Source: Marsupella aquatica (taxonomy: Eukaryota; Plantae; Marchantiophyta). Taken from it: a DNA stretch of 64,000 bases. The notes below the pieces were generated by a model. The model was not told where the DNA came from. It ran no database searches and was given only the letters and a program-made list of their open reading frames with translations. Below are positions 1 to 64,000 of the stretch, piece by piece. Within the stretch, counting starts at the first letter, position 1; every line of letters starts with the position of its first letter. The position numbers and the translations under genes are program-made. Where the stretch lies: contig OZ316896.1 in the NCBI GenBank assembly GCA_973895155.1, positions 20,588,052 to 20,652,051 on the forward strand, in the 5' to 3' direction.

Positions 1-1289
1 CGCCAGCTGCGTCCTGAAAGCAGCAGAGATCACTCACCACCAGCTCTCCAACCCGTGCCTTTCCTCACCAACAGTCGGCTGGTTGTTGCGACGAACAGAG
101 CAATTTGATGAAAAGAGTACTATGTCTATGTCGGTCGATTGATGTAAATGCCGTCATTTTCGGTGCAAAATGATTCACCCGTGCGCTCGGCATCATCCTG
201 TGATGGGTTGTTGAGCTGGACACAGATTGGTCCAAGAATCTGAAGCTCGACGTACTTTTGCATGAGGTAGGAATTGGTAACCTAGGAACGAAATTCGTGT
301 TCCATATTTGCCAACTGCAACAGATGGGCACGGATTTGCAGAAGTTTGATGTCTCACGCTTTTATTCGTTTCGTACACAGAATCAGTAAGGTTTTGTTTG
401 TTCTTTTACTTCCTTAGTGTCACTTGTAATCGTATGAAGATTGCTCTTTGTAATTGGGACTCTCCAAAATTAATGGTTGGACAGTACCTCTGATTTTTAT
501 TTGGTGTAAGGGATGTTTCGTCTTTATAATTTGGCTGCTTCTGATCGTCCTAATATTGCTGGAACCTGCCGCATTATCAAACAGAAGGCAAAGTAATTGA
601 CCAAAATCGAGCCGGCTATCACAGTTTCAAAAAGCTACCCTACAAACGTGATCAACTTAGAGGAGAGGTGGACGCAAAATCTTAAAGAGTCGTCCACTGA
701 AATGCGGGGACCACAATAGTCAACTACACCACTTACATTTCAATAATACGCAACATTGGTTTCCCAGACGGAATCTCTTGATTGCCGTGGTAAACAGCGA
801 TGATGCACGTCTAAAGAACAATGCTGAACGTGAGATATACAACCGCACTTCAAGAAGTTGGGGTAAAAGGCTCCTAAGCCCAACACGCTGGAGTTGTCAT
901 ACCAATATGCGCACTGCAAATTTATGTAATGTCCTCTCAACATCCAGTGTAAGTCTTCTCCACGAGCTGGTTGTAATTAAGTAACCTAAAGTACCATTCT
1001 ATCTCAGCTCGTTAGACCACAGGATGAGCCTCTAAGCCTCCGACTAGTTTACACACAACATCGTCATCCGACTGATAACCACGGATGTATCGAAATGCAC
1101 AAGAAAAGCAGGCCAAGCTGAGAAGTAATTTATCGGTAGACTTCCACAGCGAACGTCTCGTTTGTAAACCACATCGTCTCGTTTGTATTCCACTTCGAAA
1201 GCATCATCAAAAAGAAGTGACGTAAACGACCAATGAACTATTTCTGTCAAACGGGAAACGAAAAAGTACTGAAAAGGGGGGAAGGATAA

Positions 1290-1562
1290 AAATTGACGGA
1301 CTTACGAGAATAGACGAAAGTGTAATGGGTCTCGAAGATTTGCATCGGGGAACGGAGCTACGAAAGTGTAACGGGTCTCGAAGATTTGCATCGGGGAACG
1401 GAGCTAGTCTGTAAAACAAACTGACGGATTTACGCGAAAGAATACACGAAAATTGTGATGGGTCTCGCGAGCTAGTCTAAAAAACAAACTGGCGGATTTA
1501 CGCGAAAGAATAGACGAAAATTGTGATGGGTCTCGAAGTTTGGCATCGGGAACGGAGCTAGT
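1290..1562 (+). repeat. Degenerate tandem repeat upstream of NLR1 (variable-length units)
   Basis: Repeated segments CTGACGGATTTACGCGAAAGAATAGACGAAAATTGTGATGGGTCTCG and GAAGATTTGCATCGGGGAACGGAGCTA. About 4 partial copies here versus 2 at ~19655-19810. Confidence 0.75.
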
Positions 1563-3682
1563 TGATATTGTCAAAGTCCTTCCTTCAATGCCGAGCCCTC
1601 TGGGCCTTCGTTCTCATCTACCTACAGTAGTCGAGCAGGTTCACAGTTGCAACGTTGGGCTATCCTCCGTAGTCTCAACAATACGAGTAAAATCTTTACA
1701 CTAGCTGGAAGTAAGTCACCTTCAGCATCATTCTATCTCAGCCCCTATCAGACCATAGGATGACTACGTCTAAACCTACGCACGTTCATTAGTTTGCAGG
1801 ATGCAACGTGGACAGCGACTCGCGATGGTGCTGGATGAAGGTTGAAAAGAACGCGCAAAGCAGACATAAAAACAATACTGCGGTAGTGCATAGTAGGTGG
1901 ACGGGTGGAGTGACCTCTAGAGGAGCCGATTCGGCCCAGCCTTCGTTCACTGTGAAATATGAGATCGACGACGATAATCACCATCCCGTGCGCACTGTGG
2001 CATAAATTTACAGCTTCCCTAGCTCGGGAAAGTAAAGTCTTGAATGAATAGGTTATGTCGATTGACGACGGAAGTCGATGGAAGACGACCTTCCCAGAGA
2101 TTAAGCTACAAAGAGTACCGTTTCAGATTGAGATCTCGTTAGAGGACCTTTACAGGAGCTGCGAATCCCCGTCCTGTAGCCGAGTTCTGTGGGTTTCAAT
2201 CACAAGGTTCTTAGGTCGAAATACAGAGGCTCTAAATTGTTCGTCAATCTTAATAAGCCAAGCTCTTGAGCAGTCCGTAGAGATCCTTGACACATTGGCT
2301 AGAACGCTGCAGGGTTGTCACACCTTTCTTATCTGTTTTCTCCGCAGTAGGAAATGGATGTCCAGGCCCGTACCCAGGAGAGAGCACAAAGGGTGTGTGT
2401 ACTTAATAACGCTTACAAATTGGGGCAGAATCTGAAAGTGAATGGAGGCAAGTGCATGTTTTATTCTTTTCACTTCCCTTTGAGTCTTTCTGTTCAACAG
2501 TTTGCTCCAGAGCTGAGTCCTGCAAGTTCAAATCTGAAACCGACACGCACAATGCCGAATAAGTCCTCACTTGTGTATTCTTAAGTTTCTCTTGACTGAG
2601 TATTTTTGGTAGATTTTGTGGGTTGAGGCAGTCACGATCAAGTGCAGCTGTTGTTAAGAGAGAGCAAACTTGGTGTCACGCCATTATGTGCACCGCAAAT
2701 TTACATGATTTCGTCTCAACAACCCGTGCAAAGACTTCTCAAAGAGCTTGAAGTAAGTCACGTACAGCAGCATTCTATTCCAGCTCCTTAGACCATAGGA
2801 CGACGAAAAGTAGCCTTGTGAGCTCCCAAAATCGAAGGAACCCGCAAAGCAGCCAATAAAATAAATCTGGAAACGTTTACACCACGGCGGTTCCTTCGGG
2901 GTCTGTCCACGGAAATCGTCAAAGTGAGAACAGACAGACGCCGTTACCTTCGGTTGTCTCTCACTAGCAGCATCCGCCCGTCAAACTATCGACCCGGCTC
3001 GACCACGGATTGGGTAAGGGAAGAGAGAGTCTTGCCCTGCTTTGATTCTATCTGTTCTCGATACTTCTGCGCCGTTCGGTATTCTCTGCTTTGATCGCTG
3101 ACGGGTTCGATCACGGTGCGAAGTGCCGGGGCTCTGGTCCTGACACAACTTGGTCGAGGTGTGGTAGGTCTGCAAGGTGATGGAGAGCTCGCTTGGGGAG
3201 AGCTCGCTTGGGGAGAGGACCTTACGGATGCAGAAAGCTACGGATGATTTAATCAAAGCTGCCGTCAGATCAACCACATGTCATATGTCCTATGACTTAC
3301 TGTAGGTTTTCCTCGCAAGGGTTGTTCTTCTCATCGAGGACTTTCAGCGGTGTTTCCTTCGCATCGAGCCTTTGAGCAAATCGAAATGTTCGGCCGACTT
3401 TTCGGGGAGGGCTCCTCGTCGCATCTGGACAAGCCTCTGGTTCTAAGAGAAGGAAAACAGTTCATCAGGTGGGGTTCACAATTCAAACTCCTCATCTCGG
3501 TCTTTGTGAAGATCTGCATTGTTTGCTCCTTTATTTTGCCTTGCCTCAAAGCCCGTTTGTCTCCCATTCTACTCCCTCGATTGTAAATTGTAACATAGTT
3601 AGAGAATCACGATCACTTCAATCCTCGATGGCTTGTCTTCGCATTTGTCCACACAGTGGAGATCCCGTGTGGAGAAGCCCAA

Positions 3683-6600
3683 ATGAGTACAGTAATGACC
3701 CGTTTTTGTGTTACGAATTGGTCGTCTCAGGTGAACGAATCTCTGTACGAATTTCACAGACCAGAATGCCCTCCCAACATGCAGATTGTATTCTTCCATG
3801 GGATCCACTCGGGGAACTCCACGGATGCCCATTTAGATCCGTGGAAAAGCAAGGACGGCACGTTTTGGCCTCAGAGATGGTTGGCTGAGGCATTCCCCAA
3901 CGCTCACATATTTGCTGCGGCTTACAGTGGGGGAGTAGGGAAGAGCTCATATGAGAGCTTTGACTTGTATGTTATTGCCGAGAATCTGTTGCTTGATATG
4001 ATGGAGAAAGAAATTGGGCAATTGCTCCATTGCCCTGTTGTACTGGTTGGCTACTGCTTCGGTGGCATTGTAATCAAGCAGTTGTGTTTGCAAGCAACCA
4101 AGCTGAACAGGAGCTCGACAAAGGGCAAGACTTTCCTAAACAGCATAAGAGGGATCTTTTACTACGGTATCCCTCACGACGGGTTCCCATTTGTATCCCA
4201 ACAAGTAGACCTTCTCCGGAGTCCGTTGTCGTCTTACTTGAAAAACCTGAGCACAGAAGCAAAAAGATTGAAGTACGAGTTCGATCACCTACGTGGAATT
4301 CATGGGAATTGGGGAATTCATAATATTGGTGAAAGTCTCCCCACAAAATCGGTACAGATCTACTGCTTAATTACTTTTTCTATTATGTAAGAGAGTGCTG
4401 GTTCTTGCAATTAATTCGAAGATTGTGTTGTTTACATTCAGTCGGTTGCTCTAGTAGAGATGCCCTGTCTAGTAGCTCTTCAATAACTTAGTCATTTCTG
4501 ATGTCTGGCGGCTCCGTTGCGTCCGGATACGCTGTGACCGACTCGCACTCTGGATTCTTTACCAGTTTTGATCACAGTCCAGAGAGTCAACCACTTTAGT
4601 CCCTAAGACTATTAAGTCTCTTGCTTGTATGGACGACCTTCAGTCAAGTTCGGTCATTGCTAGATCTAGAGCTGCTGACATGGGTCCTGCTAGGTCTAGA
4701 GAGCTGACGGGATCCATGTGGTCACTGAACGAGGAAGAATCCGCCCTCTTTAGCTGTTTACCGAAGGCTCCTCATCAAAGAATTGCTTACTCACAAGAGA
4801 AATTCCTTGCCTTCTTCCCTGTCTTCGCACTTGACAACTAGCATTTCGGGAGACGATCAGTTCAGTCTGGCTGAGAATGTTTTAGATTTAGATTAGATTA
4901 GATTGTGTGAAAATTCGATCACAGTTTTCAGGAAAGCAAAATCTGGAGCTTTTGATAGTCGATAGAATTCTCTACCTGTGCAAAATCCTAATGTTGAATC
5001 TCGACTCGGACCTTCTCGGGATAGAGATTGGCTTCTGTTAGAGATATGACGAAAGCGCATGCTTGGTGGCTGTGCAGAATTTGTTTCCAAATGTTGTGGC
5101 AGTACCAGAGGCGTCGTCCAGAGACGGAGAGTGTTTCAATATCGTAAAAGCAATCCATATTTCAATCTCAAAACCTGTGAGTAAAATAGACAGAAGGTTC
5201 TCTGCCTTGAAGAACCTCCTTCACGACGTTGCCACAACCTCTCAGGTAAAAGGCGGGATCCTCCCTGGGTGAAGCAGTTTGTCATATTTCCGTGATGATT
5301 TGACACATCATGTAATCGTGAGTTGTGCACTTTGTTACGGGTCTTTGTCAAGGTTAACTTTTATTTTCTTCCAAAATTCAAGAAATCTTGACGACTTCAA
5401 TTCTTGGAAATGTAGGAGGAATCAAGAGAAGGAAAAGAAACCTCTGTGCAAGGTGCTCGCCCTCAAAACTTCCAGCGTCTACCCCAGCACATGACTGACA
5501 TGCAGGTTGAAGAGGAAGCGATCATAAGCAAGCTTGAAACTGTGACAACACTAGGCTTGGTTGGCATGGGAGGACTAGGGAAAACTACCCTTGCAAAGGC
5601 GGTCTTCAACATATTGAGCCCCAAGTTTGATTATAGTTGCTTTGTTTCAGACGTGAAACTTATTAGAGGGAGGGAGGATGATGTGAAGGAAGAGTTGTGG
5701 AAATGTTTGCATTTCCAAGGCAAGAAGGTTGGAGGAGAACGCAATTTGTCTATCTTGAGGGGTAAACAATTGCTACTGGCTTTGGATGACGTCTCTGATC
5801 GTGATATTAATGTTTTACTTGACTTAGCTGAAGATACAGATCCAGCAAGCCGCTTCATTTGGACGTCTCGTGAGCGTGACATTTTGAAGGTCGTAGGCGC
5901 AATTCACGAGGTCCATTTCTTGGCTGAGAACCATGCTAAATTGTTATTCATGAAGCACGCGTTTCCTGAATCGACAATGCCAAATATGCAATTAGAAAGT
6001 CTCATTGGAGACGTTGTCAGGAAATGCGATGGGCTCCCTCTAGCCCTAGAAGTTGTGGGAAAGTACCTACAGGGGAAAGAGAAGCAGGAGGTCTGGAAAG
6101 ACACTCTAAGTGTGTTACAAAGAGCAGAAAAGGTGAAAAACTTGAACGAGAGATTATGGGCGAAGTTGAGGCTGAGTTTTGACAGCCTTGGAGAGAAGGA
6201 GCAGGAGATGTTTTTGGATGCCACAAACTTCTTTTGCGGTCACTGGATATGGGGATTGGGTGAAGCCAAAATGGCATGGAGAGCAATTTATGGAGAGGGG
6301 ATTGAGCTACTGTGGCAAACCTTGGTAGAGATGTCTCTTGTCTATGATGTGGGAGAGGATGACAGTATCAAGGTGCATGAGCAACTCCAAAGTGTTGGAA
6401 GAATGATTGCATCTGAGCCTGAGCACAACGGCAAGTACCAGGTTTGGAGGTGCAATACAGACGGGGAAGTTGAGTTGCTTGGAACATCAGATGCATCGCA
6501 TGGAAAGGTATTTAATTATAACATCCTAGTTTGCAATTCACATCCATTAGCCAAGATTCCAAGTAACATATGCAAAAGTTTACATTTGAACTGGGTCAGT

Positions 6601-8354
6601 TTTTGGCAAAGGGTTCTATTGAAGTGAGAATGAGTGTCATGTGCGGCTCTTTTTCTTCATTTCTTTGGGGCCCCCAGTCATGTAAGGTGGGTGCAAGCAC
6701 CTCCGATGGAAAAACGCGAACCTAGGCAGCATCTGGCAGACGTGTTTGGGTGATTCAATAAATCTGAGGAGACACAGAAGGCAAGTTTGTTTCAATTGCT
6801 GATCCATCTTGACCCAAAAGTTGCGGTATTTTTAACATAAAGGTTCTTTTCATTTGGAATTGTAGGAAGTTCGTGCCCTGCAGGTCCACCTTGAGCTTAT
6901 TCCACCCTATAGGTTCTTGGAGTTTCCTAATATTCTTGGAGGGGTTATCCGGGTCCATAGTTCAAGGATGGGTTTACATAATCCGAGGAAGTTGCGGTTC
7001 TTGGAATTCGACAGAGAGATTGAGATTGTTGGAGCGACGAACGATACATCGCTACCAACCCAGCTTGTCTTGCTGAGCTGTTCTGGTCAGGTTCTCTTCA
7101 ACCCTGCCCTCCAAAAAGATCTGGTTGGTCTGAAACTATGGGGCATGGAGGACGTGCCGACTTCTATTGGGCAGCTCTCCAAATTAGGCCATCTTCAAAT
7201 AATATTGAATGGCGCAAGATGCCATTCCCTACCCAGATCCTTCGGGGAACTCGGCTCGTTGCGACACCTTAGATGGGTATCTTGTGAGGGCTTGCAAAGC
7301 TTGCCTGAGTCATTCGGGCAACTCAGCGCGTTGCGACACCTTAGATTGGTATCGTGTGAGGGCTTGCAAAGCTTGCCTGAGTCATTCGGGCAACTCAGCG
7401 CTTTGCGAGACCTTACATTCCGTGGATGTCCTGATTTGGAAAGCTTGCCTGTCCTTCGGGCAACTCAGCACTTCGCGACACCTTCGATTCTCTGAGTGCG
7501 GGTCACTCAGAAGCTTGTGTGAGTCATTTGGACAACTGAGGGCGTTAGAGCACCTTATATTCGGAGGGTGTGATTCGTTGGGACGCTTGCCTGAATCCTT
7601 CGGGCAACTCTCTGCCTTAAACCATCTTGAATTCAGATGTTGCAACAGCTTGAAACTCCTCCCTCAATCTTTCGGACAAGTCTCCAGGCTAGAACATCTT
7701 TCATTTCGGTCCTGCCGAATACAATCTCTGCCCAAATCTTTTTGGCAACTCTCCGCTCTAACCCGTCTTTCTTTCAAGAAATGCCCAATACAATTTCTGC
7801 CCGAATCTTTTGGGCAGCTCTCCGCCCTAACCTCTCTTTTTTTCGATGAATGCCCAATAAAATCTCTGCCCGAAAGTGTCGGACAACTCTCCAGCTTAGA
7901 ACGTCTTTCAGTCTTGTCCTGCCCGATAGAATGTCTGCCCGAATCTTTTGGGCAGCTCTCCGCCCTAACCTCCCTTGTATTCGCTGCTTCGCGCTTTGGC
8001 TCATGGACTCTGCCAAACATATCAACTCTACGGAATCTCCGATATCTGCAATTATGGAATTATTCTGTCACGACCATTCCGGACTGCGTCAGGAGCTTGA
8101 AGTCATTGCGCTGTGTAGAGATCATTAGGGCAAAACCTATTGTCGACTGGCCCCAATGGTTGGTGCCCAGTCAAAACGTGGAGGTTTCCAATCACCAGGG
8201 ACTGACAGACATCTACCAAATTTTCCAAGTGCGTGATGGAATTCTTTTCCTAATCGAGGAGGGTCCAGGAAGGTATAACTATTGGCAGGACCCCGATGGG
8301 TTCTTCCATGCAGATTATCTCAAGACGGACATATCCAAGCTTCTGGACCTTTGA
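3683..8354 (+). pseudogene. NLR1: alpha/beta-hydrolase-NB-ARC-LRR receptor with a frameshift in the LRR exon (truncated receptor or pseudogene)
   Basis: Predicted exons ~3683-4351, 5079-5245, 5416-6507 and 6866-8354, joined in frame at GT-AG junctions. Hydrolase motifs: IVFFHG, WPQRWL, GYCFGG elbow, HISISKP. NB-ARC motifs: P-loop GMGGLGKTT, kinase-2 LLALDDV, GLPLAL, VHE. LRRs follow the LPESFGQLSAL pattern. A 2-bp deletion at ~7451 (CCTGTCC versus CCTGAGTCC in the paralog) gives a stop at 7495. The start codon is inferred. Confidence 0.88.
4429..4899 (+). mobile_element. Candidate short retroelement-like insertion in NLR1 intron 1
   Basis: Flanked by the 9-bp direct repeat AGATTGTGT (4420-4428 and 4900-4908) and ends in a (TTAGA)n-type tail. 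There is no empty site in the window to confirm it. Confidence 0.4.
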
Positions 8355-8371
8355 CTTGTCAATGGAAATTA

Positions 8372-8735
8372 GGGCCAACTCGCATGTCGACACTCCTTCA
8401 CAATGCGGCCCTTACCTCATGCGCCACTTCAGGGAAAAGTGTGATCTGCTATACCAATCAGAGAAACCAGTACAAAGTCATCGTTGATCGTTCTGTCAGC
8501 GACAGTCCAGGACGTGCTATGTATAGAAGCTTGAGGTTTGTTTTATTAGCAAAGTAGAGGTCAGGACCTGCTAGGGCCGGAAAGTTTCCGGACCTTGCCA
8601 TTGGGTCCCCACCAGACCTGCAGTCAGGCCTGCCAAAGGAGGGGCTTACGGGATTGCACAATTATCAAGTCTCATCACGACATGTTGCAGTCTAAGGGCC
8701 GCATTGTGAAGGACTCTCGACATGCGAGTGGGCTC
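8372..8735. mobile_element. PIF/Harbinger (Tourist-like) MITE just downstream of the ancestral NLR1 stop codon
   Basis: ~43-bp imperfect TIRs (GGGCCAACTCGCATGTCGACACTCCTTCACAATGCGGCCCTTA / TAAGGGCCGCATTGTGAAGGACTCTCGACATGCGAGTGGGCTC), TTA target duplication, and an empty site in the paralog (GGAAATTAAGGGATC at ~26273-26287). Confidence 0.9.
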
Positions 8736-10519
8736 TTAAGGGATCAAGTCTGTCGTGAGACACCTCACCAGAGAGAACAGTCAGCGCGCACAGATTGGTG
8801 TATTTGTCGCAGTTTCGCCACAAATCCTCCATAGTAGTCTGTATTATTTAATGTAGAGGCGGATGTGTACAATGGTTTTTAAATTTTAAATACACGTATG
8901 ATCGTTGTGCATCGAATCTCTATGATATGGACTCTTAAACCGAGATATTGCTGACATTCAAGGATTACATGGCAATTTTCGTCTAGAACATGTCTGCTCC
9001 AGTTCTTATTGTTATTTTATTCACTTGTACAACAGAGATCGTTGAGATTTACGCTACTCATGTGACACCTGCTCGAACTGATAGTCACTCCGCGTCATAA
9101 GAAAACTTGCTGGAGACTGCAGAAGCAAAATAAAATTCCTTGCCACCCCGATGACCGCCCTGCCCAGGCGAAGTGCCTTGAGACTGTCAAGGGATTCAGC
9201 ACACACGCCCTTTAGGTTTGCATTCGAACAAAATTTACCGTAAGTCTGCACGCTACTAAAGAAATGTACGACGAAGACTGAATTTTGAAGTCACTAAACT
9301 GCCACCTATGGCTGAGCGAGGTATGGCTTTCAACTCCACGATGGCCAGAATTCCAGGACTTTCAGGACTTTACATCACACTGATTAACAGGAAAAGCGTC
9401 TCATGGCATGCTTGAAGTCACCATTGTTATGACGAGACCTGCTGGCGTTTATTTCTTTTTCAGGTGGACCAAAGCATGTAGGCACAATGATAAGAGAATT
9501 CAATCGAACGGAGTCTGTATGTACTGGACGTTACCTCAGTGTGGAATGTAACTGTGGAAGTCATAAGCATTTAAGACCTTTTGCAGAACTAGCACTGAAG
9601 GCCAGTGATGGGAAAAGACTCTGTCAAGATTTTCCCTTCTCCGCAGTCTGTAGGATTTTTCCACATTTGAGATCCGGCCAGCTGCCCACGGAGATTCCTG
9701 GATTACTGAGGATGCGAGGAATTGGACAGAATTGTGTGCCCCCCACATCGTGGCCCCCGAAAGGATGGTTCATGCAGTTCAGAACTCCAACGTCATTTCA
9801 TTTTCTTGACAGTGCTCAACATGATTTTCTTCCGTTGAAAATGAACTCAGGTAACAAACTTTGAATGCATGTGTTGTGATTATCTGAAGGCATCGTAGGC
9901 GTCCATGGAAAAAAACACATATTTGCTTGGGATCACACGTGATTCCATTGAAAATAGACTTAAGTAACAAACTATGAATTGGTGCGTTGTGATTATCTTA
10001 AGGCATCGTAGGGGTCCACAAAAAAACACGAAAACAGGAATTTGCTCAGGATCGCAAATGTTGCAAGGGTCGCTGCCAAATCAATTTCCATCAAGCGATC
10101 ATGGGCCTGATTTACAGCTTCTAGAGGTCTGAAGATTAGTTAAAATTCACGCATAACCATCAGCTACTGCATCCACTGTCTTGTCGGAATACTGAGCGCT
10201 TCGGATACTGACCCTGAAACACAACTTGAATCACCAAGCGTCCCTTTGAATCCCTCCCATTACGACCCACCACTAACTGTTTGACTGAGAACCAGCGAGG
10301 CAAGCATAATTCAGTGCGTTGCTTGAGTATGGTGGACACTAATGTAATTCCATAAAATTTCCTGTCTATATGAACGCTGCCCTCTCACGAAGAACCTTCG
10401 ACAGTGAAATCGATCCTTTCAGCATGAATCAGTGCTCTTACTAAACCGTGTCGATGCCACTGGTTAGACATAAAAATCGAGCATGATATCAGGATAACTA
10501 CTATGACTAGCTAGGAAGT

Positions 10520-10780
10520 ATGGTCAGTCGCACTGGTGCCGACGAGATCACTGCCGTGAAGGACTTCTTTCTTGCCAACTCAGTTCTCGGTCTCCACTGG
10601 TCAGAGACATTCAACGAAGTAGAGAACCAGGCCCGGAACGAGGTCAAGCTGGAGATCGTCAGAGATTTTCCACCCCTCTGGCAATTTTTGCAAAACAGGG
10701 AGGGAGTCTCGAAAGGTTCAGTTATCGCTGTACATCGGCAGGTTTGGTTCAAGAAGCCGTTTCCATCACTCTGGCCATAA
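10520..10780 (+). other. Short 86-aa ORF of unknown function in the duplicated downstream block
   Basis: ORF MVSRTGADEITAVKDFFLANS... Two further copies at ~27919-28235 (frameshifted) and 28277-28540 (premature stop). No recognisable domain. Confidence 0.3.
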
Positions 10781-12914
10781 GTCCATCAAAGGACTTAAAA
10801 ATCCTTTGATAGAAAAATCATCAGAATTGACAATCATGAGGATCGTTATATATGCGAGCTCGTTATAGTAGCAAGCAGGAAGTTTTAAATTTGACATACG
10901 GGTTTGACTGGTAGATCTGAGTGTATCGGAAGTTATCTAGAGCAGTAGTGTCCCTGCAAATCGTTTAAGCCGTGCAATGCCATCCCCTTAAGCGGGATTG
11001 TTTTGCTGCAAAGGGAGAGGTCCAAGAATCTTGGTGAAGCTCGATGTATTGATTTGGCTTCAGATTTGGTTTGGTAGTAAAGGTTCAAAAACTTGTAGCT
11101 TGAAACTTCACAGTTGTTGCTAAAGCATTGATGATGACCTCAACGAGTTTATCTCGAAAAGAATCAAATTATAGGAAAAGGAGCAAACAAAATACAATGG
11201 ACAAGACTCAAAAGTGGACCAGAGACAACAAACACGAGAGGGCAAGTGCAAATTAACAGAGAAGGGACCCAGAGCTTTGTTTTGAAGCGTTTTTAAAAGT
11301 GACATACTCTTGCAAGTTCTAGTCTTTTTTTGTTTTTTGGTTTTTTTTAGGAAATGGTGAACCATTTATTAGAGAGGCCACTGAGGGGCAGAAAGCAAAA
11401 CTAATCCCCAAGGGCCAGAACTCACACCAATGAGGCTGCAGCACCAAAAGCGAGCGCATCAGACCACAAGGTCATCCTCAAAAGATAAGGGTTAAGAGGG
11501 AACAAAAACTGCCATTAGAAACTGACATGAGATGAGTCCATAGGCGGACTTTAGTACAGGTCTACAGCAGCACAATGCTCCAAAGTGAGCATGTGCCAAG
11601 TTGAAATAACTTTGTTTCAAATTGTGCACCAAGCCTTCTTCCAGCTTCTGGTGATTTGTTTTCCTGCCCTCTTTGAAAAGGAGGGGGGGGGAGTAAGTTG
11701 ATACTTTCACTACCAGAGAAGATGGTGAGGAGTTGATATACCCTAAGTTCTTATCTTTGCAATGTAGGTACACAGAGTAATTGTTTGGATTTTCACAAAC
11801 ACATGCCAGCAACTTCCAAAAGTGCAAGATGTTTTGCGCTTCTGCATGTACATGTCCAAAGTAATAAGTCTTGCAAGTTGTGATGCAATGCCATAAGTCC
11901 TAAGTCATATCAAGACGGGCACCTCAAGGAAAAGTTAGAACAAGGCCCGAGAAGTAGAATATACATGAGTGGGCTAACACAGTTGATTGACATGAAGTAG
12001 AGCCTGCAAGTGACATAAGCCCCTACCAGCCGATGCATCGATGGGATGAGATCGAGGAAACTTTGAGAGGAAATGATTATAAGCATGTCCCGTTCCCAGA
12101 GTCCCCAAATGAGCATCAAAAGCGTTATTGCCTGCAAAGATAATTGATTTGCATGCAAAGTCTCCGCCTGCTGAAATTTGACGCCAATATCCCTTTGATG
12201 TGCCACTTCCACAGGTGCCTGTATAAATGGGCCCCCACCAGTGTTTCCTTACTAGTAAATTTCAACACACATTTGCTACCAGGTGCAGGGCCTTGCCAAT
12301 GATACAAATGTGTTTAAAGACCCATAATTATAGTGACTTGTTCACCATAATCAACAGTCCATATTTGACTGTACAATCATAGATTTTACTTGTTATATAC
12401 TGTTACTGTACAAGTCAAGTACAAGATGATTGTTTGCAGCCAGAGGCTTCTCAACTCACCATAAGTGCAGCCTGCCCAAAATAAAAATGGATTCATCTGC
12501 CCCCACCTTGCACCAACACTATTCACTCCTGCTCTAGTGAATAGTGGGCCCTCCCATTTTTGCAAAAGTTTATCACAACATGTAAACTATTTTTTGAAGC
12601 CAATTTGTTGCTGGTTGTAGATCTTGCAAAGATCTATTTTTGGGGCAATATACAGACCCCTCTGATGAACAAATGAGATGACAGTGAGCACCTAAAATTC
12701 CCCAAAATGACCCAAATTGTCTGAAAACAGTCCATGTAAGCAGTTGTATGTGCCCATGCATTATAAACAATAGAAGCTACTGGTAACGCCTGAAATACAG
12801 ACAGTTGTAGTGTGGGGGGGAGACCACCATTGAGCAAGTTGTGCAACTGGCCATAACCGACTGGAAAATGTTGTTATATACTAGCTCAATACCCGTGCTT
12901 TGCCCAAAAGAAAT

Positions 12915-14360
12915 TGTGTCGGCCAAGATGTCGTTGAGAACAAAAAAGATGTGGTGTCGGCCAAGAGGCCGTTGAGAAAAATGAAGTCATTGAGAAAAAA
13001 GATGTCGCGTTGGCCAAGAGGTCATTGAAAAAAAAGTTGCCATGTCGGCCAAGATGTTGTTGAAAAAAAGATGTTGTGTCGGCAAAGACATCATTCAAAG
13101 AAAGATGTTGTGTCGGCCAAGACATCGTTGAGGGAAAATACCCATACATTGCACAAAAGATGTCGTTAAGAAAAAAGTTGTAAGTTGTGTCGCCCAAAAT
13201 GTCATTAAAATAAAGATATCGTGGCGCCCAAGATATTGTTAAGAAAACAGATGTTGTGGCGCCCAAGATGTCGTGTCCCCCAAGATGTCGCTAAGAGGAA
13301 AACGTTGTGGTGCCCAAAATGCTCTTAAGAGAATTATATGTTGTGTTTTCCAAGAATGATGTTCTTATGTGAAAGATGCCATGAAGTAAAAAGATGTTGT
13401 TAAGAAAAAGAAGTCACTTTGCCAAAGATGGCATGTTGCCCAAAAGGTTATCAAGTAAAAATTGTGTCAAATAGATGTCATGTCGCCAACGATGTTGTTA
13501 TGCCAAAGATGTCATTAAGTATTAAAATGTTGTTAATGTTGAGTATTGCTCTTAGTCTTGTGACTCTAGAGCTAACCACAGTTAGGCTAACTCAAGTTAG
13601 GACTTAGTTGAGGTTAGCAATGATGCATGATGTATATAACCAGGGCTGATGCCAGCCCCTAGTGGATCTTCAGTTCATTGTTGGAGTTGGGCAAGAGAGA
13701 AATAAAGGTTTCTTGCTTTGCCGTGGACGTAGACTCGGTCATGAGGTGAACCACGTACTCGTTGTGTTGACTACTTTGCATGGTGTTCACATGTGCATGG
13801 TGTCTCGGGATAGGGATTATCCCCAACAGTTAAGTGCAAAATGGTCACTAGATAAAGTATGTCATTACTCAAAGATGTTGTGAAGTAAAAGATGTTGTCA
13901 AGTACATCTCGGGCCTGATACCTGTGCATTGCACAAATAATGCGTGTTGAGGTGAGAAAATATATCAAGTTGAGAAAAGATGTCGATAAGAGAAAAACAT
14001 TTCAAGCTGAGAAAAATATGTCAAGGAGCTAGAGAAAATATGGCAAGGTGAGAAAACGATGTCATATTAGAGAAAAACATTCGGAGGTGAGAAAAATATG
14101 TCAAGGAGAGAAAAGATGGCGAGATGAGAAAAAGATGTCATTATGAAGAAAAAATGTTGAGGATGAAGAAAGATGTTGTGGTGAGATAAAGATGGCCAGC
14201 CGGTGAGATAAATATGGCAAAATGAAACAAATATAATATATATGTTGAGGTGAGAACGAGGGTGAGAAAAGATCTCAAGGTGAGGAAAATATGTCAAGAT
14301 CATGAGCAAAGATCTTGAGGTGAGAAGATGTTAATATGAACTAAAGATGTCAAGATGAGA
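12915..14360 (+). repeat. Degenerate tandem arrays inside the Helitron-like element
   Basis: ~34-bp units (AAAAAAGATGTTGTGTCGGCCAAGATGTCGTTGAG) at ~12915-13530 and ~20-bp units (GAGAAAAATATGTCAAGGT) at ~13945-14360. Loosely related reverse-oriented sequence occurs at ~44820-45560 and ~60660-61320. Confidence 0.7.
13537..13828 (-). mobile_element. Solo LTR, family A
   Basis: TGTT...AACA termini with a perfect 5-bp TSD GTTAA. Reverse-complement similarity to 44243-44603 and 60867-61210. Strand is given relative to those copies. Confidence 0.88.
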
Positions 14361-14554
14361 AAATATTTTATGTATATTTTATTTATATTATTTAAAAAAA
14401 ATAGAATTATTTATATATGAACAAATTTAATTAAAATTTGATTAATTTTTTCATTGTAGCAGGTATGGGAAGGTTAAAGGGTAGCTTGGACAGGAACTTA
14501 TTTTTAGAAGGGGTGTATGGATAGATCTGACAGTGGAAAAAATTATGTTTTGAT

Positions 14555-14837
14555 CTCGGGGGTTTCACCTCCACAAAAATATGTGCGACAAAGTATAGGG
14601 TAATTTTATTGGTTCGAAGGGAAGACTTAAAAGAATTTTTTGAGAATAACAATAGGGTCAATTAAATACAGTTTTGAGACTTATAAGAACATTAGGGTCC
14701 TTATAACCAAATTTTGGAATATTCCAAGAATACTTCAACTTTATAGGGGTTGAATTTTTTTTCATACATTTTAGGGGGTCCAAGGCCTGAAAACGTTGGA
14801 GGTGATGGGGAGACATCCATATAGTGAGACCCCTGAG
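14555..14837. mobile_element. MITE with CTCGGGGG termini and 2-bp TSD (CMC/EnSpm-like)
   Basis: TIRs CTCGGGGGTTTCAC...GTGAGACCCCTGAG with TSD AT. Second copy at 55419-55711. Confidence 0.85.
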
Positions 14838-15253
14838 ATTTTGATGAACATTCAAGATTGATTGTCATTTTTTTTAAGTTTGTAAAGGGATAGGATAAGT
14901 ATTATAGTGGTACATGGTAAAGGGAGGTCTCCTTGATACTATTGCATTGCTAGATACCCTCCTTATTTTCTTTGTACTATTAAATTCATTTTTTGCTTGG
15001 AAACATAATTGCTCGCCATTTTCATTCACAAAGGAAATCATTCTTTCATGTTTTTCATTTTTGGGATAATGCAAATTTGAATGACTACTACAAAAAAGTA
15101 ACATTTTATTATAGCTTTTGACATTGTACTTGTCATCTAAGTTATTGTGTTTAATTAACCTATTTTAATTAAATTACTATCATTATTATATTTTGCAATA
15201 TTTATAATAGTTGCAATAATATATAGTATCATATATATATATTATATACTTTT

Positions 15254-15573
15254 ATCAATCTATTCATTAAAAGTGAATTGTTATTTAATTTATGAACATT
15301 TGGATAATAGAAAGTGTACATGTGGCCTTCAAAAAGTGTACAATTAGGCAAGAAATAAAGTTGATGGCCATCAGATGTACCACCATGTTCATTCTTTGTA
15401 AATGAACGAGGATGAGATTTCTTCTAGTCAAGATCATTTTTGTCACCTCAAGTTTACAATTGATCATTTAGGTGTAGAGTATTATACCATAGTGTACCTT
15501 TTGGGTTTAAAAAGTGAACATTTAGAGGCCTAAAAGTGAACAAAATAAATACACTTTTAATGAATAGGGTAAT
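15254..15573. mobile_element. MITE inserted at a TTTT target
   Basis: Imperfect TIR ATCAATCTATTCATTAAAAGTG...CACTTTTAATGAATAGGGTAAT flanked by TTTT. Second copy at 61658-62016. Confidence 0.8.
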
Positions 15574-18500
15574 TTTTGTATTTAATGTGTATGGATCAAG
15601 AATCTCCTTGATACTCATGCATGTACATTCTCTCTGTTGTTTTCTGTGCCCCATTGGCTCGAGCATTGGCTCACTCCTTTTGTGTTTCCCATTTGATTTC
15701 CCTCTTGTTTGGAATGTATTTATTACTTCTTTGGTTCACACAAAATTTAATATAACCTTTATTTCTTCTCTTTGACATGATTAATGTTTTTTGGACCAAA
15801 TTTGAATGATGACTGCTTCATAAAAAGGCGCCACCTTGCATTATAGTTTAGTATATTATCCATATACTGTTTTTTGTTTTGTTTTTGCCTTATTTTACAT
15901 ATACTATTTTTTGTTTTTTGCCTTTTTGCAGCTATGGTAGTTGAAGGAGAGCTTATTTCACTGACCATAATTCTTCAACAAATTATGTAGTGGTAACACT
16001 CAACCAAAAGCAACCTTGACAATAGAGGCTAGCTTTTAAGGCTAGATTTCCTCCTGTTTCCAAGAAATGTTGCTCTAGCAGATTACATACTCCATTGTCA
16101 CCCAAAATATCTGCCCTCTGTACTCTCTTTTTGCTTTGTTAAACCAGAGTTTTAACTTATTACTAATGGGCATCTGCTGTTCTGGTATGACCAGAAATTG
16201 AGGAGTGCCAGTGGTAGTTCATCAATAGTGAACAGTGGGCTGTTTATTCTAATTTTTGCAACCTGGGCTAGTTAAGTGCAGCAACAGACGTGCAGCAAGT
16301 GTATTTGGAGAGTTTAAAAATAAGACAAGGTTAAAATGTCAATGAGCTATAATAGGGTGGTATTTGGGAGTTTTTCTGATTAAAAATAGACATAAATATT
16401 AGGAAAAAAACCAATGGGAGGGAGAAAAATTATAACACCAGGTTCCTGAGCCATTCCAGGAAAATAAGGCCACCTTTTTGGATTTTTGGGCAGCATTTTT
16501 AAAGTGCCAAAAGTAGCCAATTTTGCCCCAACATAAAATATGTGCCACTTTTGGTATAAATTAGCCCAACTTTAATTTTTGCACAGATCCCATTGGCAGA
16601 GAATATCATACAGTTATCCTTAAATCTAGGGAGATCCAAGAAAACTGATGCTTCCATGTACCTCAAGGTTGGACTTTTGAAACCCCCATGAGCCACATTT
16701 CCCAAAATTTGAATTTAAATGTTAATAAATCTGATCATAAATTCAAATAGTTTTTAGTTTTGAGGGTGTGCTAGAGCAGTAGGTGAGTTCCATTTCCATC
16801 AAAGTGACAGTGAGTTTTTTGGCCATTTTTATAGAATTATTTATCATGGAATGTAGAGGGGTAAATTCTATAAGATTTTTTTTCATTACATTAATATGAA
16901 ATATTAGGGCTTGTCTTTTTTCATATCAGATTCTACTCCTTCTCTAGTTGTCATGCGGGTGAAAAACTATATCTTAAGATCATAATCATCAAATTATAAG
17001 TACAAAATTCACATGGAACACCAACATGGAAGGTTCATCCGGCCTTCACTTTCCCATGGATCGAGATACTTGGAAATGTTGTGACTGCGATGGTATGAGT
17101 TAAACCTCACTATATCAGACAGTGTAAGAGGAGGAAAACAGCAGCCAAGGTCATTTGGGTCCAGTTTCTTTCAATTTGACAGAGTTTTAGGTCGGGCCTC
17201 CTTGTTTACGAGAAAGCTAGGACCTCCATGTTTAAACCACCACTGGCCAGAAAAAGGATAAATGTCCATGTCTTCTCCCTTTTTCAAATTACTCTCCTCT
17301 ACAGTGAGACTTTGCTCCACAATTTTTGGAAAATGTACGTACGAAAATGGTGAAATATGGTGTAACCAGGTTTTTTTCATGGGTCTTTAAGAGAAGTTCA
17401 CTGCTTTTGCAAGGTGGAGGCACTCAAAGATGGAACGCCCCAAAACTAATCCAAAACTTCAATCTATTCGTGAAGAGGTGAGCTCTAATCGTCTACAGTA
17501 GGTCTCTTATCAGGGTTACATGTCCATTCCCAACGCATCGGAATGCTACAGCATAAAAGCTCTTTCATCAGCTAGATTCGCAGGTAGCGACTAATGAGCA
17601 TGAGAGAAGAATTGTATGCTCAATCAGGCTTGAGGTGGCTATTAAAGGCACCTCCCACTGCTTTGGTGGGAGCTCTTTACTTTGAGGACCACCAGGATTA
17701 CTTTAGGATCATGTGTACTTAAACGAAACAGTTCTTCACCTTTCTTGAAACAGTTCTTCACCTTTCTGATGGACTTGGTGGGACCGACGATGATAGTGGA
17801 GGAATCTGGGGATAAGTAATATACATTAGTGATTGCGCTTGAAGCAAAAGCTTTGAAGCTGGACAATTTCGAACAGCGACAGGTAGTACCGATGTAGTGA
17901 AATCCTCTTGGATTGTCATTATCATCGCCAAAGGAAGGTTGTATCCATGTTCTAAGAGCTTACAGGCGTCCAGCAAGTTTTGAAAGTACTAACTGTTAAA
18001 TTACAACACATGTCTTTATCCTGCAGGCTAAGTTTACGTCATTTTGTGGACCAGGGATCTCAACAAACATCTGTAACTTATACTTTCACTGATCATTCAA
18101 AGGTATCATACAATATGTTCTAGCCAGTATTTGAGGTTCAGTTTTACTGACATTTTTGCTTCTCAGCCAAGCTTGAAATTTGGGTCCTCGTGATAGTTTT
18201 TTATGCTTTGTCTTCAGTGATACGTAAGGTTAGCAAGCACAGACCAGAGATCTGAATACTAATAATCCTGACCTGAGGTGTCCAACATGTCGTCTTGCAG
18301 CAGCAGGGAGTGGAACATACATCTATGAGGTCGCCTTAGTTGCTGATGGTGGTCCACACGGGGGTCCACAAGCTGCAACGCCAGCTGCGTCCTGAAAACA
18401 GCAGAGATTAGGAACGAAAAACTGCAACGGATGGGCACGTATTTGCAGAAGTTTGATGTCTCACGCTTTTATTCGTTTCGTAAGCAGAATCTGAAAGGTT

Positions 18501-19138
18501 TTGTGTGTTCTTTTATTGCCCGTAGTATCACTTGTAGTAGTATGAAGATGCTCGTTGTAATTGGGACTCTCCAAAATTAGTGCTTGGACAGTACCTCTGA
18601 TATTTATTTGGTGGAAGGATGTTTCGTCTTTATAGTTTGGCTGCTTCTGATCTTCTTAATTTTGCTGGAACCTGAATTAATCTTCCAGACGGAACCTTTG
18701 CAAATTAATTCTGGAACAGAACGCAAAATAATTAACCAAATATATTGAGCAGGCTATCACAGTTGCAAAAAGCTCTGACTCCTACAAACGTGATCAACTT
18801 AGAGGAGAGGTGGACGCAAAATCTGAAGAGTCGTCCACTAAAATACACGGACCTCCATAGTCAAGACACCACTTACATCAGTAAACGCAAAATTAATCTT
18901 CCAGACGGAACCTCTTGACTTACCCTGGTAGACAGTGATGACGCATGTCTAAGTAAAGAACAACGCTCAACGTGAGATATACAACCGGAATTTTAAGAAG
19001 TTGGGTATAAGGCTCCTAAGCCCAACACGCTGGTATTTTTTTGCACCAGTGTGCGCACTGTAAGTTTACATAATTTCATCTCAACATCCAGGGTAAGTCT
19101 TCTCCACGAGCTGGTTGTAAGTAATATAAAGCAATTCT

Positions 19139-19378
19139 TGTTAGAACAGTATTACTCGTAAGCTGTATTACGTATTAGCCGCTGGCTGCTGCGGCTCCTA
19201 GTCTCTTTGTGCCGTTGCTCCCTTGTCGCTTATGCGCAACTCACGGCAGACAGATTAGCTGTTGATCTTAGGTTAGTCTGCTGGTCCGTTGATCCTCCCC
19301 TTTTCCCGGTTGCTCCAGCCTCTACTTAACCTGGCCTCCGGTGCGTCTTCCTCAGTACAACAGTGATAGATTCTAACA
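19139..19378. mobile_element. Solo LTR, family B, upstream of NLR2
   Basis: TGTTAGAA...TTCTAACA termini, perfect 5-bp TSD ATTCT, and absent at the paralogous site (~996-1000). Confidence 0.9.
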
Positions 19379-20654
19379 ATTCTGTCTCAGCTCCTTAGAC
19401 AGATGAGCCTCTAAGCCTCCCAATAGTTTAACACACAACATCGTCATCCAACAGATGACCACGGATGAAATCGGAATGCACAAGAAAAATGGGCCAAGGT
19501 GAAAAGTAATTCATCTGTTGACTTCCACAGCGAACGTCTCGTGGGTATTCCATTCGAGAGCATCAGTAAAAAGAAGTGAAGTAAATGACCAATGAACTCT
19601 TTCTATCAAACGGGAAACGAAACAGGACTGGAAACGGGGGGGAAGGAAAAAAATTGACGGACTTACGAGAAAAAGTAGACAAAAGTTGTCATGGGTCTCG
19701 AAGATTATCGGGGAACGCAGCTAGTCTCTATAACACACTGACGTTACGAGATACAATAGACAAAAATTATACTGGGTCTCGAAGTTTGGCACCGGGAACG
19801 GAGCTAGCTGATATTGTCAAAGTCCTTCCTTCGATTGCCGAGCGCTCCGGGCCTTCGTTCTCATGTATCTAGTCGAGCAGGTTCACAGTTGCAGCGCTCG
19901 GGCTATCCCCTTTGGTCTCAACATTCCGCGTAAAACCTTTTACACTAGCTGGAAGTATATATATATTCCGGAGCTCGGGAAAGGAAAGTCTTGAATGAAT
20001 GGGTACGTTATATTGATTACCAAATGGGTGAATGACGACCTTCCCAGAAATTAAGCTACAAAGAGTGCCGCTTCAGATCGAGACCGCGTTAGAGGACCTT
20101 TACGTACAGGAGCTGCGAATGTCCCCCCTGTAGCCGAATTCTGTGGGTTACTTAACGCTTAAAAAACACTTCAGCCGGCTCGAAATTGTTAAAAAAACAC
20201 TTTAAGCACGGGCCTGAGCATCCCGTTGTCACGTCTTACTTATCTGTTTTCTCCGCAGTAGGAGATGGATGCCCAGGCCCGTGCCCAGGAGAGAGCACAC
20301 CGGGTGTGTTACTTAACGCTTAAAAAATGCGGCTCCGAGGAGATCGGAGATTGGATTCGTTGATCAGGACGGACGGCATGCATTCTTGTAATTTACTTTT
20401 CCGGCTTTTGTGAAGAACATTCTACTGTCTTGTCAGAGTCCCCTTGAGTCGCTCATGCCGGGATATTTAGTCGTTCCTATATATGGGGCTCCTCCTGCCG
20501 CTAGACTTGCATCAAATCAATTGCTTGTGGTAAACCAGGAGTCCGAGATGTGCCTACTGATGGTGCTTGATTTCCTGTGCCAACATGCTCCAGCCGTTTG
20601 GCCGGGAAGGGAAGCCTTCTTCCTGATCGTGAAACTACAGTAAGGTCCAAGCCA

Positions 20655-21510
20655 ATGCAGCAACCGGTCGCCGAAAGCATTGGTGGGGCTCAGAATGAAA
20701 TTGAAGAGACGAAGCCGACGCTGCTGCCGGCCACCGGCAAAGTTGAGGAAGCCGAGGCCTCTACGGGAAGGCAGCAAATTTTACCGTCGGACACGATGTC
20801 CACAGATTTTGAAGAGATTTGTAACCTTCTGAAACTCAACCGGCTCGGAGATGTTGACGAGCTGCAGGAGGTTTTGAAAGTTATCGAGAAGGTGCGTACG
20901 TGAATGACAATTTAATTTACAGTCTGATCAGTTTCTGCCTCTCTCCAGATCTCGTTTTCCGTTAGTGGTGACTGTGTCAATGACTGAAGTCCTGTAATGC
21001 CCGGGAATGAGTCAGTCGTGACAGGCACTAACACTCCCTCAATATAGAAAGTATTGAATCGACAGGGAAGAAATTGTCCATCCGAACAAGCTCAAAATAA
21101 ACTGACCGGTGACATTAAAAAGTTCTTATGTTTCGCCGAAGAGTCTTCTTTTGTCCAATCGAAGGTCATTGCTACAGAAATGCTCAAAAACTGACCGTGA
21201 ATGTCTCCGTTAATCTCTGTCCTGAAGAAGAAACCTCCGATTTTGGCTGCCATTTGGACCGCAGGGAATTCAAGAAGCTTACGAGGAAGCGCAGTTAAAA
21301 AAAGTAAACAAGAAGTGGTGGGGGAAAAGAGTGAAGAAAGAACAAAGCGAGTTGATGAGCAAAGTGATAATTGCAAGTACCAACGATACAGACAAAGTCG
21401 AAAAAGCCATCAAAGGAGACAGCAAACTGCTGTGCAAAGTGACTGGCATCGTGAACGATACAGAGATAATGCTGCAAAAATTCAGCGAGATCGGCTATAA
21501 GCCGAGTTTG
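20655..21510 (+). pseudogene. Degenerate upstream exons possibly belonging to NLR2
   Basis: Exon-like segments 20655-20891 (MQQPVAES...LKVIEK|GT) and ~21048-21510 (ending KPSL|GT). The second is broken by stops and frameshifts. Linkage to NLR2 is an inference. Confidence 0.4.
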
Positions 21511-21857
21511 GTAATTACTTTCTTTGGGTTCTTGATTTTGTTTTCTCTTCCTCTGAGCTTCAGCTTTAGATCACAATGCCTGGTGTATGGAATGACAGAT
21601 CATTTGAAGCCTGGACTAGAAATCATGGATTATCTGCCTGTGGAAATGCTCAAAGCATCCCTTCACTCCTTGTTCAGCCAATAGATCGACAACACTGATC
21701 ATTGTTCACGGGAATGACTCGGGCATCAATTCACAGCATTTCATGTACCCCCAGAGGAAGCTCCCAAGCTCTCTAAAGCTAGATTTCTGGCATCCAGTCA
21801 ACAAGAGCTCTCCAGCCACTAACTATCTGTGTTCTGGAATGACAGACTTCTGGAAAC

Positions 21858-24800
21858 ATGGTAGCACGTGAATCATATACTCTACTACAACAATGTCTGA
21901 GCGGAATTGGAAACGTGCACTATGCTGCTGTAGCGCTTTCAATGGTTGCATATGTTTTAGAGCGAGTAAATCTGGTCAGCGACAATTCTGGAAATTGCTT
22001 GGCTCTTTTGGAAAGCATGTTAGAGCTTGGGAAGTGTATGGTCAAAGCGTATCCATTTCTCCCAGAAGATAGTGACCTGCTACAGAAGGTTCTCATAGCG
22101 ACAATCAAGGGGGTCTCCTTCTGTTGTAAATACACAAAGAGTGGCGCCTTGATAAGGTATCCGGATATGTGTTAACCCGCTTTTAGCATTAAAGCTCGTG
22201 CATTCTAGGGCAAATATTTTCTTGGAAGCTGGATTTTTGCCAAGGTCATTGTGGATTTGTATGGATTTAATTGATTCTTCAAGCGAAATCTAATGGTTTT
22301 CATTGTTTGTCTTGGACTGCCAGATTTGGCCTTGCAACTGTAAATAAGGAGCAATTTGATGCTCTCTCTAAGAAAATGAAAGAATTGTCTGAGCAGTTTA
22401 CAAATGCAAGTCTGGTAGCTCTTCTCAAGAGCATGGAGAGGACCGAGATGTCTGTTCAAGTGGTTCAAGTGAGCCAGACGTCTCTCAGTAACCAAGTGAC
22501 AGAGTGGTCTAAGCAGGTTCCAACAATATTGCCAAGTACTCCTGTGGCTCCACTGGAGGGTGAGACGTCTCTTAGCAAGAATATGACACAGTGTGAGTTG
22601 CGGGAAAACCCAATAATGGACTCTTTCGAACGTGAGCACAACACCAACACAGGTATGTCAAGCTTAGCATATCGGAAAAGCCTGCTTGAATTGAGATCGA
22701 CGTTATGCGTTATTTCTTTTGCAGATAGCTGAGCTCCCTATTGCTCAATTACTTTTTAGTTATCTTGTAGTGTCTGGACTGTACACATTATTTTAGGTGA
22801 TTTGTTTTCCCATCTAGAGCAACCCCTCATAATTCTTGTACTAGTGTGTCTCTTGACTTGCCCCTCAACTGTACTTGGACTTGAAGAGAAGGTGAATGCT
22901 ATCTTGGGGTTCTAGACAAAGGCTGGACTTAGCAAGTGTGTGTTCTCGCCTTGCAGGGTATGGATTACCAGAGGTGTCTGCCCAAGAGACAGAGTATTCC
23001 AATCTTGTGGTAGCAGACAGCTGTTCAGTCTCTAAATTGGTGAGTGAAGTTGCCAAGAGGATCTCGGCCCTGAAGGACCTCCTTTCAAACATTGCCAGAA
23101 TCTCTCTTGTAAAAGCGCGAGATTCATCTGAGACAAGCACTTTCTCATATTTCCAGGGTCATTTGACCCATCATGTATCATCAGTTAAGCTAGCACTTTT
23201 TATGGGCTTTATCAATAGTTACCTTTTTTCCTTCCCAATTTCAAAACATCTTGACCACTCCAATTCTTGGAACTGCAGGAGAAAGCAAGGATAGAAAACA
23301 AAACTTCTGTGGGAGGTGCTCGCCCTCAAAACTTCCAGCGTCTACCCCAGCACATGACTGACATGCACGGTGAAGAAGAAAAAATCCTAAGCAAGCTGGA
23401 AAGTGTGACAACACTAGGCTTGGTTGGCATGGGAGGACTAGGGAAGACCACGCGAGCAAAGGCGATCTTCAACATTTTGGGGCCCAAGTTTGATTATACT
23501 TGCTTTGTTTCAGACGTGAAACTTATCAAAGGGAGGGAGGATGATGTGAAGGAAGAGTTGTGGAAATGTTTGCATTTCCAAGGCAAGAAGGTTGGAGGAG
23601 AACGCAATTTGTCTATCTTGAGGGGTAAACAGTTGCTCCTGGCTTTGGATGACGTCTCTGATCGTGATATTAATGTTTTACTTGACTTAGCTGAAGATAC
23701 AGATCCAGCAAGCCGCTTCATTTGGACGTCTCGTGAGCATGACATTTTGAAGGACGTGGGCGCAATTCACGAGGTCCATTTCATGGCTGAGAACCATGCT
23801 AAATTGTTATTCATGAAGCATGCGTTTCCAGAGCCAACAATGCTAGATGTGGAGCTGGAAATTCTTGTTGAAGACGTTGTCAGGAAATGCGATGGGCTGC
23901 CTCTAGCCCTAGAGGTCGTGGGGAAGTACCTACGGGGGAAAGAGAAGCACGAGGTCTGGAAAGATACTCTAAGTGTGTTACAGAGAGCAGAAAAAGTGAA
24001 AAACTTGAACGACAGATTATCGGCGAAGTTGAGGCTGAGTTTTGACAGCCTTGGAGAGAAGGAGCAGGAGATTTTTTTGGATGCCACAAACTTCTTTTGT
24101 GAGAGCTGGGTCTGGACATTGGGTAAAGCCAAACTGGCATGGAGAGCAGCTTATGGAGAGGTGAGTGAGTTACTGTGGCAAACCTTGGTAGACACGTCTC
24201 TTGTCTATGATGTGGGAGAGGATGACTATATCAAGGTGCATGAGCAACTCCGAAGTGTTGGAAGAATGATTGCATCTGAGCCTGAGCACAACGGCAAGTA
24301 CCAGGTTTGGATGTGCAATAGAAATGGGGAAGTTGAGTTGCTTGGAACATCAGATGCATCGCATGGAAAGGTATTTAATTAAAACATCTTAGTTTGCAAT
24401 TCGCATCCATTAGCCAAGATTCCAAGTAAACATTTGCAAAAGTTTACATTTGAACTGGGTCAATTTTTGGCAAAGGGTTTGTTGAAGTGGGAATGAGTGC
24501 CATGTGTGGCTCTTTTCCTTCTTTTCTTTGGGCCCCCAGTCGTGTCATGTAAGGTGGGTGCAAGCACCTCCGATGGAAAAATGCTAACCTAGGAAGCATC
24601 TGGGCAGACGTGTTTGGGTGGTTCAATAAATCTGAGGATGAGCCACAGAAGGCGAGTTTGTTTCAATTGCTGATCCATCTTCACCCAAAAGTTGCGGTAG
24701 TGTTAACCTAAAGGTTTTTTTCATTTGGAATTGCAGGAAGTTCGTGCCCTGCAGGTCCACCATGAGAATGGGGTTATTCAGGTCCAGAGTTCAAGAATGG

Positions 24801-26263
24801 CTTTCCAGAATACGAAGAAGTTGCGGTTCTTGGAAATGAACGACGATATTCAGATTGTTGGAGCGACGGATGATACATCGCTACCAACCCAGCTTGTCTT
24901 GCTGAGCTGTCATGGTCAGGTTCTCTTCAACCCTGCCCTCCAAAAAGATCTGGTTGGTCTGAAACTATGGGGCATGGAGGACGTGCCGACTTCTATTGGG
25001 CAGCTCTCCAAATTAGGCCATCTTGAAATAAAATTGAATGGCGCAAGATGCCATTCCCTACCCAGATCCTTCGGGCAACTCAGCGCGTTGCGACACCTCA
25101 GATTGGGATCTTGTGAGGGCTTGCAAAGCTTGCCTGAGTCATTCGGGCAACTCAGCGCTTTGCGACACCTTACATTCTGTGAATGTCCTGATTTGGAAAG
25201 CTTGCCTGAGTCCTTCGGGCAACTCAGCGCTTTGCGACAGCTTCAATTCTATGGGTGCAGGTCACTCGGAAGCTTGTGTGAGTCATTTGGACAACTGAGG
25301 GCGTTAGAGCACCTTGAATTCGAAAGGTGTGACTTGTTGGGACGGTTGCCTGAATCCTTCGGGCAACTCTCTGCCTTAACCCGTCTTCAATTCAGACATT
25401 GCCCCAGCTTGAAACTCCTCCCTCAATCTTTCGGACAAGTCTCCAGCTTAGAACATCTTTCATTTGCCTCCTGTGACATACAATCTCTGCCCGAATCTTT
25501 TGGGCTGCTCTCCGCTCTAACCCGTCTTTTTTTCTCCTCCTGCCCAATAAAATCTCTTCCCGAAAATTTCGGACAACTCTCCAGCTTAGAACGTCTTCAA
25601 TTCAGACATTGCCCCAGCTTGAACCTCCTCCCTCAATCTTTCGGACAAGTCTCCAGCTTAGAACATCTTTCATTTGCCTTCTGTGACATACAATCTCTGC
25701 CCGAATCTTTTGGGCTGCTCTCCGCTCTAACACGTCTTTATTTCTCCTCCTGCCCAATAAAATCTCTGCCCGAAAATTTTGGACAACTCTCCAGCTTAGA
25801 ACGTCTTTCAGTCTTGTCCTGCCCGATAGAATCTCTGCCCGAATCTTTTGGTCAGCTCTCCGCCCTAACCTCCCTTGTATTCGCTCCTTCGCCCTTTAGC
25901 CATACATGCTCATGGACTCTGCCAAACATATCAACTCTAATGAATCTCCGATACCTGCAATTATGGGATTATTCTGTCACGACTATTCCGGACTGCGTCA
26001 GGAGCTTGAAGTCATTGCGCTGTGTAGAGATCATTAGGGCAAAACCTATTGTCGACTGGCCCGAATGGTTGGTGCCCAGTCAAAACGTGGAGGTTTCCTA
26101 TCACCGGGGACTGGAAAACATCTACCAAATTTTCCACGTGCACGATGGAATTCTTTTCCTAATTGAGGAGGGTCCAGGAATGAATTACTATTCGCAAGAC
26201 CTTGATGGGTTCTTCCATGCAAATAATCTCAAGACCGACATATCCAAGCTTCTGGACCTTTGA
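21858..26263 (+). CDS. NLR2: MLKL/Cbl-N-like helical-bundle N-terminus, hydrolase relic exon, NB-ARC and LRR
   Basis: Exons 21858-22156, 22324-22652, 22957-23108, 23279-24370 and 24737-26263 join in frame at GT-AG junctions. The N-terminus (VAYVLERVNLVSDNSGNCLALLESMLELGKCM) resembles MLKL/MCAfunc-type four-helix bundles. NB-ARC motifs: GMGGLGKTT, LLALDDV, GLPLAL, VHE. The LRR is intact. The true start may lie upstream. Confidence 0.85.
25382..25803 (+). repeat. 210-bp in-frame tandem duplication (3 LRR units) in NLR2
   Basis: The 70-aa block RLQFRHCPSLKLLPQSFGQVSSLEHLSF...LPENFGQLSSLE occurs twice with few substitutions. Confidence 0.9.
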
Positions 26264-27876
26264 CTTGTCAATGGAAATTAAGGGATCAAGTCTGTCTTGA
26301 GAAAGGCACCAGAGAGCGCAGTCAGCGCGCACAGATTGGTGTACTTGTGGCAGTTTCGCCACAAATCTGTATTATTCATTGTAAAGGCTGATGTGTATAA
26401 TGGTTTTTAAATTTTAAATACACGTATGATCGTTGTGCATCAAATATCTATGGTATGGACTCCCAAACCGAGATGTTGCTGAAATTCGAGTACTACATAG
26501 CAATTTTCGTCTAGGAGTTCATGTCTGCTCCAGTTCTTACTGTTATTTTCTTCACTTGTACAACAGAGATCTTTGAGATTTACGCTACTCATGTGACACC
26601 TGCTCGAACTGATAGTCACTCCGTTTCTTAAGAAAACTTGCTGGAGACTGCAGATGCAAAATAAAATTCCTTGCTACGTACCCCGATGACCGCCCTGCCC
26701 AGGCGAACTGCCTTGAGACTGTGAAGGGATTCAGCACACACGCCTCCAGTAGGGAAGGTTTAGCAAACACATTCGAACAAAATTTACCGCAAGTCTGCAC
26801 GCTACGAAAAAAATGTACGACGAAGAGGAAATTTTGAGGTCACTAAACCACCACGTATGGCTGAGGTATGACTTTCAACTCCACGATGGCCAGGATTTCT
26901 GGACTTTCTGGACTTTACATCACACTGATTAACAAGAAAAGCGTCTCCGGGAGCGTCGCATGGCATGCTGGAACTCACCATTGTTATGACTAGACCTGCT
27001 GGCATTTATTTCTAATTCAGGTCGACAAAAGCATGTAGGCACAATGATAAGAGAATTTGTACATCCTAGACGTTACCTCAGAGTGGAATGAAACAGTGGA
27101 AGTCATAAGCATTTTAAGACCTTTAGCTGAAGTAGCACTCAAGGCCAGCTAGTGACAATAAAAGTCTCTGTCAAGATTTTCGCTTCTCCGCAGTCTGTAC
27201 GGTTGTTCCACATTTCAGATCAGGCCAGCTGCCCACGGAGATTCCTGGTTTACTGAGGGTGCCAGGAAATGGACAGAATTGTTCCCCCCAAATTGTGGCC
27301 CCCGAAAGGATAGTTCATGAAGTTCAGAACCCCGACGTCATTTCATTTTGTTGACGGTGCTGAACATGATTTCTTCCATTGAATGAACTTAGGTAACTAA
27401 CATTGAATTGGTGTGTACGTTGTAATTATCTTAAGGCATCGTAGGCTTCCGTGAAAAAACACGAACTTGCTTAGGATCGCAATGTTGCAAGGGTCGCTGC
27501 CAAATAAATTTCCATCAAGCGATCATCGGCCTGATTCACAGGTTCTCGAGGTCTGAAGATGAGTTAAAATTCGCGCATCACCATTATCTACTGCATCCAC
27601 TTGTCGAAATACTGAGCGCTTCGGATACTGAGCCTGAAACACAACTTGAATCACCAAGCGTCCCTTTGAATCCCTCCCAGTACGACCCACCACTTAACTG
27701 TTTGAGTGAGAACCAGCAAGGCAAGCATGGATCAGTGCGTTGCTTGAGTACTCTTACGGTGGACACTCATGTAATTCCATAAAATTTCCTGTCTATATAA
27801 ACTGCCCTCTCACGAAGAACCTTCGACAGTGAAATCGATCCTTTCAGCATGAATCAGTGCTCTTACTAATCCGTGT

Positions 27877-28575
27877 CGAGCATGATATCAGGATAACTAG
27901 TATGACTAGCTAGAAAGTATGGATACTTCTACGTCAGTCCCACTGGTGCCGACGAGATCACTGCGGTCAAGGACTTCTTTCTGGCCAATTCAGTTCTCGG
28001 TCTCCCCTAGTCAGTCAGAGACATTCAACGAAGTAGACAACGAGGCCCGGAACGAGGTTGAGCTGGAGATCGTCAGGGCTTTTCCACCCCTCTATGGCAA
28101 TTTTTACAGAACAGGGAGGGAGTCTGGAAAGGTTCAGTTATTGCTGTACATCGGCATGTTTGGTTCAAGAAGCCGTTTCCATCACCCTGCCCACAAGTCG
28201 ATGGAAGCACTTAAAAATCCTTTGATAAAGAAATCGAGCATGATATCAGGATAACTACTATGACTAGCTAGGAAGTATGGTCAGTCCCACTGGTGCCGAC
28301 GAGATCACTGCCGTGAAGGACTTCTTTCTGGCCAATTCAGTTCTCGGTCTCCGCTGGTCAGAGACATTCAACGAACTAGAGAACCAGGCCCGGAACGAGG
28401 TCAAGCTGGAGATCGTCAGAGCTTTTCCACCCCTCTGGCAATTTTTGCAAAACAGGTAGGGAGTCTCGAAAGGTTCAGTTATCGCTGTACATCGGCAGGT
28501 TTGGTTCAAGAAGCCGTTTCCATCACTCTGGCCATAAGTCCATCAAAGGACTTAAAAATCCTTTGATAGAAAAAT
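27877..28575 (+). repeat. ~355-bp local tandem duplication in unit 2
   Basis: TCGAGCATGATATCAGGATAACTA...CTTAAAAATCCTTTGATA occurs twice, against a single copy at ~10478-10812. Confidence 0.85.
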
Positions 28576-31226
28576 CATCAGAGTTGACAATCATGAGGAT
28601 CGTTATATATGGGAGCTCGTTATAGTAGCAAGCAGGAAGTTTTAAATTAGACATACGGGTTTGACTGATAGATCTGAGTGTATCGGGAGTTATCTAGAGC
28701 AGTAGTGTCCCTGCAAATCGTTTAAGCCGTGCAATGCCATCCCCTTAAGCGGGATTGTTTTGCTGCAAAGGGAGAGGTCCGAGAATCTTGGTGAAGCTCC
28801 ATGTATGGAATTGGCTTCAGATTTGATTTGGTATTAAAGGTTCAAAACTTGTAGCTGAATGAAACTTCACAGTTGTTGCTAAAGCATTGATGATGAATTC
28901 AAGGAGTTTATCTCAAAAATAATCAAATTATAAGAAAAGGAGCAAACAAAATACAATGGACAAGACTCAAAAGTGGACCAGAGAGAACAAACACGAACCT
29001 CAAAAGCGAGGGCAAGTGCAAATTAATAGAGAAGGGACCCAGAGCTTTATTTTGAAGAGTTTTAAAAATTTTACTCTTGCAACTAGTTTTTTTTTGTGGG
29101 TTTTTTTGGGTTTTGTTTTTGGTGCAATGATGAACCATTTATTAGAGAGGCCACTGCTGTGTGGCACAAAGCAAAACAAACCCCCAAGGGCCAGAACTCA
29201 CACCAACTGAGGCTGCAGCACCAAAAACCAGCCCATCAGACCACAAGGTCACCCTCAAAAGATAAGGGCTAAGAGGGAACAAAACCTGTCATAAGAAAAC
29301 TGACATGAGATGACTCCATATATAGGCGGATCTTAGTACAGGTCTACAGCAACACAATGCTCCAAAGTGAGCATGTGCAAGTTGAATTAACATTGTTTCA
29401 AATTGTGCATATAGCATGTTAGTTCTAAGACATAGCTATTAATTTAACTTATTGACAATAATGTCAATTGTATCCTCAGTATGTAAACTACAATTAATTT
29501 AAATAGGTTATCAAATAGCAGTTATAGCATCGTATTCAAGTGTATTAAAACAGTGATTCAAAGACATAAATGGAATAAAAGTGCACACCTTTAAAGTGAA
29601 GAAACTACCTTACTTTTTTGGTGAAAGACAAGTACATAATTTATAAGTCAATGTACCTTAGGGGTATAGTATTTTGTGGTTGAGAGAGAAGTACCCTAGC
29701 TTTGTACTCTAGCTTAGTTTGTACTCTACTTTTAGGCCCTATTGAGAGATTCACTGTTTAGGTGACACCTGTTAACCTCTAAACCATAAGGGTTGGAAAG
29801 TTTTTCACCAATGGAGATATAACCTACAAAGCATAGCTAGTTTCTGTACTGGTGCATCCTGGTGAGTCTAACCTTGTCATGGAATAGAGAAGGAATGACA
29901 GCATAAGAATTTATCAAATACACAATAAGCTATTCATAGTAAAACCTAAAACACAGTGACGGACCAAACGGGAAGTGTGACCACCCAACGAGAAGTGTGT
30001 TTTGAATTTTGTCGAAAACGGCAAAAAATTCTCATAAATTTATCTAATAAACATGAATTCTCATAAATTTATCTAAAAAACATGATTCAAACTCGAGATA
30101 CTTTCTAACCAAAACTGGCAAATCTCTATAATTTATAACTTCCTAACACTTCATCTCTAAAATGAGGGAAAACTCCGAAACACCTAAAACAACGATTTCC
30201 AAGTCCTCTCTATGAAAGCTCAATCAAGGCGTCTCAAAACACACCAAAAACAAAAAAACGCCGATCGTCAATCCAGTAGTGCAAAACAAAATGGGATACC
30301 GCGTATCCCACTTCGCATTCATTCAAAGAAATCAATCAAAAACATGCTAAGTCAACTGTTTGGTGGACATATTTACCAGAAAAGGTAAACCGGATTTCAA
30401 TATTTACTAAGCATAAAAACACCTACCATGAAACATTTCCTCCAAACCATGGTTGATCCTCACAGTCAGTTAAGTTAACCCAAGCGCATTTTGGGTTGGA
30501 ACGCAATTTGAATACGAAGTTAGATCCAAGTATCCAATCTGGTATTTAATCTCCAAATACTCGATCGTCGTGCCACGCGCCTGGAAATTGAGATTTGAAT
30601 ACCAATAGGGATCCACGTATCCCATTTTTCTGAACAAGTCCAAAAATAACCCTCTCAAAATCAAGGTCCACCACTCATGTTATATAATGTTACCGTACAA
30701 GTCAAGTAGAAGATGTTTGCAACCATAGGCTTCTCAACTCGCCATAAGTATGGCCTGCCCAAAATACAAATGGATTCATCAGCCCCCACCTTGCACCAAC
30801 ACTATTCACTCCTGCTCTAGTGAACAGTGCCCTCCCATTTTTGCAAAAGTTTCTCACAAAATATATACTAATTTTTGAAGCCAATTTGTTCCTGGTTGTA
30901 GATCTCGCCAAGATCAATGTATTGGGCAATAGACAGACCCCTGTGGTGAACAGATGAGATGACGGTGAGTGCCTAAAATTCCCCCAAAATGACCAAAATT
31001 GTCTGAAAACAGTCCATGTAAGCAGTTGTACGTGCCCATGCATTATAAACAATGGAAACTACGTAGTGGTAATGCATGAAATACAGACAGTTGTAGTCGG
31101 AAGGGAGGACCACCATTGAGCAAGCTGCGCAACTGGCCATAACAGCCTGGAAAACGTTGTTGTATATTATACATATACTGTTTTTTGTTGTTTGCCTTTT
31201 TGCATTGATAGAAGTAAGTTGAAGGA

Positions 31227-31402
31227 GAGCTCATTGAGCTCATTGAATCAATGAAGGAAGCAATGAAGGAATCAATGAATGAGCTCAATGAAGGAATCAA
31301 TCAGAATCAATGAAGGAATCAATGAGAGTTTGAACAAAAAACAGTATATGTATAATATATAACAACGTTTTGATCATTGATTCCTTCATTGAGCTCATTG
31401 AG
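31227..31402. repeat. Patchwork filler DNA at the junction where unit 2 homology breaks
   Basis: Iterated AATGAAGGAATC and GAGCTCATT fragments in both orientations, plus a near-perfect inverted copy (~31335-31372) of ~31151-31188. Confidence 0.75.
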
Positions 31403-31662
31403 CCGATCCTACATGGACTTCAGTGGGGCCCAACTTTTGCCGACGTGGAGCTCTTTTTTGTCCAGAATTTTAGACCACCTCCGTTGGAGGTCCCTTCATC
31501 GGGCCGCTTGGTCCATTCCTATTATGGGCAGTTTTCAATAAATGCGGACCCACAGGAACCAGCATTAGCCAAAGATTAGCCAGCATTAGCCAAAGATTCA
31601 GGTGAAGTGGGTCCCAAGTTTGTCTTCTAGTCAATGATTCTAGCTACACTGGCCAGAGTTCC

Positions 31663-31798
31663 CTTTACAAGACGTCGGGGGCAATAAAAGTCTTCTAAAT
31701 TCTCTATTAGCCCCGGTATACTGTTTTTAGCATGTGAAACTGCTGCTGGTTCAGCTTTGGTAGAAAAGGAAGCAAACAGCCCCCGACGTCTTGTAAAG
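31663..31798. repeat. Perfect 20-bp inverted repeat pair (possible small MITE)
   Basis: CTTTACAAGACGTCGGGGGC (31663-31682) and GCCCCCGACGTCTTGTAAAG (31779-31798). Confidence 0.65.
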
Positions 31799-34700
31799 TG
31801 CCCCTAAAACTACACTTGCTAGAGAGAACTGTTGTCTCCTCACCATCTGAGGCAGTGGATTTCTTGCTCAACTGCCTGCCACCCACTTCCTGCTGCACTT
31901 CATCAGCCCGGGCAGCAGAATGTACATTTGCAAAGTATATCTAACATGCTCAATTGTCTGATGCCCACTGCCCATCCTAGTCAACTATTAGGACTTTCAA
32001 CCTTAAATTGAAATTTTGAGTGGGGATTTGCAGGCATTCCGAGAGGTGACAGCAGTCAGAGCATTGAGGCTAGGCATGGAACAAACATGAGCAACACAAT
32101 GTACTGTTAGGCTGCCTTGTGCTCCACCTTATGGGCATGGAGCCGGGCATGGAGCAAGACAGATAATGGGTGCTTCTCTAAAAGTATATTCATACTAGGG
32201 GGAAGGGATGTCCGGAATGGAGATGAAAAATATTAGAGAAGGGACTAGAGAGGTGAGACTGAGGCAATGCACTGCGAATTAAAACCTCTGCACAAAATCA
32301 AATGAAATCATTAGTCACTTTGTGCTGGTTGAGTTGGAAAGTCTGTTGGCACATTTTTCTTGCTCACCATTTACTGTCAGTGCTGCATTCATTAGTCAGT
32401 TTGTGCTCTGGTCCAGGGTTAAACAAGAAGCCTTAAATGATGAGTAACAAGCCCATACTTTAGGAACTCTAGCCAAAAAATCAGAAAAACAACGAAAAAG
32501 TCAAAACAAGTGCCAAAATTAGCACCTATTTTAGAACAAAAATATGGAGCGAACAAAATATGACATAAACTAGCTATGTTTTGACGCCTAAAAATGACCA
32601 AATTCATCTGAAGTTACATTCCACCAATAAATGACCTCAAATACAACACTATTATCTACAATGGTCTCACAATTACACGAGCTGTCTCTTGAAACAATAA
32701 CTAAATCACCTCCAAAAGCCATTGTCATTTAAAAACCAGAAAATAAATTACTACAACTTAACCTGATACACATTATTGTGAAAAAAAGACAAGGAGAATA
32801 GAAATGACACCATCTAATTGAATTGGAACACAACCCACTAAGAAAATATTAAACTACAAATTTCTCAAGAAACTTTAACCATGAATTCATGAATAAGTGG
32901 TAAAGGCATTTTGAAAATTTGAAAAATTTCAAGTTATCCATGTTTTTCAATGGTAATGTCACAAACAATAACTACTTTTCATTACTCAGATCCAGAAGTC
33001 CTCAATTCTTGAAACGAAATATCCCTAGATTTATCTCCTAGCGGGGTTCTAGCTGATCCATTCTCTTGTTCTTGCTCTTTCTCTTCTGCCAAAAATTCAG
33101 TCAATCAGATTTTGATTCGATCTACTGTCTTTTTGTACAATGTATCAGATTTTGTCAACATGAAGTTGTAAGCAAAAACAGTTGTTGAAGATAAATCAAG
33201 CTCTTGGTGAAACCATATTGGTTTCAAAGTTCCTTTCCCACGACCACTTTTCTTCTTTTCGTAGTTGAAGACTTCTGGTAAGTACTTGGCTTTCCAAGGA
33301 TCTGACCTGGTTTTTGCAGCATGCCATAAAACATAAATCATTTTTGGAATGTTGAACTCGTCGCGCTGGTCAATTCTTTCCACCTTGGCCACCCAAAATG
33401 TTTCCGATTCTTCTCCAGCAACAGAAATATAAGTGTTGACTTCAAGATCCGAAAAGTCTCCTTCCATATTCTCCTTCTTTGCATCTATCTTTCCTTGATT
33501 CCGATAAGGACCCACGTATATATCTCTGGTAGGTCCGTATACTCTCTCTTCAATTTCCTCTTCATTGACAAGGACTCTGGGAACTTCAGCAGCAACAGCA
33601 ATCTCCCCTTGGGAACGTGGCCATTGAAAAGGGAAAATCAATGGTCTTTGATCAAGGAGCAAAGATTTATTCAATTCCCGTTGCTCTTCAAAAAACATTC
33701 TCCACCAGTTCACTTCCTCTTATGAGAATAAAGTTTCAACTGCAAGTATTCCCTTTTGAATCTCATTTAACGAATCATCCATCTCCTTCAAAGTCATTCT
33801 TGAAGAACTAGACATATTTGGTTGAGTCCTTGTAACGTTCTTATCCCCCTTTTTGAAAAGGGGTAATCCGGGAGCACAACCCATCACCTTTTCTGGCTCC
33901 TCTTCCCTCAAAAATTTCACGCCTCCGTCAGGTTTCCAAGTTGAGTCTGTGGAAAACTTCTTCCCCCATTGGGTTGGAACTTGATCTTCCAACTTGTCAA
34001 ATGCAAATTTGTACTGGTGGTGGAAGGTAACATTTCGAATCCTTTCAATGACTAAAGGTGGATCTGAGAAGGCATATTGACGGAAATCATATGTTTCCTT
34101 TAAAAGAGTGATATTTGGTTGGGTTGATATGATTCACAAATAATATCACATAGGCTTTTGTATGTGAATGCCTTAAACCTTGCTAGTCGTTTAGAAAATC
34201 GACTGAACATTTGATCTATTTGGTCGTGTGTGTGTCCAACCAACAAGAATCCTAGTTTGATTTTCCGAAAAACCTTTCTTCGAATCAACATATGAAGATA
34301 GGCAAAGAGTAAATTATTTTTATTTTCTCTACTGGTATTATCAAGTTGAAGATAGAGAACAGGCGGCAAGCCACCAGGCTTTTCTTCCCATTCGTGAAAC
34401 ACCCTTTGCAGGATTGTGACTGTCAAGTTTCCATCATTATGCAATACAGGATAATTAAGAAACACTCTTGAAAATAGTGCACCATTGAAAACCAGGCATC
34501 CGACAACGTGCATTTGGATCAAACATGTTTCGTCCACCGATTTTGGGGGCCGCGGCCAATGAGGCAACCTTGTCTTCTTCTGATCCATCCCATCAATGAC
34601 AACTCCCAAATATTTATCAGGATTTGAAAAACATTTCTTACGATGCTTCGCGAGTTTCTCACATTCTTTGGATTGTTGGTCTCTATGTTTTTGTAACATA

Positions 34701-35911
34701 ATTCCCCTCGCCCTGGAAAAACAACACAAGGAAGTTTTGGTGCTCACCTAGGTAGGCAAACACTAAGTAACCAGGGAAAATACAAGATAGAAGATAATTT
34801 TGCCGAGTTTCATGTTGGTGTAACCTGGTACCTACCTGAAGGTAGGGATATGCAAACAACCAAAATGGGACTATTGTGGCGATTCCTAAAATACCGATGT
34901 ATACAAAGTGGATAGCTGGTAGTTCATAGATTCACCACCATAGCATGGATGTCCAGAAATTCACAAATGTGCAAGAATTGGGTTAATGTAGGACAATGGA
35001 AAACTCCAATGATAAGTTTGGAGTTAAATTTTCAAATAATTTAAGCCAATTTCTTATCGGTAACCTAACCTAACACAAGGACACTACACCTTATGAACTT
35101 CTTCGTTCCACTGCTGATGTTCATAGACCAGCTCCTGTTCAGTAGGTGGTCGAGTGCTTCTTTTGCTTGGGATTTGCTTCGACATTTTGCTGGCATCAGA
35201 GTGCTGGTTACATTCTAGATTGCACTATGCTTCAATCACCGTTGATGCTGGTGCTACGTGGTCTACTCGCTTGCTCAGCATAATCATTTTCTTGTTCACG
35301 TTTTTGGACCTTATCCTCCATAGCCCGCAGGCTCCATGCGCTCCGTCCTTTGCTCTCATGCGCACCGTCGCTACTCTCGATGTCAGAGCCAATGTCTGCT
35401 CGACACATCAAGAAATGAAGAAAACTAACTGTCTTGGCGACCATGATCGTGACCATAACGACAAGCTTGCGGTTACCTCGATCCCTGCCTGAGGATCCGA
35501 TCCAATGTCTGCTCGACACGCCAAAGAGATGACGGAACACAAACTGATCGACTAGCCAAGAGCTCATCAGGACCCGACTCGAGACTTCCATTTGCGCCAC
35601 TCTCTGTTTGAATTCAAACTTTGAATTCGCCGTCCTCTCTATTTAAGACGATCGATACTCTCCTGTGGATTCATTCTGCTCTCTCTCGCATTGGAATTGC
35701 ATTTCAGGATTCTCGAGCTCCTTGCAATTTTACAGTTCACCTATCTTCTTAGCGTTCAGCTCGATCAAGACTCAATCGTTGAGAGCCTGTATCTCGTCGT
35801 TGATGTTCGTGGCGAATTGAGCTCAATTCGTTGTGGGTGTCAGTTCTTCGTAGATATTTTGGGCGAATTGCGAGGAGATTCAGAGGAGGAATTGTTACTT
35901 GCTCCGAGGAG

Positions 35912-36058
35912 ATGGCACCCAAGGATGTAGCAGTTGCAGCGACTGAAGGCGCTACGGGAGCGAAGAAGGGTCGAGGCATGCCGAAGGCTGTGAAGAGGCA
36001 TCCCGCATTGAAGGAGGTCGGTGGAGCAGATGTAGTGGGATCGAAGAAGAAGCACAGA
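35912..36058 (+). other. Short Lys/Ala-rich MAPK-start coding fragment, possibly a captured gene 5' end
   Basis: MAPKDVAVAATEGATGAKKGRGMPKAVKRHPALKEVGGADVVGSKKKHR, preceded by TATTTAA (~35640) and a CT-rich leader. No downstream exon is visible. Confidence 0.3.
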
Positions 36059-36202
36059 GTTTGTTTAGTGAATATAATAATTATGCAACAAAGGATTAAT
36101 ACAGCTCTTACTATGAACTACGTGAGTCCAACTAACATAATAAATTACCTGATCATAACCTGCCTTTGGCTAAGCACTAGAATAATCAGATTGCCAATCA
36201 TG

Positions 36203-39200
36203 TCAAAGTGTCCATTGCAAAGGAATTCCTCTACTCATTTTTAGGACTTCCATTCCTGTCTCTAGTCTTCCTATGTCGAGAAAGGGAATCACAATGTTTT
36301 TGCTTACGGTAGCTTCCCAAATTTCACACCCTTCTCTCACCCGCTTATTTAGCCAACTCACATGGACATTGATGGAATTCTGTGTTCCTTCATCCAGAGT
36401 TGCGTCAACAAAGCTTTCTTCCTCAGGTTCATCTTGGAGTGTATTTTCCATAGAGTCAACATCCATAGCTTCGGCAAGAGATGAACCTCCTTCAGTCCGG
36501 CCCTGTGCTAGATCTTCAACACTCCTTACAACCGCCAGTCTCAGCCTTCCATGTACACGAACCTCCACCACATCATGTATTTTGGGGTAAGTAGGGCATG
36601 TATGAAGGCCATATGTTTCTATATGTTGACGCTGACTTCTGTCTTGAAGTTCCAGGCATACAATCTCAGAGGAACCTCTTCCTGCTTGTCGACTAATGGG
36701 CATAAATTTATGCAATAAACGAGAAACTGGTCGAAAACTGGTATCACCATAGTGTTCGGCTGTGGCTCCAAGCAATGGCAAACCTGAGAGCTTGTCAGTT
36801 ATCATCTGATTATCAAGTGATCTTTGTATACTGAACCACTTGGCCTCAAAAAATAACTCCTGGTGTCCCAGAAATTCATGGACAAATAAGTCTAATATGA
36901 CTGCTCTCCAATTCCAACTGTATTCTGGACTGTCCTCGTCATCTGTCAATACTACCACATGGTCACCAATCCTGAAAAGAGTGTTCCTCACCACTACAGA
37001 TTTCAAAGGGATAACTTTAAAATCCATGACAGTCCTAAACAAGGACGTTGCCAGCCCCTGAAGAGCCCAATGCCATTTGACAAAATTGCTGCCATCCTCA
37101 GAAAGTAGACGCTTCTTCGCCTTTGTTCTACCTACTCCTATTCCTCTAGAGAGAATGGAAATTGCACAATGAGAATCGATAGCAAATCTACTCATATTTT
37201 TAACTAGTGAAAGAGCCTGCTCTTGTGATGAGACTACAACAATACAATTCTCATGCCATTTAGGGCAGGTAAAGTCACGTTTGTCCCTTGCTGCATGCTC
37301 AATTGCTCTGGCTCCTGTTGGCCTCAAACGGTTGTGTGCTTCCAACAGTGTACGATGCTGTGGCAGAAATCCATCATCATCATTCCAAATCATCATGCAT
37401 GTTTTAGTAAAAAACTGCCTGACGTGATGGGAGGTGAAAGTTAGCTCCATTTCCTTGTTGTTGGTGGCAGTCCGTCCATAACCAGAGACCATACGTTCGA
37501 ACCTGTAGCACCAATACACCCAGTGTGGACCATGTTGTTCGATGTCATCCAACAACTCACCGCTACCTACAAGACAAATTACATCTCATTTGTAAGATGA
37601 GTGATCGAGGCTAACCAGTCTGCAGTTGCCTTGAAAAAATAGCATAAAAAATTACATCCTAAAATATTTCTGTAACAAACCTGCAACGTGTTCGAGTATA
37701 GAGGCATTAACTCCAAAATGCTCCTCACTCCTCACCCGCCATGAAGCCAACAGACTTCTTGCCTTCTCCAAAGTTGACTTCCTCCACCCCTCCTCCCTAC
37801 TTTGAATGTAAAAGAGTCTTCCGATCTCAAATAACAGCATGCCAATTGAACCTAGAGGATTTTCAACTCCTAATCTCAAGCTATATAGTATGTGCGGTAG
37901 ACAAAATATAACAAATCGAGTATATTCTTCAGCTTTGAAGTAACCTAGTCTGTCCCCAGGATCTTTCGGCCATCTCCCATCCAGACCTTTAGGTTTTCTG
38001 GCAGTCACTTCTGCTAAGGCCTCCTCTAAAACTTTGGTTTGGGAAGGTGTCAAACTTTTCATCAATTTTGTTACATAGCTCTTGAATAAGTTGAGCGCAA
38101 GTATATGCATGACATCATATACTAAATCAGATATCAAACAGAAACCAAAGGTATCGCTTAACCTCCAAGCCTTGCCAACTGGTTAATTCCATGCTCTTGG
38201 GATATGCTTACCCTTGAAACTTCTGTTGTACAAAGAGAGTACCTCTGGGCAGCATCTCTAATGACCGCCAAATCTCGTTTGGCAGGAGGGTACCGCTGCA
38301 AATAACGATTGTTACCATACACAGTAACTCCTTTGGGCCCTCTTCCTGAAGTGTTTGATTGTTTTTTCCACGTGCCTTTCACTAGACACCTCCTGCACGG
38401 TGCCTTCCCCCTCTGGCACCACCCTCCAAATTTGCATTGGGCCGGGTGGTCTCCTGTAAATAACATTAGTCTCACCCTACAAGTACAATCTTTTGAGGTG
38501 ATAAGGTCATGTATTAGCTCTGGCGCATATGAAAAATGAAGAGGGAATCCGGCAACTGCCAACATTTGCACGTCTTGGAAAAATGGCTCCATGAAAGCTT
38601 CCAAGAAGTGCAATTTAAGCTTGGTGAGTTTTTCAGTAGCACTGTTTGGTATAAACAGAATGGGAATAGGTTGTATGTCAGAATGGCTGCCCACATTCAG
38701 TATACTTATCTCCACTGTCCATGTGCTTCTCATAACTGAAGATGCTGATTGGAAACCATCCCAGTGAGCCATTAGTGCAATATTGCGAGGGTCCCCCTGG
38801 GTACAATAAGAAAAACAATTTAATTAGCATGAATGATCGAAGTCAGAAGGAATCCAAGAGAAAAGAATGATTCTCAGATTAGCAAACCATCACAACGACA
38901 ACGACAACGACATTCAGAGGCCCATTCAGAGGGAAGAAAAACAGTTATTCAGATTAACATGCATGTACTGACAGCGCCGCATTCAGAAACGATCAAAGAG
39001 AGAGAAACAGGTTTTAATATTCTAAGCATAAGAGCATGTAATATATTGCAGCTGGCTGCATTCAGATCGAAGAAAGCAAAGAGTGCAATCTAATTAAACA
39101 GGTTTTCAAATAAAATTTATTAGAAGTATCATGGAGATTTTCAGAGGGAAGTAATTGAGAGCAGACAAATTCATGGAACATCAACGTACATCATTTGGCT

Positions 39201-40573
39201 AGTACCTGAACATATACTGGCCTTATTTGGAGCCGATTTCCGCAAGTGCACACAATGTCATACATGTGGATGTCTCCCACCAGCTTCAATCCTTGGTTCA
39301 AAAGGTCGCATTTCTCTGGGTAGGTAGCATAGCCTTTCCAACAAGTCTGGCATACCACAGGTAACTCATAGGTGCAACACGGGTCCCAGAAATAGGAGTT
39401 TTGTTTGGCTTTCGAGCCATCCCACCATTCGCTAATTACATCGTCTTTGAGACTCCCAAGCTGGAGCCAACGAGCTCTCTCCCTCCACATGGTTAGTATT
39501 TCATGGCAATAGCTTCGTGATCGACACAAATGAGATATCAATGGCGCAATAGGCAGGTAATCAAACCTTAACATATCTTTGCGCTTGATTCTACACCCGA
39601 AGACATCACATCGCTCGCTGCAGGTTTCACAATCTCTGCACAAAATATTCTTGCATAGAGAGCACTTACAACTCTTGCTCGTTGTTTTTGCTTGGTCATC
39701 CTGGATGCTTGGTCCAAAGGCCTTAGGTTCGTGAAAGTTGTCGTCAGCCCCCAAACACAGACGCCATTGATGTGGTTGAGGTGCGCCCATCACTTTGTAA
39801 GCAGCCGCCAAGCCATTGAAAGTCCCCAAGGAAGGTATTCCTAGTGGACCACCATCCCATTGAGTACCAGCATACCTCAGCAGTGAGCCAAGGGGTACAT
39901 TCCTGTAGTCAATGACTGGACTTGCATCGATTGGTTTGAACAAAGCTCTCAAAATCTTGTCCTGCAAGTCCATAGAAACTTTAGCAGAATCCAACATGGA
40001 CTGGAGTCTCCATGTCTCTCTATAAATAGCCTCGCTCAAAGTCAAAGGAATTTCGTTGAGTACAGCGGTTGAGTAGTCGTTGCATCCAACATTATCAGAC
40101 AATGGCATAAGAGTTTCTGCACCATCCACCCCATCCTCTGTTGCACACCCAACATCAAAAGCACAATAGCTTGCTGGGATTGCATCAGGGTCACTTGCAT
40201 ACGTAGACCGAGGGCCATTGACAAAACCAAGCAACGGTCTGAGGAGTAGCGTGCTTTGTATTCTCCATTTGGAAGTCCTTGACAGCTTTGCAAAATCAGA
40301 TGGAAGATCTGATTGTTGACGTGAACAATCTCCAATCACATCAGAGGACTGCCCTTGCACTATTCTATCTCTTGGTCTTTGGGTCGACACTGCTGCCTGG
40401 TGCAAAGGAGGGTGGACCGGAACATGCCGCGCATCTATGAGAATGCCTTGTTTATCCTTGAGTCTATGATGACCTCTAGTTCTTTTGCTCACCAAATCAA
40501 AGCCGTCAGACATTCGTGAACATCTATACTTGCAATCACATCTGACTTTCAAACTCAAATCAAAATCCTCCAT
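36203..40573 (-). pseudogene. Divergent CACTA/EnSpm Tnp2-like transposase with C-terminal BAH-like and Tudor-like segments; one frameshift
   Basis: Exons ~40573-39206, 38796-37681 and 37566-36203. Motifs GDPRNIALMAHWDGFQ (cf. DPRNVRLGLxTDGF), TGDHPAQCKFGG...APCRRC, YDVMHI and HGPHWVYWCYRFERM (cf. GPVxxRWMYPFER). Frameshift near 38175. Confidence 0.85.
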
Positions 40574-43500
40574 GTTGCGCAAGAGTCGTAGACAAATTTT
40601 CGCGACAAAAAAAGAGTAATGGACAAGTCTGGGCTGCCCACTACGTACGTACTAAGTTGTCAAGGTCTATAGTATACTTCTGATTGAGTCATTCATTAGC
40701 TTCACAGGTCCTGATCCTGTGCGGTCCCCGGCCTACCCTTATCGCAGCCCAGAATTGACTCACAGCCTGGATGTGCTGGGATTTGGTGCTGGGATTTGGT
40801 GCATTGCATTGAAAGCATATTTGAGCACTTGTGGGGCCAGTTAATTGAAAAACAAGCCTACGGTAGTACTATACGTGAACCCAGCTTTGGTCTTTGGGCA
40901 CATGTGGGGCCAGTTTATCAGTTCTTTGGCGGGCCCCTTTTAAAGTAACATGCATGACTCCAGGATTATATAATTAAGTAATTTAATGTTTTTAAAGCAA
41001 CATGCATGACTCCAGGATTATATAATAAAGTAATTTACTGTTTGCAGCGCTGGTTAGAATCTAGGTGCGCTTAGAAAAAGGTTTTCTCCCTAAATTATTA
41101 AAACATGGGCAGATTCTTGAAATGATTTATCCAAATTTGGAGGAAATAAACAATGAGAAGCTACCGTGTTTTGAATTGTGGAATTGGACTTATACCACAC
41201 ACCTTTCTAAATGTATGTTAATTTACATACATTCCACCGTTGAATGGAGTTCCCATGGAATAGGCAATTCCTACAATTTGTTGTATGTAACTGTTTCACT
41301 TTAATTTGTACATGTATCTCATAAGATGGAATCTTCATTCTAAAGAAGTTTTATTAATCTGCTGCGTTGCCGGTTGCCACGGCTCTCACTTGTGCAACGC
41401 AGAAAATTTTAATTTTTAATGCCAATTAAACTCATTAATAAACAGTCCCGCCCAAAGGCACAAATTTCCTGGTCATGAAGTGACAAAAGAACGCGGGATC
41501 ACTTTATGGTCGGCCGATATTTTCCATTTTTCTCTTGTCAGCGGGGTAGGGGCTGGGCATGTGAACAGACGATCAGGGATTGAGGGTGCCTGCAAGTTGG
41601 ACAAGTTAAGCGCTGAGCCGCTGACTCAATCATCCCACATTCATCAATTCGCTCTTACTCGGTCTCTTACTTTTGAAATATATATTTTAAAAATTGAGTT
41701 CAACCAGTACACAATAAAACATCCTCCTTTGATAAATAACTGGCTCTTGTTAGTTGATAGGAGGAGGTTTCCACACTCAGGGGTACACTGGACTAAGCAG
41801 CCCTACATTGTAACTATCAACTATAGACCTCTATATTCATGGCTTGAGCCAACGACAAGTTATGGCCCATGGCCCAGGGACGTTGCCCTATTTACCAGGA
41901 AAAGTAAACCATGCTTGTATGATTTCGATCAGACGGCGAACGTGGATCAGCAAGGTGCTATGCTTTTCTCTCAGACAAGATTGATTCCTGTAGTGCTCAT
42001 TTTCATCTTCAACACATTGCTCGCACTTTTCATAGTTTCTTGTTGATACTTTGATATATAGCTTATATTTTTAGACAAACATAACGTTCCGGTTCTATCG
42101 TACTGTACTGTTTATTTTTCAAGGGTCAACAAAAAAGAAAAAATTGTTTTTTCTTGGTTCACCCTGCGTTGCATGAGGTAACTGTATTGTACGTCAGTAG
42201 TTACTTTTAAAGCTACTACAAACATATTGTCTAGCTAGGCAAACGATGAGTAGCTTCTCTAGCCTCATTATCTTCCTTTGACAGATTCCTTTGTGGGGCC
42301 TGATACGTGGTCAGCTGATGTGGCCAGGGTTCACTTGTGACCAACTAGCTGGTCTCAATCTAGCTCAATCCCTGCAGCCAGCCTCTCGTACAATGAGTTC
42401 TGCCTCGGGTCCTGCCTAGGCTGGTTCTAGCTAGTGTTAAATGTTTGGTGTTAGATGATCGATGGTGTTAGATGATCGATCACCGTCACTACAGCAGAAT
42501 CTAGTTTACTAAATGATATTATTCTTTGTGCAAATGGGCAACGTGTACTACTCTGGTGGACCACATCAAATGGTTTCTCTTCTTGGAGCGATTCGGAGAA
42601 TGGAAATGGAACATCTCCCCCAAGTAATTTATTGTTTACTACGTATACCTGTTCTCTCACGCAGTGGGCCCTCAACTTTTTAACATGCATGTAACAAGTA
42701 TTTTATCTAAAGCCAGGCGGGAAGCCACGGTTACAAGGTGGGAAATATATAAGACTTACTCCATATATATTTGATATATATTTGATACAAGTGACCTACA
42801 TGGTTTTGAGGTAACGATGGATAGGAATCTTGAGCCTGCTCTGAAATGGTTAGAAGCAAATAATGCTCAGGTACTGAAATTTACTGAAGTTAATTTGATA
42901 GATAAAACAGTCAAATGAATTAATCCAGTTTGGCATATATAGTGGGCTCTCCCTAAGTGCAAAATTCATACATGCATAACCTGAATAACTGCAAGCTTCC
43001 TCTTCTTGGCAGATGCTAGGCACACTAACTCTTCATTTTCTTGCATCTTTTTGTCCGGGCCTTTCGTAAGTGCAAACATAGCTAAAACGTTTTGCTAAAT
43101 GACACTTTATAGAGTGAAACGTTTTGCTAAAGGGCAACTTTATAAGTGCACAACCTGGATAAGTATTTACTAAAGTTGTATATAGCTAACTGTCTTGATC
43201 AAGTGCATTCCTTCGAGTGGAGAGGTACAAAAGTTAATTAGTAGACTAAAATGAAACTTACCTAACATGGTCGATTGGGTATAAGGCCATTATAAGGAAT
43301 TAAAACCTTGTCTAAGTATAAAAAGGGGAGTTGCATACTCAGGACTGGGAGAATGCTTAAATACAAACTGGTTTAAATAGTCAAAATTAAAGTCTCAGGT
43401 CACCTGAGCCCAAATAATGATACATGCATGCCTTGAAAAACACTTTGCAACCCAAGTCCTTTCCCTGGTCCTTGCACAACATCTCGAATATTTCCCCTAA

Positions 43501-44242
43501 TATTCTAACATACCTTTAGGATGATTTAATTCCAAAGGTTAAGTCACACAGCCTAGCATCACCTCCCAAATGCTACAAGCTAGCATGCCTCAACTCATGA
43601 GACCTAGTCAGAGCCTTGCATGCACAATATGAGTCTGAAATGTTTTGAACATACCTTGAGGGTAATCTGGTTTAATTCAAATGTATTATGCACAAAATGT
43701 AGAGTCACCTCCCAAATGCAACAAGTATGCCTAACTTGGACAATGTCTTGAGACCCATTTTAAGCCTTGGATAACCTAGAGCATAATCAAATATTTGTGA
43801 TATGCTTTCAGTATGCTGATTGACTTCAAAAGGTCCAAACAGAAAGTTTAGTGTTAATTAGCTTGCAAGACAAAGCAGCTGCAAGCATGCCTTGAACACA
43901 GTTTGAAATGGAAATTGTGCACAACTTACCTTGGGATCATTGCTACTAACATGCCTTGAGGGTGGGTCTACAATTAAAGCGTAGGCCATGGACGGCAACC
44001 GTGACACCAAATGGGATATTTGTAACACCTTGATTGTACAATTTATAGTTTGGCATGTCTTAAAGCTTCCAGACACATTGAATTGAAGGTACTATTGTGC
44101 ATTTTGCATGAGTACTGAAACAAACAAAAGTATTAAGTATTAAGCAATTGAATAATTATATTATGCAATGAGCGCCTTGCCTGGCCTCCTCGCGATTTGT
44201 TCCAAGTGTCCTCACCAGGACACCTGCCATGGGGGGCAGCGA

Positions 44243-44603
44243 TGTTCAGCATAGACGACAATCGCAACGACAAGCCCATGAACCATGCAACGCACAAGAA
44301 TCGACACAGAGAGATATGTGGTTCACCTCCACATGAGGCTACGTCCATGGGAACACACAAGAGCTTTACTGCACTCTAGGCCAACCAGCCATCGAGCCGG
44401 CCATACCAAGCATCCACAGCGCAAGCTCTCCCTATCTCTCAACTAGCTCCGTAACAATGAGCCTGAGTTCCCTGGGGGCTGGCACCAGCCCTGGCTATAT
44501 ACACAGCATCACTATTACCGCTAACCTTAGCTAAGTCCTAACCTGAGTTAGCCTAACTGTGGTTAGCTCAAGAGTCACAAGACTAATCGAGCAATACCTA
44601 ACA
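44243..44603 (+). mobile_element. Solo LTR, family A
   Basis: TGTT...AACA termini, perfect TSD AGCGA, and high similarity to 60867-61210. Confidence 0.92.
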
Positions 44604-47600
44604 AGCGAGTGGGAGGCAGGGTGGGGGGAGGGTGGAGGGGGGAGTGAAGGAGGGACGGCAAACGAGAAAAAGATAAGACAGAAAATAGTGAAAAAGGGGG
44701 AATAAGGGGGGTTTACTCAGGGGTTTAGTGTTTCAAAGCAGAAAAAAGGGAAAGGAAAAAAGCAAGGAATAAAACCATTAGACTCACTTTGCCACACTTT
44801 GGTGGTGGTCATAGCCTATCTTTGACAAAATGACATTTTTTACTCAACAACATCGTTCTTCAATAAGATATTTTGGGCAAACGAATTCTTTTAACATGTA
44901 CGTTGATGGACCAGACATGTTTTGAAGTGTGACCAGGCTTCTTGTTTGGGCTGGCTGCCACAATTTTTTTCTAAATGTAAAACGCAGCATGATACACAAG
45001 GTTTTCTATATATCAAACCCAGTTTCAAAACACAAAAACTTTAACCAGTGAACCTTATAAGTGAGGACAAATAACATTTGCATCAATTGTACTTGGTGAA
45101 CTTAATTTGACCACTTGAATCGCGACCATAGTTTGAAGTAAACCGGGATGAATCTAAAAAGTATAAACAATGGACCAACAAAAACTGTCTTTGAACAAAA
45201 TTTGTTTTGTGTTCTCTAACCCATGTTGTTTTTTCCTCAATGTGAAAGGCAATAGTCCATACAAACCTGTATTTGACAAATTTGACACAAAATGACATCC
45301 TTTACACGTACAACAATAACTTTGGTACAAATGAATGTCATCTTTTACACATGGTTATCTTTTGCATACCATCATCAATTTCATAAACTACATTTTTATA
45401 ATATCATTATGCAATTGATGTTGTTAAATAAATGACATCATATACTTAACAACATCAATTGCATAATGATATTTTGTGGAACAAAATCTCTTACTCAAGG
45501 ACATGTTGTGCATAACATCCTTTAATGTATATTCTTAATGGTATATTTCATGCAACTTAATCTATTGAGCAACAACTTTTGACTTCTATATGCAGCTCAC
45601 TGGATTCAACTCGTAGTACATTTTACACACAATCATGACCAAATGTTGCAAGACTACTAGACTGCCTTCTTTGGATATTTGTAGGTCCCTCAATTCTAAA
45701 TGAAATGTGACGCTATGTCATGGCTCACTTGAAATAGTAGCCAATCTGTTTCTAATGCACCCACAAACATCAGATTCCATTGGATATCAAGGGAGATATA
45801 TGCCTAGTGTCAAAGTTGGTTGAGTTTATTTGAATTTTGATTTGTTGCGGGAGAAAGCAATGAATTTGACTTGTTTCATGTCTTTGCTTTGGTCTAGAGA
45901 TTGTATCCATCCACATCAACACAAAATCTATGACCAAATGAGAGTCATATCTTGATGAGATTGGCAATGGTTTTTATTTTTATTTTTGAAATACTAAATA
46001 TCTATTTTTTCAAAATAAATGAAGCCATCCAATCGTTGATCTGCTTACAACATAATCTTGACCATCCAGTGCTTATTGTATAAAATAAAAATCACTATTC
46101 ATCCACTCATGGAGGTATATAAGGTATCAAAAAATCTTGATGAAATATTCTACTAGGGTCACTAGTCTGGGGTTTTGTAATTTTGACAACCAAGCAATAT
46201 ATAAAATATTACATATGAACTCCAAATTACTCAGACAATATATCCCTTCATCATATTTTTGGTCTACATCCTCAAATATCCTGAATATGCAATGGTGCAA
46301 GGTGTGAACAAACATTTTAATTAAGGCCATTCTGAAAATGATAAATTGTACACACCATATCCAGAGATTCTGCAAGGCTCTCCAAGGCTTAATTTGGGTC
46401 CCAAAATGCTTACAGTTACGATGCGGTGGTATCATTTGGGAAGCAATTATAGGCCTTGCGAGTGAACCCTTTGAGTCAAATCATCCTAGCCCTCGCCTTA
46501 TGTAGGAAATATTCCAGAGGTTGTACAAGGCTTTGGGTCTAAAAAATGTTTACAATGAAGGCATTCTTTTATCATTTTGACCATCTTTTGGGAAGCGATG
46601 CGAGGCCTTGTGACTGAACCCTTTGTATTAAATTATCCTCACCTTATGTTGAAAATATTCCAGAGATTGTGCCAAGCTTCGGGTTTTATCATTTGTTTTT
46701 CAAGGCATGGTTGTATCATTCGGGAAGGGCAAGAATAAACAAGGGATTCTCAAGACATGCTCACATCATGTGCTGGTCGACACTCTTTTGTACCAAGCAG
46801 GAGCGTCAAGGCCAGGCACTGGCTACAGGAGGGGATGACCAAGTGCGAGAGCAATCCTCCGAAATACTTCAAGACAGTTCACCTAAACAGTCAGGTCGAT
46901 GATTAGTCTGATTTTGCAAAGCTGATGCTGACTTGGTTCCCTTGTTAAGCAATAAATACTGGCTGCATTTTAGCAGGACTTTACTCACACCCGATGGATA
47001 TCCTGAGTCATTCCCAGTCAGCCAATTAGTCTTTTCTTTCAGTTTTGTTTGGTGTGGAGGGACAGAGAACGCTCCTTATATAGTTCCTGCTGGCAAAGTT
47101 TTCATGTGTTGCTCTAGATGGAAGGACGGCCCTGATGGATAGAGTCGCCTCCAACCGGGCCTCCAACCTTCCTGCCTGACTGTCCGCCCTGTTGGGTGCC
47201 TAGTACGTACCCTTATCCTTACATTTAGTTGGTGGTTTTAGATTTTCCAGTATGTTTTGGCTTGCATAATAGTGCTGTGTTTTCTTTGAGCACCTCTTTC
47301 ATCAGGCCTATGTGGCCACTTTATCAGTTATTTGGATGATTACAGGTCTCCTGGGCTTAGATTGACATTCTCTTGATTAGTTCTTCTCCGGTTATATAAT
47401 ATGGACTTCTCTTCTCCATTAATATAATTAGCTACGTAGTTTACTGTCCTATGCACAACACTTGAGAGAGTCTAAATGTGTTTCCAACACCACTAATTAG
47501 ACTCACATAAGCGACTCATCCTATATTCATCATCTCCCCCAAGCAATTTACTGTTTACTTTCTCAAATTAATTCCTACGCGACCTGTTCTGTCAGGGGGT

Positions 47601-48598
47601 TAGTAGGCTCAAGTTTTTCACATGCAACACCCAGTTAGAGCCTTAGTGCTTATGTGCAAAATATCACTTACTGTATATATTTCATACAAATCACACTCTG
47701 GTTTTGCTTGGTGACGTGACGTCTGCTGCACTGTAAGATCATGCTCAGAATCTACTGAAACTTTAATAAACTAAATAGTCAACCCGATTTGCCATATATA
47801 TATATATCATTTACAGTTACTACTTTGTGGATTTTGAATTTCTCAAGTTGGATGAATTTGTAATATCCTTTAGTTTTGTTTGGTGTGGAGTGACCAAGAT
47901 TGCCGCTCAGTTTGGTTGTGGCAATGTGGCCACGGTTGTCACTATACATGTAAAAACAGCCTTGACAGCTGTTGACCGCTTCACAGCTTTTGACCTTGTT
48001 GTCCTATGTGGTAGAGTACTTACGGATGCATATTTATTAGTTCCAAGTCTTTTTTGATTAAAAGTTCCTGAGAAAACTTATTTAGACTCTCAGAATGGGA
48101 GAGTAATATCCACTGTGAAAAGCACTGTTGAGCTAAGAGGGAGGATAGTCCCCAGAGTCAGTAAGTGAGCATTCGTCCCATGAGGGCAGGAGCAGGAGTA
48201 GGTGGGACTAGTCCCAATGTAAAGCAGTAGGGCGGTAAGTAGTGTACGTGTTAGTAACAGTAGTGTGTTAGTTGAGCTTAGCATCTATCCTATTTAAATA
48301 GCCCCCTAAATTTCAACATTTTTGGCTTGGGATGACCTTTGTTCCTTTCTATTTTTCTGGGGATCAGTGGACTGATGTTGCCCCCGGCCCTTCGGCAGTT
48401 TTTGGATGTCTTATGTTCTCCTGGGTTACTATAGGGCTCTCATATTGTTCGATTCCCAAAATGAAAAGATACTCTTGAGTCCTACTACTCTTCTAAAGTC
48501 TATTGCTTAGCTGCATGCCCCCGTCAATTCCTGTTCTTACCGGTTCTTCATTAATGTACTTTTGAGTAGGAGTTGTATACCATAATAATATATAGCGG

Positions 48599-48602
<4 letters not shown>

Positions 48603-48652
<50 letters not shown>

Positions 48653-48753
48653 GCGTGTGTGTGTTTTTATCTGAGGACCAATGCAATACTACTCGGTAGT
48701 TGCAATTACAATCCCAATGCAATACTACTCGGTAGTTGCAATTACAATCCCTC
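48603..48753 (+). repeat. (CT)n microsatellite followed by a ~38-bp tandem duplication
   Basis: CT run at ~48603-48650, then CCAATGCAATACTACTCGGTAGTTGCAATTACAATCC twice. Confidence 0.9.
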
Positions 48754-49806
48754 TACCTACATGTAGGTCCACTGGTTTGATGTTATATATACCATCGTAA
48801 GTAGTTTCCTACTTATATATTATATTTATATTTAGAATAATATAGCAGAGTTCTTTGGTGGGGGCTTCCAAAGTGGTGTGCGGGTACTTCTAGGTTGCTT
48901 GGACTTGGATTGGTCTTTGTTTGATTATATATATCACTCTCAGATTATAATATGGACTACTTTTCCCCCCTGCCTAATGTTTGGCTTCCGTTGAATCCTC
49001 ATTATTAATAAAATTTAATCTGTTATTTCTTTACTCCCATTGAAAAAATAGGAGCAGAGCCGGCCTGTTATTGGCAGCATCTCCCCCTAGTAATTTCATT
49101 GACAGTCTGGTATGTTCTGGGATGGCGTCGAAACTGCCCGGCCCAAATGCAATTCATGATGAGGTTTTGGAATTTACTGAAACATCAATAAATAAAATAG
49201 TCAACTGAACATATTCAGAGTTTGGAATTTACTTAAACTTCAATAAAGTATATAGTCAACCCAATTTGGCATATATGCTCAAGTACATTCACTACTTTTA
49301 AGAATTACAGGCATTGCGCTTCACAATTTGACTTATGCTAGCTTGAGAATTCAAAGTTTACTTTAATAGTAGTATTTCGTAAGTGCTAGATAGGCCTCCT
49401 GCCATGTATCAGTATACGTAGACAGATCCTACCGGTGCGGCCTTGTATTGCAAATCATTGTCCCAGACAAATAGTTGAATAGTCTACCATGCTTCACGGA
49501 GAAATCTTTGGCTTTTAAATGCTAAAGACATTAAGAGAGCCAGAGCACGGTTTGCCAGATAGATGCCCGATATATACTACTATTCGGAATTTGAACTTCC
49601 CGCTTGATGTAGCGCGCGCCTGCGTTTGCGCCCACGTTTGGAATCAAATCCCATTCGACTCTTTTGGGGAATTACATTTTTGAATGTTAGACTACTTGAA
49701 TCAACTAAGTGATCACGTACAAACCCCGAACCTCCCTATGTTTGATTGCACTTCCTGAGTTGCAAAATCTTGTCTAGCTGCTGCTTGTCAATCTGCCGGC
49801 CTAACC

Positions 49807-52800
49807 ATGAGGTCTTCGCTATACGCAATGAAGGAAGGAGAATTGGCCAATTCTTTGGCCAAGTTTCTCAAAATGGATACATACAGACAGAAGATTGTCG
49901 ACAATTGCATAGATGGGTCTGTATTTCAATGCTCAGAAGACGAGGTTGATGCTCTTCTCAAGGAGTCTGGGTTCACCATCCCTGGTCATCGAATGAGAAT
50001 CAGAAAATGGGTCGAAGAGTGCAAACGCAAGGGATCTGTGGTTGATCAACTTGAGTTCAGCATGCCTGCTCCAGTGCGGCCAACCTTGGGAGAGGGATCA
50101 GTCAAACATGACTCCCCAACATTGCTACGAAAGAGTGGAACAGTAGGAGAGGTTGGAAAGGGTAAACAATTCTCCATGCAGACTTCAACATCAATGCAAA
50201 CCTCAACATCGATGCACACTTCAGTTGAATTTGAGTCTCACAAAACAATGCAGCACAAGGTATGTACGTACAACACAGTTTAATTGAGATTGTTTAGTAT
50301 ATTTTACTGGTAATGTCTACGCACTTGGAGTGTTTGGCACATCTACTGTACGTTAGACCTGGGGCTCATCCCCTATTGTACCCATGCTCTTCTCCAACGA
50401 CAAGCCTGCATGTTCCATGTTGTCTGATGTATTAATCTAGAATGAAGGTGTTAATTTCGATCCTAACGTATTCCCTTATGTCTCGATCAGAGGGAGCAAT
50501 TGAGATTTCCAACTTACGAGGAGATATTCAAGCAGAAGAAAACTGGTCGTAAATTACTCCAAGCCTGGCCTCATGCCTGCTTAGCGCATAATGAGAACTT
50601 GAGGACGATTCGGAAGTGGTTTTCTGAACCTGAACAGAGGCACTTTATGGAGCATGATTTCAAACAAAATGCAAGTCTTCGGACAGAATGCCTTGATTTT
50701 GCAAGGTCAAGAATGGATGACCTCCGGCCATTGGTATTTGTGGATGATGTAGAGGGAACTGTGGCTTCAATGCGTTGGAAGCTTGAAGATGTCTACGAGG
50801 CCATCATCAATCGCAAACATGAATTCACCAAGGGTGAAAAGAGGAAATTGGCAAAACTGGGTAAGCTGAGTGGTCCATTGTTTCTCAATATTGATGTCGG
50901 ATGATTTAATTTTTTGGGGCTCAGAAGTGACGGAGTAGGGTGGTCCAGTGTTTCTCAATTTTGATGTCGGATGATTTTGTTGGGCTCAGAAGTGATGGAG
51001 TAGGCAAAGATGTTAAATGGGTCAGACATGCTTTATCTGAGATTGAACTTGCAAGACGTACATTGATTCAGAATCTTAGTTACCATATTAATCTATTGAA
51101 TATATTCGGTTTTGTCAGGTGAAGAAGACGCTCCGCCTACCAAGGCACGTACACCTCAACCCGAACCCCAGGTGATTCTTACCCAAGATGACAAGGACTT
51201 GCTAGAATTCAATAGCAGGCCAGAGTATGAGATGCTTCTTTATGCCACTCCTACTCAGCTGACAGCCTTAGACATCCACAAAAGGCAAAAGGGAAAGGAT
51301 TGCAAAAGAGATGACGCAGACTTATTTGGGAAGGGGAAGGTTCTGGCAATCGCCAAACAAAATCCATATAAAGTGTACCAGATCAAGATTACCCACCTCT
51401 GTCCTGAGACATCGTCTAGGTTGGCTGAATACTACATTCCGTGTGGCCCACACAGCGCAGACTTTGACACCCAATTGTGCATGCTAGACCTGGTAAACTC
51501 TCTATTTCTTTAATAAGCTCTTGCATGACGTTTGTATATTGTGGACAAATCACATTACTTCCAATTCAAGACTTTGTCGGCATAGCTCAATCATCCATAC
51601 ATGTACTTACAGACTTAATTAGCTTTCTTATTGTGCAGGGTACTAAGATTCAAATAGCACAACCCTATACTGCGCTAACTCCACAACCACCAGCTGACAT
51701 CACTTCAGATTTAGTGAATCAAAGTACTGAAGTTTTGGATTCCACATCTTGTGATCAGGACAAATCTGACAATGTGACCATGGAGCACCAATTTCCTGCA
51801 GTTCAGCGAAGATTGAGTAAGGGCAGATCTAGTCTGGGTTCTAATGGGACTTCAGATTCGATCCACAACTTGGATGAATTTGGTAAAAAAATTGTGCAGA
51901 TTACTCCTACACGTGACTCATCCAGGTTGTCCAAGTCAAGGAGAACAGTGGATAACTCAGACTCACCCTCCCCTTTGACAGAGGTATATATAGGCATAGT
52001 TATCAAGGGAATCTCAAGCTACGTATTTTCTTTTACTGTACTACTTCTTTTTGTTGTTAGCTTACCCTATATTAATATATGTTTGTACTTGTTTTGCAGG
52101 TGACTGTCAAGTTGGAAAGTAGCCCAATTGACAAATCTGACAATGTGACCATGGAGCACCAGGTTGAATTTCCTGCAATTCAGCAAAGATTGAGTAAGGG
52201 CAGATATAGTCTGGGTTCTAATGGGACTTCAGATTCGATCCACAACTTGGATGAAGTGGGTAAAATTTTTGTGCAGATTACTCCTACACGTGACTCATCC
52301 AGGTTGTCCAAGTCAAGGAGAACAGTGGATAACTCAGACTCACCCTCCCCTTTGACAGAGGTATGTATAGGCATAGTTATCAAGGGAATCTCAAGCTACA
52401 TATTTTCTTCTACTGTAATACTTTTTTTTGTTATCTTACCCTGTATTAATATATGTTTGTACTTGTTTTGCAGGTGACTGTCAAGTTGGAAAGTAGCCCA
52501 ATTGAATTGCATAGAAAGAAGCCATCACCCAACTTGGCTTACGGACGCAGGATTAGTGGTCAAAAGAAATCACAATCGAAAGCCACATTGTCTAGGTGTC
52601 TTGCTGATTCTCAGTCAGAAAGAGAAATGGAGACAGAAGTGACAAATGAGAAATCCTTTGAGGAGCTCATGTCAAGCCCCTTGTCAAGGCCAACCAAGTT
52701 TCAGGCTAGCTTCAGTAACAAAGAGAACATTTTGGCAAGTTTACCCAAACCAAGGGGGCCATGTCCTGGAGAGGACAATGGTGTGAAGATGAGAAGTTTA

Positions 52801-53688
52801 AAAGACATCACTAACTCCAAACCGTTGTCTGTCACAGCAGTCACAACACCGCTACTTGCTTTCCAGGTTTGTAATTCACATGATTATAAAACTCTGACTA
52901 GGTCCATGTAATCCATGGACCTACCCATGGACTATGATTATAACAATAATAGAGTTCTGGAATTCTCAGGCTTGTCAGTGTGGTGTGTGGGCCTGCTGGG
53001 TGGTGCCTCCTAGTGGTCCTGGATTTCCCTTACCTCTATTCTGTCATTTTTGTTGCAGACATTGAGTGGCAGCCCAATTCACCCTCCCGGCACTTCCAGG
53101 TTATTTATATTCTATCATTTTCTGTGGCCATTCTCTTTTGCAGGCGTTGAGTGGCAGCCCGGTTCACAAAGTTCCACGTTCAAAATCTACAGCACCTGTT
53201 CTGAACTGCAAGACAAAGGTAATCATTTAGTCTAGATACTTTAGCCCTTATTTATTTGTGCATTAGAGTATTTTTTTTAATTTGAGGTATGAAAAGATAC
53301 TGAAATCCTCATGCTATTAAATTTTGTTTGGTGTGCATGCGCGCAGGAATACACACAGTACACTACAAGCCCTATTACAAGCTCAAAAACAAATTGGAAT
53401 CCGTTAACCTATCAAGCCCAAGTCAATGTCTGTATATTGGTCATGAATGTCAAAAACCGTAATGAGGTGGAGACCAAGATAACAGATTGGATTGGTACTA
53501 AAAATGCTAAATGTAGAGTGGGCAAAAAATTATTTGCTGGACACTTGAAGTATGGCGTGGTTGAAAAAATAGAAATGGTGACCAATTGGGCGCTTGATGC
53601 TGGAATAGTGGAGATAGTAGATGCTCCACCTATGGTAAAGGGTAGGCTAGATTTAACCATGGATAATCTAAGGCTTGGTGAGGATTAA
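49807..53688 (+). CDS. Multi-exon accessory gene of the inner element with an N-terminal SAM-like domain
   Basis: LAKFLKMDTYRQKIVDNCIDGSVFQCSEDEVDALLKESGFTIPGHRMRIRKW fits the SAM consensus (Y..F..N.IDG...L...G....GHR..I). Approximate exons: 49807-50259, 50491-50860, 51119-51491, 51639-51983, 52101-52360, 52474-52866, possibly 53144-53218, and 53348-53688. Not every junction was phase-checked. Confidence 0.65.
51760..52505 (+). repeat. ~374-bp exon-plus-intron tandem duplication within the SAM gene
   Basis: The segment DKSDNVTMEHQ...SPSPLTE|intron|VTVKLESSPI occurs twice with high identity. Confidence 0.9.
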
Positions 53689-55418
53689 TATGATATATAT
53701 ATATATGTCATGTTTGACTTCAGCAACAGAATCCTAATATATAGAGATCTAGGGTTCACTAGTAGTTGACTAGTAGTCAATAATATATAATGGCCAACAT
53801 ATATGTTAACTGTAAAAGATACCTATGCAATTAGGTGGATACAAATGTAGTAGACTTTTACCAATTGTACATTGATACAATTATTGTAATTCAATGGAGG
53901 CTGGTGCTACTACCTCTAGCTCCTGCTATTTCCTATATAGTATTATATTTGTCAGTGAATTGAAATACCAGCATGAGTACTTTGTCTTATGCTCAAAAGG
54001 TTGAATTGGTTTGCTTTGTCTACTAAAAGAATAATGTTTGCTTAAATAAATATTTTAAATTATAAAAATTGGACAACTGAGATGAAAAGAGATCGAGCCT
54101 TCTTATTAAGGTTGGCAAAACAAGAAACACTTCTCATTATAATATTCAGGTATATACGTTGACAAAGAAAACGTTTACTGTACTAGGAATATTGAATTCT
54201 CCAAATAGGCTGATGTAAATCAAGGAATATACAAAATACCCAAATCATTTTGCAAAAGTAGGATTTTACAATACGCCAAAGTAGGATTTTACAACATGCC
54301 TATGATTTATCTTCAAGGACTTTGTCCCACATGTGAAATCTGGGTATATTGAAGTTTCCTATGCCGTCCAAACAGCCAACATAACATCCCGGGGAATGTT
54401 TCATAAACCCATTTAAGGTCAGTTTCCCCACTTCTTTGTCAAAAATATGGGGGAAATGGGTTTACATCTAGGATATTAGCCAAGGTGGGGGTAAGACAGA
54501 AACTCCTTGTGCAACTTGTTAGTTTCTTAAAAAAAATAAAAAATCATGTGCTAAGCCATATTCTTGAAACAAAAACTTGTCAAACTTGTACTAACTTACT
54601 CTTTTCGGTCTCCGAGACAGCTTTGTCCCGAATTGATTTGAACTCCTCGCAATCCGCGCAAGCACTGAATCGATTGACTGGAGGAATCTTCACATGACCA
54701 AATTCTTGAACCCAAACTTTCAAGAATTGTCGATAGGATATTTTTGATGATTCATCAATCTTGGCATAGTTAGAGTCGTAGATCTTCCATACCTCCAGCT
54801 TTGAATAATTATCCGGTAAATGTGAAACTTCTTTATTTGGCAATGTTTCCACGCGTGTCTCAAAAAACGACCTAAGCCAACTGACCAAGACTAATCTTTT
54901 AACAGATGGAGGGCGTCCAACTGGTTTAGAATATCCTAAGTCTTGGTTGTCTAATTTCAAAATTCTATTTATTATTCTATGATTGCCAACGCAAAATATA
55001 AGCTTGAAAGCTTTCCGACAAATACTCTTTTGACCAAACGTGTAAGATATAGTCTGCCTCCCTCCTTCATTTTCGTCTCGCTTTATAAGCCACTTCAAAG
55101 ATAAAGATCGATCCTGAGATTTCTGCCTCAAAAATTTAGAACGCGCCTCACGAATTTCTTTTGGAGATAGACTTAGGAGACAATGACTCTGACAACAGTA
55201 CTTACTATTTGTTTTCTTGATATCCTCCTCTTTCAACTTTGTTTCACACAAAGTGGCGTTGCTCGTACGTTTGTAACGACTAGATGCCACCGGAACATCA
55301 TCATCCTCCCCACTCTCCGAAGACTCGGTATCATTTGATGATGAAATGGTCACCAACATTTGCTTCTGAACATGCCGAGATTCCAGACCTGCAGCCTTCA
55401 GAGATGGAGGCTCTTCCT

Positions 55419-55711
55419 CTTGGGGGTTTCACTTCCACAAAAATGGCATATCACGTGCGACGAAGGATAGGGTCATTTTATTGGTTGTAAGGGAAGACTT
55501 AAGAATTTTTGTAGAAGAACAGTAGGGTCTTTTAAATTCAATTTTGAGACTTATAAGAACATTAGGGCCTTTTTAATCCAATTTTTGGAATATTCCAAAA
55601 TATTCCAACTTTATAGGGGTTAAAAAATTAAAAAAAATCTTACATTTTAGGGGGTCCAAGGCCTAAAAACGTCGCAGGTTGGGGAGGTCCCCATGTAGTG
55701 AGACCCCCGAG
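55419..55711. mobile_element. MITE (CTCGGGGG family, 2-bp TSD) interrupting outer transposase exon 1
   Basis: CTTGGGGGTTTCAC...GTGAGACCCCCGAG with TSD CT. Removing it plus one TSD copy joins ORFs 55640-56332 and 54580-55359 in frame (HRVKEE-EEPPSLKAAGLESRHVQKQMLVT). Confidence 0.92.
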
Positions 55712-57013
55712 CTCTTCCTTCACTCTATGCAACCTTGGAATACCTAGGCGTATTTCAGAAATCCCTCCATTACCGTGTAGGGACCCTTTCAATATTTTCC
55801 TAGGGTCCCTCTCCACCAGGTTGGTTTCCCTGTTTGAGTTTCCGTGACTTGATCCGCTCCTTGCCCCAACACCATGACTCGTAGGTAAAACTGAGGAACG
55901 CACATTAGAATTCCTTTCTGGAATACTTTTCAATAACACTGGTCGCCTAGTTTCTTCCCTCATCCCCCTGTGAAATGTTTCCGACGTTGGCTTACCAAAG
56001 GTTTTAATTTTTGGCATTTGCTTCAGCCGCTGAACACTTTGGAGACTGCAAAAATCTCCGTCATTTTCCCCACTTAGTGCCTTCTTCGTCTTTCCAAATC
56101 CAGTCTTCATGAATTCATGAGACCGTTTCCCAGACATCCAAATAGGCATTGAACCTTCCAGATTACTCCCCAATTTGTCCTTTGTTGGTGACAAAGGAGA
56201 TACAACTTGACATCCAGGGGGACCAATACTCTCCAAGGAGTCAGAGGAGCTCCCTGACCTCTCCTTACCACCGACCAATGATTTCTTCCCACTAATTGCA
56301 AGTCGTAAAGGACTACTTTTTAACTTGCTCATAGGGGTGGGGGTGGCATATCTAAAACAGTAGTTATTCCAGGGATATCTGGGCCAACCACTGTGCAGGG
56401 GCCATCCGGCAATGAAACATCATCAGAAACTCCATCTGAATAATCATCTGATTCGTAACATGCCGCCATTGGAAAAACTAGTGCAAATTGACAAGAAACT
56501 CAAAAAATCAGTAAAATCTAACAAATCTTCTCAAAATAATGACCAAGAGTCATGAATAAACGAGCCTATTTATAGTTTTTCACGGACTGTGGGGACTTTT
56601 TAACTTCAAAAATATCAAATATTCATGAAATTTACAAGCTTTTTCCCGTAAATACCCTGAAATATTCATGAATAATTGGCCCAAAAACATTGATTTATCA
56701 TGATTTGGGGTTAATTTTACTAAGTCACGCCTGATCCGTGATTAGTATGTATAACCAAGGAACACGGGGCAGCCCATTCATTTTCACTCGATGTCATTTG
56801 GATTTCCTTTGTAAAAGAGTGAAAAACAATCTCGCTGTCCAATTTCGTGCCATTTTCAGCACTCATCGGCGACGTGTCGCGAGTTGTCGTGGTCGCGCTT
56901 CATTTCGACCCTGTTTTAGGTAGTAATTTAGGCCTTGGGTGATTTCTTCACGTCACCCTCCCTCCGAACCCCATTTTGAATACCCTTCTGCATCACCGAG
57001 GTGTACAAGCAAA

Positions 57014-57084
57014 GAGAGAGGAGACTCCCTTCATGAATTCATGAAGGTCGGTGCGAGAGGGAGACTCCCTTCATGAATTCATGA
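57014..57084 (+). repeat. Direct repeat with a palindromic core between the divergent genes of the outer element
   Basis: GAGAGxGGAGACTCCCTTCATGAATTCATGA occurs twice; TCATGAATTCATGA is a perfect palindrome. Confidence 0.7.
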
Positions 57085-57249
57085 TAGGAGTCCTGGGGTG
57101 GTCGAGAGCGTTGTTAGATCCATAAGGACACGGCTTTAGTAGCCATTTGTTGGCACATTCTTTGGTTCTGTGGCACTTTGTCTCATAGGTTGGGGTTGAA
57201 GTGGACTGATTTTGTGGTATGTTCTCAGGTTTGAAGATCAGGCGAAAAC

Positions 57250-60200
57250 ATGACAATGTCGCAGGAAGAGCTGGTGGATGACATCTTTTCGAGCCATCCT
57301 TTGACGGACTTCCACAACTCATCCTGGACAATTTCCTTAGGGACGGAAATGTGGAAGAAGCCCTTCCTAATGCTGTGTGTATTTGAGGGGCTTCCATTGG
57401 GGGCATTAGGGTTGGTAAATTACGGCCGCATTGATGTATTTTGACGGGGCGACGAAGTTGTGAACATGTTGATCACAACGAAGGAAACATCGACTGTGAT
57501 TGTCGTGGATGTGGAGAGGTTTTTCGGAACGGCTGCCACCTGCTATCTCGATGAGGACATCGATAGCATCATTGAGACTGTCAAGTCTCTTTCGAGTGAG
57601 GAACATTACCACGACGTCGCGGGAAAGATTTCCGGTTTTGTGTTCGAATTTCACGCTAGCACTTTAAAGAGTGCAATCCAAAAATCGAGAGAGATTCTCT
57701 GGTCCAAAAGGTCGGCAGAGAAGGGGGTAAGTCGTCCACCCAAATTTGGGGCTTCCGGTGTTCCTCCTGGATCCAGGCCTAGCATTTTACCCGATGATAT
57801 TTTGACCGTGGTAGCGCCTACAACCTCCCGGGAAGCAGCAGCATCTGGAGGGGGATCTCAAGTTGGCAGATCATCCCAGGGAACGGCTTTGATTGGTGGG
57901 TCGGCACAAGGTACAACTGGAACTCGCACTTCTTCAAAGAAGCGACCTGCTATGACTCCTGAGCCTACTGAGCCCAGTGTTCCAAAGTCAAAAAAGAAGA
58001 CTTTGGAGTAAATTCCAACGCATTTGAAGAAAAAGGCTCAATCAATGTCAATGGATGCACGGGTATTGTACCAGGAGGAGATTCTAGGAAGATGTGGTGT
58101 TCAAGAGGAGACCGTGACCGTTGACATTGGTCAACTTTACCCTCCAGTGAGATAGAAGGCTGTGGGCTTGCCCATTTACCAGGTCCGACACATCCAACCA
58201 TATTTCTTGACCCAATTGACCTTGTGGATGAAGACTGTAGGTGCCAGTCCACTTGCAGCTCCGTTTGTCCTCTTGGTGGATCCAAAGGAGTGTGCTACTA
58301 GGCAAGACTTTGATTTTTCAAGGAAAGTTGATTACCATTATTATGTGATTGGGGGCAACCATTCAGCCTGTGCCAAAGCAGACCTTGCTCTTCAGTTCCC
58401 TAACAACAAGGCATTTTGGAGAGTGCAATCTTGGATATTTGCAGGATTGAGTGTGCAAGAGGCAAGAAACCTGGCGTGGAGTCACAATATTGATTCTGAA
58501 TTTCGACAACAGATGACGACAATCCAGAGAGTAAATTATATTCACATGAGATTTGTGGAGAATGGATTGTCGTCCAACCAGGATTTCAAGAAAGAGTGTG
58601 CTACTGAAATCAATCTCAAGGATTGGGGTGTACGAAAGGATGCTGAGGTTCTTAATGCCAATGATAACCTATTTCAGTTGGCATTCCGACAAGATCCTGT
58701 GTGGTCATTTGTGAGGCAGATTTGTGACAAGTGGGAGATGTGTGAGATCAAAGGTCAAAAAGGAGACAAGGGCAAGAAGAAAGTCTCTAAGTCTGGAGAT
58801 GCCAAATTGCCTTATGAGGACATGAAATTAACAGAGTGGAGACACATGCAGGCCTTGAAAGATCCTGATATGATTTGCCCAGTGTTACAGAGAGTTCTTA
58901 CTAAAGAACTCTCTTTACAGGAAATGGGTCACGAATTTACTCGACACAAATTTCAGATGCAGCCTGTGCAGAAGGCCTTCCTCACGTGTCTACACGAGGA
59001 GAGTTGGTCAGGTTGTAAAACCAAGTACCCTGAGCATTGCACAGACAATGTGCTTAAGAATTTTGTACGTGTTTTCCATACATGGGTAAGATTCTATCAC
59101 CTTTCTCCGAATGATTGTTTGAATTCATTTAATATTTGGAATCCTTGTTTCTAATTGTAAGGTTCCCTTTTGTAGAAAGATACCACCTCCCGGAAAAAGA
59201 AGGGAGATGAGAAAGGCAAAGATCTCAAGTCATTCCCGGACAAATTCAATGCGCATATTGTGCAAGCACAAAATTGGCTATCCATGAAGACTTCTAGTCG
59301 GCAAACCCAAGAGGGGGAACTTCATCCAAATTCGTTTGAGCATCCAGAGTTTGGTGATGTGCACTTTGATATTTTTACTCATGATGCTCAGCGATTACAC
59401 AAGGTGGTTCCGGGTCGGGCTTACACATTAGCTTTAGTGGATATTCCCTACGGGTTTGCATTGCCTGGATGTCTTCATGAGGACACTATTGGATGGGGAA
59501 CTGAGGAGATCACAAAAATGGTCCAAACGTTCAAGGTGGCTACTACTGCAAAGTTGTGGCGTATTATCATTCACCACAGCCTTGACCAATATGAGGCCAT
59601 CAAGACCGTTTTGAAAGCGGAGTGTAATGGAGGGTTCCAGAATTGTGTGTGGTAAGAAATACTTGTTTTTGAAAAAAACAACAATGAGTTATTCATGATT
59701 TCATGAACCATGTTTCTAAGTTTAAATGACTCCTTGACTTTTTGTGACTTTTCAGGGTTAAGAATAATGTGAAGAATGTTGGTGGGCCAAGATTGAACAG
59801 CAACTTTGAGTGCTTTACAATTGGCTTTCACAGCCAGGATGGTAAACAGTCATTGGAGCACTTCAATTTTGACACAAATGAATCAAGGAACTATGTGGTT
59901 GTATGCGCAGCTGTGACTAAGAAGCTGAAACACAACGGGGATAACAAGGCAGTGAATGTCTATCAGAAACCACGTGCATTGTTAGATTGGGAAGTGAGTC
60001 ATTTTAGTCAGGTTGGAGACTGGGTTTTGGATATTTGTTCAGGATCAGGGACTGGGACAACCTCCTCCTTGGCCATGGGGAGACATTGCGTTGCCATTGA
60101 GATTGACGAGCGACAGAGCAGTGTGTTTAAAGGGAGGATTCTTAACCTTGCAGATAACATTGAAGAGGAAGACAGACAGGGGGAGACGGATGAGGAGAGT

Positions 60201-60317
60201 GAGGAAGACATTCCTCAGGCCGGAGAGGATAGCGTGGTTAACGATGCCACAATTGTTCCAGAATTGACAGCAGGGACTTCTGGAACCGAGGAAGGGGAAG
60301 CGGTCCCTTTGGATTAG
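57250..60317 (+). pseudogene. ParB-like domain fused to a beta-class N6-adenine/N4-cytosine DNA methyltransferase; three exons, three in-frame stops
   Basis: Exons 57250-59085, 59176-59651 and 59756-60317 splice in frame (~958 codons). ParB/Srx-like segment: VTVDIGQLYPP..YQVR..APFVLLV..YYVIGGNHSACA..EARNLAWSHN. MTase motifs: motif IV ALVDIPYG, WVK...FE, QKPRALL, and motif I GDWVLDICSGSGT..AMGRHCVAIEID. Stops at 57442-57444, 58009-58011 and 58153-58155. Confidence 0.85.
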
Positions 60318-60866
60318 ACTAGGTAAATAGAGGGACTCGTAGCATTTGAAACCACTTGGGCTTAAGTTGGGTTATATTTTGTAAAACTTTGAGTTTGACT
60401 TAAACTCTGATCAATGAGTTTGATTTTGACTACTTTTATAAAGTGCATATTTCAAGGTTTATACAATTGTGAGAATATCATATAAGATATGCTTAGATTT
60501 TGGTGGTAAAATTCTCTTGAGTCTAGTTTGGAAAATACATACCATTTTTTGGTGGTTTTTTGGTACACATTTTTGAATATCATGAAGATTTTGAAAAGAG
60601 AAATAAGGCTTTGGACTCATCCCTTAAGGCTTCTTGTTGTTAGCAGAACCCAAGAAGTATATTTATATATTTTTTCATCATCTTTGACTCCTATGACATT
60701 TTTTCTCACATGGACATCCGTCTCTCTCTTTCACTTCTTTTTCTCATCTGGGTACCTTTTTTTTGCTTGACATTTTTTCCTCACCTTGAAACCTTCTTCT
60801 CTCCTCGACATCTTTAATTTGTTCACTTGAACATATTTTCTTTCCTTGACATTTTTTTCTCTCCTC

Positions 60867-61210
60867 TGTTGAGCATAGACGACATTCGTAACGGCAAGCC
60901 CATGAACCATCCAACGCACAAGAGTCGACACAGAGAGATACATGGTTCACCTCCACATGAGGCTACATCCACGGGAACACACAAGAGCTTTACTGCACTC
61001 TAGGCCGACCGGCCATACCAAGCATCCACAGCACAAGCTCTCCCTATCTCTCAACTAGCTCCGTAACAATGAGCCTAAGTTCCACCAGGGTCTGGCATCA
61101 GCCCTGGCTATATGCACAACAGCACTACTGCTAACATTAGCTAAGTCCTAACCCGAGTTAGACTAACTGTGGTTAGCTCATGAGTCACAAGACTAGAGCA
61201 ATATCTAACA
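60867..61210 (+). mobile_element. Solo LTR, family A
   Basis: TGTT...AACA termini and TSD TCCTC/TCCTA (one mismatch). Similar to 44243-44603. Confidence 0.88.
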
Positions 61211-61657
61211 TCCTAGTCATCTTTTGCTCACCTGAATATTTTTGTTCACTTTGGCATTTCTCCTTCACATTTATTTCTCTGACTTGAACATATTTTCTCT
61301 GACTCCTTGACATCTTTCGTGCAAACCCATGGGCATTGGGCTAGTGTACTAAGTACATTACTTGGAGTTGGTAGACAATTGACTGGGATGTTTTTAAGTG
61401 GGCACTAGGTAAAGGGGAGTGGGCAGATGCCTAGGAAATTTGCTGCATGCTTGGATTTGTTTTTCCATTGCTCCTGGTGAATAACTATTGTAAGTATAGT
61501 GACAAGTTCAGTGAACAGCAGGCTGCCTATTCTATTTTCTGCAACCTAGGCTGGTTAGGTTTAGGAACAGCCCTGTAGCAAGTGCATTTGGAGAGTTAAA
61601 AATAACACAAGGTCAAAATGTTAATGAACTATGCCAGGGTGGTATTTGGGAGGTTTT

Positions 61658-62016
61658 ATCAATCTATTCATTAAAAATGAATTATTATTCAATTTATGAA
61701 CATTTGGGCAATAGAAAGTGTATATTTGGCCTTCAAAAAGTGTACAATTGGGCAAGAAATAAAGTTGATAACCATAAAATGTACCACCATGTTCATCCTT
61801 TGTAAATGAACTAGGATGAGACTCCTTATAGTCAAGATCATCCCCCCCCCCCCCCCCCCCCCCCCCCTCAAGTTTACAATTGATCATTTAGGTGTAAAGT
61901 ATTGTATCATAGTGTACCTTTTGGGTTTAAAAAGTGTATATTTAGAGACCAAAAAGTGAACATTTAGAGGCCTAAAAGTGAACAAAATAAAATACACTTT
62001 TAATGAATAGGGTGAT
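61658..62016. mobile_element. MITE inserted at a TTTT target (second copy, with an internal poly-C run)
   Basis: Same element as 15254-15573. The empty site is visible in unit 1 (GGGAGTTTTTTCTG at ~16366-16378). Confidence 0.85.
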
Positions 62017-64000
62017 TTTTCCTAACTCAAAATGTATAAAAAATATTAGAGAAAAAAACCAGCGGGAGAGAGGAAATTAAACGCCAGGTTTCTGTGCCAT
62101 TCCAGAAAATTAAGACCACGTTTTTGGGATTTTTGGGCAGCATATTTAAAGTGCCAAAAGCTGGGCCAAAAGTAGCCAAATTTGACCCCAATGTAAAATA
62201 TTTGCATTTTTGGTACAAATTAGCCCAACTTTTTACCTTTTCGTTTAGCCACTTTCCCACCTACCACAGACCCCATTGGCAGAGAATATCATAGTTATCA
62301 TTACATCTAGGGAGATCTAACAAAACTGATGCTTCCATGGACCACAAAGTTGGGCTTTTGAAACCCCCATGAACCACATTTCCCAAAATTTGAGTTGAAA
62401 TTGTAATAGATTTGATGTTTATAAATTCAAATATTTTTTAGTTTTGAGAATGTGTTAGAGCAGTAGGTAAGTTTCATTTCCATCAAAGTGACAGTGAGTT
62501 TTTGGCCATTTTTATAGAGTTATTTATCATGCAATGTAGAGGGGTAAGTAAAGCATGAAAACAGGGCATTTCGCTCGGACACGACTGTATCTCCAAATTC
62601 GAATCAACGAACTCTCCCAGACATCAAGGCAAGATCTATCAAGGCCGACAAAAAAAAAGACATCCTAAGGCCAACGGCCATCCCTTAATTGAAGGTAGGT
62701 CCGATGGAAAGGCTCAAGCGGGTGCAAGATAAGTCCAAACAACGGGAAATCAGGGAAATTCAGAGAACCTCAGAACCGAGAGTGGGAACTTTGGGAAGAG
62801 ATGCAGGTGACCTACGCCATCATTATGTTGCAAATTGTCCCTGTTCAAGATAATAATTATGGACTTACCCAGTCCAGCCGTGCCCACCCCGTTCAATTGT
62901 TCAATCTTCTTTGCTTGTTGTCAACACCGACAACAACGTGTTTCATAATTATCCCGCGTGTTGCCACTCTGGTACCTCCATGGCTCCATCCTTGCCTTCC
63001 CTAGAGCGATGGCTTTCCGAACTTTCCTCCGCATCTTTTGGACAAGACGCATCGACTTAGGTTTTCAGTTGAAACTCCTTGGGAACAAAAAGATAAGTAA
63101 CGTTTGAATGAACTCAAGGAAAAAGAGAAGCATTGTGCAAGTTCGAATCATTATGCACCAACAATTTGTCTCCAGTCACTAATAGAAAAAGAAAAGTCCA
63201 CCTCACCTCCAGGACAGGTGAGAGGGGTGGGGAGGCATGCACCTTGGCTCCATGAATAGACCTGAAACCCAAAAGATACACCAAAAAAACACCATCCTCA
63301 GGAACAGGAAAAAGTAGTGAGTTAAAAGCTAAAGCAAAAAACTGACCAAAAGAAATCAAATCCCACCTCTTTTGCACATCATACAACTCCTACCCGTGCT
63401 CATATGTATGTTTCCTATGCCCGTTGCTGTAGTGAGGTATAGCTAGGATACCTATTATGTTTTTATAATGAGGGATCCCGCCTTTTTTCATCATCCATCC
63501 CAATACAAAAAAGCTTCTGGAAAGATCCAGAGTTGTTGGATTCAATCGGCTGTTTTCTCTGACCATTGCTTGAGAAAATGTGCACCGTTGGTACATATGT
63601 GCTTCTTGCTACCCCATAAATGTCCCGGCCCTACTCCCTATGAGCTGGCCCTATTTGTGTCGTGCAATGCACAGGCACATGGCTTGTTTGACATAATAAT
63701 ATGGTATAACCTGCACAGGTGCCACTATTCCTAGTAGTGTGTCATACATAGGCCCCCTTTGGATATACTAGGGGAGAGTTGGCCCTCTCCCCTCTTTTCC
63801 TTCCCTTCATTGAGTTCCTTTGCCATTGGGATCATGTTCCTTTGCCATTGAACCCCAATTTAAGGAAAACCAAACTTTGGAAATTCCAAAAATCACTAAA
63901 TATTATTATTTTAATAAAAAGGGGGCGACATGACGCGTGGCTGTGCGTGAAACCCTGAAAATGACTGCAACGTCACATTTTAACCAATCCAACTTGACGG

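Follow-up and report, generated by a model that had tools for sequence, protein, structure and literature searches.

NLR2 (20796-26263, + strand), the second of two NLR genes held by an 18-kb tandem duplication in the 64-kb window (the whole stretch of DNA analysed here), reads from its sequence as an intact seven-exon frame encoding a helical front end, a relic hydrolase exon, an NB-ARC domain, and LRRs. The main reading is that a body from the hydrolase-NLR clade has acquired a four-exon helical front and retains a decayed hydrolase exon as a predicted linker; together with the history proposed below, this is given a probability of roughly 0.6. What the locus preserves is likely the trace of an old trade in signalling domains between receptors of two classes, not a recent local swap. 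In plants, it is the N-terminal domain that defines an NLR class, and change from one class to another has so far been argued mainly from intron positions. NLR2 bears on that question, holding both a recognisable piece of the hydrolase domain that was replaced and an NB-ARC domain nested among those of hydrolase-NLRs.

Self-BLASTN resolves two collinear blocks in the duplication, both on the + strand: an upstream block, 861-2426 in copy 1 and 19003-20333 in copy 2, with 80-87% identity (84-89% in re-aligned segments), and a downstream block, 5103-12880 and 22966-31166, with 85-92% identity. Between them, each copy has a middle segment of about 2.6 kb that is not common to both (2427-5102 and 20334-22965), and the front ends of NLR1 and NLR2 differ there. 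A preliminary description of this DNA had reported tandem paralogs with common upstream DNA and different N-terminal domains, which self-BLASTN and domain searches confirm. It had also called the NB-ARC-LRR portions near-identical, which in the NB-ARC exon amounts to 91.7% of nucleotides and 86.5% of amino acids. In the LRR exons, NLR1 and NLR2 differ by indels of 42, 72, 141, and 9 nt and by a 2-nt frameshifting gap in NLR1. Both genes are plant NLRs, with an NB-ARC domain, a P-loop, and C-terminal LRRs: Pfam NB-ARC is found in NLR1 (exon 5416-6507, + strand, E 8.8e-29) and in NLR2 (exon 23279-24370, + strand, E 4.7e-27), the P-loop GMGGLGKT is present in both translations, and Pfam detects LRRs in NLR2 (LRR_14, E 7.4e-41) and in the first part of NLR1 (E 1.3e-10), after which the NLR1 frame shifts.

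NLR1 is the hydrolase copy, and its hydrolase domain is complete by profile, spanning positions 1-269 of a 271-position liverwort hydrolase profile. Exon 1 (3683-4351, + strand, start uncertain) matches profile positions 1-217 at E 8e-78 and contains the nucleophile position, in the motif GYCFGG. The Calypogeia fissa proteins P0005 and P0010 cover 3728-4351 of this exon in tblastn, and Pfam Abhydrolase_6 matches it at E 0.0019 only, under the family cut-off. Exon 2, the last hydrolase exon (5078-5245, + strand), carries the conserved His, has phase-0 borders at both ends, and matches profile positions 217-269 at E 3e-13. Its start had previously been set at the VPEASS codons, and is moved to 5078 (phase 0) by the C. 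fissa hydrolase-NLR P0005, which aligns exactly with 5078-5245 in tblastn (59% identity, E 3.9e-12). In a careful 15-row hydrolase tree, the NLR1 hydrolase groups with P0005, P0015, P0011, and P0014 (support 96/93).

The LRR exon of NLR1 (6866-8354, + strand) reads as frameshifted: compared with NLR2 it is 2 nt short at 7451, and a stop follows at 7493; its open reading frames, 6866-7495 and 7209-8354, are in different frames, and the first stop is reached after 852 aa. Contigs from sequencing runs list no insertion at 7451, and loose ends there resemble the NLR2 version in four of four runs, which counts neither for nor against the gap. NLR1 looks to be decaying, given this gap, a hydrolase branch length of 0.79 against a median of 0.41 in the same 15-row tree, a Cys at the nucleophile position where 11 of 13 C. 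fissa hydrolase-NLRs have Ser, and one contig of run X2 that is short of 13 nt at 5511 and passes from 5549 directly to 5584, over the codons of the P-loop.

The seven predicted exons of NLR2, all on the + strand, form a coding sequence of 3753 nt (1250 aa) with zero internal stops, and every intron is GT-AG. Exon 1 (20796-20891), with the predicted start MSTDFEE..., resembles the N-terminus of C. fissa P0001 by eye and ends at a GT donor in phase 0; the helical-module profile did not reach this exon. Exon 2 (21265-21510), a helical N-terminal extension, is matched by P0001 residues 26-103 in tblastn and by positions 32-104 of the helical-module profile (E 2e-7). Exon 3 (21846-22156), the helical core with four predicted helices, is 60% identical to P0001 residues 106-210, and exon 4 (22324-22652), a long helix followed by a linker, is matched over 22322-22477 by P0001 residues 209-258 in tblastn and has CAG/GTATGT, in phase 1, as its best donor. 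The relic (exon 5, 22957-23108) follows, and then the NB-ARC exon, which is 63-65% identical to that of P0001, and an LRR exon (24737-26263) with one intact 508-codon frame running to the stop, within the open reading frame 24707-26263. The helical module had earlier been described as starting at 21858 and as having one or two exons. The Met at 21858 is internal to exon 3, and the module comprises four exons from 20796, the two upstream ones being recognised by homology to C. fissa.

Contigs from the four sequencing runs that cover the locus pass through the introns and have no splice joints, behaving as DNA, and contigs of runs X1 and X2 cross the helical/relic junction at 22965/22966. Contig depth is raised over 22812-23079 in runs X3 and X4, where summed contig depth is not copy number. 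It is very improbable that the helical exons make up a small gene of their own and that NLR2 proper is an N-terminally truncated NB-ARC-LRR. Such genes have parallels in C. fissa P0098, a helical-only model of 296 aa, and in the many short members of the family in the database, but P0001 and P0002 are single models joining the module to an NB-ARC domain, NB-ARC lies behind the helical domain in 17 of 33 scanned family representatives, and all seven exons of NLR2 are linked in phase without a stop.

The relic was previously aligned with NLR1 hydrolase exon 2 and said to have lost the conserved His while remaining in frame, and this is upheld on each count. It has 50 codons, AG and GT borders, and phases compatible with the neighbouring exons, and its translation shares 21 of 47 residues with NLR1 exon 2 (40.8 bits, BLASTP). 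The significance of this alignment was checked with a profile built from the C-terminal segments of 13 C. fissa hydrolase-NLRs, without any sequence from the window, and searched against 2149 six-frame pieces of the window. NLR1 exon 2 was matched at E 1.7e-19 and the relic at E 1.7e-4, and the next piece stood at E 2.3. The conserved His is present in all 13 C. fissa segments and in NLR1, and Ser occupies that column in the relic, within the uninterrupted 1250-aa chain. Sequence comparison thus identifies the relic as a decayed copy of the last exon of the hydrolase. Of the 271 positions in the full hydrolase profile, only 224-267 find a match in NLR2, and profile searches recovered no further hydrolase remnant in the NLR2 locus and no helical remnant in the NLR1 locus. 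Having no nucleophile exon, and Ser where the His should be, NLR2 is predicted to be incapable of hydrolase chemistry.

The relic is predicted to be spliced in as an in-frame linker exon. The splice sites flanking it are the strongest among those scored, and among eight scored acceptors its own, TTGCAG/G, has the tract richest in pyrimidines. In the splice models, the intron before the relic is in phase 1 and has a new acceptor; the strongest donor of exon 4, at 22652 (score 8 of 9), is in phase 1, as are three further donors with a score of 7, and this phase fits the relic acceptor and not exon 6. The 143 aligned bases of the relic contain no indels, against four gap columns in the 170 bases of intron 2, and a C. 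fissa protein with the helical module, P0036, takes in a relic of its own. All of this tells against the relic being an unspliced intron fossil with no role in the protein, the mRNA joining the helical exons straight to the NB-ARC exon. That alternative is considered doubtful, though it draws on several observations: the C. fissa models P0001 and P0002 go from the helical module directly to the NB-ARC exon and have no relic, and exon 4 has three phase-0 donors (22459, 22468, and 22495, scores 6-7 of 9) that could skip the relic in frame and leave a linker near the C. fissa length. Likewise, the dN/dS of the relic is 0.91, with no sign of purifying selection, and the relic region of the P0036 structural model has low pLDDT (36-61). 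The open frame of the relic was set aside as evidence of use, being weak evidence given that the frame is still open in 21-43% of neutral simulations and that open reading frames of at least 50 codons cover 30% of random points in the non-genic part of the window.

The affiliation of the NLR2 body was examined with a careful tree of NB-ARC domains. Its 43 rows were what remained of 51 candidates once 8 with short alignments had been removed. NLR1 and NLR2 group together (support 100/99) as sister to the C. fissa helical pair P0001 and P0002. These four form one group (100/99), to which P0005 is sister, and which is nested in a clade of 18 rows that includes 14 hydrolase-NLRs (100/98). The same helical domain is borne by seven gymnosperm NLRs, whose NB-ARC domains stand apart in a clade of their own (100/100), and forcing all 10 helical rows into a single clade costs 74 lnL units (p-AU 1.4e-30). 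Judged by its sequence, the NLR2 body is of the liverwort hydrolase-NLR type. In the splice models, introns between hydrolase and NBS and between NBS and LRR are predicted to be in phase 0 in both NLR1 and NLR2, as is the intron within the hydrolase domain in NLR1, and phase-0 introns at these three positions are given as class marks of hydrolase-NLRs by Xue et al. 2012 (PMC3352924). The remaining hydrolase piece, together with an NB-ARC domain nested among hydrolase-NLRs, supplies the direction and breakpoint of the class change and supports the direction proposed in the preliminary description, from hydrolase-NLR to helical NLR.

The same description had the swap made within this tandem pair by replacement of the first exon or exons, which the data do not support. 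An older stratum (22966-23303, + strand, corresponding to 5103-5440) comprises the relic, intron 2, and the first NB-ARC codons and has a sliding identity of 58-82% between the copies, which rises to 82-100% at about 5442 and stays there to the end of the NB-ARC exon, except for a dip to 70-80% near 5942-5967. By segment, identity is 67.8% in the relic and 71.4% in intron 2, compared with 84-89% in upstream non-coding DNA and 92-93% in the NB-ARC exon and intron 3, and dS is 0.445 in the relic versus 0.164 in the NB-ARC exon. If the 5′ hydrolase exons of copy 2 had been replaced on site by helical exons after duplication, the relic would be local and recent, in keeping with the common flanks on either side of the unshared segment and with the position of the relic exactly at the right-hand border of homology, 22966. 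One recent duplication, however, predicts equal identity in the relic and intron 2 (68-71%) and in the non-coding flanks (84-93%), and in C. fissa the helical module is also seen on P0001 and P0002, members of the sister NB-ARC clade, so such a replacement is unlikely, and the helical-plus-relic arrangement was probably not created in this pair. The timing is drawn from one other annotated species and from identity strata, which repeated gene conversion could also yield.

C. fissa contains a second instance of the arrangement in P0036, in which a segment from the hydrolase C-terminus comes after the helical module (E 1.6e-8; among 63 proteins searched, the runner-up scores 0.19). P0036, a model of 399 aa with no NB-ARC domain, may be a mis-joined annotation. 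Its relic and the relic in the window have 9 of 47 residues in common, fewer than each has in common with hydrolase-NLRs, and a single origin of both relics is therefore not established. Used as a query, residues 105-325 of P0036 retrieved only P0001, P0002, P0036 itself, and P0098, all from C. fissa.

A recent event may also have run in reverse, the 5′ part of a helical-type duplicate (2427 to about 5440) being overwritten by an ectopic hydrolase-NLR. NLR1 would then be a chimera and NLR2 would show the ancestral state of the pair, and the lineage could still have arisen long ago by a hydrolase-to-helical change. This is entertained only tentatively. The NB-ARC domain of NLR1 is sister to that of NLR2, in a group whose other three members are helical, the block of high identity begins at the conserved motif ARPQNFQ, a natural crossover point, and NLR1 is the degenerating copy. 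Against these points, the NLR1 locus has no helical remnant, the grouping of its hydrolase with P0005 and three others does not conflict with the place of P0005 as sister to the four NB-ARC domains, and an old tandem pair homogenised by two-sided conversion fits the same data.

Under the main reading, hydrolase exon 1 of an ancestral hydrolase-NLR likely gave way to the helical exons, probably through recombination within the phase-0 intron by which the hydrolase domain is divided. The final exon of that domain would have been left behind, since it is proposed to have lain downstream of the breakpoint. This exchange likely predates the split of this genome's lineage from C. fissa, or else it recurred in both. 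The tandem pair would be a later layer, in which duplication or gene conversion made the flanks and NB-ARC-LRR portions 84-93% alike, with its junction placed at the first conserved NB-ARC motif, at about 5440/23303. The inferred role of NLR2 is that of an intracellular immune receptor, in which the LRRs would sense, the NB-ARC domain would act as a switch, and the helical N-terminal domain would be the output.

The hydrolase-NLR class of liverworts (HNL or Hyd-NLR; Xue et al. 2012, PMC3352924; Chia et al. 2024, PMC11218826) is represented in NLR1 by its full architecture and in both genes by the placement of NB-ARC in the class clade and by the predicted phase-0 introns between hydrolase and NBS and between NBS and LRR. 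NLR2 departs from the class in having no nucleophile exon 1, only the last fifth of the hydrolase domain, and Ser in place of His, and NLR1 departs from it in the Cys at the nucleophile position (GYCFGG versus G-H-S-x-G-G) and the frameshifted LRR exon. Exon shuffling has been proposed as an origin of NLR classes, with a call for more direct evidence (Xue et al. 2012, PMC3352924). The breakpoint in NLR2 maps to the class-specific intron within the hydrolase domain, as intron-mediated domain exchange predicts; what differs here is a leftover exon that marks the exchange. Full-text literature searches, in the portions of papers they returned, gave descriptions of the hydrolase and Cbl-N classes and no report of such a relic. 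A bolder and rather speculative extension is that the helical module is an exchangeable cassette that captures hydrolase-NLR bodies of leafy liverworts via the hydrolase-splitting intron, the relic being kept as a translated linker because it ties an output domain of foreign origin to the NB-ARC switch. If true, a leftover exon would for the first time document how one NLR class became another. Two further questions could be put to this locus as a natural test: can the body of a hydrolase-NLR drive output through a helical domain, and does it need the remaining hydrolase segment as a linker?

The helical domain belongs to a family that occurs in non-flowering plants, with bearers in C. fissa, Ginkgo, Cryptomeria, and Taxus; a search with exon 3 gave 62 representative proteins at E<=1e-3. 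The spider protein P0041 was rejected as a member, because a 32-residue part of the query matched it seven times, a pattern treated as a repeat artefact. AlphaFold2 models exon 3 as four helices (mean pLDDT 71.6, pTM 0.40), and in the P0036 model helices occupy residues 109-260. Like the Cbl-N-type and CC-type four-helix-bundle NLRs of non-flowering plants (PMC11218826, PMC12512272), NLR2 has a helical N-terminal domain of four predicted helices before NB-ARC-LRR. It differs from them in that its predicted bundle stands behind about 115 residues and is linked to Cbl-N, RPW8, or CC by neither Pfam nor fold searches, and it differs from the gymnosperm bearers of the same domain in setting that domain on an NB-ARC of hydrolase-NLR type.

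The helical exons in the window match no Pfam family, and the structure comparison with MLKL, Cbl-N, and RPW8 suggested in the preliminary description gave no specific fold match to set beside its proposed change from a putative enzymatic to a possible membrane-targeting domain. Foldseek searches of PDB with the P0036 and exon-3 models found no match at E<=0.001, and the best VIA-align hits (Z 9.9 and 7.4) were generic helical proteins under the level that the tool's documentation treats as informative for helical bundles. A possible likeness to MLKL and HeLo-like executioner domains is hinted at by protein kinases behind the same helical domain in Taxus (5 of 33 scanned representatives), although these kinase domains are closer to receptor-like kinases than to that of MLKL. 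The MLKL leads themselves are all below significance: searching solved structures with a profile brings up the human MLKL N-terminal domain at no better than E about 0.15, Pfam MLKL_N is hit by 2 of 45 family members in one survey and by 2 of 31 in another (best E 0.0031, under the cut-off), and Atlas clusters carrying Goodbye or MLKL_N, at 0.89-0.91, are a weak lead. An MG start followed by Cys or Ser is a typical acylation signal. The liverwort helical proteins have no MG start, and by eye at least 10 family members begin in this way, those named being from gymnosperms.

The relic-bearing helical NLR in this Marsupella aquatica window is a real feature, and NLR2 with its predicted relic exon is a good molecular fossil of a change in NLR class. 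Self-comparison of the window finds two collinear blocks, 861-2426 with 19003-20333 and 5103-12880 with 22966-31166, in a tandem unit of 18.1 kb whose copies are unlike at 2427-5102 versus 20334-22965. NB-ARC and LRRs are encoded by NLR1 and NLR2 alike, so that self-comparison and domain matches agree with the preliminary description of tandem paralogs with a common upstream region and NB-ARC-LRR but unlike N-termini. The homology border at 22965/22966 is spanned by sequencing-run contigs. The DNA is of eukaryotic nuclear type, with GT-AG introns, and the closest database relatives of the NLR2 NB-ARC exon are in the leafy liverwort Calypogeia fissa (65% and 61% identity), with Riccia and seed-plant TIR-NLRs among the lower-ranking matches (35 proteins in all, E ≤ 1e-20). 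Tandem repeats of ~60 nt lie within the common upstream block, at 1300-1560 in copy 1 and 19640-19800 in copy 2.

An alpha/beta-hydrolase domain has its first exon in the unshared part of copy 1. A full profile built from 14 liverwort hydrolase-NLRs, with the window sequence excluded, matches NLR1 at 3599-4387 (profile positions 1-217, E 8e-78) and 5042-5269 (positions 217-269, E 3e-13), and in copy 2 matches only the ORF around the relic, exon 22957-23108 (positions 224-267, E 0.004). With a short profile of 13 hydrolase C-terminal segments, the relic ORF reached E 1.7e-4 among 2149 six-frame window pieces, versus 2.3 for the next piece, a significant match that agrees with the proposed kinship to NLR1 hydrolase exon 2. 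Translations of the relic and NLR1 exon 2 (5078-5245, phase 0 at both borders and aligned over exactly that range by a C. fissa hydrolase-NLR) are identical at 21 of 47 residues. All 13 C. fissa segments and NLR1 retain the conserved His; at that position the relic has Ser, as in the preliminary description of a lost putative catalytic His. The fragment is about one fifth of the hydrolase fold and no domain by itself.

The C. fissa proteins P0001 and P0002, which carry the helical module, align to NLR2 at 21235-21507, 21846-22160 and 22322-22477, and then at 23255-24370. The relic frame is open, as first described, but these alignments enlarge NLR2 beyond the smaller gene then proposed. The first residues of P0001 and P0002 look, by eye, like an exon starting at 20796, which the helical-module profile did not reach. 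The predicted model has seven exons (20796-20891, 21265-21510, 21846-22156, 22324-22652, 22957-23108, 23279-24370 and 24737-26263), all with GT-AG introns, in a chain of 1250 codons with no internal stops. Locus contigs in all four runs (X1-X4) read straight through the introns.

As judged from sequence, the chance that the relic is included in the transcript is roughly two in three. The best upstream donor, 22652 (CAG/GTATGT, 8/9), is in phase 1, as are three more donors scoring 7, matching the phase of the relic acceptor, which has the richest pyrimidine tract among eight scored; the relic has no indel between copies. These features count against the less probable alternative that the relic is skipped and the helical exons are joined without it, which three phase-0 donors within exon 4 could allow and which is favored by the absence of the relic from P0001 and P0002, a relic dN/dS of 0.91, and an open frame expected in 21-43% of neutral simulations. 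At 23080 and 23082, within the relic, runs X1, X2 and X4 have C and A, and the window and X3 have T and C, changing Asp-Leu-Leu-Ser to Asp-Pro-Ile-Ser; the relic of a third C. fissa protein, P0036, also has Asp-Pro-Ile-Ser at about the same place. A second variant haplotype across 22917-22994 keeps the frame open. At 22617-22698, X2 and X4 contigs have 14 other letters for 80 nt across the end of exon 4 and the donor, a replacement that would remove donor 22652 in those individuals.

NLR2 is intact throughout in the predicted model, unlike NLR1, whose LRR exon (6866-8354) has a 2-nt gap at 7451 relative to NLR2, every other indel being a multiple of three. This gap, neither supported nor contradicted by run contigs, splits the frame and leads to a stop at 7493. 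The NLR1 nucleophile motif is GYCFGG, its hydrolase branch is long in the tree, and on sequence grounds the gene looks like a pseudogene or truncated allele. In one X2 contig, 13 nt are missing at 5511 and the sequence skips from 5549 to 5584 over the NLR1 P-loop codons; this contig could represent a paralogue, or one more broken allele from a different individual or labelled organism.

In an NB-ARC tree of 43 rows (8 of 51 candidates with short alignments were left out), NLR1 and NLR2 group together (100/99), their sister being the two helical C. fissa proteins P0001 and P0002, and all four (100/99) are nested in an 18-row clade (100/98) with 14 hydrolase-bearing members. Seven gymnosperm helical-domain NLRs form a distant separate clade (100/100). 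A constraint uniting all ten helical rows, grouped by N-terminal label and tested after the tree was seen, was rejected (lnL difference 74, p-AU 1.4e-30). The predicted NLR2 model retains phase-0 introns of the hydrolase-NLR type, listed as hydrolase-NLR marks by Xue et al. (PMC3352924). Together with the fragment nature of the relic, these results support the suggested direction of exchange, from hydrolase-NLR to helical NLR, with a putative breakpoint in an intron inside the hydrolase domain.

The exchange had also been placed within this tandem pair, and here the identities between copies point elsewhere: 84-89% in four upstream non-coding segments, 91.7% in the NB-ARC exon and 92.7% in intron 3, versus 67.8% in the relic exon and 71.4% in intron 2. 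dS is 0.445 for the relic (an estimate from just 33.5 synonymous sites) versus 0.164 for the NB-ARC exon, and high identity starts at ~5442/23305, within the NB-ARC exon at a conserved ARPQNFQ stretch. The identity strata and dS indicate that the N-terminal modules, relic and intron 2 have been separate far longer than the rest, and the class-change fossil is probably older than this pair. Flanks and body may have been homogenised later, or a 3-kb patch may derive from a third paralogue. At least four C. fissa genes carry the helical module (P0001, P0002, P0036 and P0098), 84-90% alike over the searched stretch, and in P0036 it continues into a hydrolase C-terminal segment that retains the His (E 1.6e-8). 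The NLR2 and P0036 relics have only 9 of 47 residues in common, and both show, by eye, Leu after the conserved Lys (Pro in all hydrolase-NLRs) and Glu three residues on, from which a single origin of both is possible.

Exon 3 of the helical module (21846-22156), used as a query, retrieved 62 representative proteins among 1.84 billion at E ≤ 1e-3, with named carriers in C. fissa, Ginkgo, Cryptomeria and Taxus. A Pfam scan of 33 exon-3 relatives found NB-ARC behind the helical domain in 17, LRRs only in two, protein kinase in five, unrelated families in one and no family in eight. AlphaFold2 modeled exon 3 as four helices (pLDDT 71.6), and the model of P0036, a C. fissa proxy, has a long fifth helix after the four. 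The bundle had been considered possibly membrane-targeting, with MLKL 4HB, Cbl-N and RPW8 proposed for comparison; neither Foldseek nor VIA-align gave a specific match, and matches to MLKL_N, all below threshold, are only leads. Hydrolase-NLRs and Cbl-N-type four-helix NLRs are already described from non-flowering plants in two earlier papers (PMC11218826; PMC12512272); the predicted helical domain of NLR2 may or may not be of the Cbl-N type. The sieve-element-occlusion C-terminal domain SEO_C lies at the far end of P0065 and P0070 (the latter from Ginkgo), both of them NLR-like and bearing this helical domain, and SEO_N matches 3 of 45 helical-family members (best E 1.1e-5).

Downstream of the NLR pair, a row of long minus-strand ORFs at 33100-40650 probably represents a large DNA transposon; it includes DUF7869 (E 2e-45) and matches Transposase_21 weakly. 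ORFs at 57445-59151 gave no matches and adjoin a plus-strand ORF at 59748-60314 that matches N6/N4 DNA methyltransferases over their C-terminal part, with Pfam N6_N4_Mtase at E 1.8e-8 and PHROG methyltransferase families reaching E 9e-13, a match that is unusual in a plant nuclear region.

What the first reader, a model, noticed from the sequence alone, without database searches (positions are those of the whole stretch)
32416..60651. Reconstructed ~8-kb two-gene Sola-like element hidden under 20 kb of nested insertions
Seen: removing the inner element and the MITE leaves TIR, minus-strand transposase, an ~800-bp divergent spacer, the plus-strand ParB-MTase gene, and TIR. The transposase halves are 20 kb apart but splice in phase. 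Known: Sola-type elements are normally described with a single transposase gene. Inference: this may be an undescribed cargo-bearing family, comparable in concept to fungal KDZ/Plavaka transposons associated with TET/JBP DNA-modifying genes.
Basis: partly seen in the sequence, partly recalled or inferred. Interest (0 to 1): 0.82.

Follow-up and report, generated by a model that had tools for sequence, protein, structure and literature searches.

The report
Decayed transposon carrying ParB-methylase gene
This is a broken 28-kb copy of an about 8-kb cut-and-paste transposon in a plant-like genome that carries, head-to-head with its transposase gene, a ParB-like DNA methyltransferase gene that would likely mark the element's own DNA; the same design was described in algae in 2025, so it is a new member of a known kind.

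Summary
A 32-nt terminal inverted repeat (32422-32453 / 60607-60638) flanked by a 4-bp duplication (GTTA) bounds one element. It holds a minus-strand DUF7869 transposase split by a 19.9-kb intron full of foreign DNA, a 780-bp spacer, and a plus-strand gene joining a ParB-like domain to an N6_N4 DNA methyltransferase. A 292-bp MITE with a 9-bp duplication sits in transposase exon 1.

Both genes are dead in this copy (frameshifts, four in-frame stops).

The pairing is not chance:
- An independent metagenome contig (L001) has the same head-to-head layout.
- In Riccia sorocarpa the two homologues carry neighbouring locus tags.
- Two Logan proteins lie on contigs of one length, 8829 bp.

I also found a 14-bp palindrome, TCATG-N4-CATGA, kept at the same places in three copies. 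It is a candidate binding site.

The "undescribed family" reading fails. [quoted passage not shown]

Direct homology to Sola1 could not be tested here. The transposase motifs do not look like Sola2.

Verdict: a real feature, a new streptophyte member of a known kind, of moderate interest.

The parts
32418..32421 (.). left copy of the 4-bp target site duplication GTTA
   Evidence: register fixed by the TIR arms
32422..32453 (+). left terminal inverted repeat (starts AACAAGAAGCCTTAA)
   Evidence: 32 nt, 84%; the terminal 15 nt are exact and unique
33105..34712 (-). transposase exon 2 (DUF7869 core and C-terminal region); frameshift near 34121, in-frame stop at about 33720
   Evidence: (PF25273, E 2e-45)
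34713..54595 (-). transposase intron, 19,883 bp, swollen by foreign insertions: Tnp2-like ORFs at 36203-40651 (-), inverted-repeat unit at 43416-46720, ORFs of unknown function at 49759-53688 (+); the insertion ends are unresolved
   Evidence: (depth jump at about 54562)
54596..56469 (-). transposase exon 1 (starts MAACYES...), interrupted by the MITE and by a frameshift near its start
55410..55710 (.). MITE (55419-55710) plus one copy of its 9-bp TSD GCTCTTCCT; high-copy family, another copy at 14554-14837
   Evidence: (joint 55409->55711 in X3 and X5; 10-30x more summed depth)
56107..56120 (.). palindrome TCATGAATTCATGA inside the transposase 5' coding region
   Evidence: same place in L001: 346-359
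56470..57249 (.). 780-bp divergent spacer between the two start codons
57031..57084 (.). pair of palindromes TCATGAATTCATGA, 40 bp apart (57031-57044 and 57071-57084), about 170-220 bp upstream of the ParB-MTase ATG
   Evidence: (I9)
57250..59130 (+). ParB-MTase gene exon 1: N-terminal region, ParB-like domain (motif YYVIGGNHS at about 58340) and helical region; in-frame stops at 57442, 58009 and 58153
59176..59655 (+). ParB-MTase exon 2 (approximate ends): methyltransferase motif IV, D-I-P-Y-G
59693..59706 (.). palindrome TCATGATTTCATGA in the last intron of the ParB-MTase gene
   Evidence: (same place in L001 at 4375 and in L002 at 3215)
59755..60317 (+). ParB-MTase exon 3 (approximate start): SAM-binding motif I (LDICSGSGTG), PF01555
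60607..60638 (-). right terminal inverted repeat
60639..60642 (.). right copy of the 4-bp target site duplication GTTA

Best explanation
The stretch 32422-60638 is one decayed copy of a two-gene cut-and-paste DNA transposon: a DUF7869 transposase, likely of the Sola1 kind, head-to-head with a gene for a ParB-like domain fused to an N6_N4 DNA methyltransferase. The accessory protein is predicted to bind the element's conserved TCATG-N4-CATGA palindromes and would methylate adenines on or near the element.

Shown: the ends, the TSD, both genes, the nesting, the decay of this copy, the recurrence of the gene pair in other copies and species, and the conserved palindromes.

Inferred: the transposase excises and inserts the element with a 4-bp duplication. 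The two genes are driven from the shared 0.8-1 kb spacer. The ParB-like/HTH module tethers the methyltransferase to the palindromes. The D-x-P-Y enzyme writes 6mA rather than 4mC. The benefit to the element (escape from silencing, or control of its own promoter) is speculative.

In this copy, foreign DNA of about 19.7 kb then landed in the transposase intron, a MITE landed in exon 1, and both genes accumulated stops and frameshifts.
For: Ends and TSD.

One transposase in two halves, broken at the family's own intron position. The relatives' ORFs start inside a pyrimidine-rich stretch just before ...GDMLL.

DUF7869: E 2e-45.

ParB-like and MTase parts form one gene. In 5 of 5 metagenome loci with enough downstream DNA (L001-L005) the MTase exons follow the ParB-like part. 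Continuous proteins carry both parts: P0142, P0150, P0166, P0171, P0191, P0233, P0246.

ParB fold: AlphaFold model at pLDDT 78.7. The Foldseek top rows are all Spo0J, Noc, ParB or KorB, E 4e-3 to 0.1. VIA-align gives KorB Z 8.0 (190 aligned, rmsd 4.8), ParB Z 7.4, Pnob8 ParB-N Z 7.0, PadC Z 6.8 and sulfiredoxin Z 4.3-4.6, with unrelated rows at 3.8 or below.

MTase: PF01555. The profile's best PDB matches are the N6-adenine enzymes CcrM (1.9e-9), RsrI, MboIIA and DpnA. Motif IV reads D-x-P-Y/H in the window and in most relatives of 250 aa or more that hold the region.

Pairing elsewhere:
- L001 has a minus-strand ORF starting MAACYEGNSDSDASSDDVSLP, against the window's MAACYESDDYSDGVSDDVSLP at 56469. 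A spacer of about 1 kb follows, then the ParB-MTase gene.
- The Riccia sorocarpa proteins R1sor_010795 (DUF7869) and R1sor_010796 (ParB-like plus MTase) lie on a contig of the same length.
- P0002 and P0008 are each on a Logan contig of 8829 bp.

Many copies: summed contig depth rises from 0-15 (X1) before about 54562 to thousands. It stays in one range over the transposase N half, the spacer and the MTase gene.

Palindromes: 4 matches in the window against 0.10 expected, with 0 of 100 shuffles reaching 4, and all 4 in the outer element. They sit at the same places in L001 and L002. In the spacer alignment, the long runs of invariant columns are the two palindrome cores.

Published parallel: Sola1-1_Ec32 has a 4-bp TSD biased to end in A, AAC... 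termini and an opposite-strand ParB-like MTase gene.
Against: - Homology of the DUF7869 transposase to Sola1 was not tested, because no Sola1 sequence or usable profile was at hand. Its motifs (DGMDQKK, LDNTSRENKN, GHTHDQIDQ) do not resemble the Sola2 alignment.
- The L001 match to the transposase start is only 21 residues (E 0.001 against the window).
- L003, a 39% relative on a 9.5-kb contig, has no DUF7869 within 2.8 kb upstream or 4.6 kb downstream. That copy lacks the N-terminal 330 residues and is flanked by retroelement pieces.
- The identity of the 8829-bp contigs is inferred from length alone.
- Contig depth is not copy number (tool warning).
- Pfam and PDB sequence searches do not see ParB. 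The ParB arginine motif is replaced by GGNHS, so CTP-clamp or nuclease activity is doubtful.
- There are no data on DNA binding, methylation or expression.
- This copy is dead.
Confidence: 0.75

Rival explanations
1. The two-gene layout is real, but the transposase belongs to a separate, unnamed DUF7869 superfamily or to another named one, not to Sola1. The likeness to Sola1-1_Ec32 would then come from the same accessory gene being captured independently.
For: No direct comparison with Sola1 was possible. The motifs are unlike Sola2. In red algae the related accessory genes have moved between Plavaka, Mutator, Zisupton and Fanzor elements (bioRxiv 10.1101/2025.02.11.637652, passages read). An earlier scan note reports a Mutator-like element with such cargo.
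Against: The 4-bp TSD ends in A, the termini start AAC, and the accessory gene lies on the opposite strand, all as listed for Sola1-1_Ec32. A 4-bp TSD is stated for Sola2.
Confidence: 0.3
2. The palindromes are not sites for the ParB-like protein. They would be transposase binding sites, or host transcription-factor sites of the bidirectional promoter, and the methyltransferase would act elsewhere or on another substrate.
For: Two of the four sites lie in the spacer, where a promoter is expected. One near-match lies in the left subterminal region at 32878. Nothing links the ParB-like domain to this motif.
Against: Sites are also kept inside the transposase coding region and in the last MTase intron in the window and L001, and in that intron in L002. 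That is odd for a promoter element. ParB-family proteins typically bind palindromes of about this size (established knowledge of parS). Arrays of inverted repeats lie next to the ParB-like PAG3 gene in Bostrychia.
Confidence: 0.35
3. The left part (TIR plus the transposase C half) and the right part (the transposase N half, the MTase gene and TIR) are remains of two different copies brought together by chance, not one element split by insertions.
For: The ends of the inner insertion(s) could not be defined and no uninterrupted copy from this genome could be laid.
Against: The same 4-bp GTTA flanks both outer ends. The halves neither overlap nor leave a gap. They break exactly at the intron position of the family and can splice in phase. 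Both are on the minus strand.
Confidence: 0.05

Closest known systems
Sola1-1_Ec32 of Ectocarpus (PMC12477816, Genome Biol 2025; passages and supplementary table 1 seen)
   Same: A DDE cut-and-paste element with TIRs, a 4-bp TSD (there biased to end in A; here GTTA) and termini starting AAC. [quoted passage not shown] Nested foreign insertions and pseudogenised copies are common.
   Different: That element is 21.5 kb with 282-bp imperfect TIRs and a 1104-aa accessory protein, in a brown alga. This one is about 8 kb without its insertions, has 32-nt TIRs, and sits in a streptophyte-like genome with relatives in Riccia, Chara and Ginkgo. Direct sequence comparison was not possible. The conserved TCATG-N4-CATGA palindromes are not mentioned in the passages I read.
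Plavaka (EnSpm) elements of the red alga Bostrychia with accessory genes PAG2 and PAG3 (bioRxiv 10.1101/2025.02.11.637652; passages seen)
   Same: [quoted passage not shown] Inverted repeats next to the ParB-like gene are proposed as its own binding sites.
   Different: There the two domains sit in separate proteins (methylase plus SET; ParB plus 2OG oxygenase), on a different transposon superfamily.
Sola2 elements carrying Fanzor1 (PMC3627910; passages and supplementary alignment seen)
   Same: Sola-type elements with a second, non-transposase gene, a 4-bp TSD and short TIRs.
   Different: The cargo is a TnpB-like protein, and the Sola2 transposase motifs differ from those here.
Bacterial and phage ParB-fused N6_N4 methyltransferases, and beta-class N6-adenine enzymes such as CcrM and RsrI
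   Same: The domain order is ParB-like then amino-methyltransferase. Motif IV precedes motif I. The best PDB matches are CcrM, RsrI, MboIIA and DpnA.
   Different: This gene has introns, an extra N-terminal region of about 300 residues and GGNHS in place of the arginine motif. tblastn of the last MTase exon against 50,697 phage records found nothing. That ParB-methylase fusions are common in phages is recalled, not tested.
MpDN4MT1a/b of Marchantia (bioRxiv 10.1101/2021.02.12.428880; passages seen)
   Same: A prokaryote-type amino-methyltransferase in a bryophyte.
   Different: Those are host genes with a TSPPY motif that write 4mC in sperm. Here the motif is D-I-P-Y and the gene is transposon cargo. 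Kinship was not tested.

Membership tests
Sola superfamily (Sola1) | Transposase homologous to Sola1 transposases (RNase H-like DDE/D core) | not testable with these tools
   No Repbase or Dfam is at hand. Bao 2009 and Yuan & Wessler 2011 are not held. A Sola1 HMM exists as text in a supplement of PMC5751038 but was not rebuilt. Only Pfam DUF7869 was matched.
Sola superfamily | 4-bp target site duplication | tested here: met
   GTTA at 32418-32421 and 60639-60642. A 4-bp TSD is stated for Sola2 and for Sola1-1_Ec32.
Sola superfamily | Terminal inverted repeats | tested here: met
   32 nt, 84% complementary, terminal 15 nt exact.
Sola2 | Catalytic-core motifs as in the Sola2 transposase alignment (DFAENY ... 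SDG..QYKN ... HGK..CDG.GG) | tested here: not met
   Compared by eye with Additional file 10 of PMC3627910. The window has DGMDQKK, LDNTSRENKN and GHTHDQIDQ.
Pfam DUF7869 (PF25273) | Score above the gathering threshold | tested here: met
   155.2 bits against a cut-off of 26, E 2e-45.
Two-gene elements of the Sola1-1_Ec32 type | ParB-like plus DNA methyltransferase gene inside the TIRs, on the strand opposite the transposase, and recurring in other copies | tested here: met
   Window anatomy; L001; Riccia neighbouring locus tags.
ParB/Srx fold | ParB N-terminal domain fold followed by a helix-turn-helix DNA-binding domain | tested here: met
   Model at pLDDT 78.7. Ranks 1-13 are all ParB, KorB, Noc, Spo0J or PadC at Z 5.5-8.0, then sulfiredoxin at 4.3-4.6, with unrelated rows at 3.8 or below. 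Z is middling by the tool's own note.
ParB (CTPase or nuclease type) | Arginine-rich GxxRxxA / GERRxRA box (motif recalled) | tested here: not met
   The family has an invariant GG and a near-invariant H (VIGGNH[ST]) and no arginine there.
Pfam ParB_N (PF02195) | Sequence match to the profile | tested here: not met
   No hit at E up to 10 for the window ORF or at E up to 0.1 for 7 relatives. The Atlas lists a viral ParB_N cluster only at 0.90 with 94 shared features.
N6_N4_Mtase (PF01555), beta-class amino-methyltransferase | Profile match above threshold; motif IV (D/S-P-P-Y-like) before motif I (FxGxG-like) | tested here: met
   35 bits against 26.7. D-I-P-Y-G lies in exon 2 and LDICSGSGTG in exon 3.
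N6-adenine (rather than N4-cytosine) specificity | D-P-P-Y-type rather than S/T-P-P-Y-type motif IV | tested here: inconclusive
   The motif is D-x-P-Y and the nearest solved enzymes are N6A. TSPPY is named as the N4C mark. A motif does not prove specificity.

The most novel reading that the evidence does not exclude
A streptophyte-wide lineage (Chara, liverworts, Ginkgo and this genome) of Sola1-like transposons carries its own site-directed epigenetic writer. The ParB-like/HTH module docks on four conserved TCATG-N4-CATGA palindromes, in the shared promoter, the transposase 5' region and the last MTase intron. The fused enzyme then lays 6mA on the element, so that the transposon marks itself to control its bidirectional promoter or to evade host silencing. 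This would be a self-targeting adenine-methylation system in land-plant relatives.
Probability: 0.25. Interest if true: 0.7.

Novelty: new member of a known kind. Interest (0 to 1): 0.4.

Why it matters
Transposons that carry their own DNA-modifying enzyme are rare. They could show how mobile DNA manipulates host epigenetic control.

[quoted passage not shown] This window and its relatives extend it to streptophytes (Chara, the liverwort Riccia, Ginkgo, and unnamed close relatives). My searches found no paper describing it in land plants: of which one search returned 0 papers and only the Ectocarpus paper.

The conserved 14-bp palindromes give a concrete, testable candidate for the site that the ParB-like domain recognises. 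They turn the published idea of 'binds and modifies its own sequence' into a simple binding and methylation experiment.

The copy in the window is itself dead and of no functional weight.

Tried and rejected
- No whole genome is held, so intact copies, copy number and TIR/TSD statistics in the source genome could not be obtained.
The left half, and a joint across the whole insert, were therefore never laid.
- No RNA holder was listed.
- The TIR as a homology boundary is not resolved. The bin 60587-60827 mixes element and flank, and a very high-copy repeat starts at 60867. Loose ends at 60638 were not among the rows shown.
- Ends of the inner insertion(s): there is no inverted repeat between 34700-36300 and 53000-54650. 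A CACTAAGTAACC end at 34761 has no partner.
- ParB by sequence: Pfam and PDB phmmer and profile searches found nothing. The first AlphaFold model from 8 sequences was too poor at pLDDT 57.
- Phage tblastn with the last MTase exon found no match.
- A profile search for longer named relatives was wasted on a length band of 1580-4510 residues.
- The TIR 15-mer is absent from the 10 metagenome loci, none of which reaches an element end.
- L003 has no transposase nearby, but that copy is truncated.
- Literature: 'DUF7869' returned 0 papers. Bao 2009 and Yuan & Wessler 2011 are not held. The Majorek 2014 supplement gave no usable Sola1 text, and one of its files was not searchable.
- Atlas leads were not followed: DUF3723 fungal clusters for the ParB-like ORF, and DUF6830 and DUF4218 for the inner transposase.
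- A link to Marchantia DN4MT1 was considered and not tested.


Full report
**1. What is there**

The window is eukaryotic DNA of about 42% GC with spliced genes. No genome is held for it.

The repeat finder reports an inverted repeat with arms 32422-32453 and 60607-60638, 32 nt long and 84% complementary. The outermost 15 nt (AACAAGAAGCCTTAA) are identical at both ends. They occur nowhere else in the window, even at 2 mismatches.

In exactly that register both arms are flanked by GTTA, at 32418-32421 and 60639-60642. I took the register from the tool and did not choose it myself. The chance of a 4-bp match is therefore about 1 in 256. The element spans 28,217 bp.

**2. The transposase**

The ORF 34100-34747 (-) matches Pfam DUF7869 (PF25273) at E 2e-45. 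A search for longer relatives gave 92 proteins. The closest are 72-82% identical and unnamed. About 50 are from the liverwort Riccia sorocarpa. One is from the fern Adiantum and one from a sea urchin.

Full-length relatives (P0030 at 1076 aa, P0035 at 917 aa) align their N part to 55197-54598 and their C part to 34711-33111, both on the minus strand. The two halves are therefore one gene.

The ORF-only predictions of the closest relatives begin in a pyrimidine-rich read-through just before ...GDMLLQKH. This means the family has an intron at this very place.

An in-phase splice exists, using donor AA|GTTAGT (first intron base 54595) and acceptor CCAG|G (first exon base 34712). The neighbouring donor A|GTAAGT is out of phase. 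The intron is 19,883 bp long.

Exon 1 is interrupted by a MITE at 55419-55710 with the 9-bp duplication GCTCTTCCT. Removing 55410-55710 opens a frame of 509 codons.

The copy is decayed. It has a frameshift near 34121, an in-frame stop at about 33720, and a frameshift shortly after the start MAACYES... at 56469.

**3. The second gene**

On the plus strand an ATG at 57250 opens a frame that relatives P0001-P0007 (616-658 aa, 54-68% identical in the core) cover from 57262 to about 59130. Three in-frame stops break it, at 57442 TGA, 58009 TAA and 58153 TAG.

Two further exons follow:
- About 59176-59655, with D-I-P-Y-G (motif IV).
- About 59755-60317, with LDICSGSGTG (motif I) and PF01555 at E 1.8e-8, above the Pfam threshold.

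The order of motif IV before motif I is that of beta-class amino-methyltransferases. A family profile finds CcrM (1.9e-9), RsrI, MboIIA and DpnA first, all N6-adenine enzymes. N4-cytosine enzymes rank lower. D-x-P-Y is the usual form of motif IV among the relatives of 250 aa or more that hold the region. 6mA is therefore the more likely product, but this remains an inference.

**4. Is the front part ParB?**

Sequence methods say nothing. A first model from 8 sequences was poor, at pLDDT 57. With 16 sequences the model reached pLDDT 78.7.

Foldseek's best rows are all Spo0J, Noc, ParB or KorB, at E 4e-3 to 0.1. The second look with VIA-align gives:

| Match | Z | Detail |
|---|---|---|
| KorB | 8.0 | 190 aligned, rmsd 4.8 |
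| ParB | 7.4 | |
| Pnob8 ParB-N | 7.0 | |
| PadC | 6.8 | 84 aligned, rmsd 3.4 |
| Sulfiredoxin | 4.3-4.6 | |
| Unrelated chains | 3.8 or below | |

The Z scores are middling by the tool's own note, but the list is uniform. I therefore accept a ParB/Srx-like N domain followed by an HTH domain.

The arginine box of ParB is not kept. The family has VIGGNH[ST].

**5. Is the pairing more than adjacency?**

(a) The ParB-like part and the methyltransferase are one gene.
- In 5 of 5 metagenome loci with enough downstream DNA the MTase exons follow.
- Several predicted proteins hold both parts. These include proteins of Riccia, Chara braunii and Ginkgo.

(b) L001, an independent contig about 70% identical in the core, has a minus-strand ORF of 234 codons. 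It starts MAACYEGNSDSDASSDDVSLP, against MAACYESDDYSDGVSDDVSLP at 56469 in the window. A spacer of about 1 kb and then the ParB-MTase gene follow it. The match is short, but it lies in the right place and orientation.

(c) In Riccia sorocarpa the transposase homologue is R1sor_010795 and the ParB-MTase homologue is R1sor_010796. These are neighbouring locus tags on a contig of the same length. Both align to the window.

(d) P0002 (ParB-like) and P0008 (transposase, 79% identical) are each the sole member of a cluster seen on one Logan contig of 8829 bp. That is the size of an uninterrupted element, but identity of the contig is only inferred.

(e) Contigs of four coded runs were laid on 54080-61300 at 80% likeness.
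- Summed depth jumps at about 54562. In X1 it goes from 0-15 to 4129, and in X3 from about 700 to 13,715.
- From there to about 60586 it stays within one range over the transposase N half, spacer and MTase gene. The exception is the MITE bins, which are 10-30 times higher.
- One contig each in X3 and X5 skips exactly 55410-55710, so these are copies without the MITE.
- An X3 contig identical over 60615-60893 shows the same insertion in organism B.
- The tool warns that depth is not copy number.

Against the pairing: L003, a 39% relative on a 9.5-kb contig, has no DUF7869 nearby. However, its gene lacks the first 330 or so residues and is flanked by retroelement pieces.

**6. A conserved palindrome**

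The idea came from the Bostrychia passage and two earlier scan notes. I looked for palindromes and found TCATG-N4-CATGA four times in the window, at 56107, 57031, 57071 and 59693. The expected count is 0.10, and 0 of 100 shuffles reach 4. All four lie in the outer element, which is 12.8% of the window.

L001 has four copies (346, 1233, 1273, 4375) and L002 has three (316, 358, 3215), at the same relative places:
- One in the transposase 5' coding region. L002 does not reach that far.
- A pair about 40 bp apart in the spacer.
- One in the last MTase intron.

In an alignment of the three spacers, the long runs of invariant columns are the two palindrome cores; only scattered single columns outside them are invariant. 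This is good evidence for a selected cis element. What binds it is not shown.

**7. The nested DNA**

The intron holds several foreign pieces:
- ORFs with a weak Transposase_21 match at E 4e-4, below threshold. Atlas leads point to DUF6830 and DUF4218.
- An inverted-repeat unit at 43416-46720.
- Plus-strand ORFs without any family at 49759-53688.

The ends of these pieces could not be fixed.

**8. Comparison with what is known**

PMC12477816 (Genome Biology 2025; passages and supplementary table 1 read) describes the 21.5-kb Sola1-1_Ec32 of Ectocarpus. It has AACCG...CGGTT termini and a 4-bp TSD biased to end in A. [quoted passage not shown] They cite Iyer et al. 2011, which I did not see, and Petroll et al. 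2025.

The Bostrychia preprint (passages read) has the methylase and the ParB-like domain in separate accessory genes of Plavaka elements. It notes inverted-repeat arrays beside the ParB-like gene.

PMC3627910 (passages and supplementary alignment read) shows Sola2 elements with Fanzor1 cargo and 4-bp TSDs.

The element here shares the TSD length, the final A of the TSD, the AAC start of the termini and the cargo layout with Sola1-1_Ec32. I could not compare the transposases directly. The motifs are unlike the Sola2 alignment. Supplements of bioRxiv papers were closed, and figures are not held.

**9. Verdict**

This is a real, well-bounded but dead copy of a two-gene transposon family that is abundant in this plant lineage. 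It is a new streptophyte member of a kind already described in algae.

The new points are:
- The land-plant-lineage range (Riccia, Chara, Ginkgo and this genome).
- The compact form of about 8 kb.
- The conserved palindromes.

My searches found no paper on such elements in land plants. Earlier notes of this scan report look-alikes in an animal and a plant (unchecked). Interest is moderate, at 0.4.

Noticed in passing
window 5000-31000: A large direct duplication of about 17.5-17.9 kb period (for example 6941-7240 against 24770-25069 at 92%, and 10464-10763 against 28221-28520 at 96%). It contains arrays of 69-72-bp tandem units at 7238-8000 and 25067-25900.
   Followed up: no
window 60867-61210, 44243-44603, 13536-13682: A very high-copy repeat family. 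Summed contig depth is about 800,000 in X1 and 2,000,000 in X3, with many loose ends exactly at 60866/60867. One copy lies just outside the right TIR and one inside the nested DNA.
   Followed up: partly
window 55419-55710 and 14554-14837: A high-copy MITE family of about 290 bp with GGGGGT.TCAC... termini and a 9-bp TSD, which suggests a Mutator-like origin.
   Followed up: partly
window 36203-40651 (-): The inner element's large transposase-like ORFs have only a sub-threshold Transposase_21 match (E 4e-4). Language-model leads point to basidiomycete clusters, DUF6830 and DUF4218, so it is possibly an EnSpm/Plavaka/KDZ-like transposase.
   Followed up: partly
window 49759-53688 (+): A run of plus-strand ORFs with no Pfam family, including a 377-bp tandem duplication (51790-52055 against 52167-52432, 95%) that repeats an exon-like piece.
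   Followed up: no
window 43416-46720: A unit of about 3.3 kb bounded by nested inverted repeats (27 nt at 93%, 60 nt at 75%, 30 nt at 83%). It may be a separate non-autonomous element inside the nested DNA.
   Followed up: no
window 58156-59154 (+), the ParB-like ORF: The protein language-model search puts the ParB-like ORF nearest to fungal DUF3723 clusters (score 0.95-0.96, 178-191 shared features). This is a possible distant link between this accessory protein and an uncharacterised ascomycete family.
   Followed up: no
L003 1-9507: A 39%-identical ParB-like plus MTase gene copy lacks its first 330 or so residues. It is embedded between a non-LTR retroelement-like piece upstream and LTR-retroelement gag and RNase H-like ORFs downstream.
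   Followed up: partly
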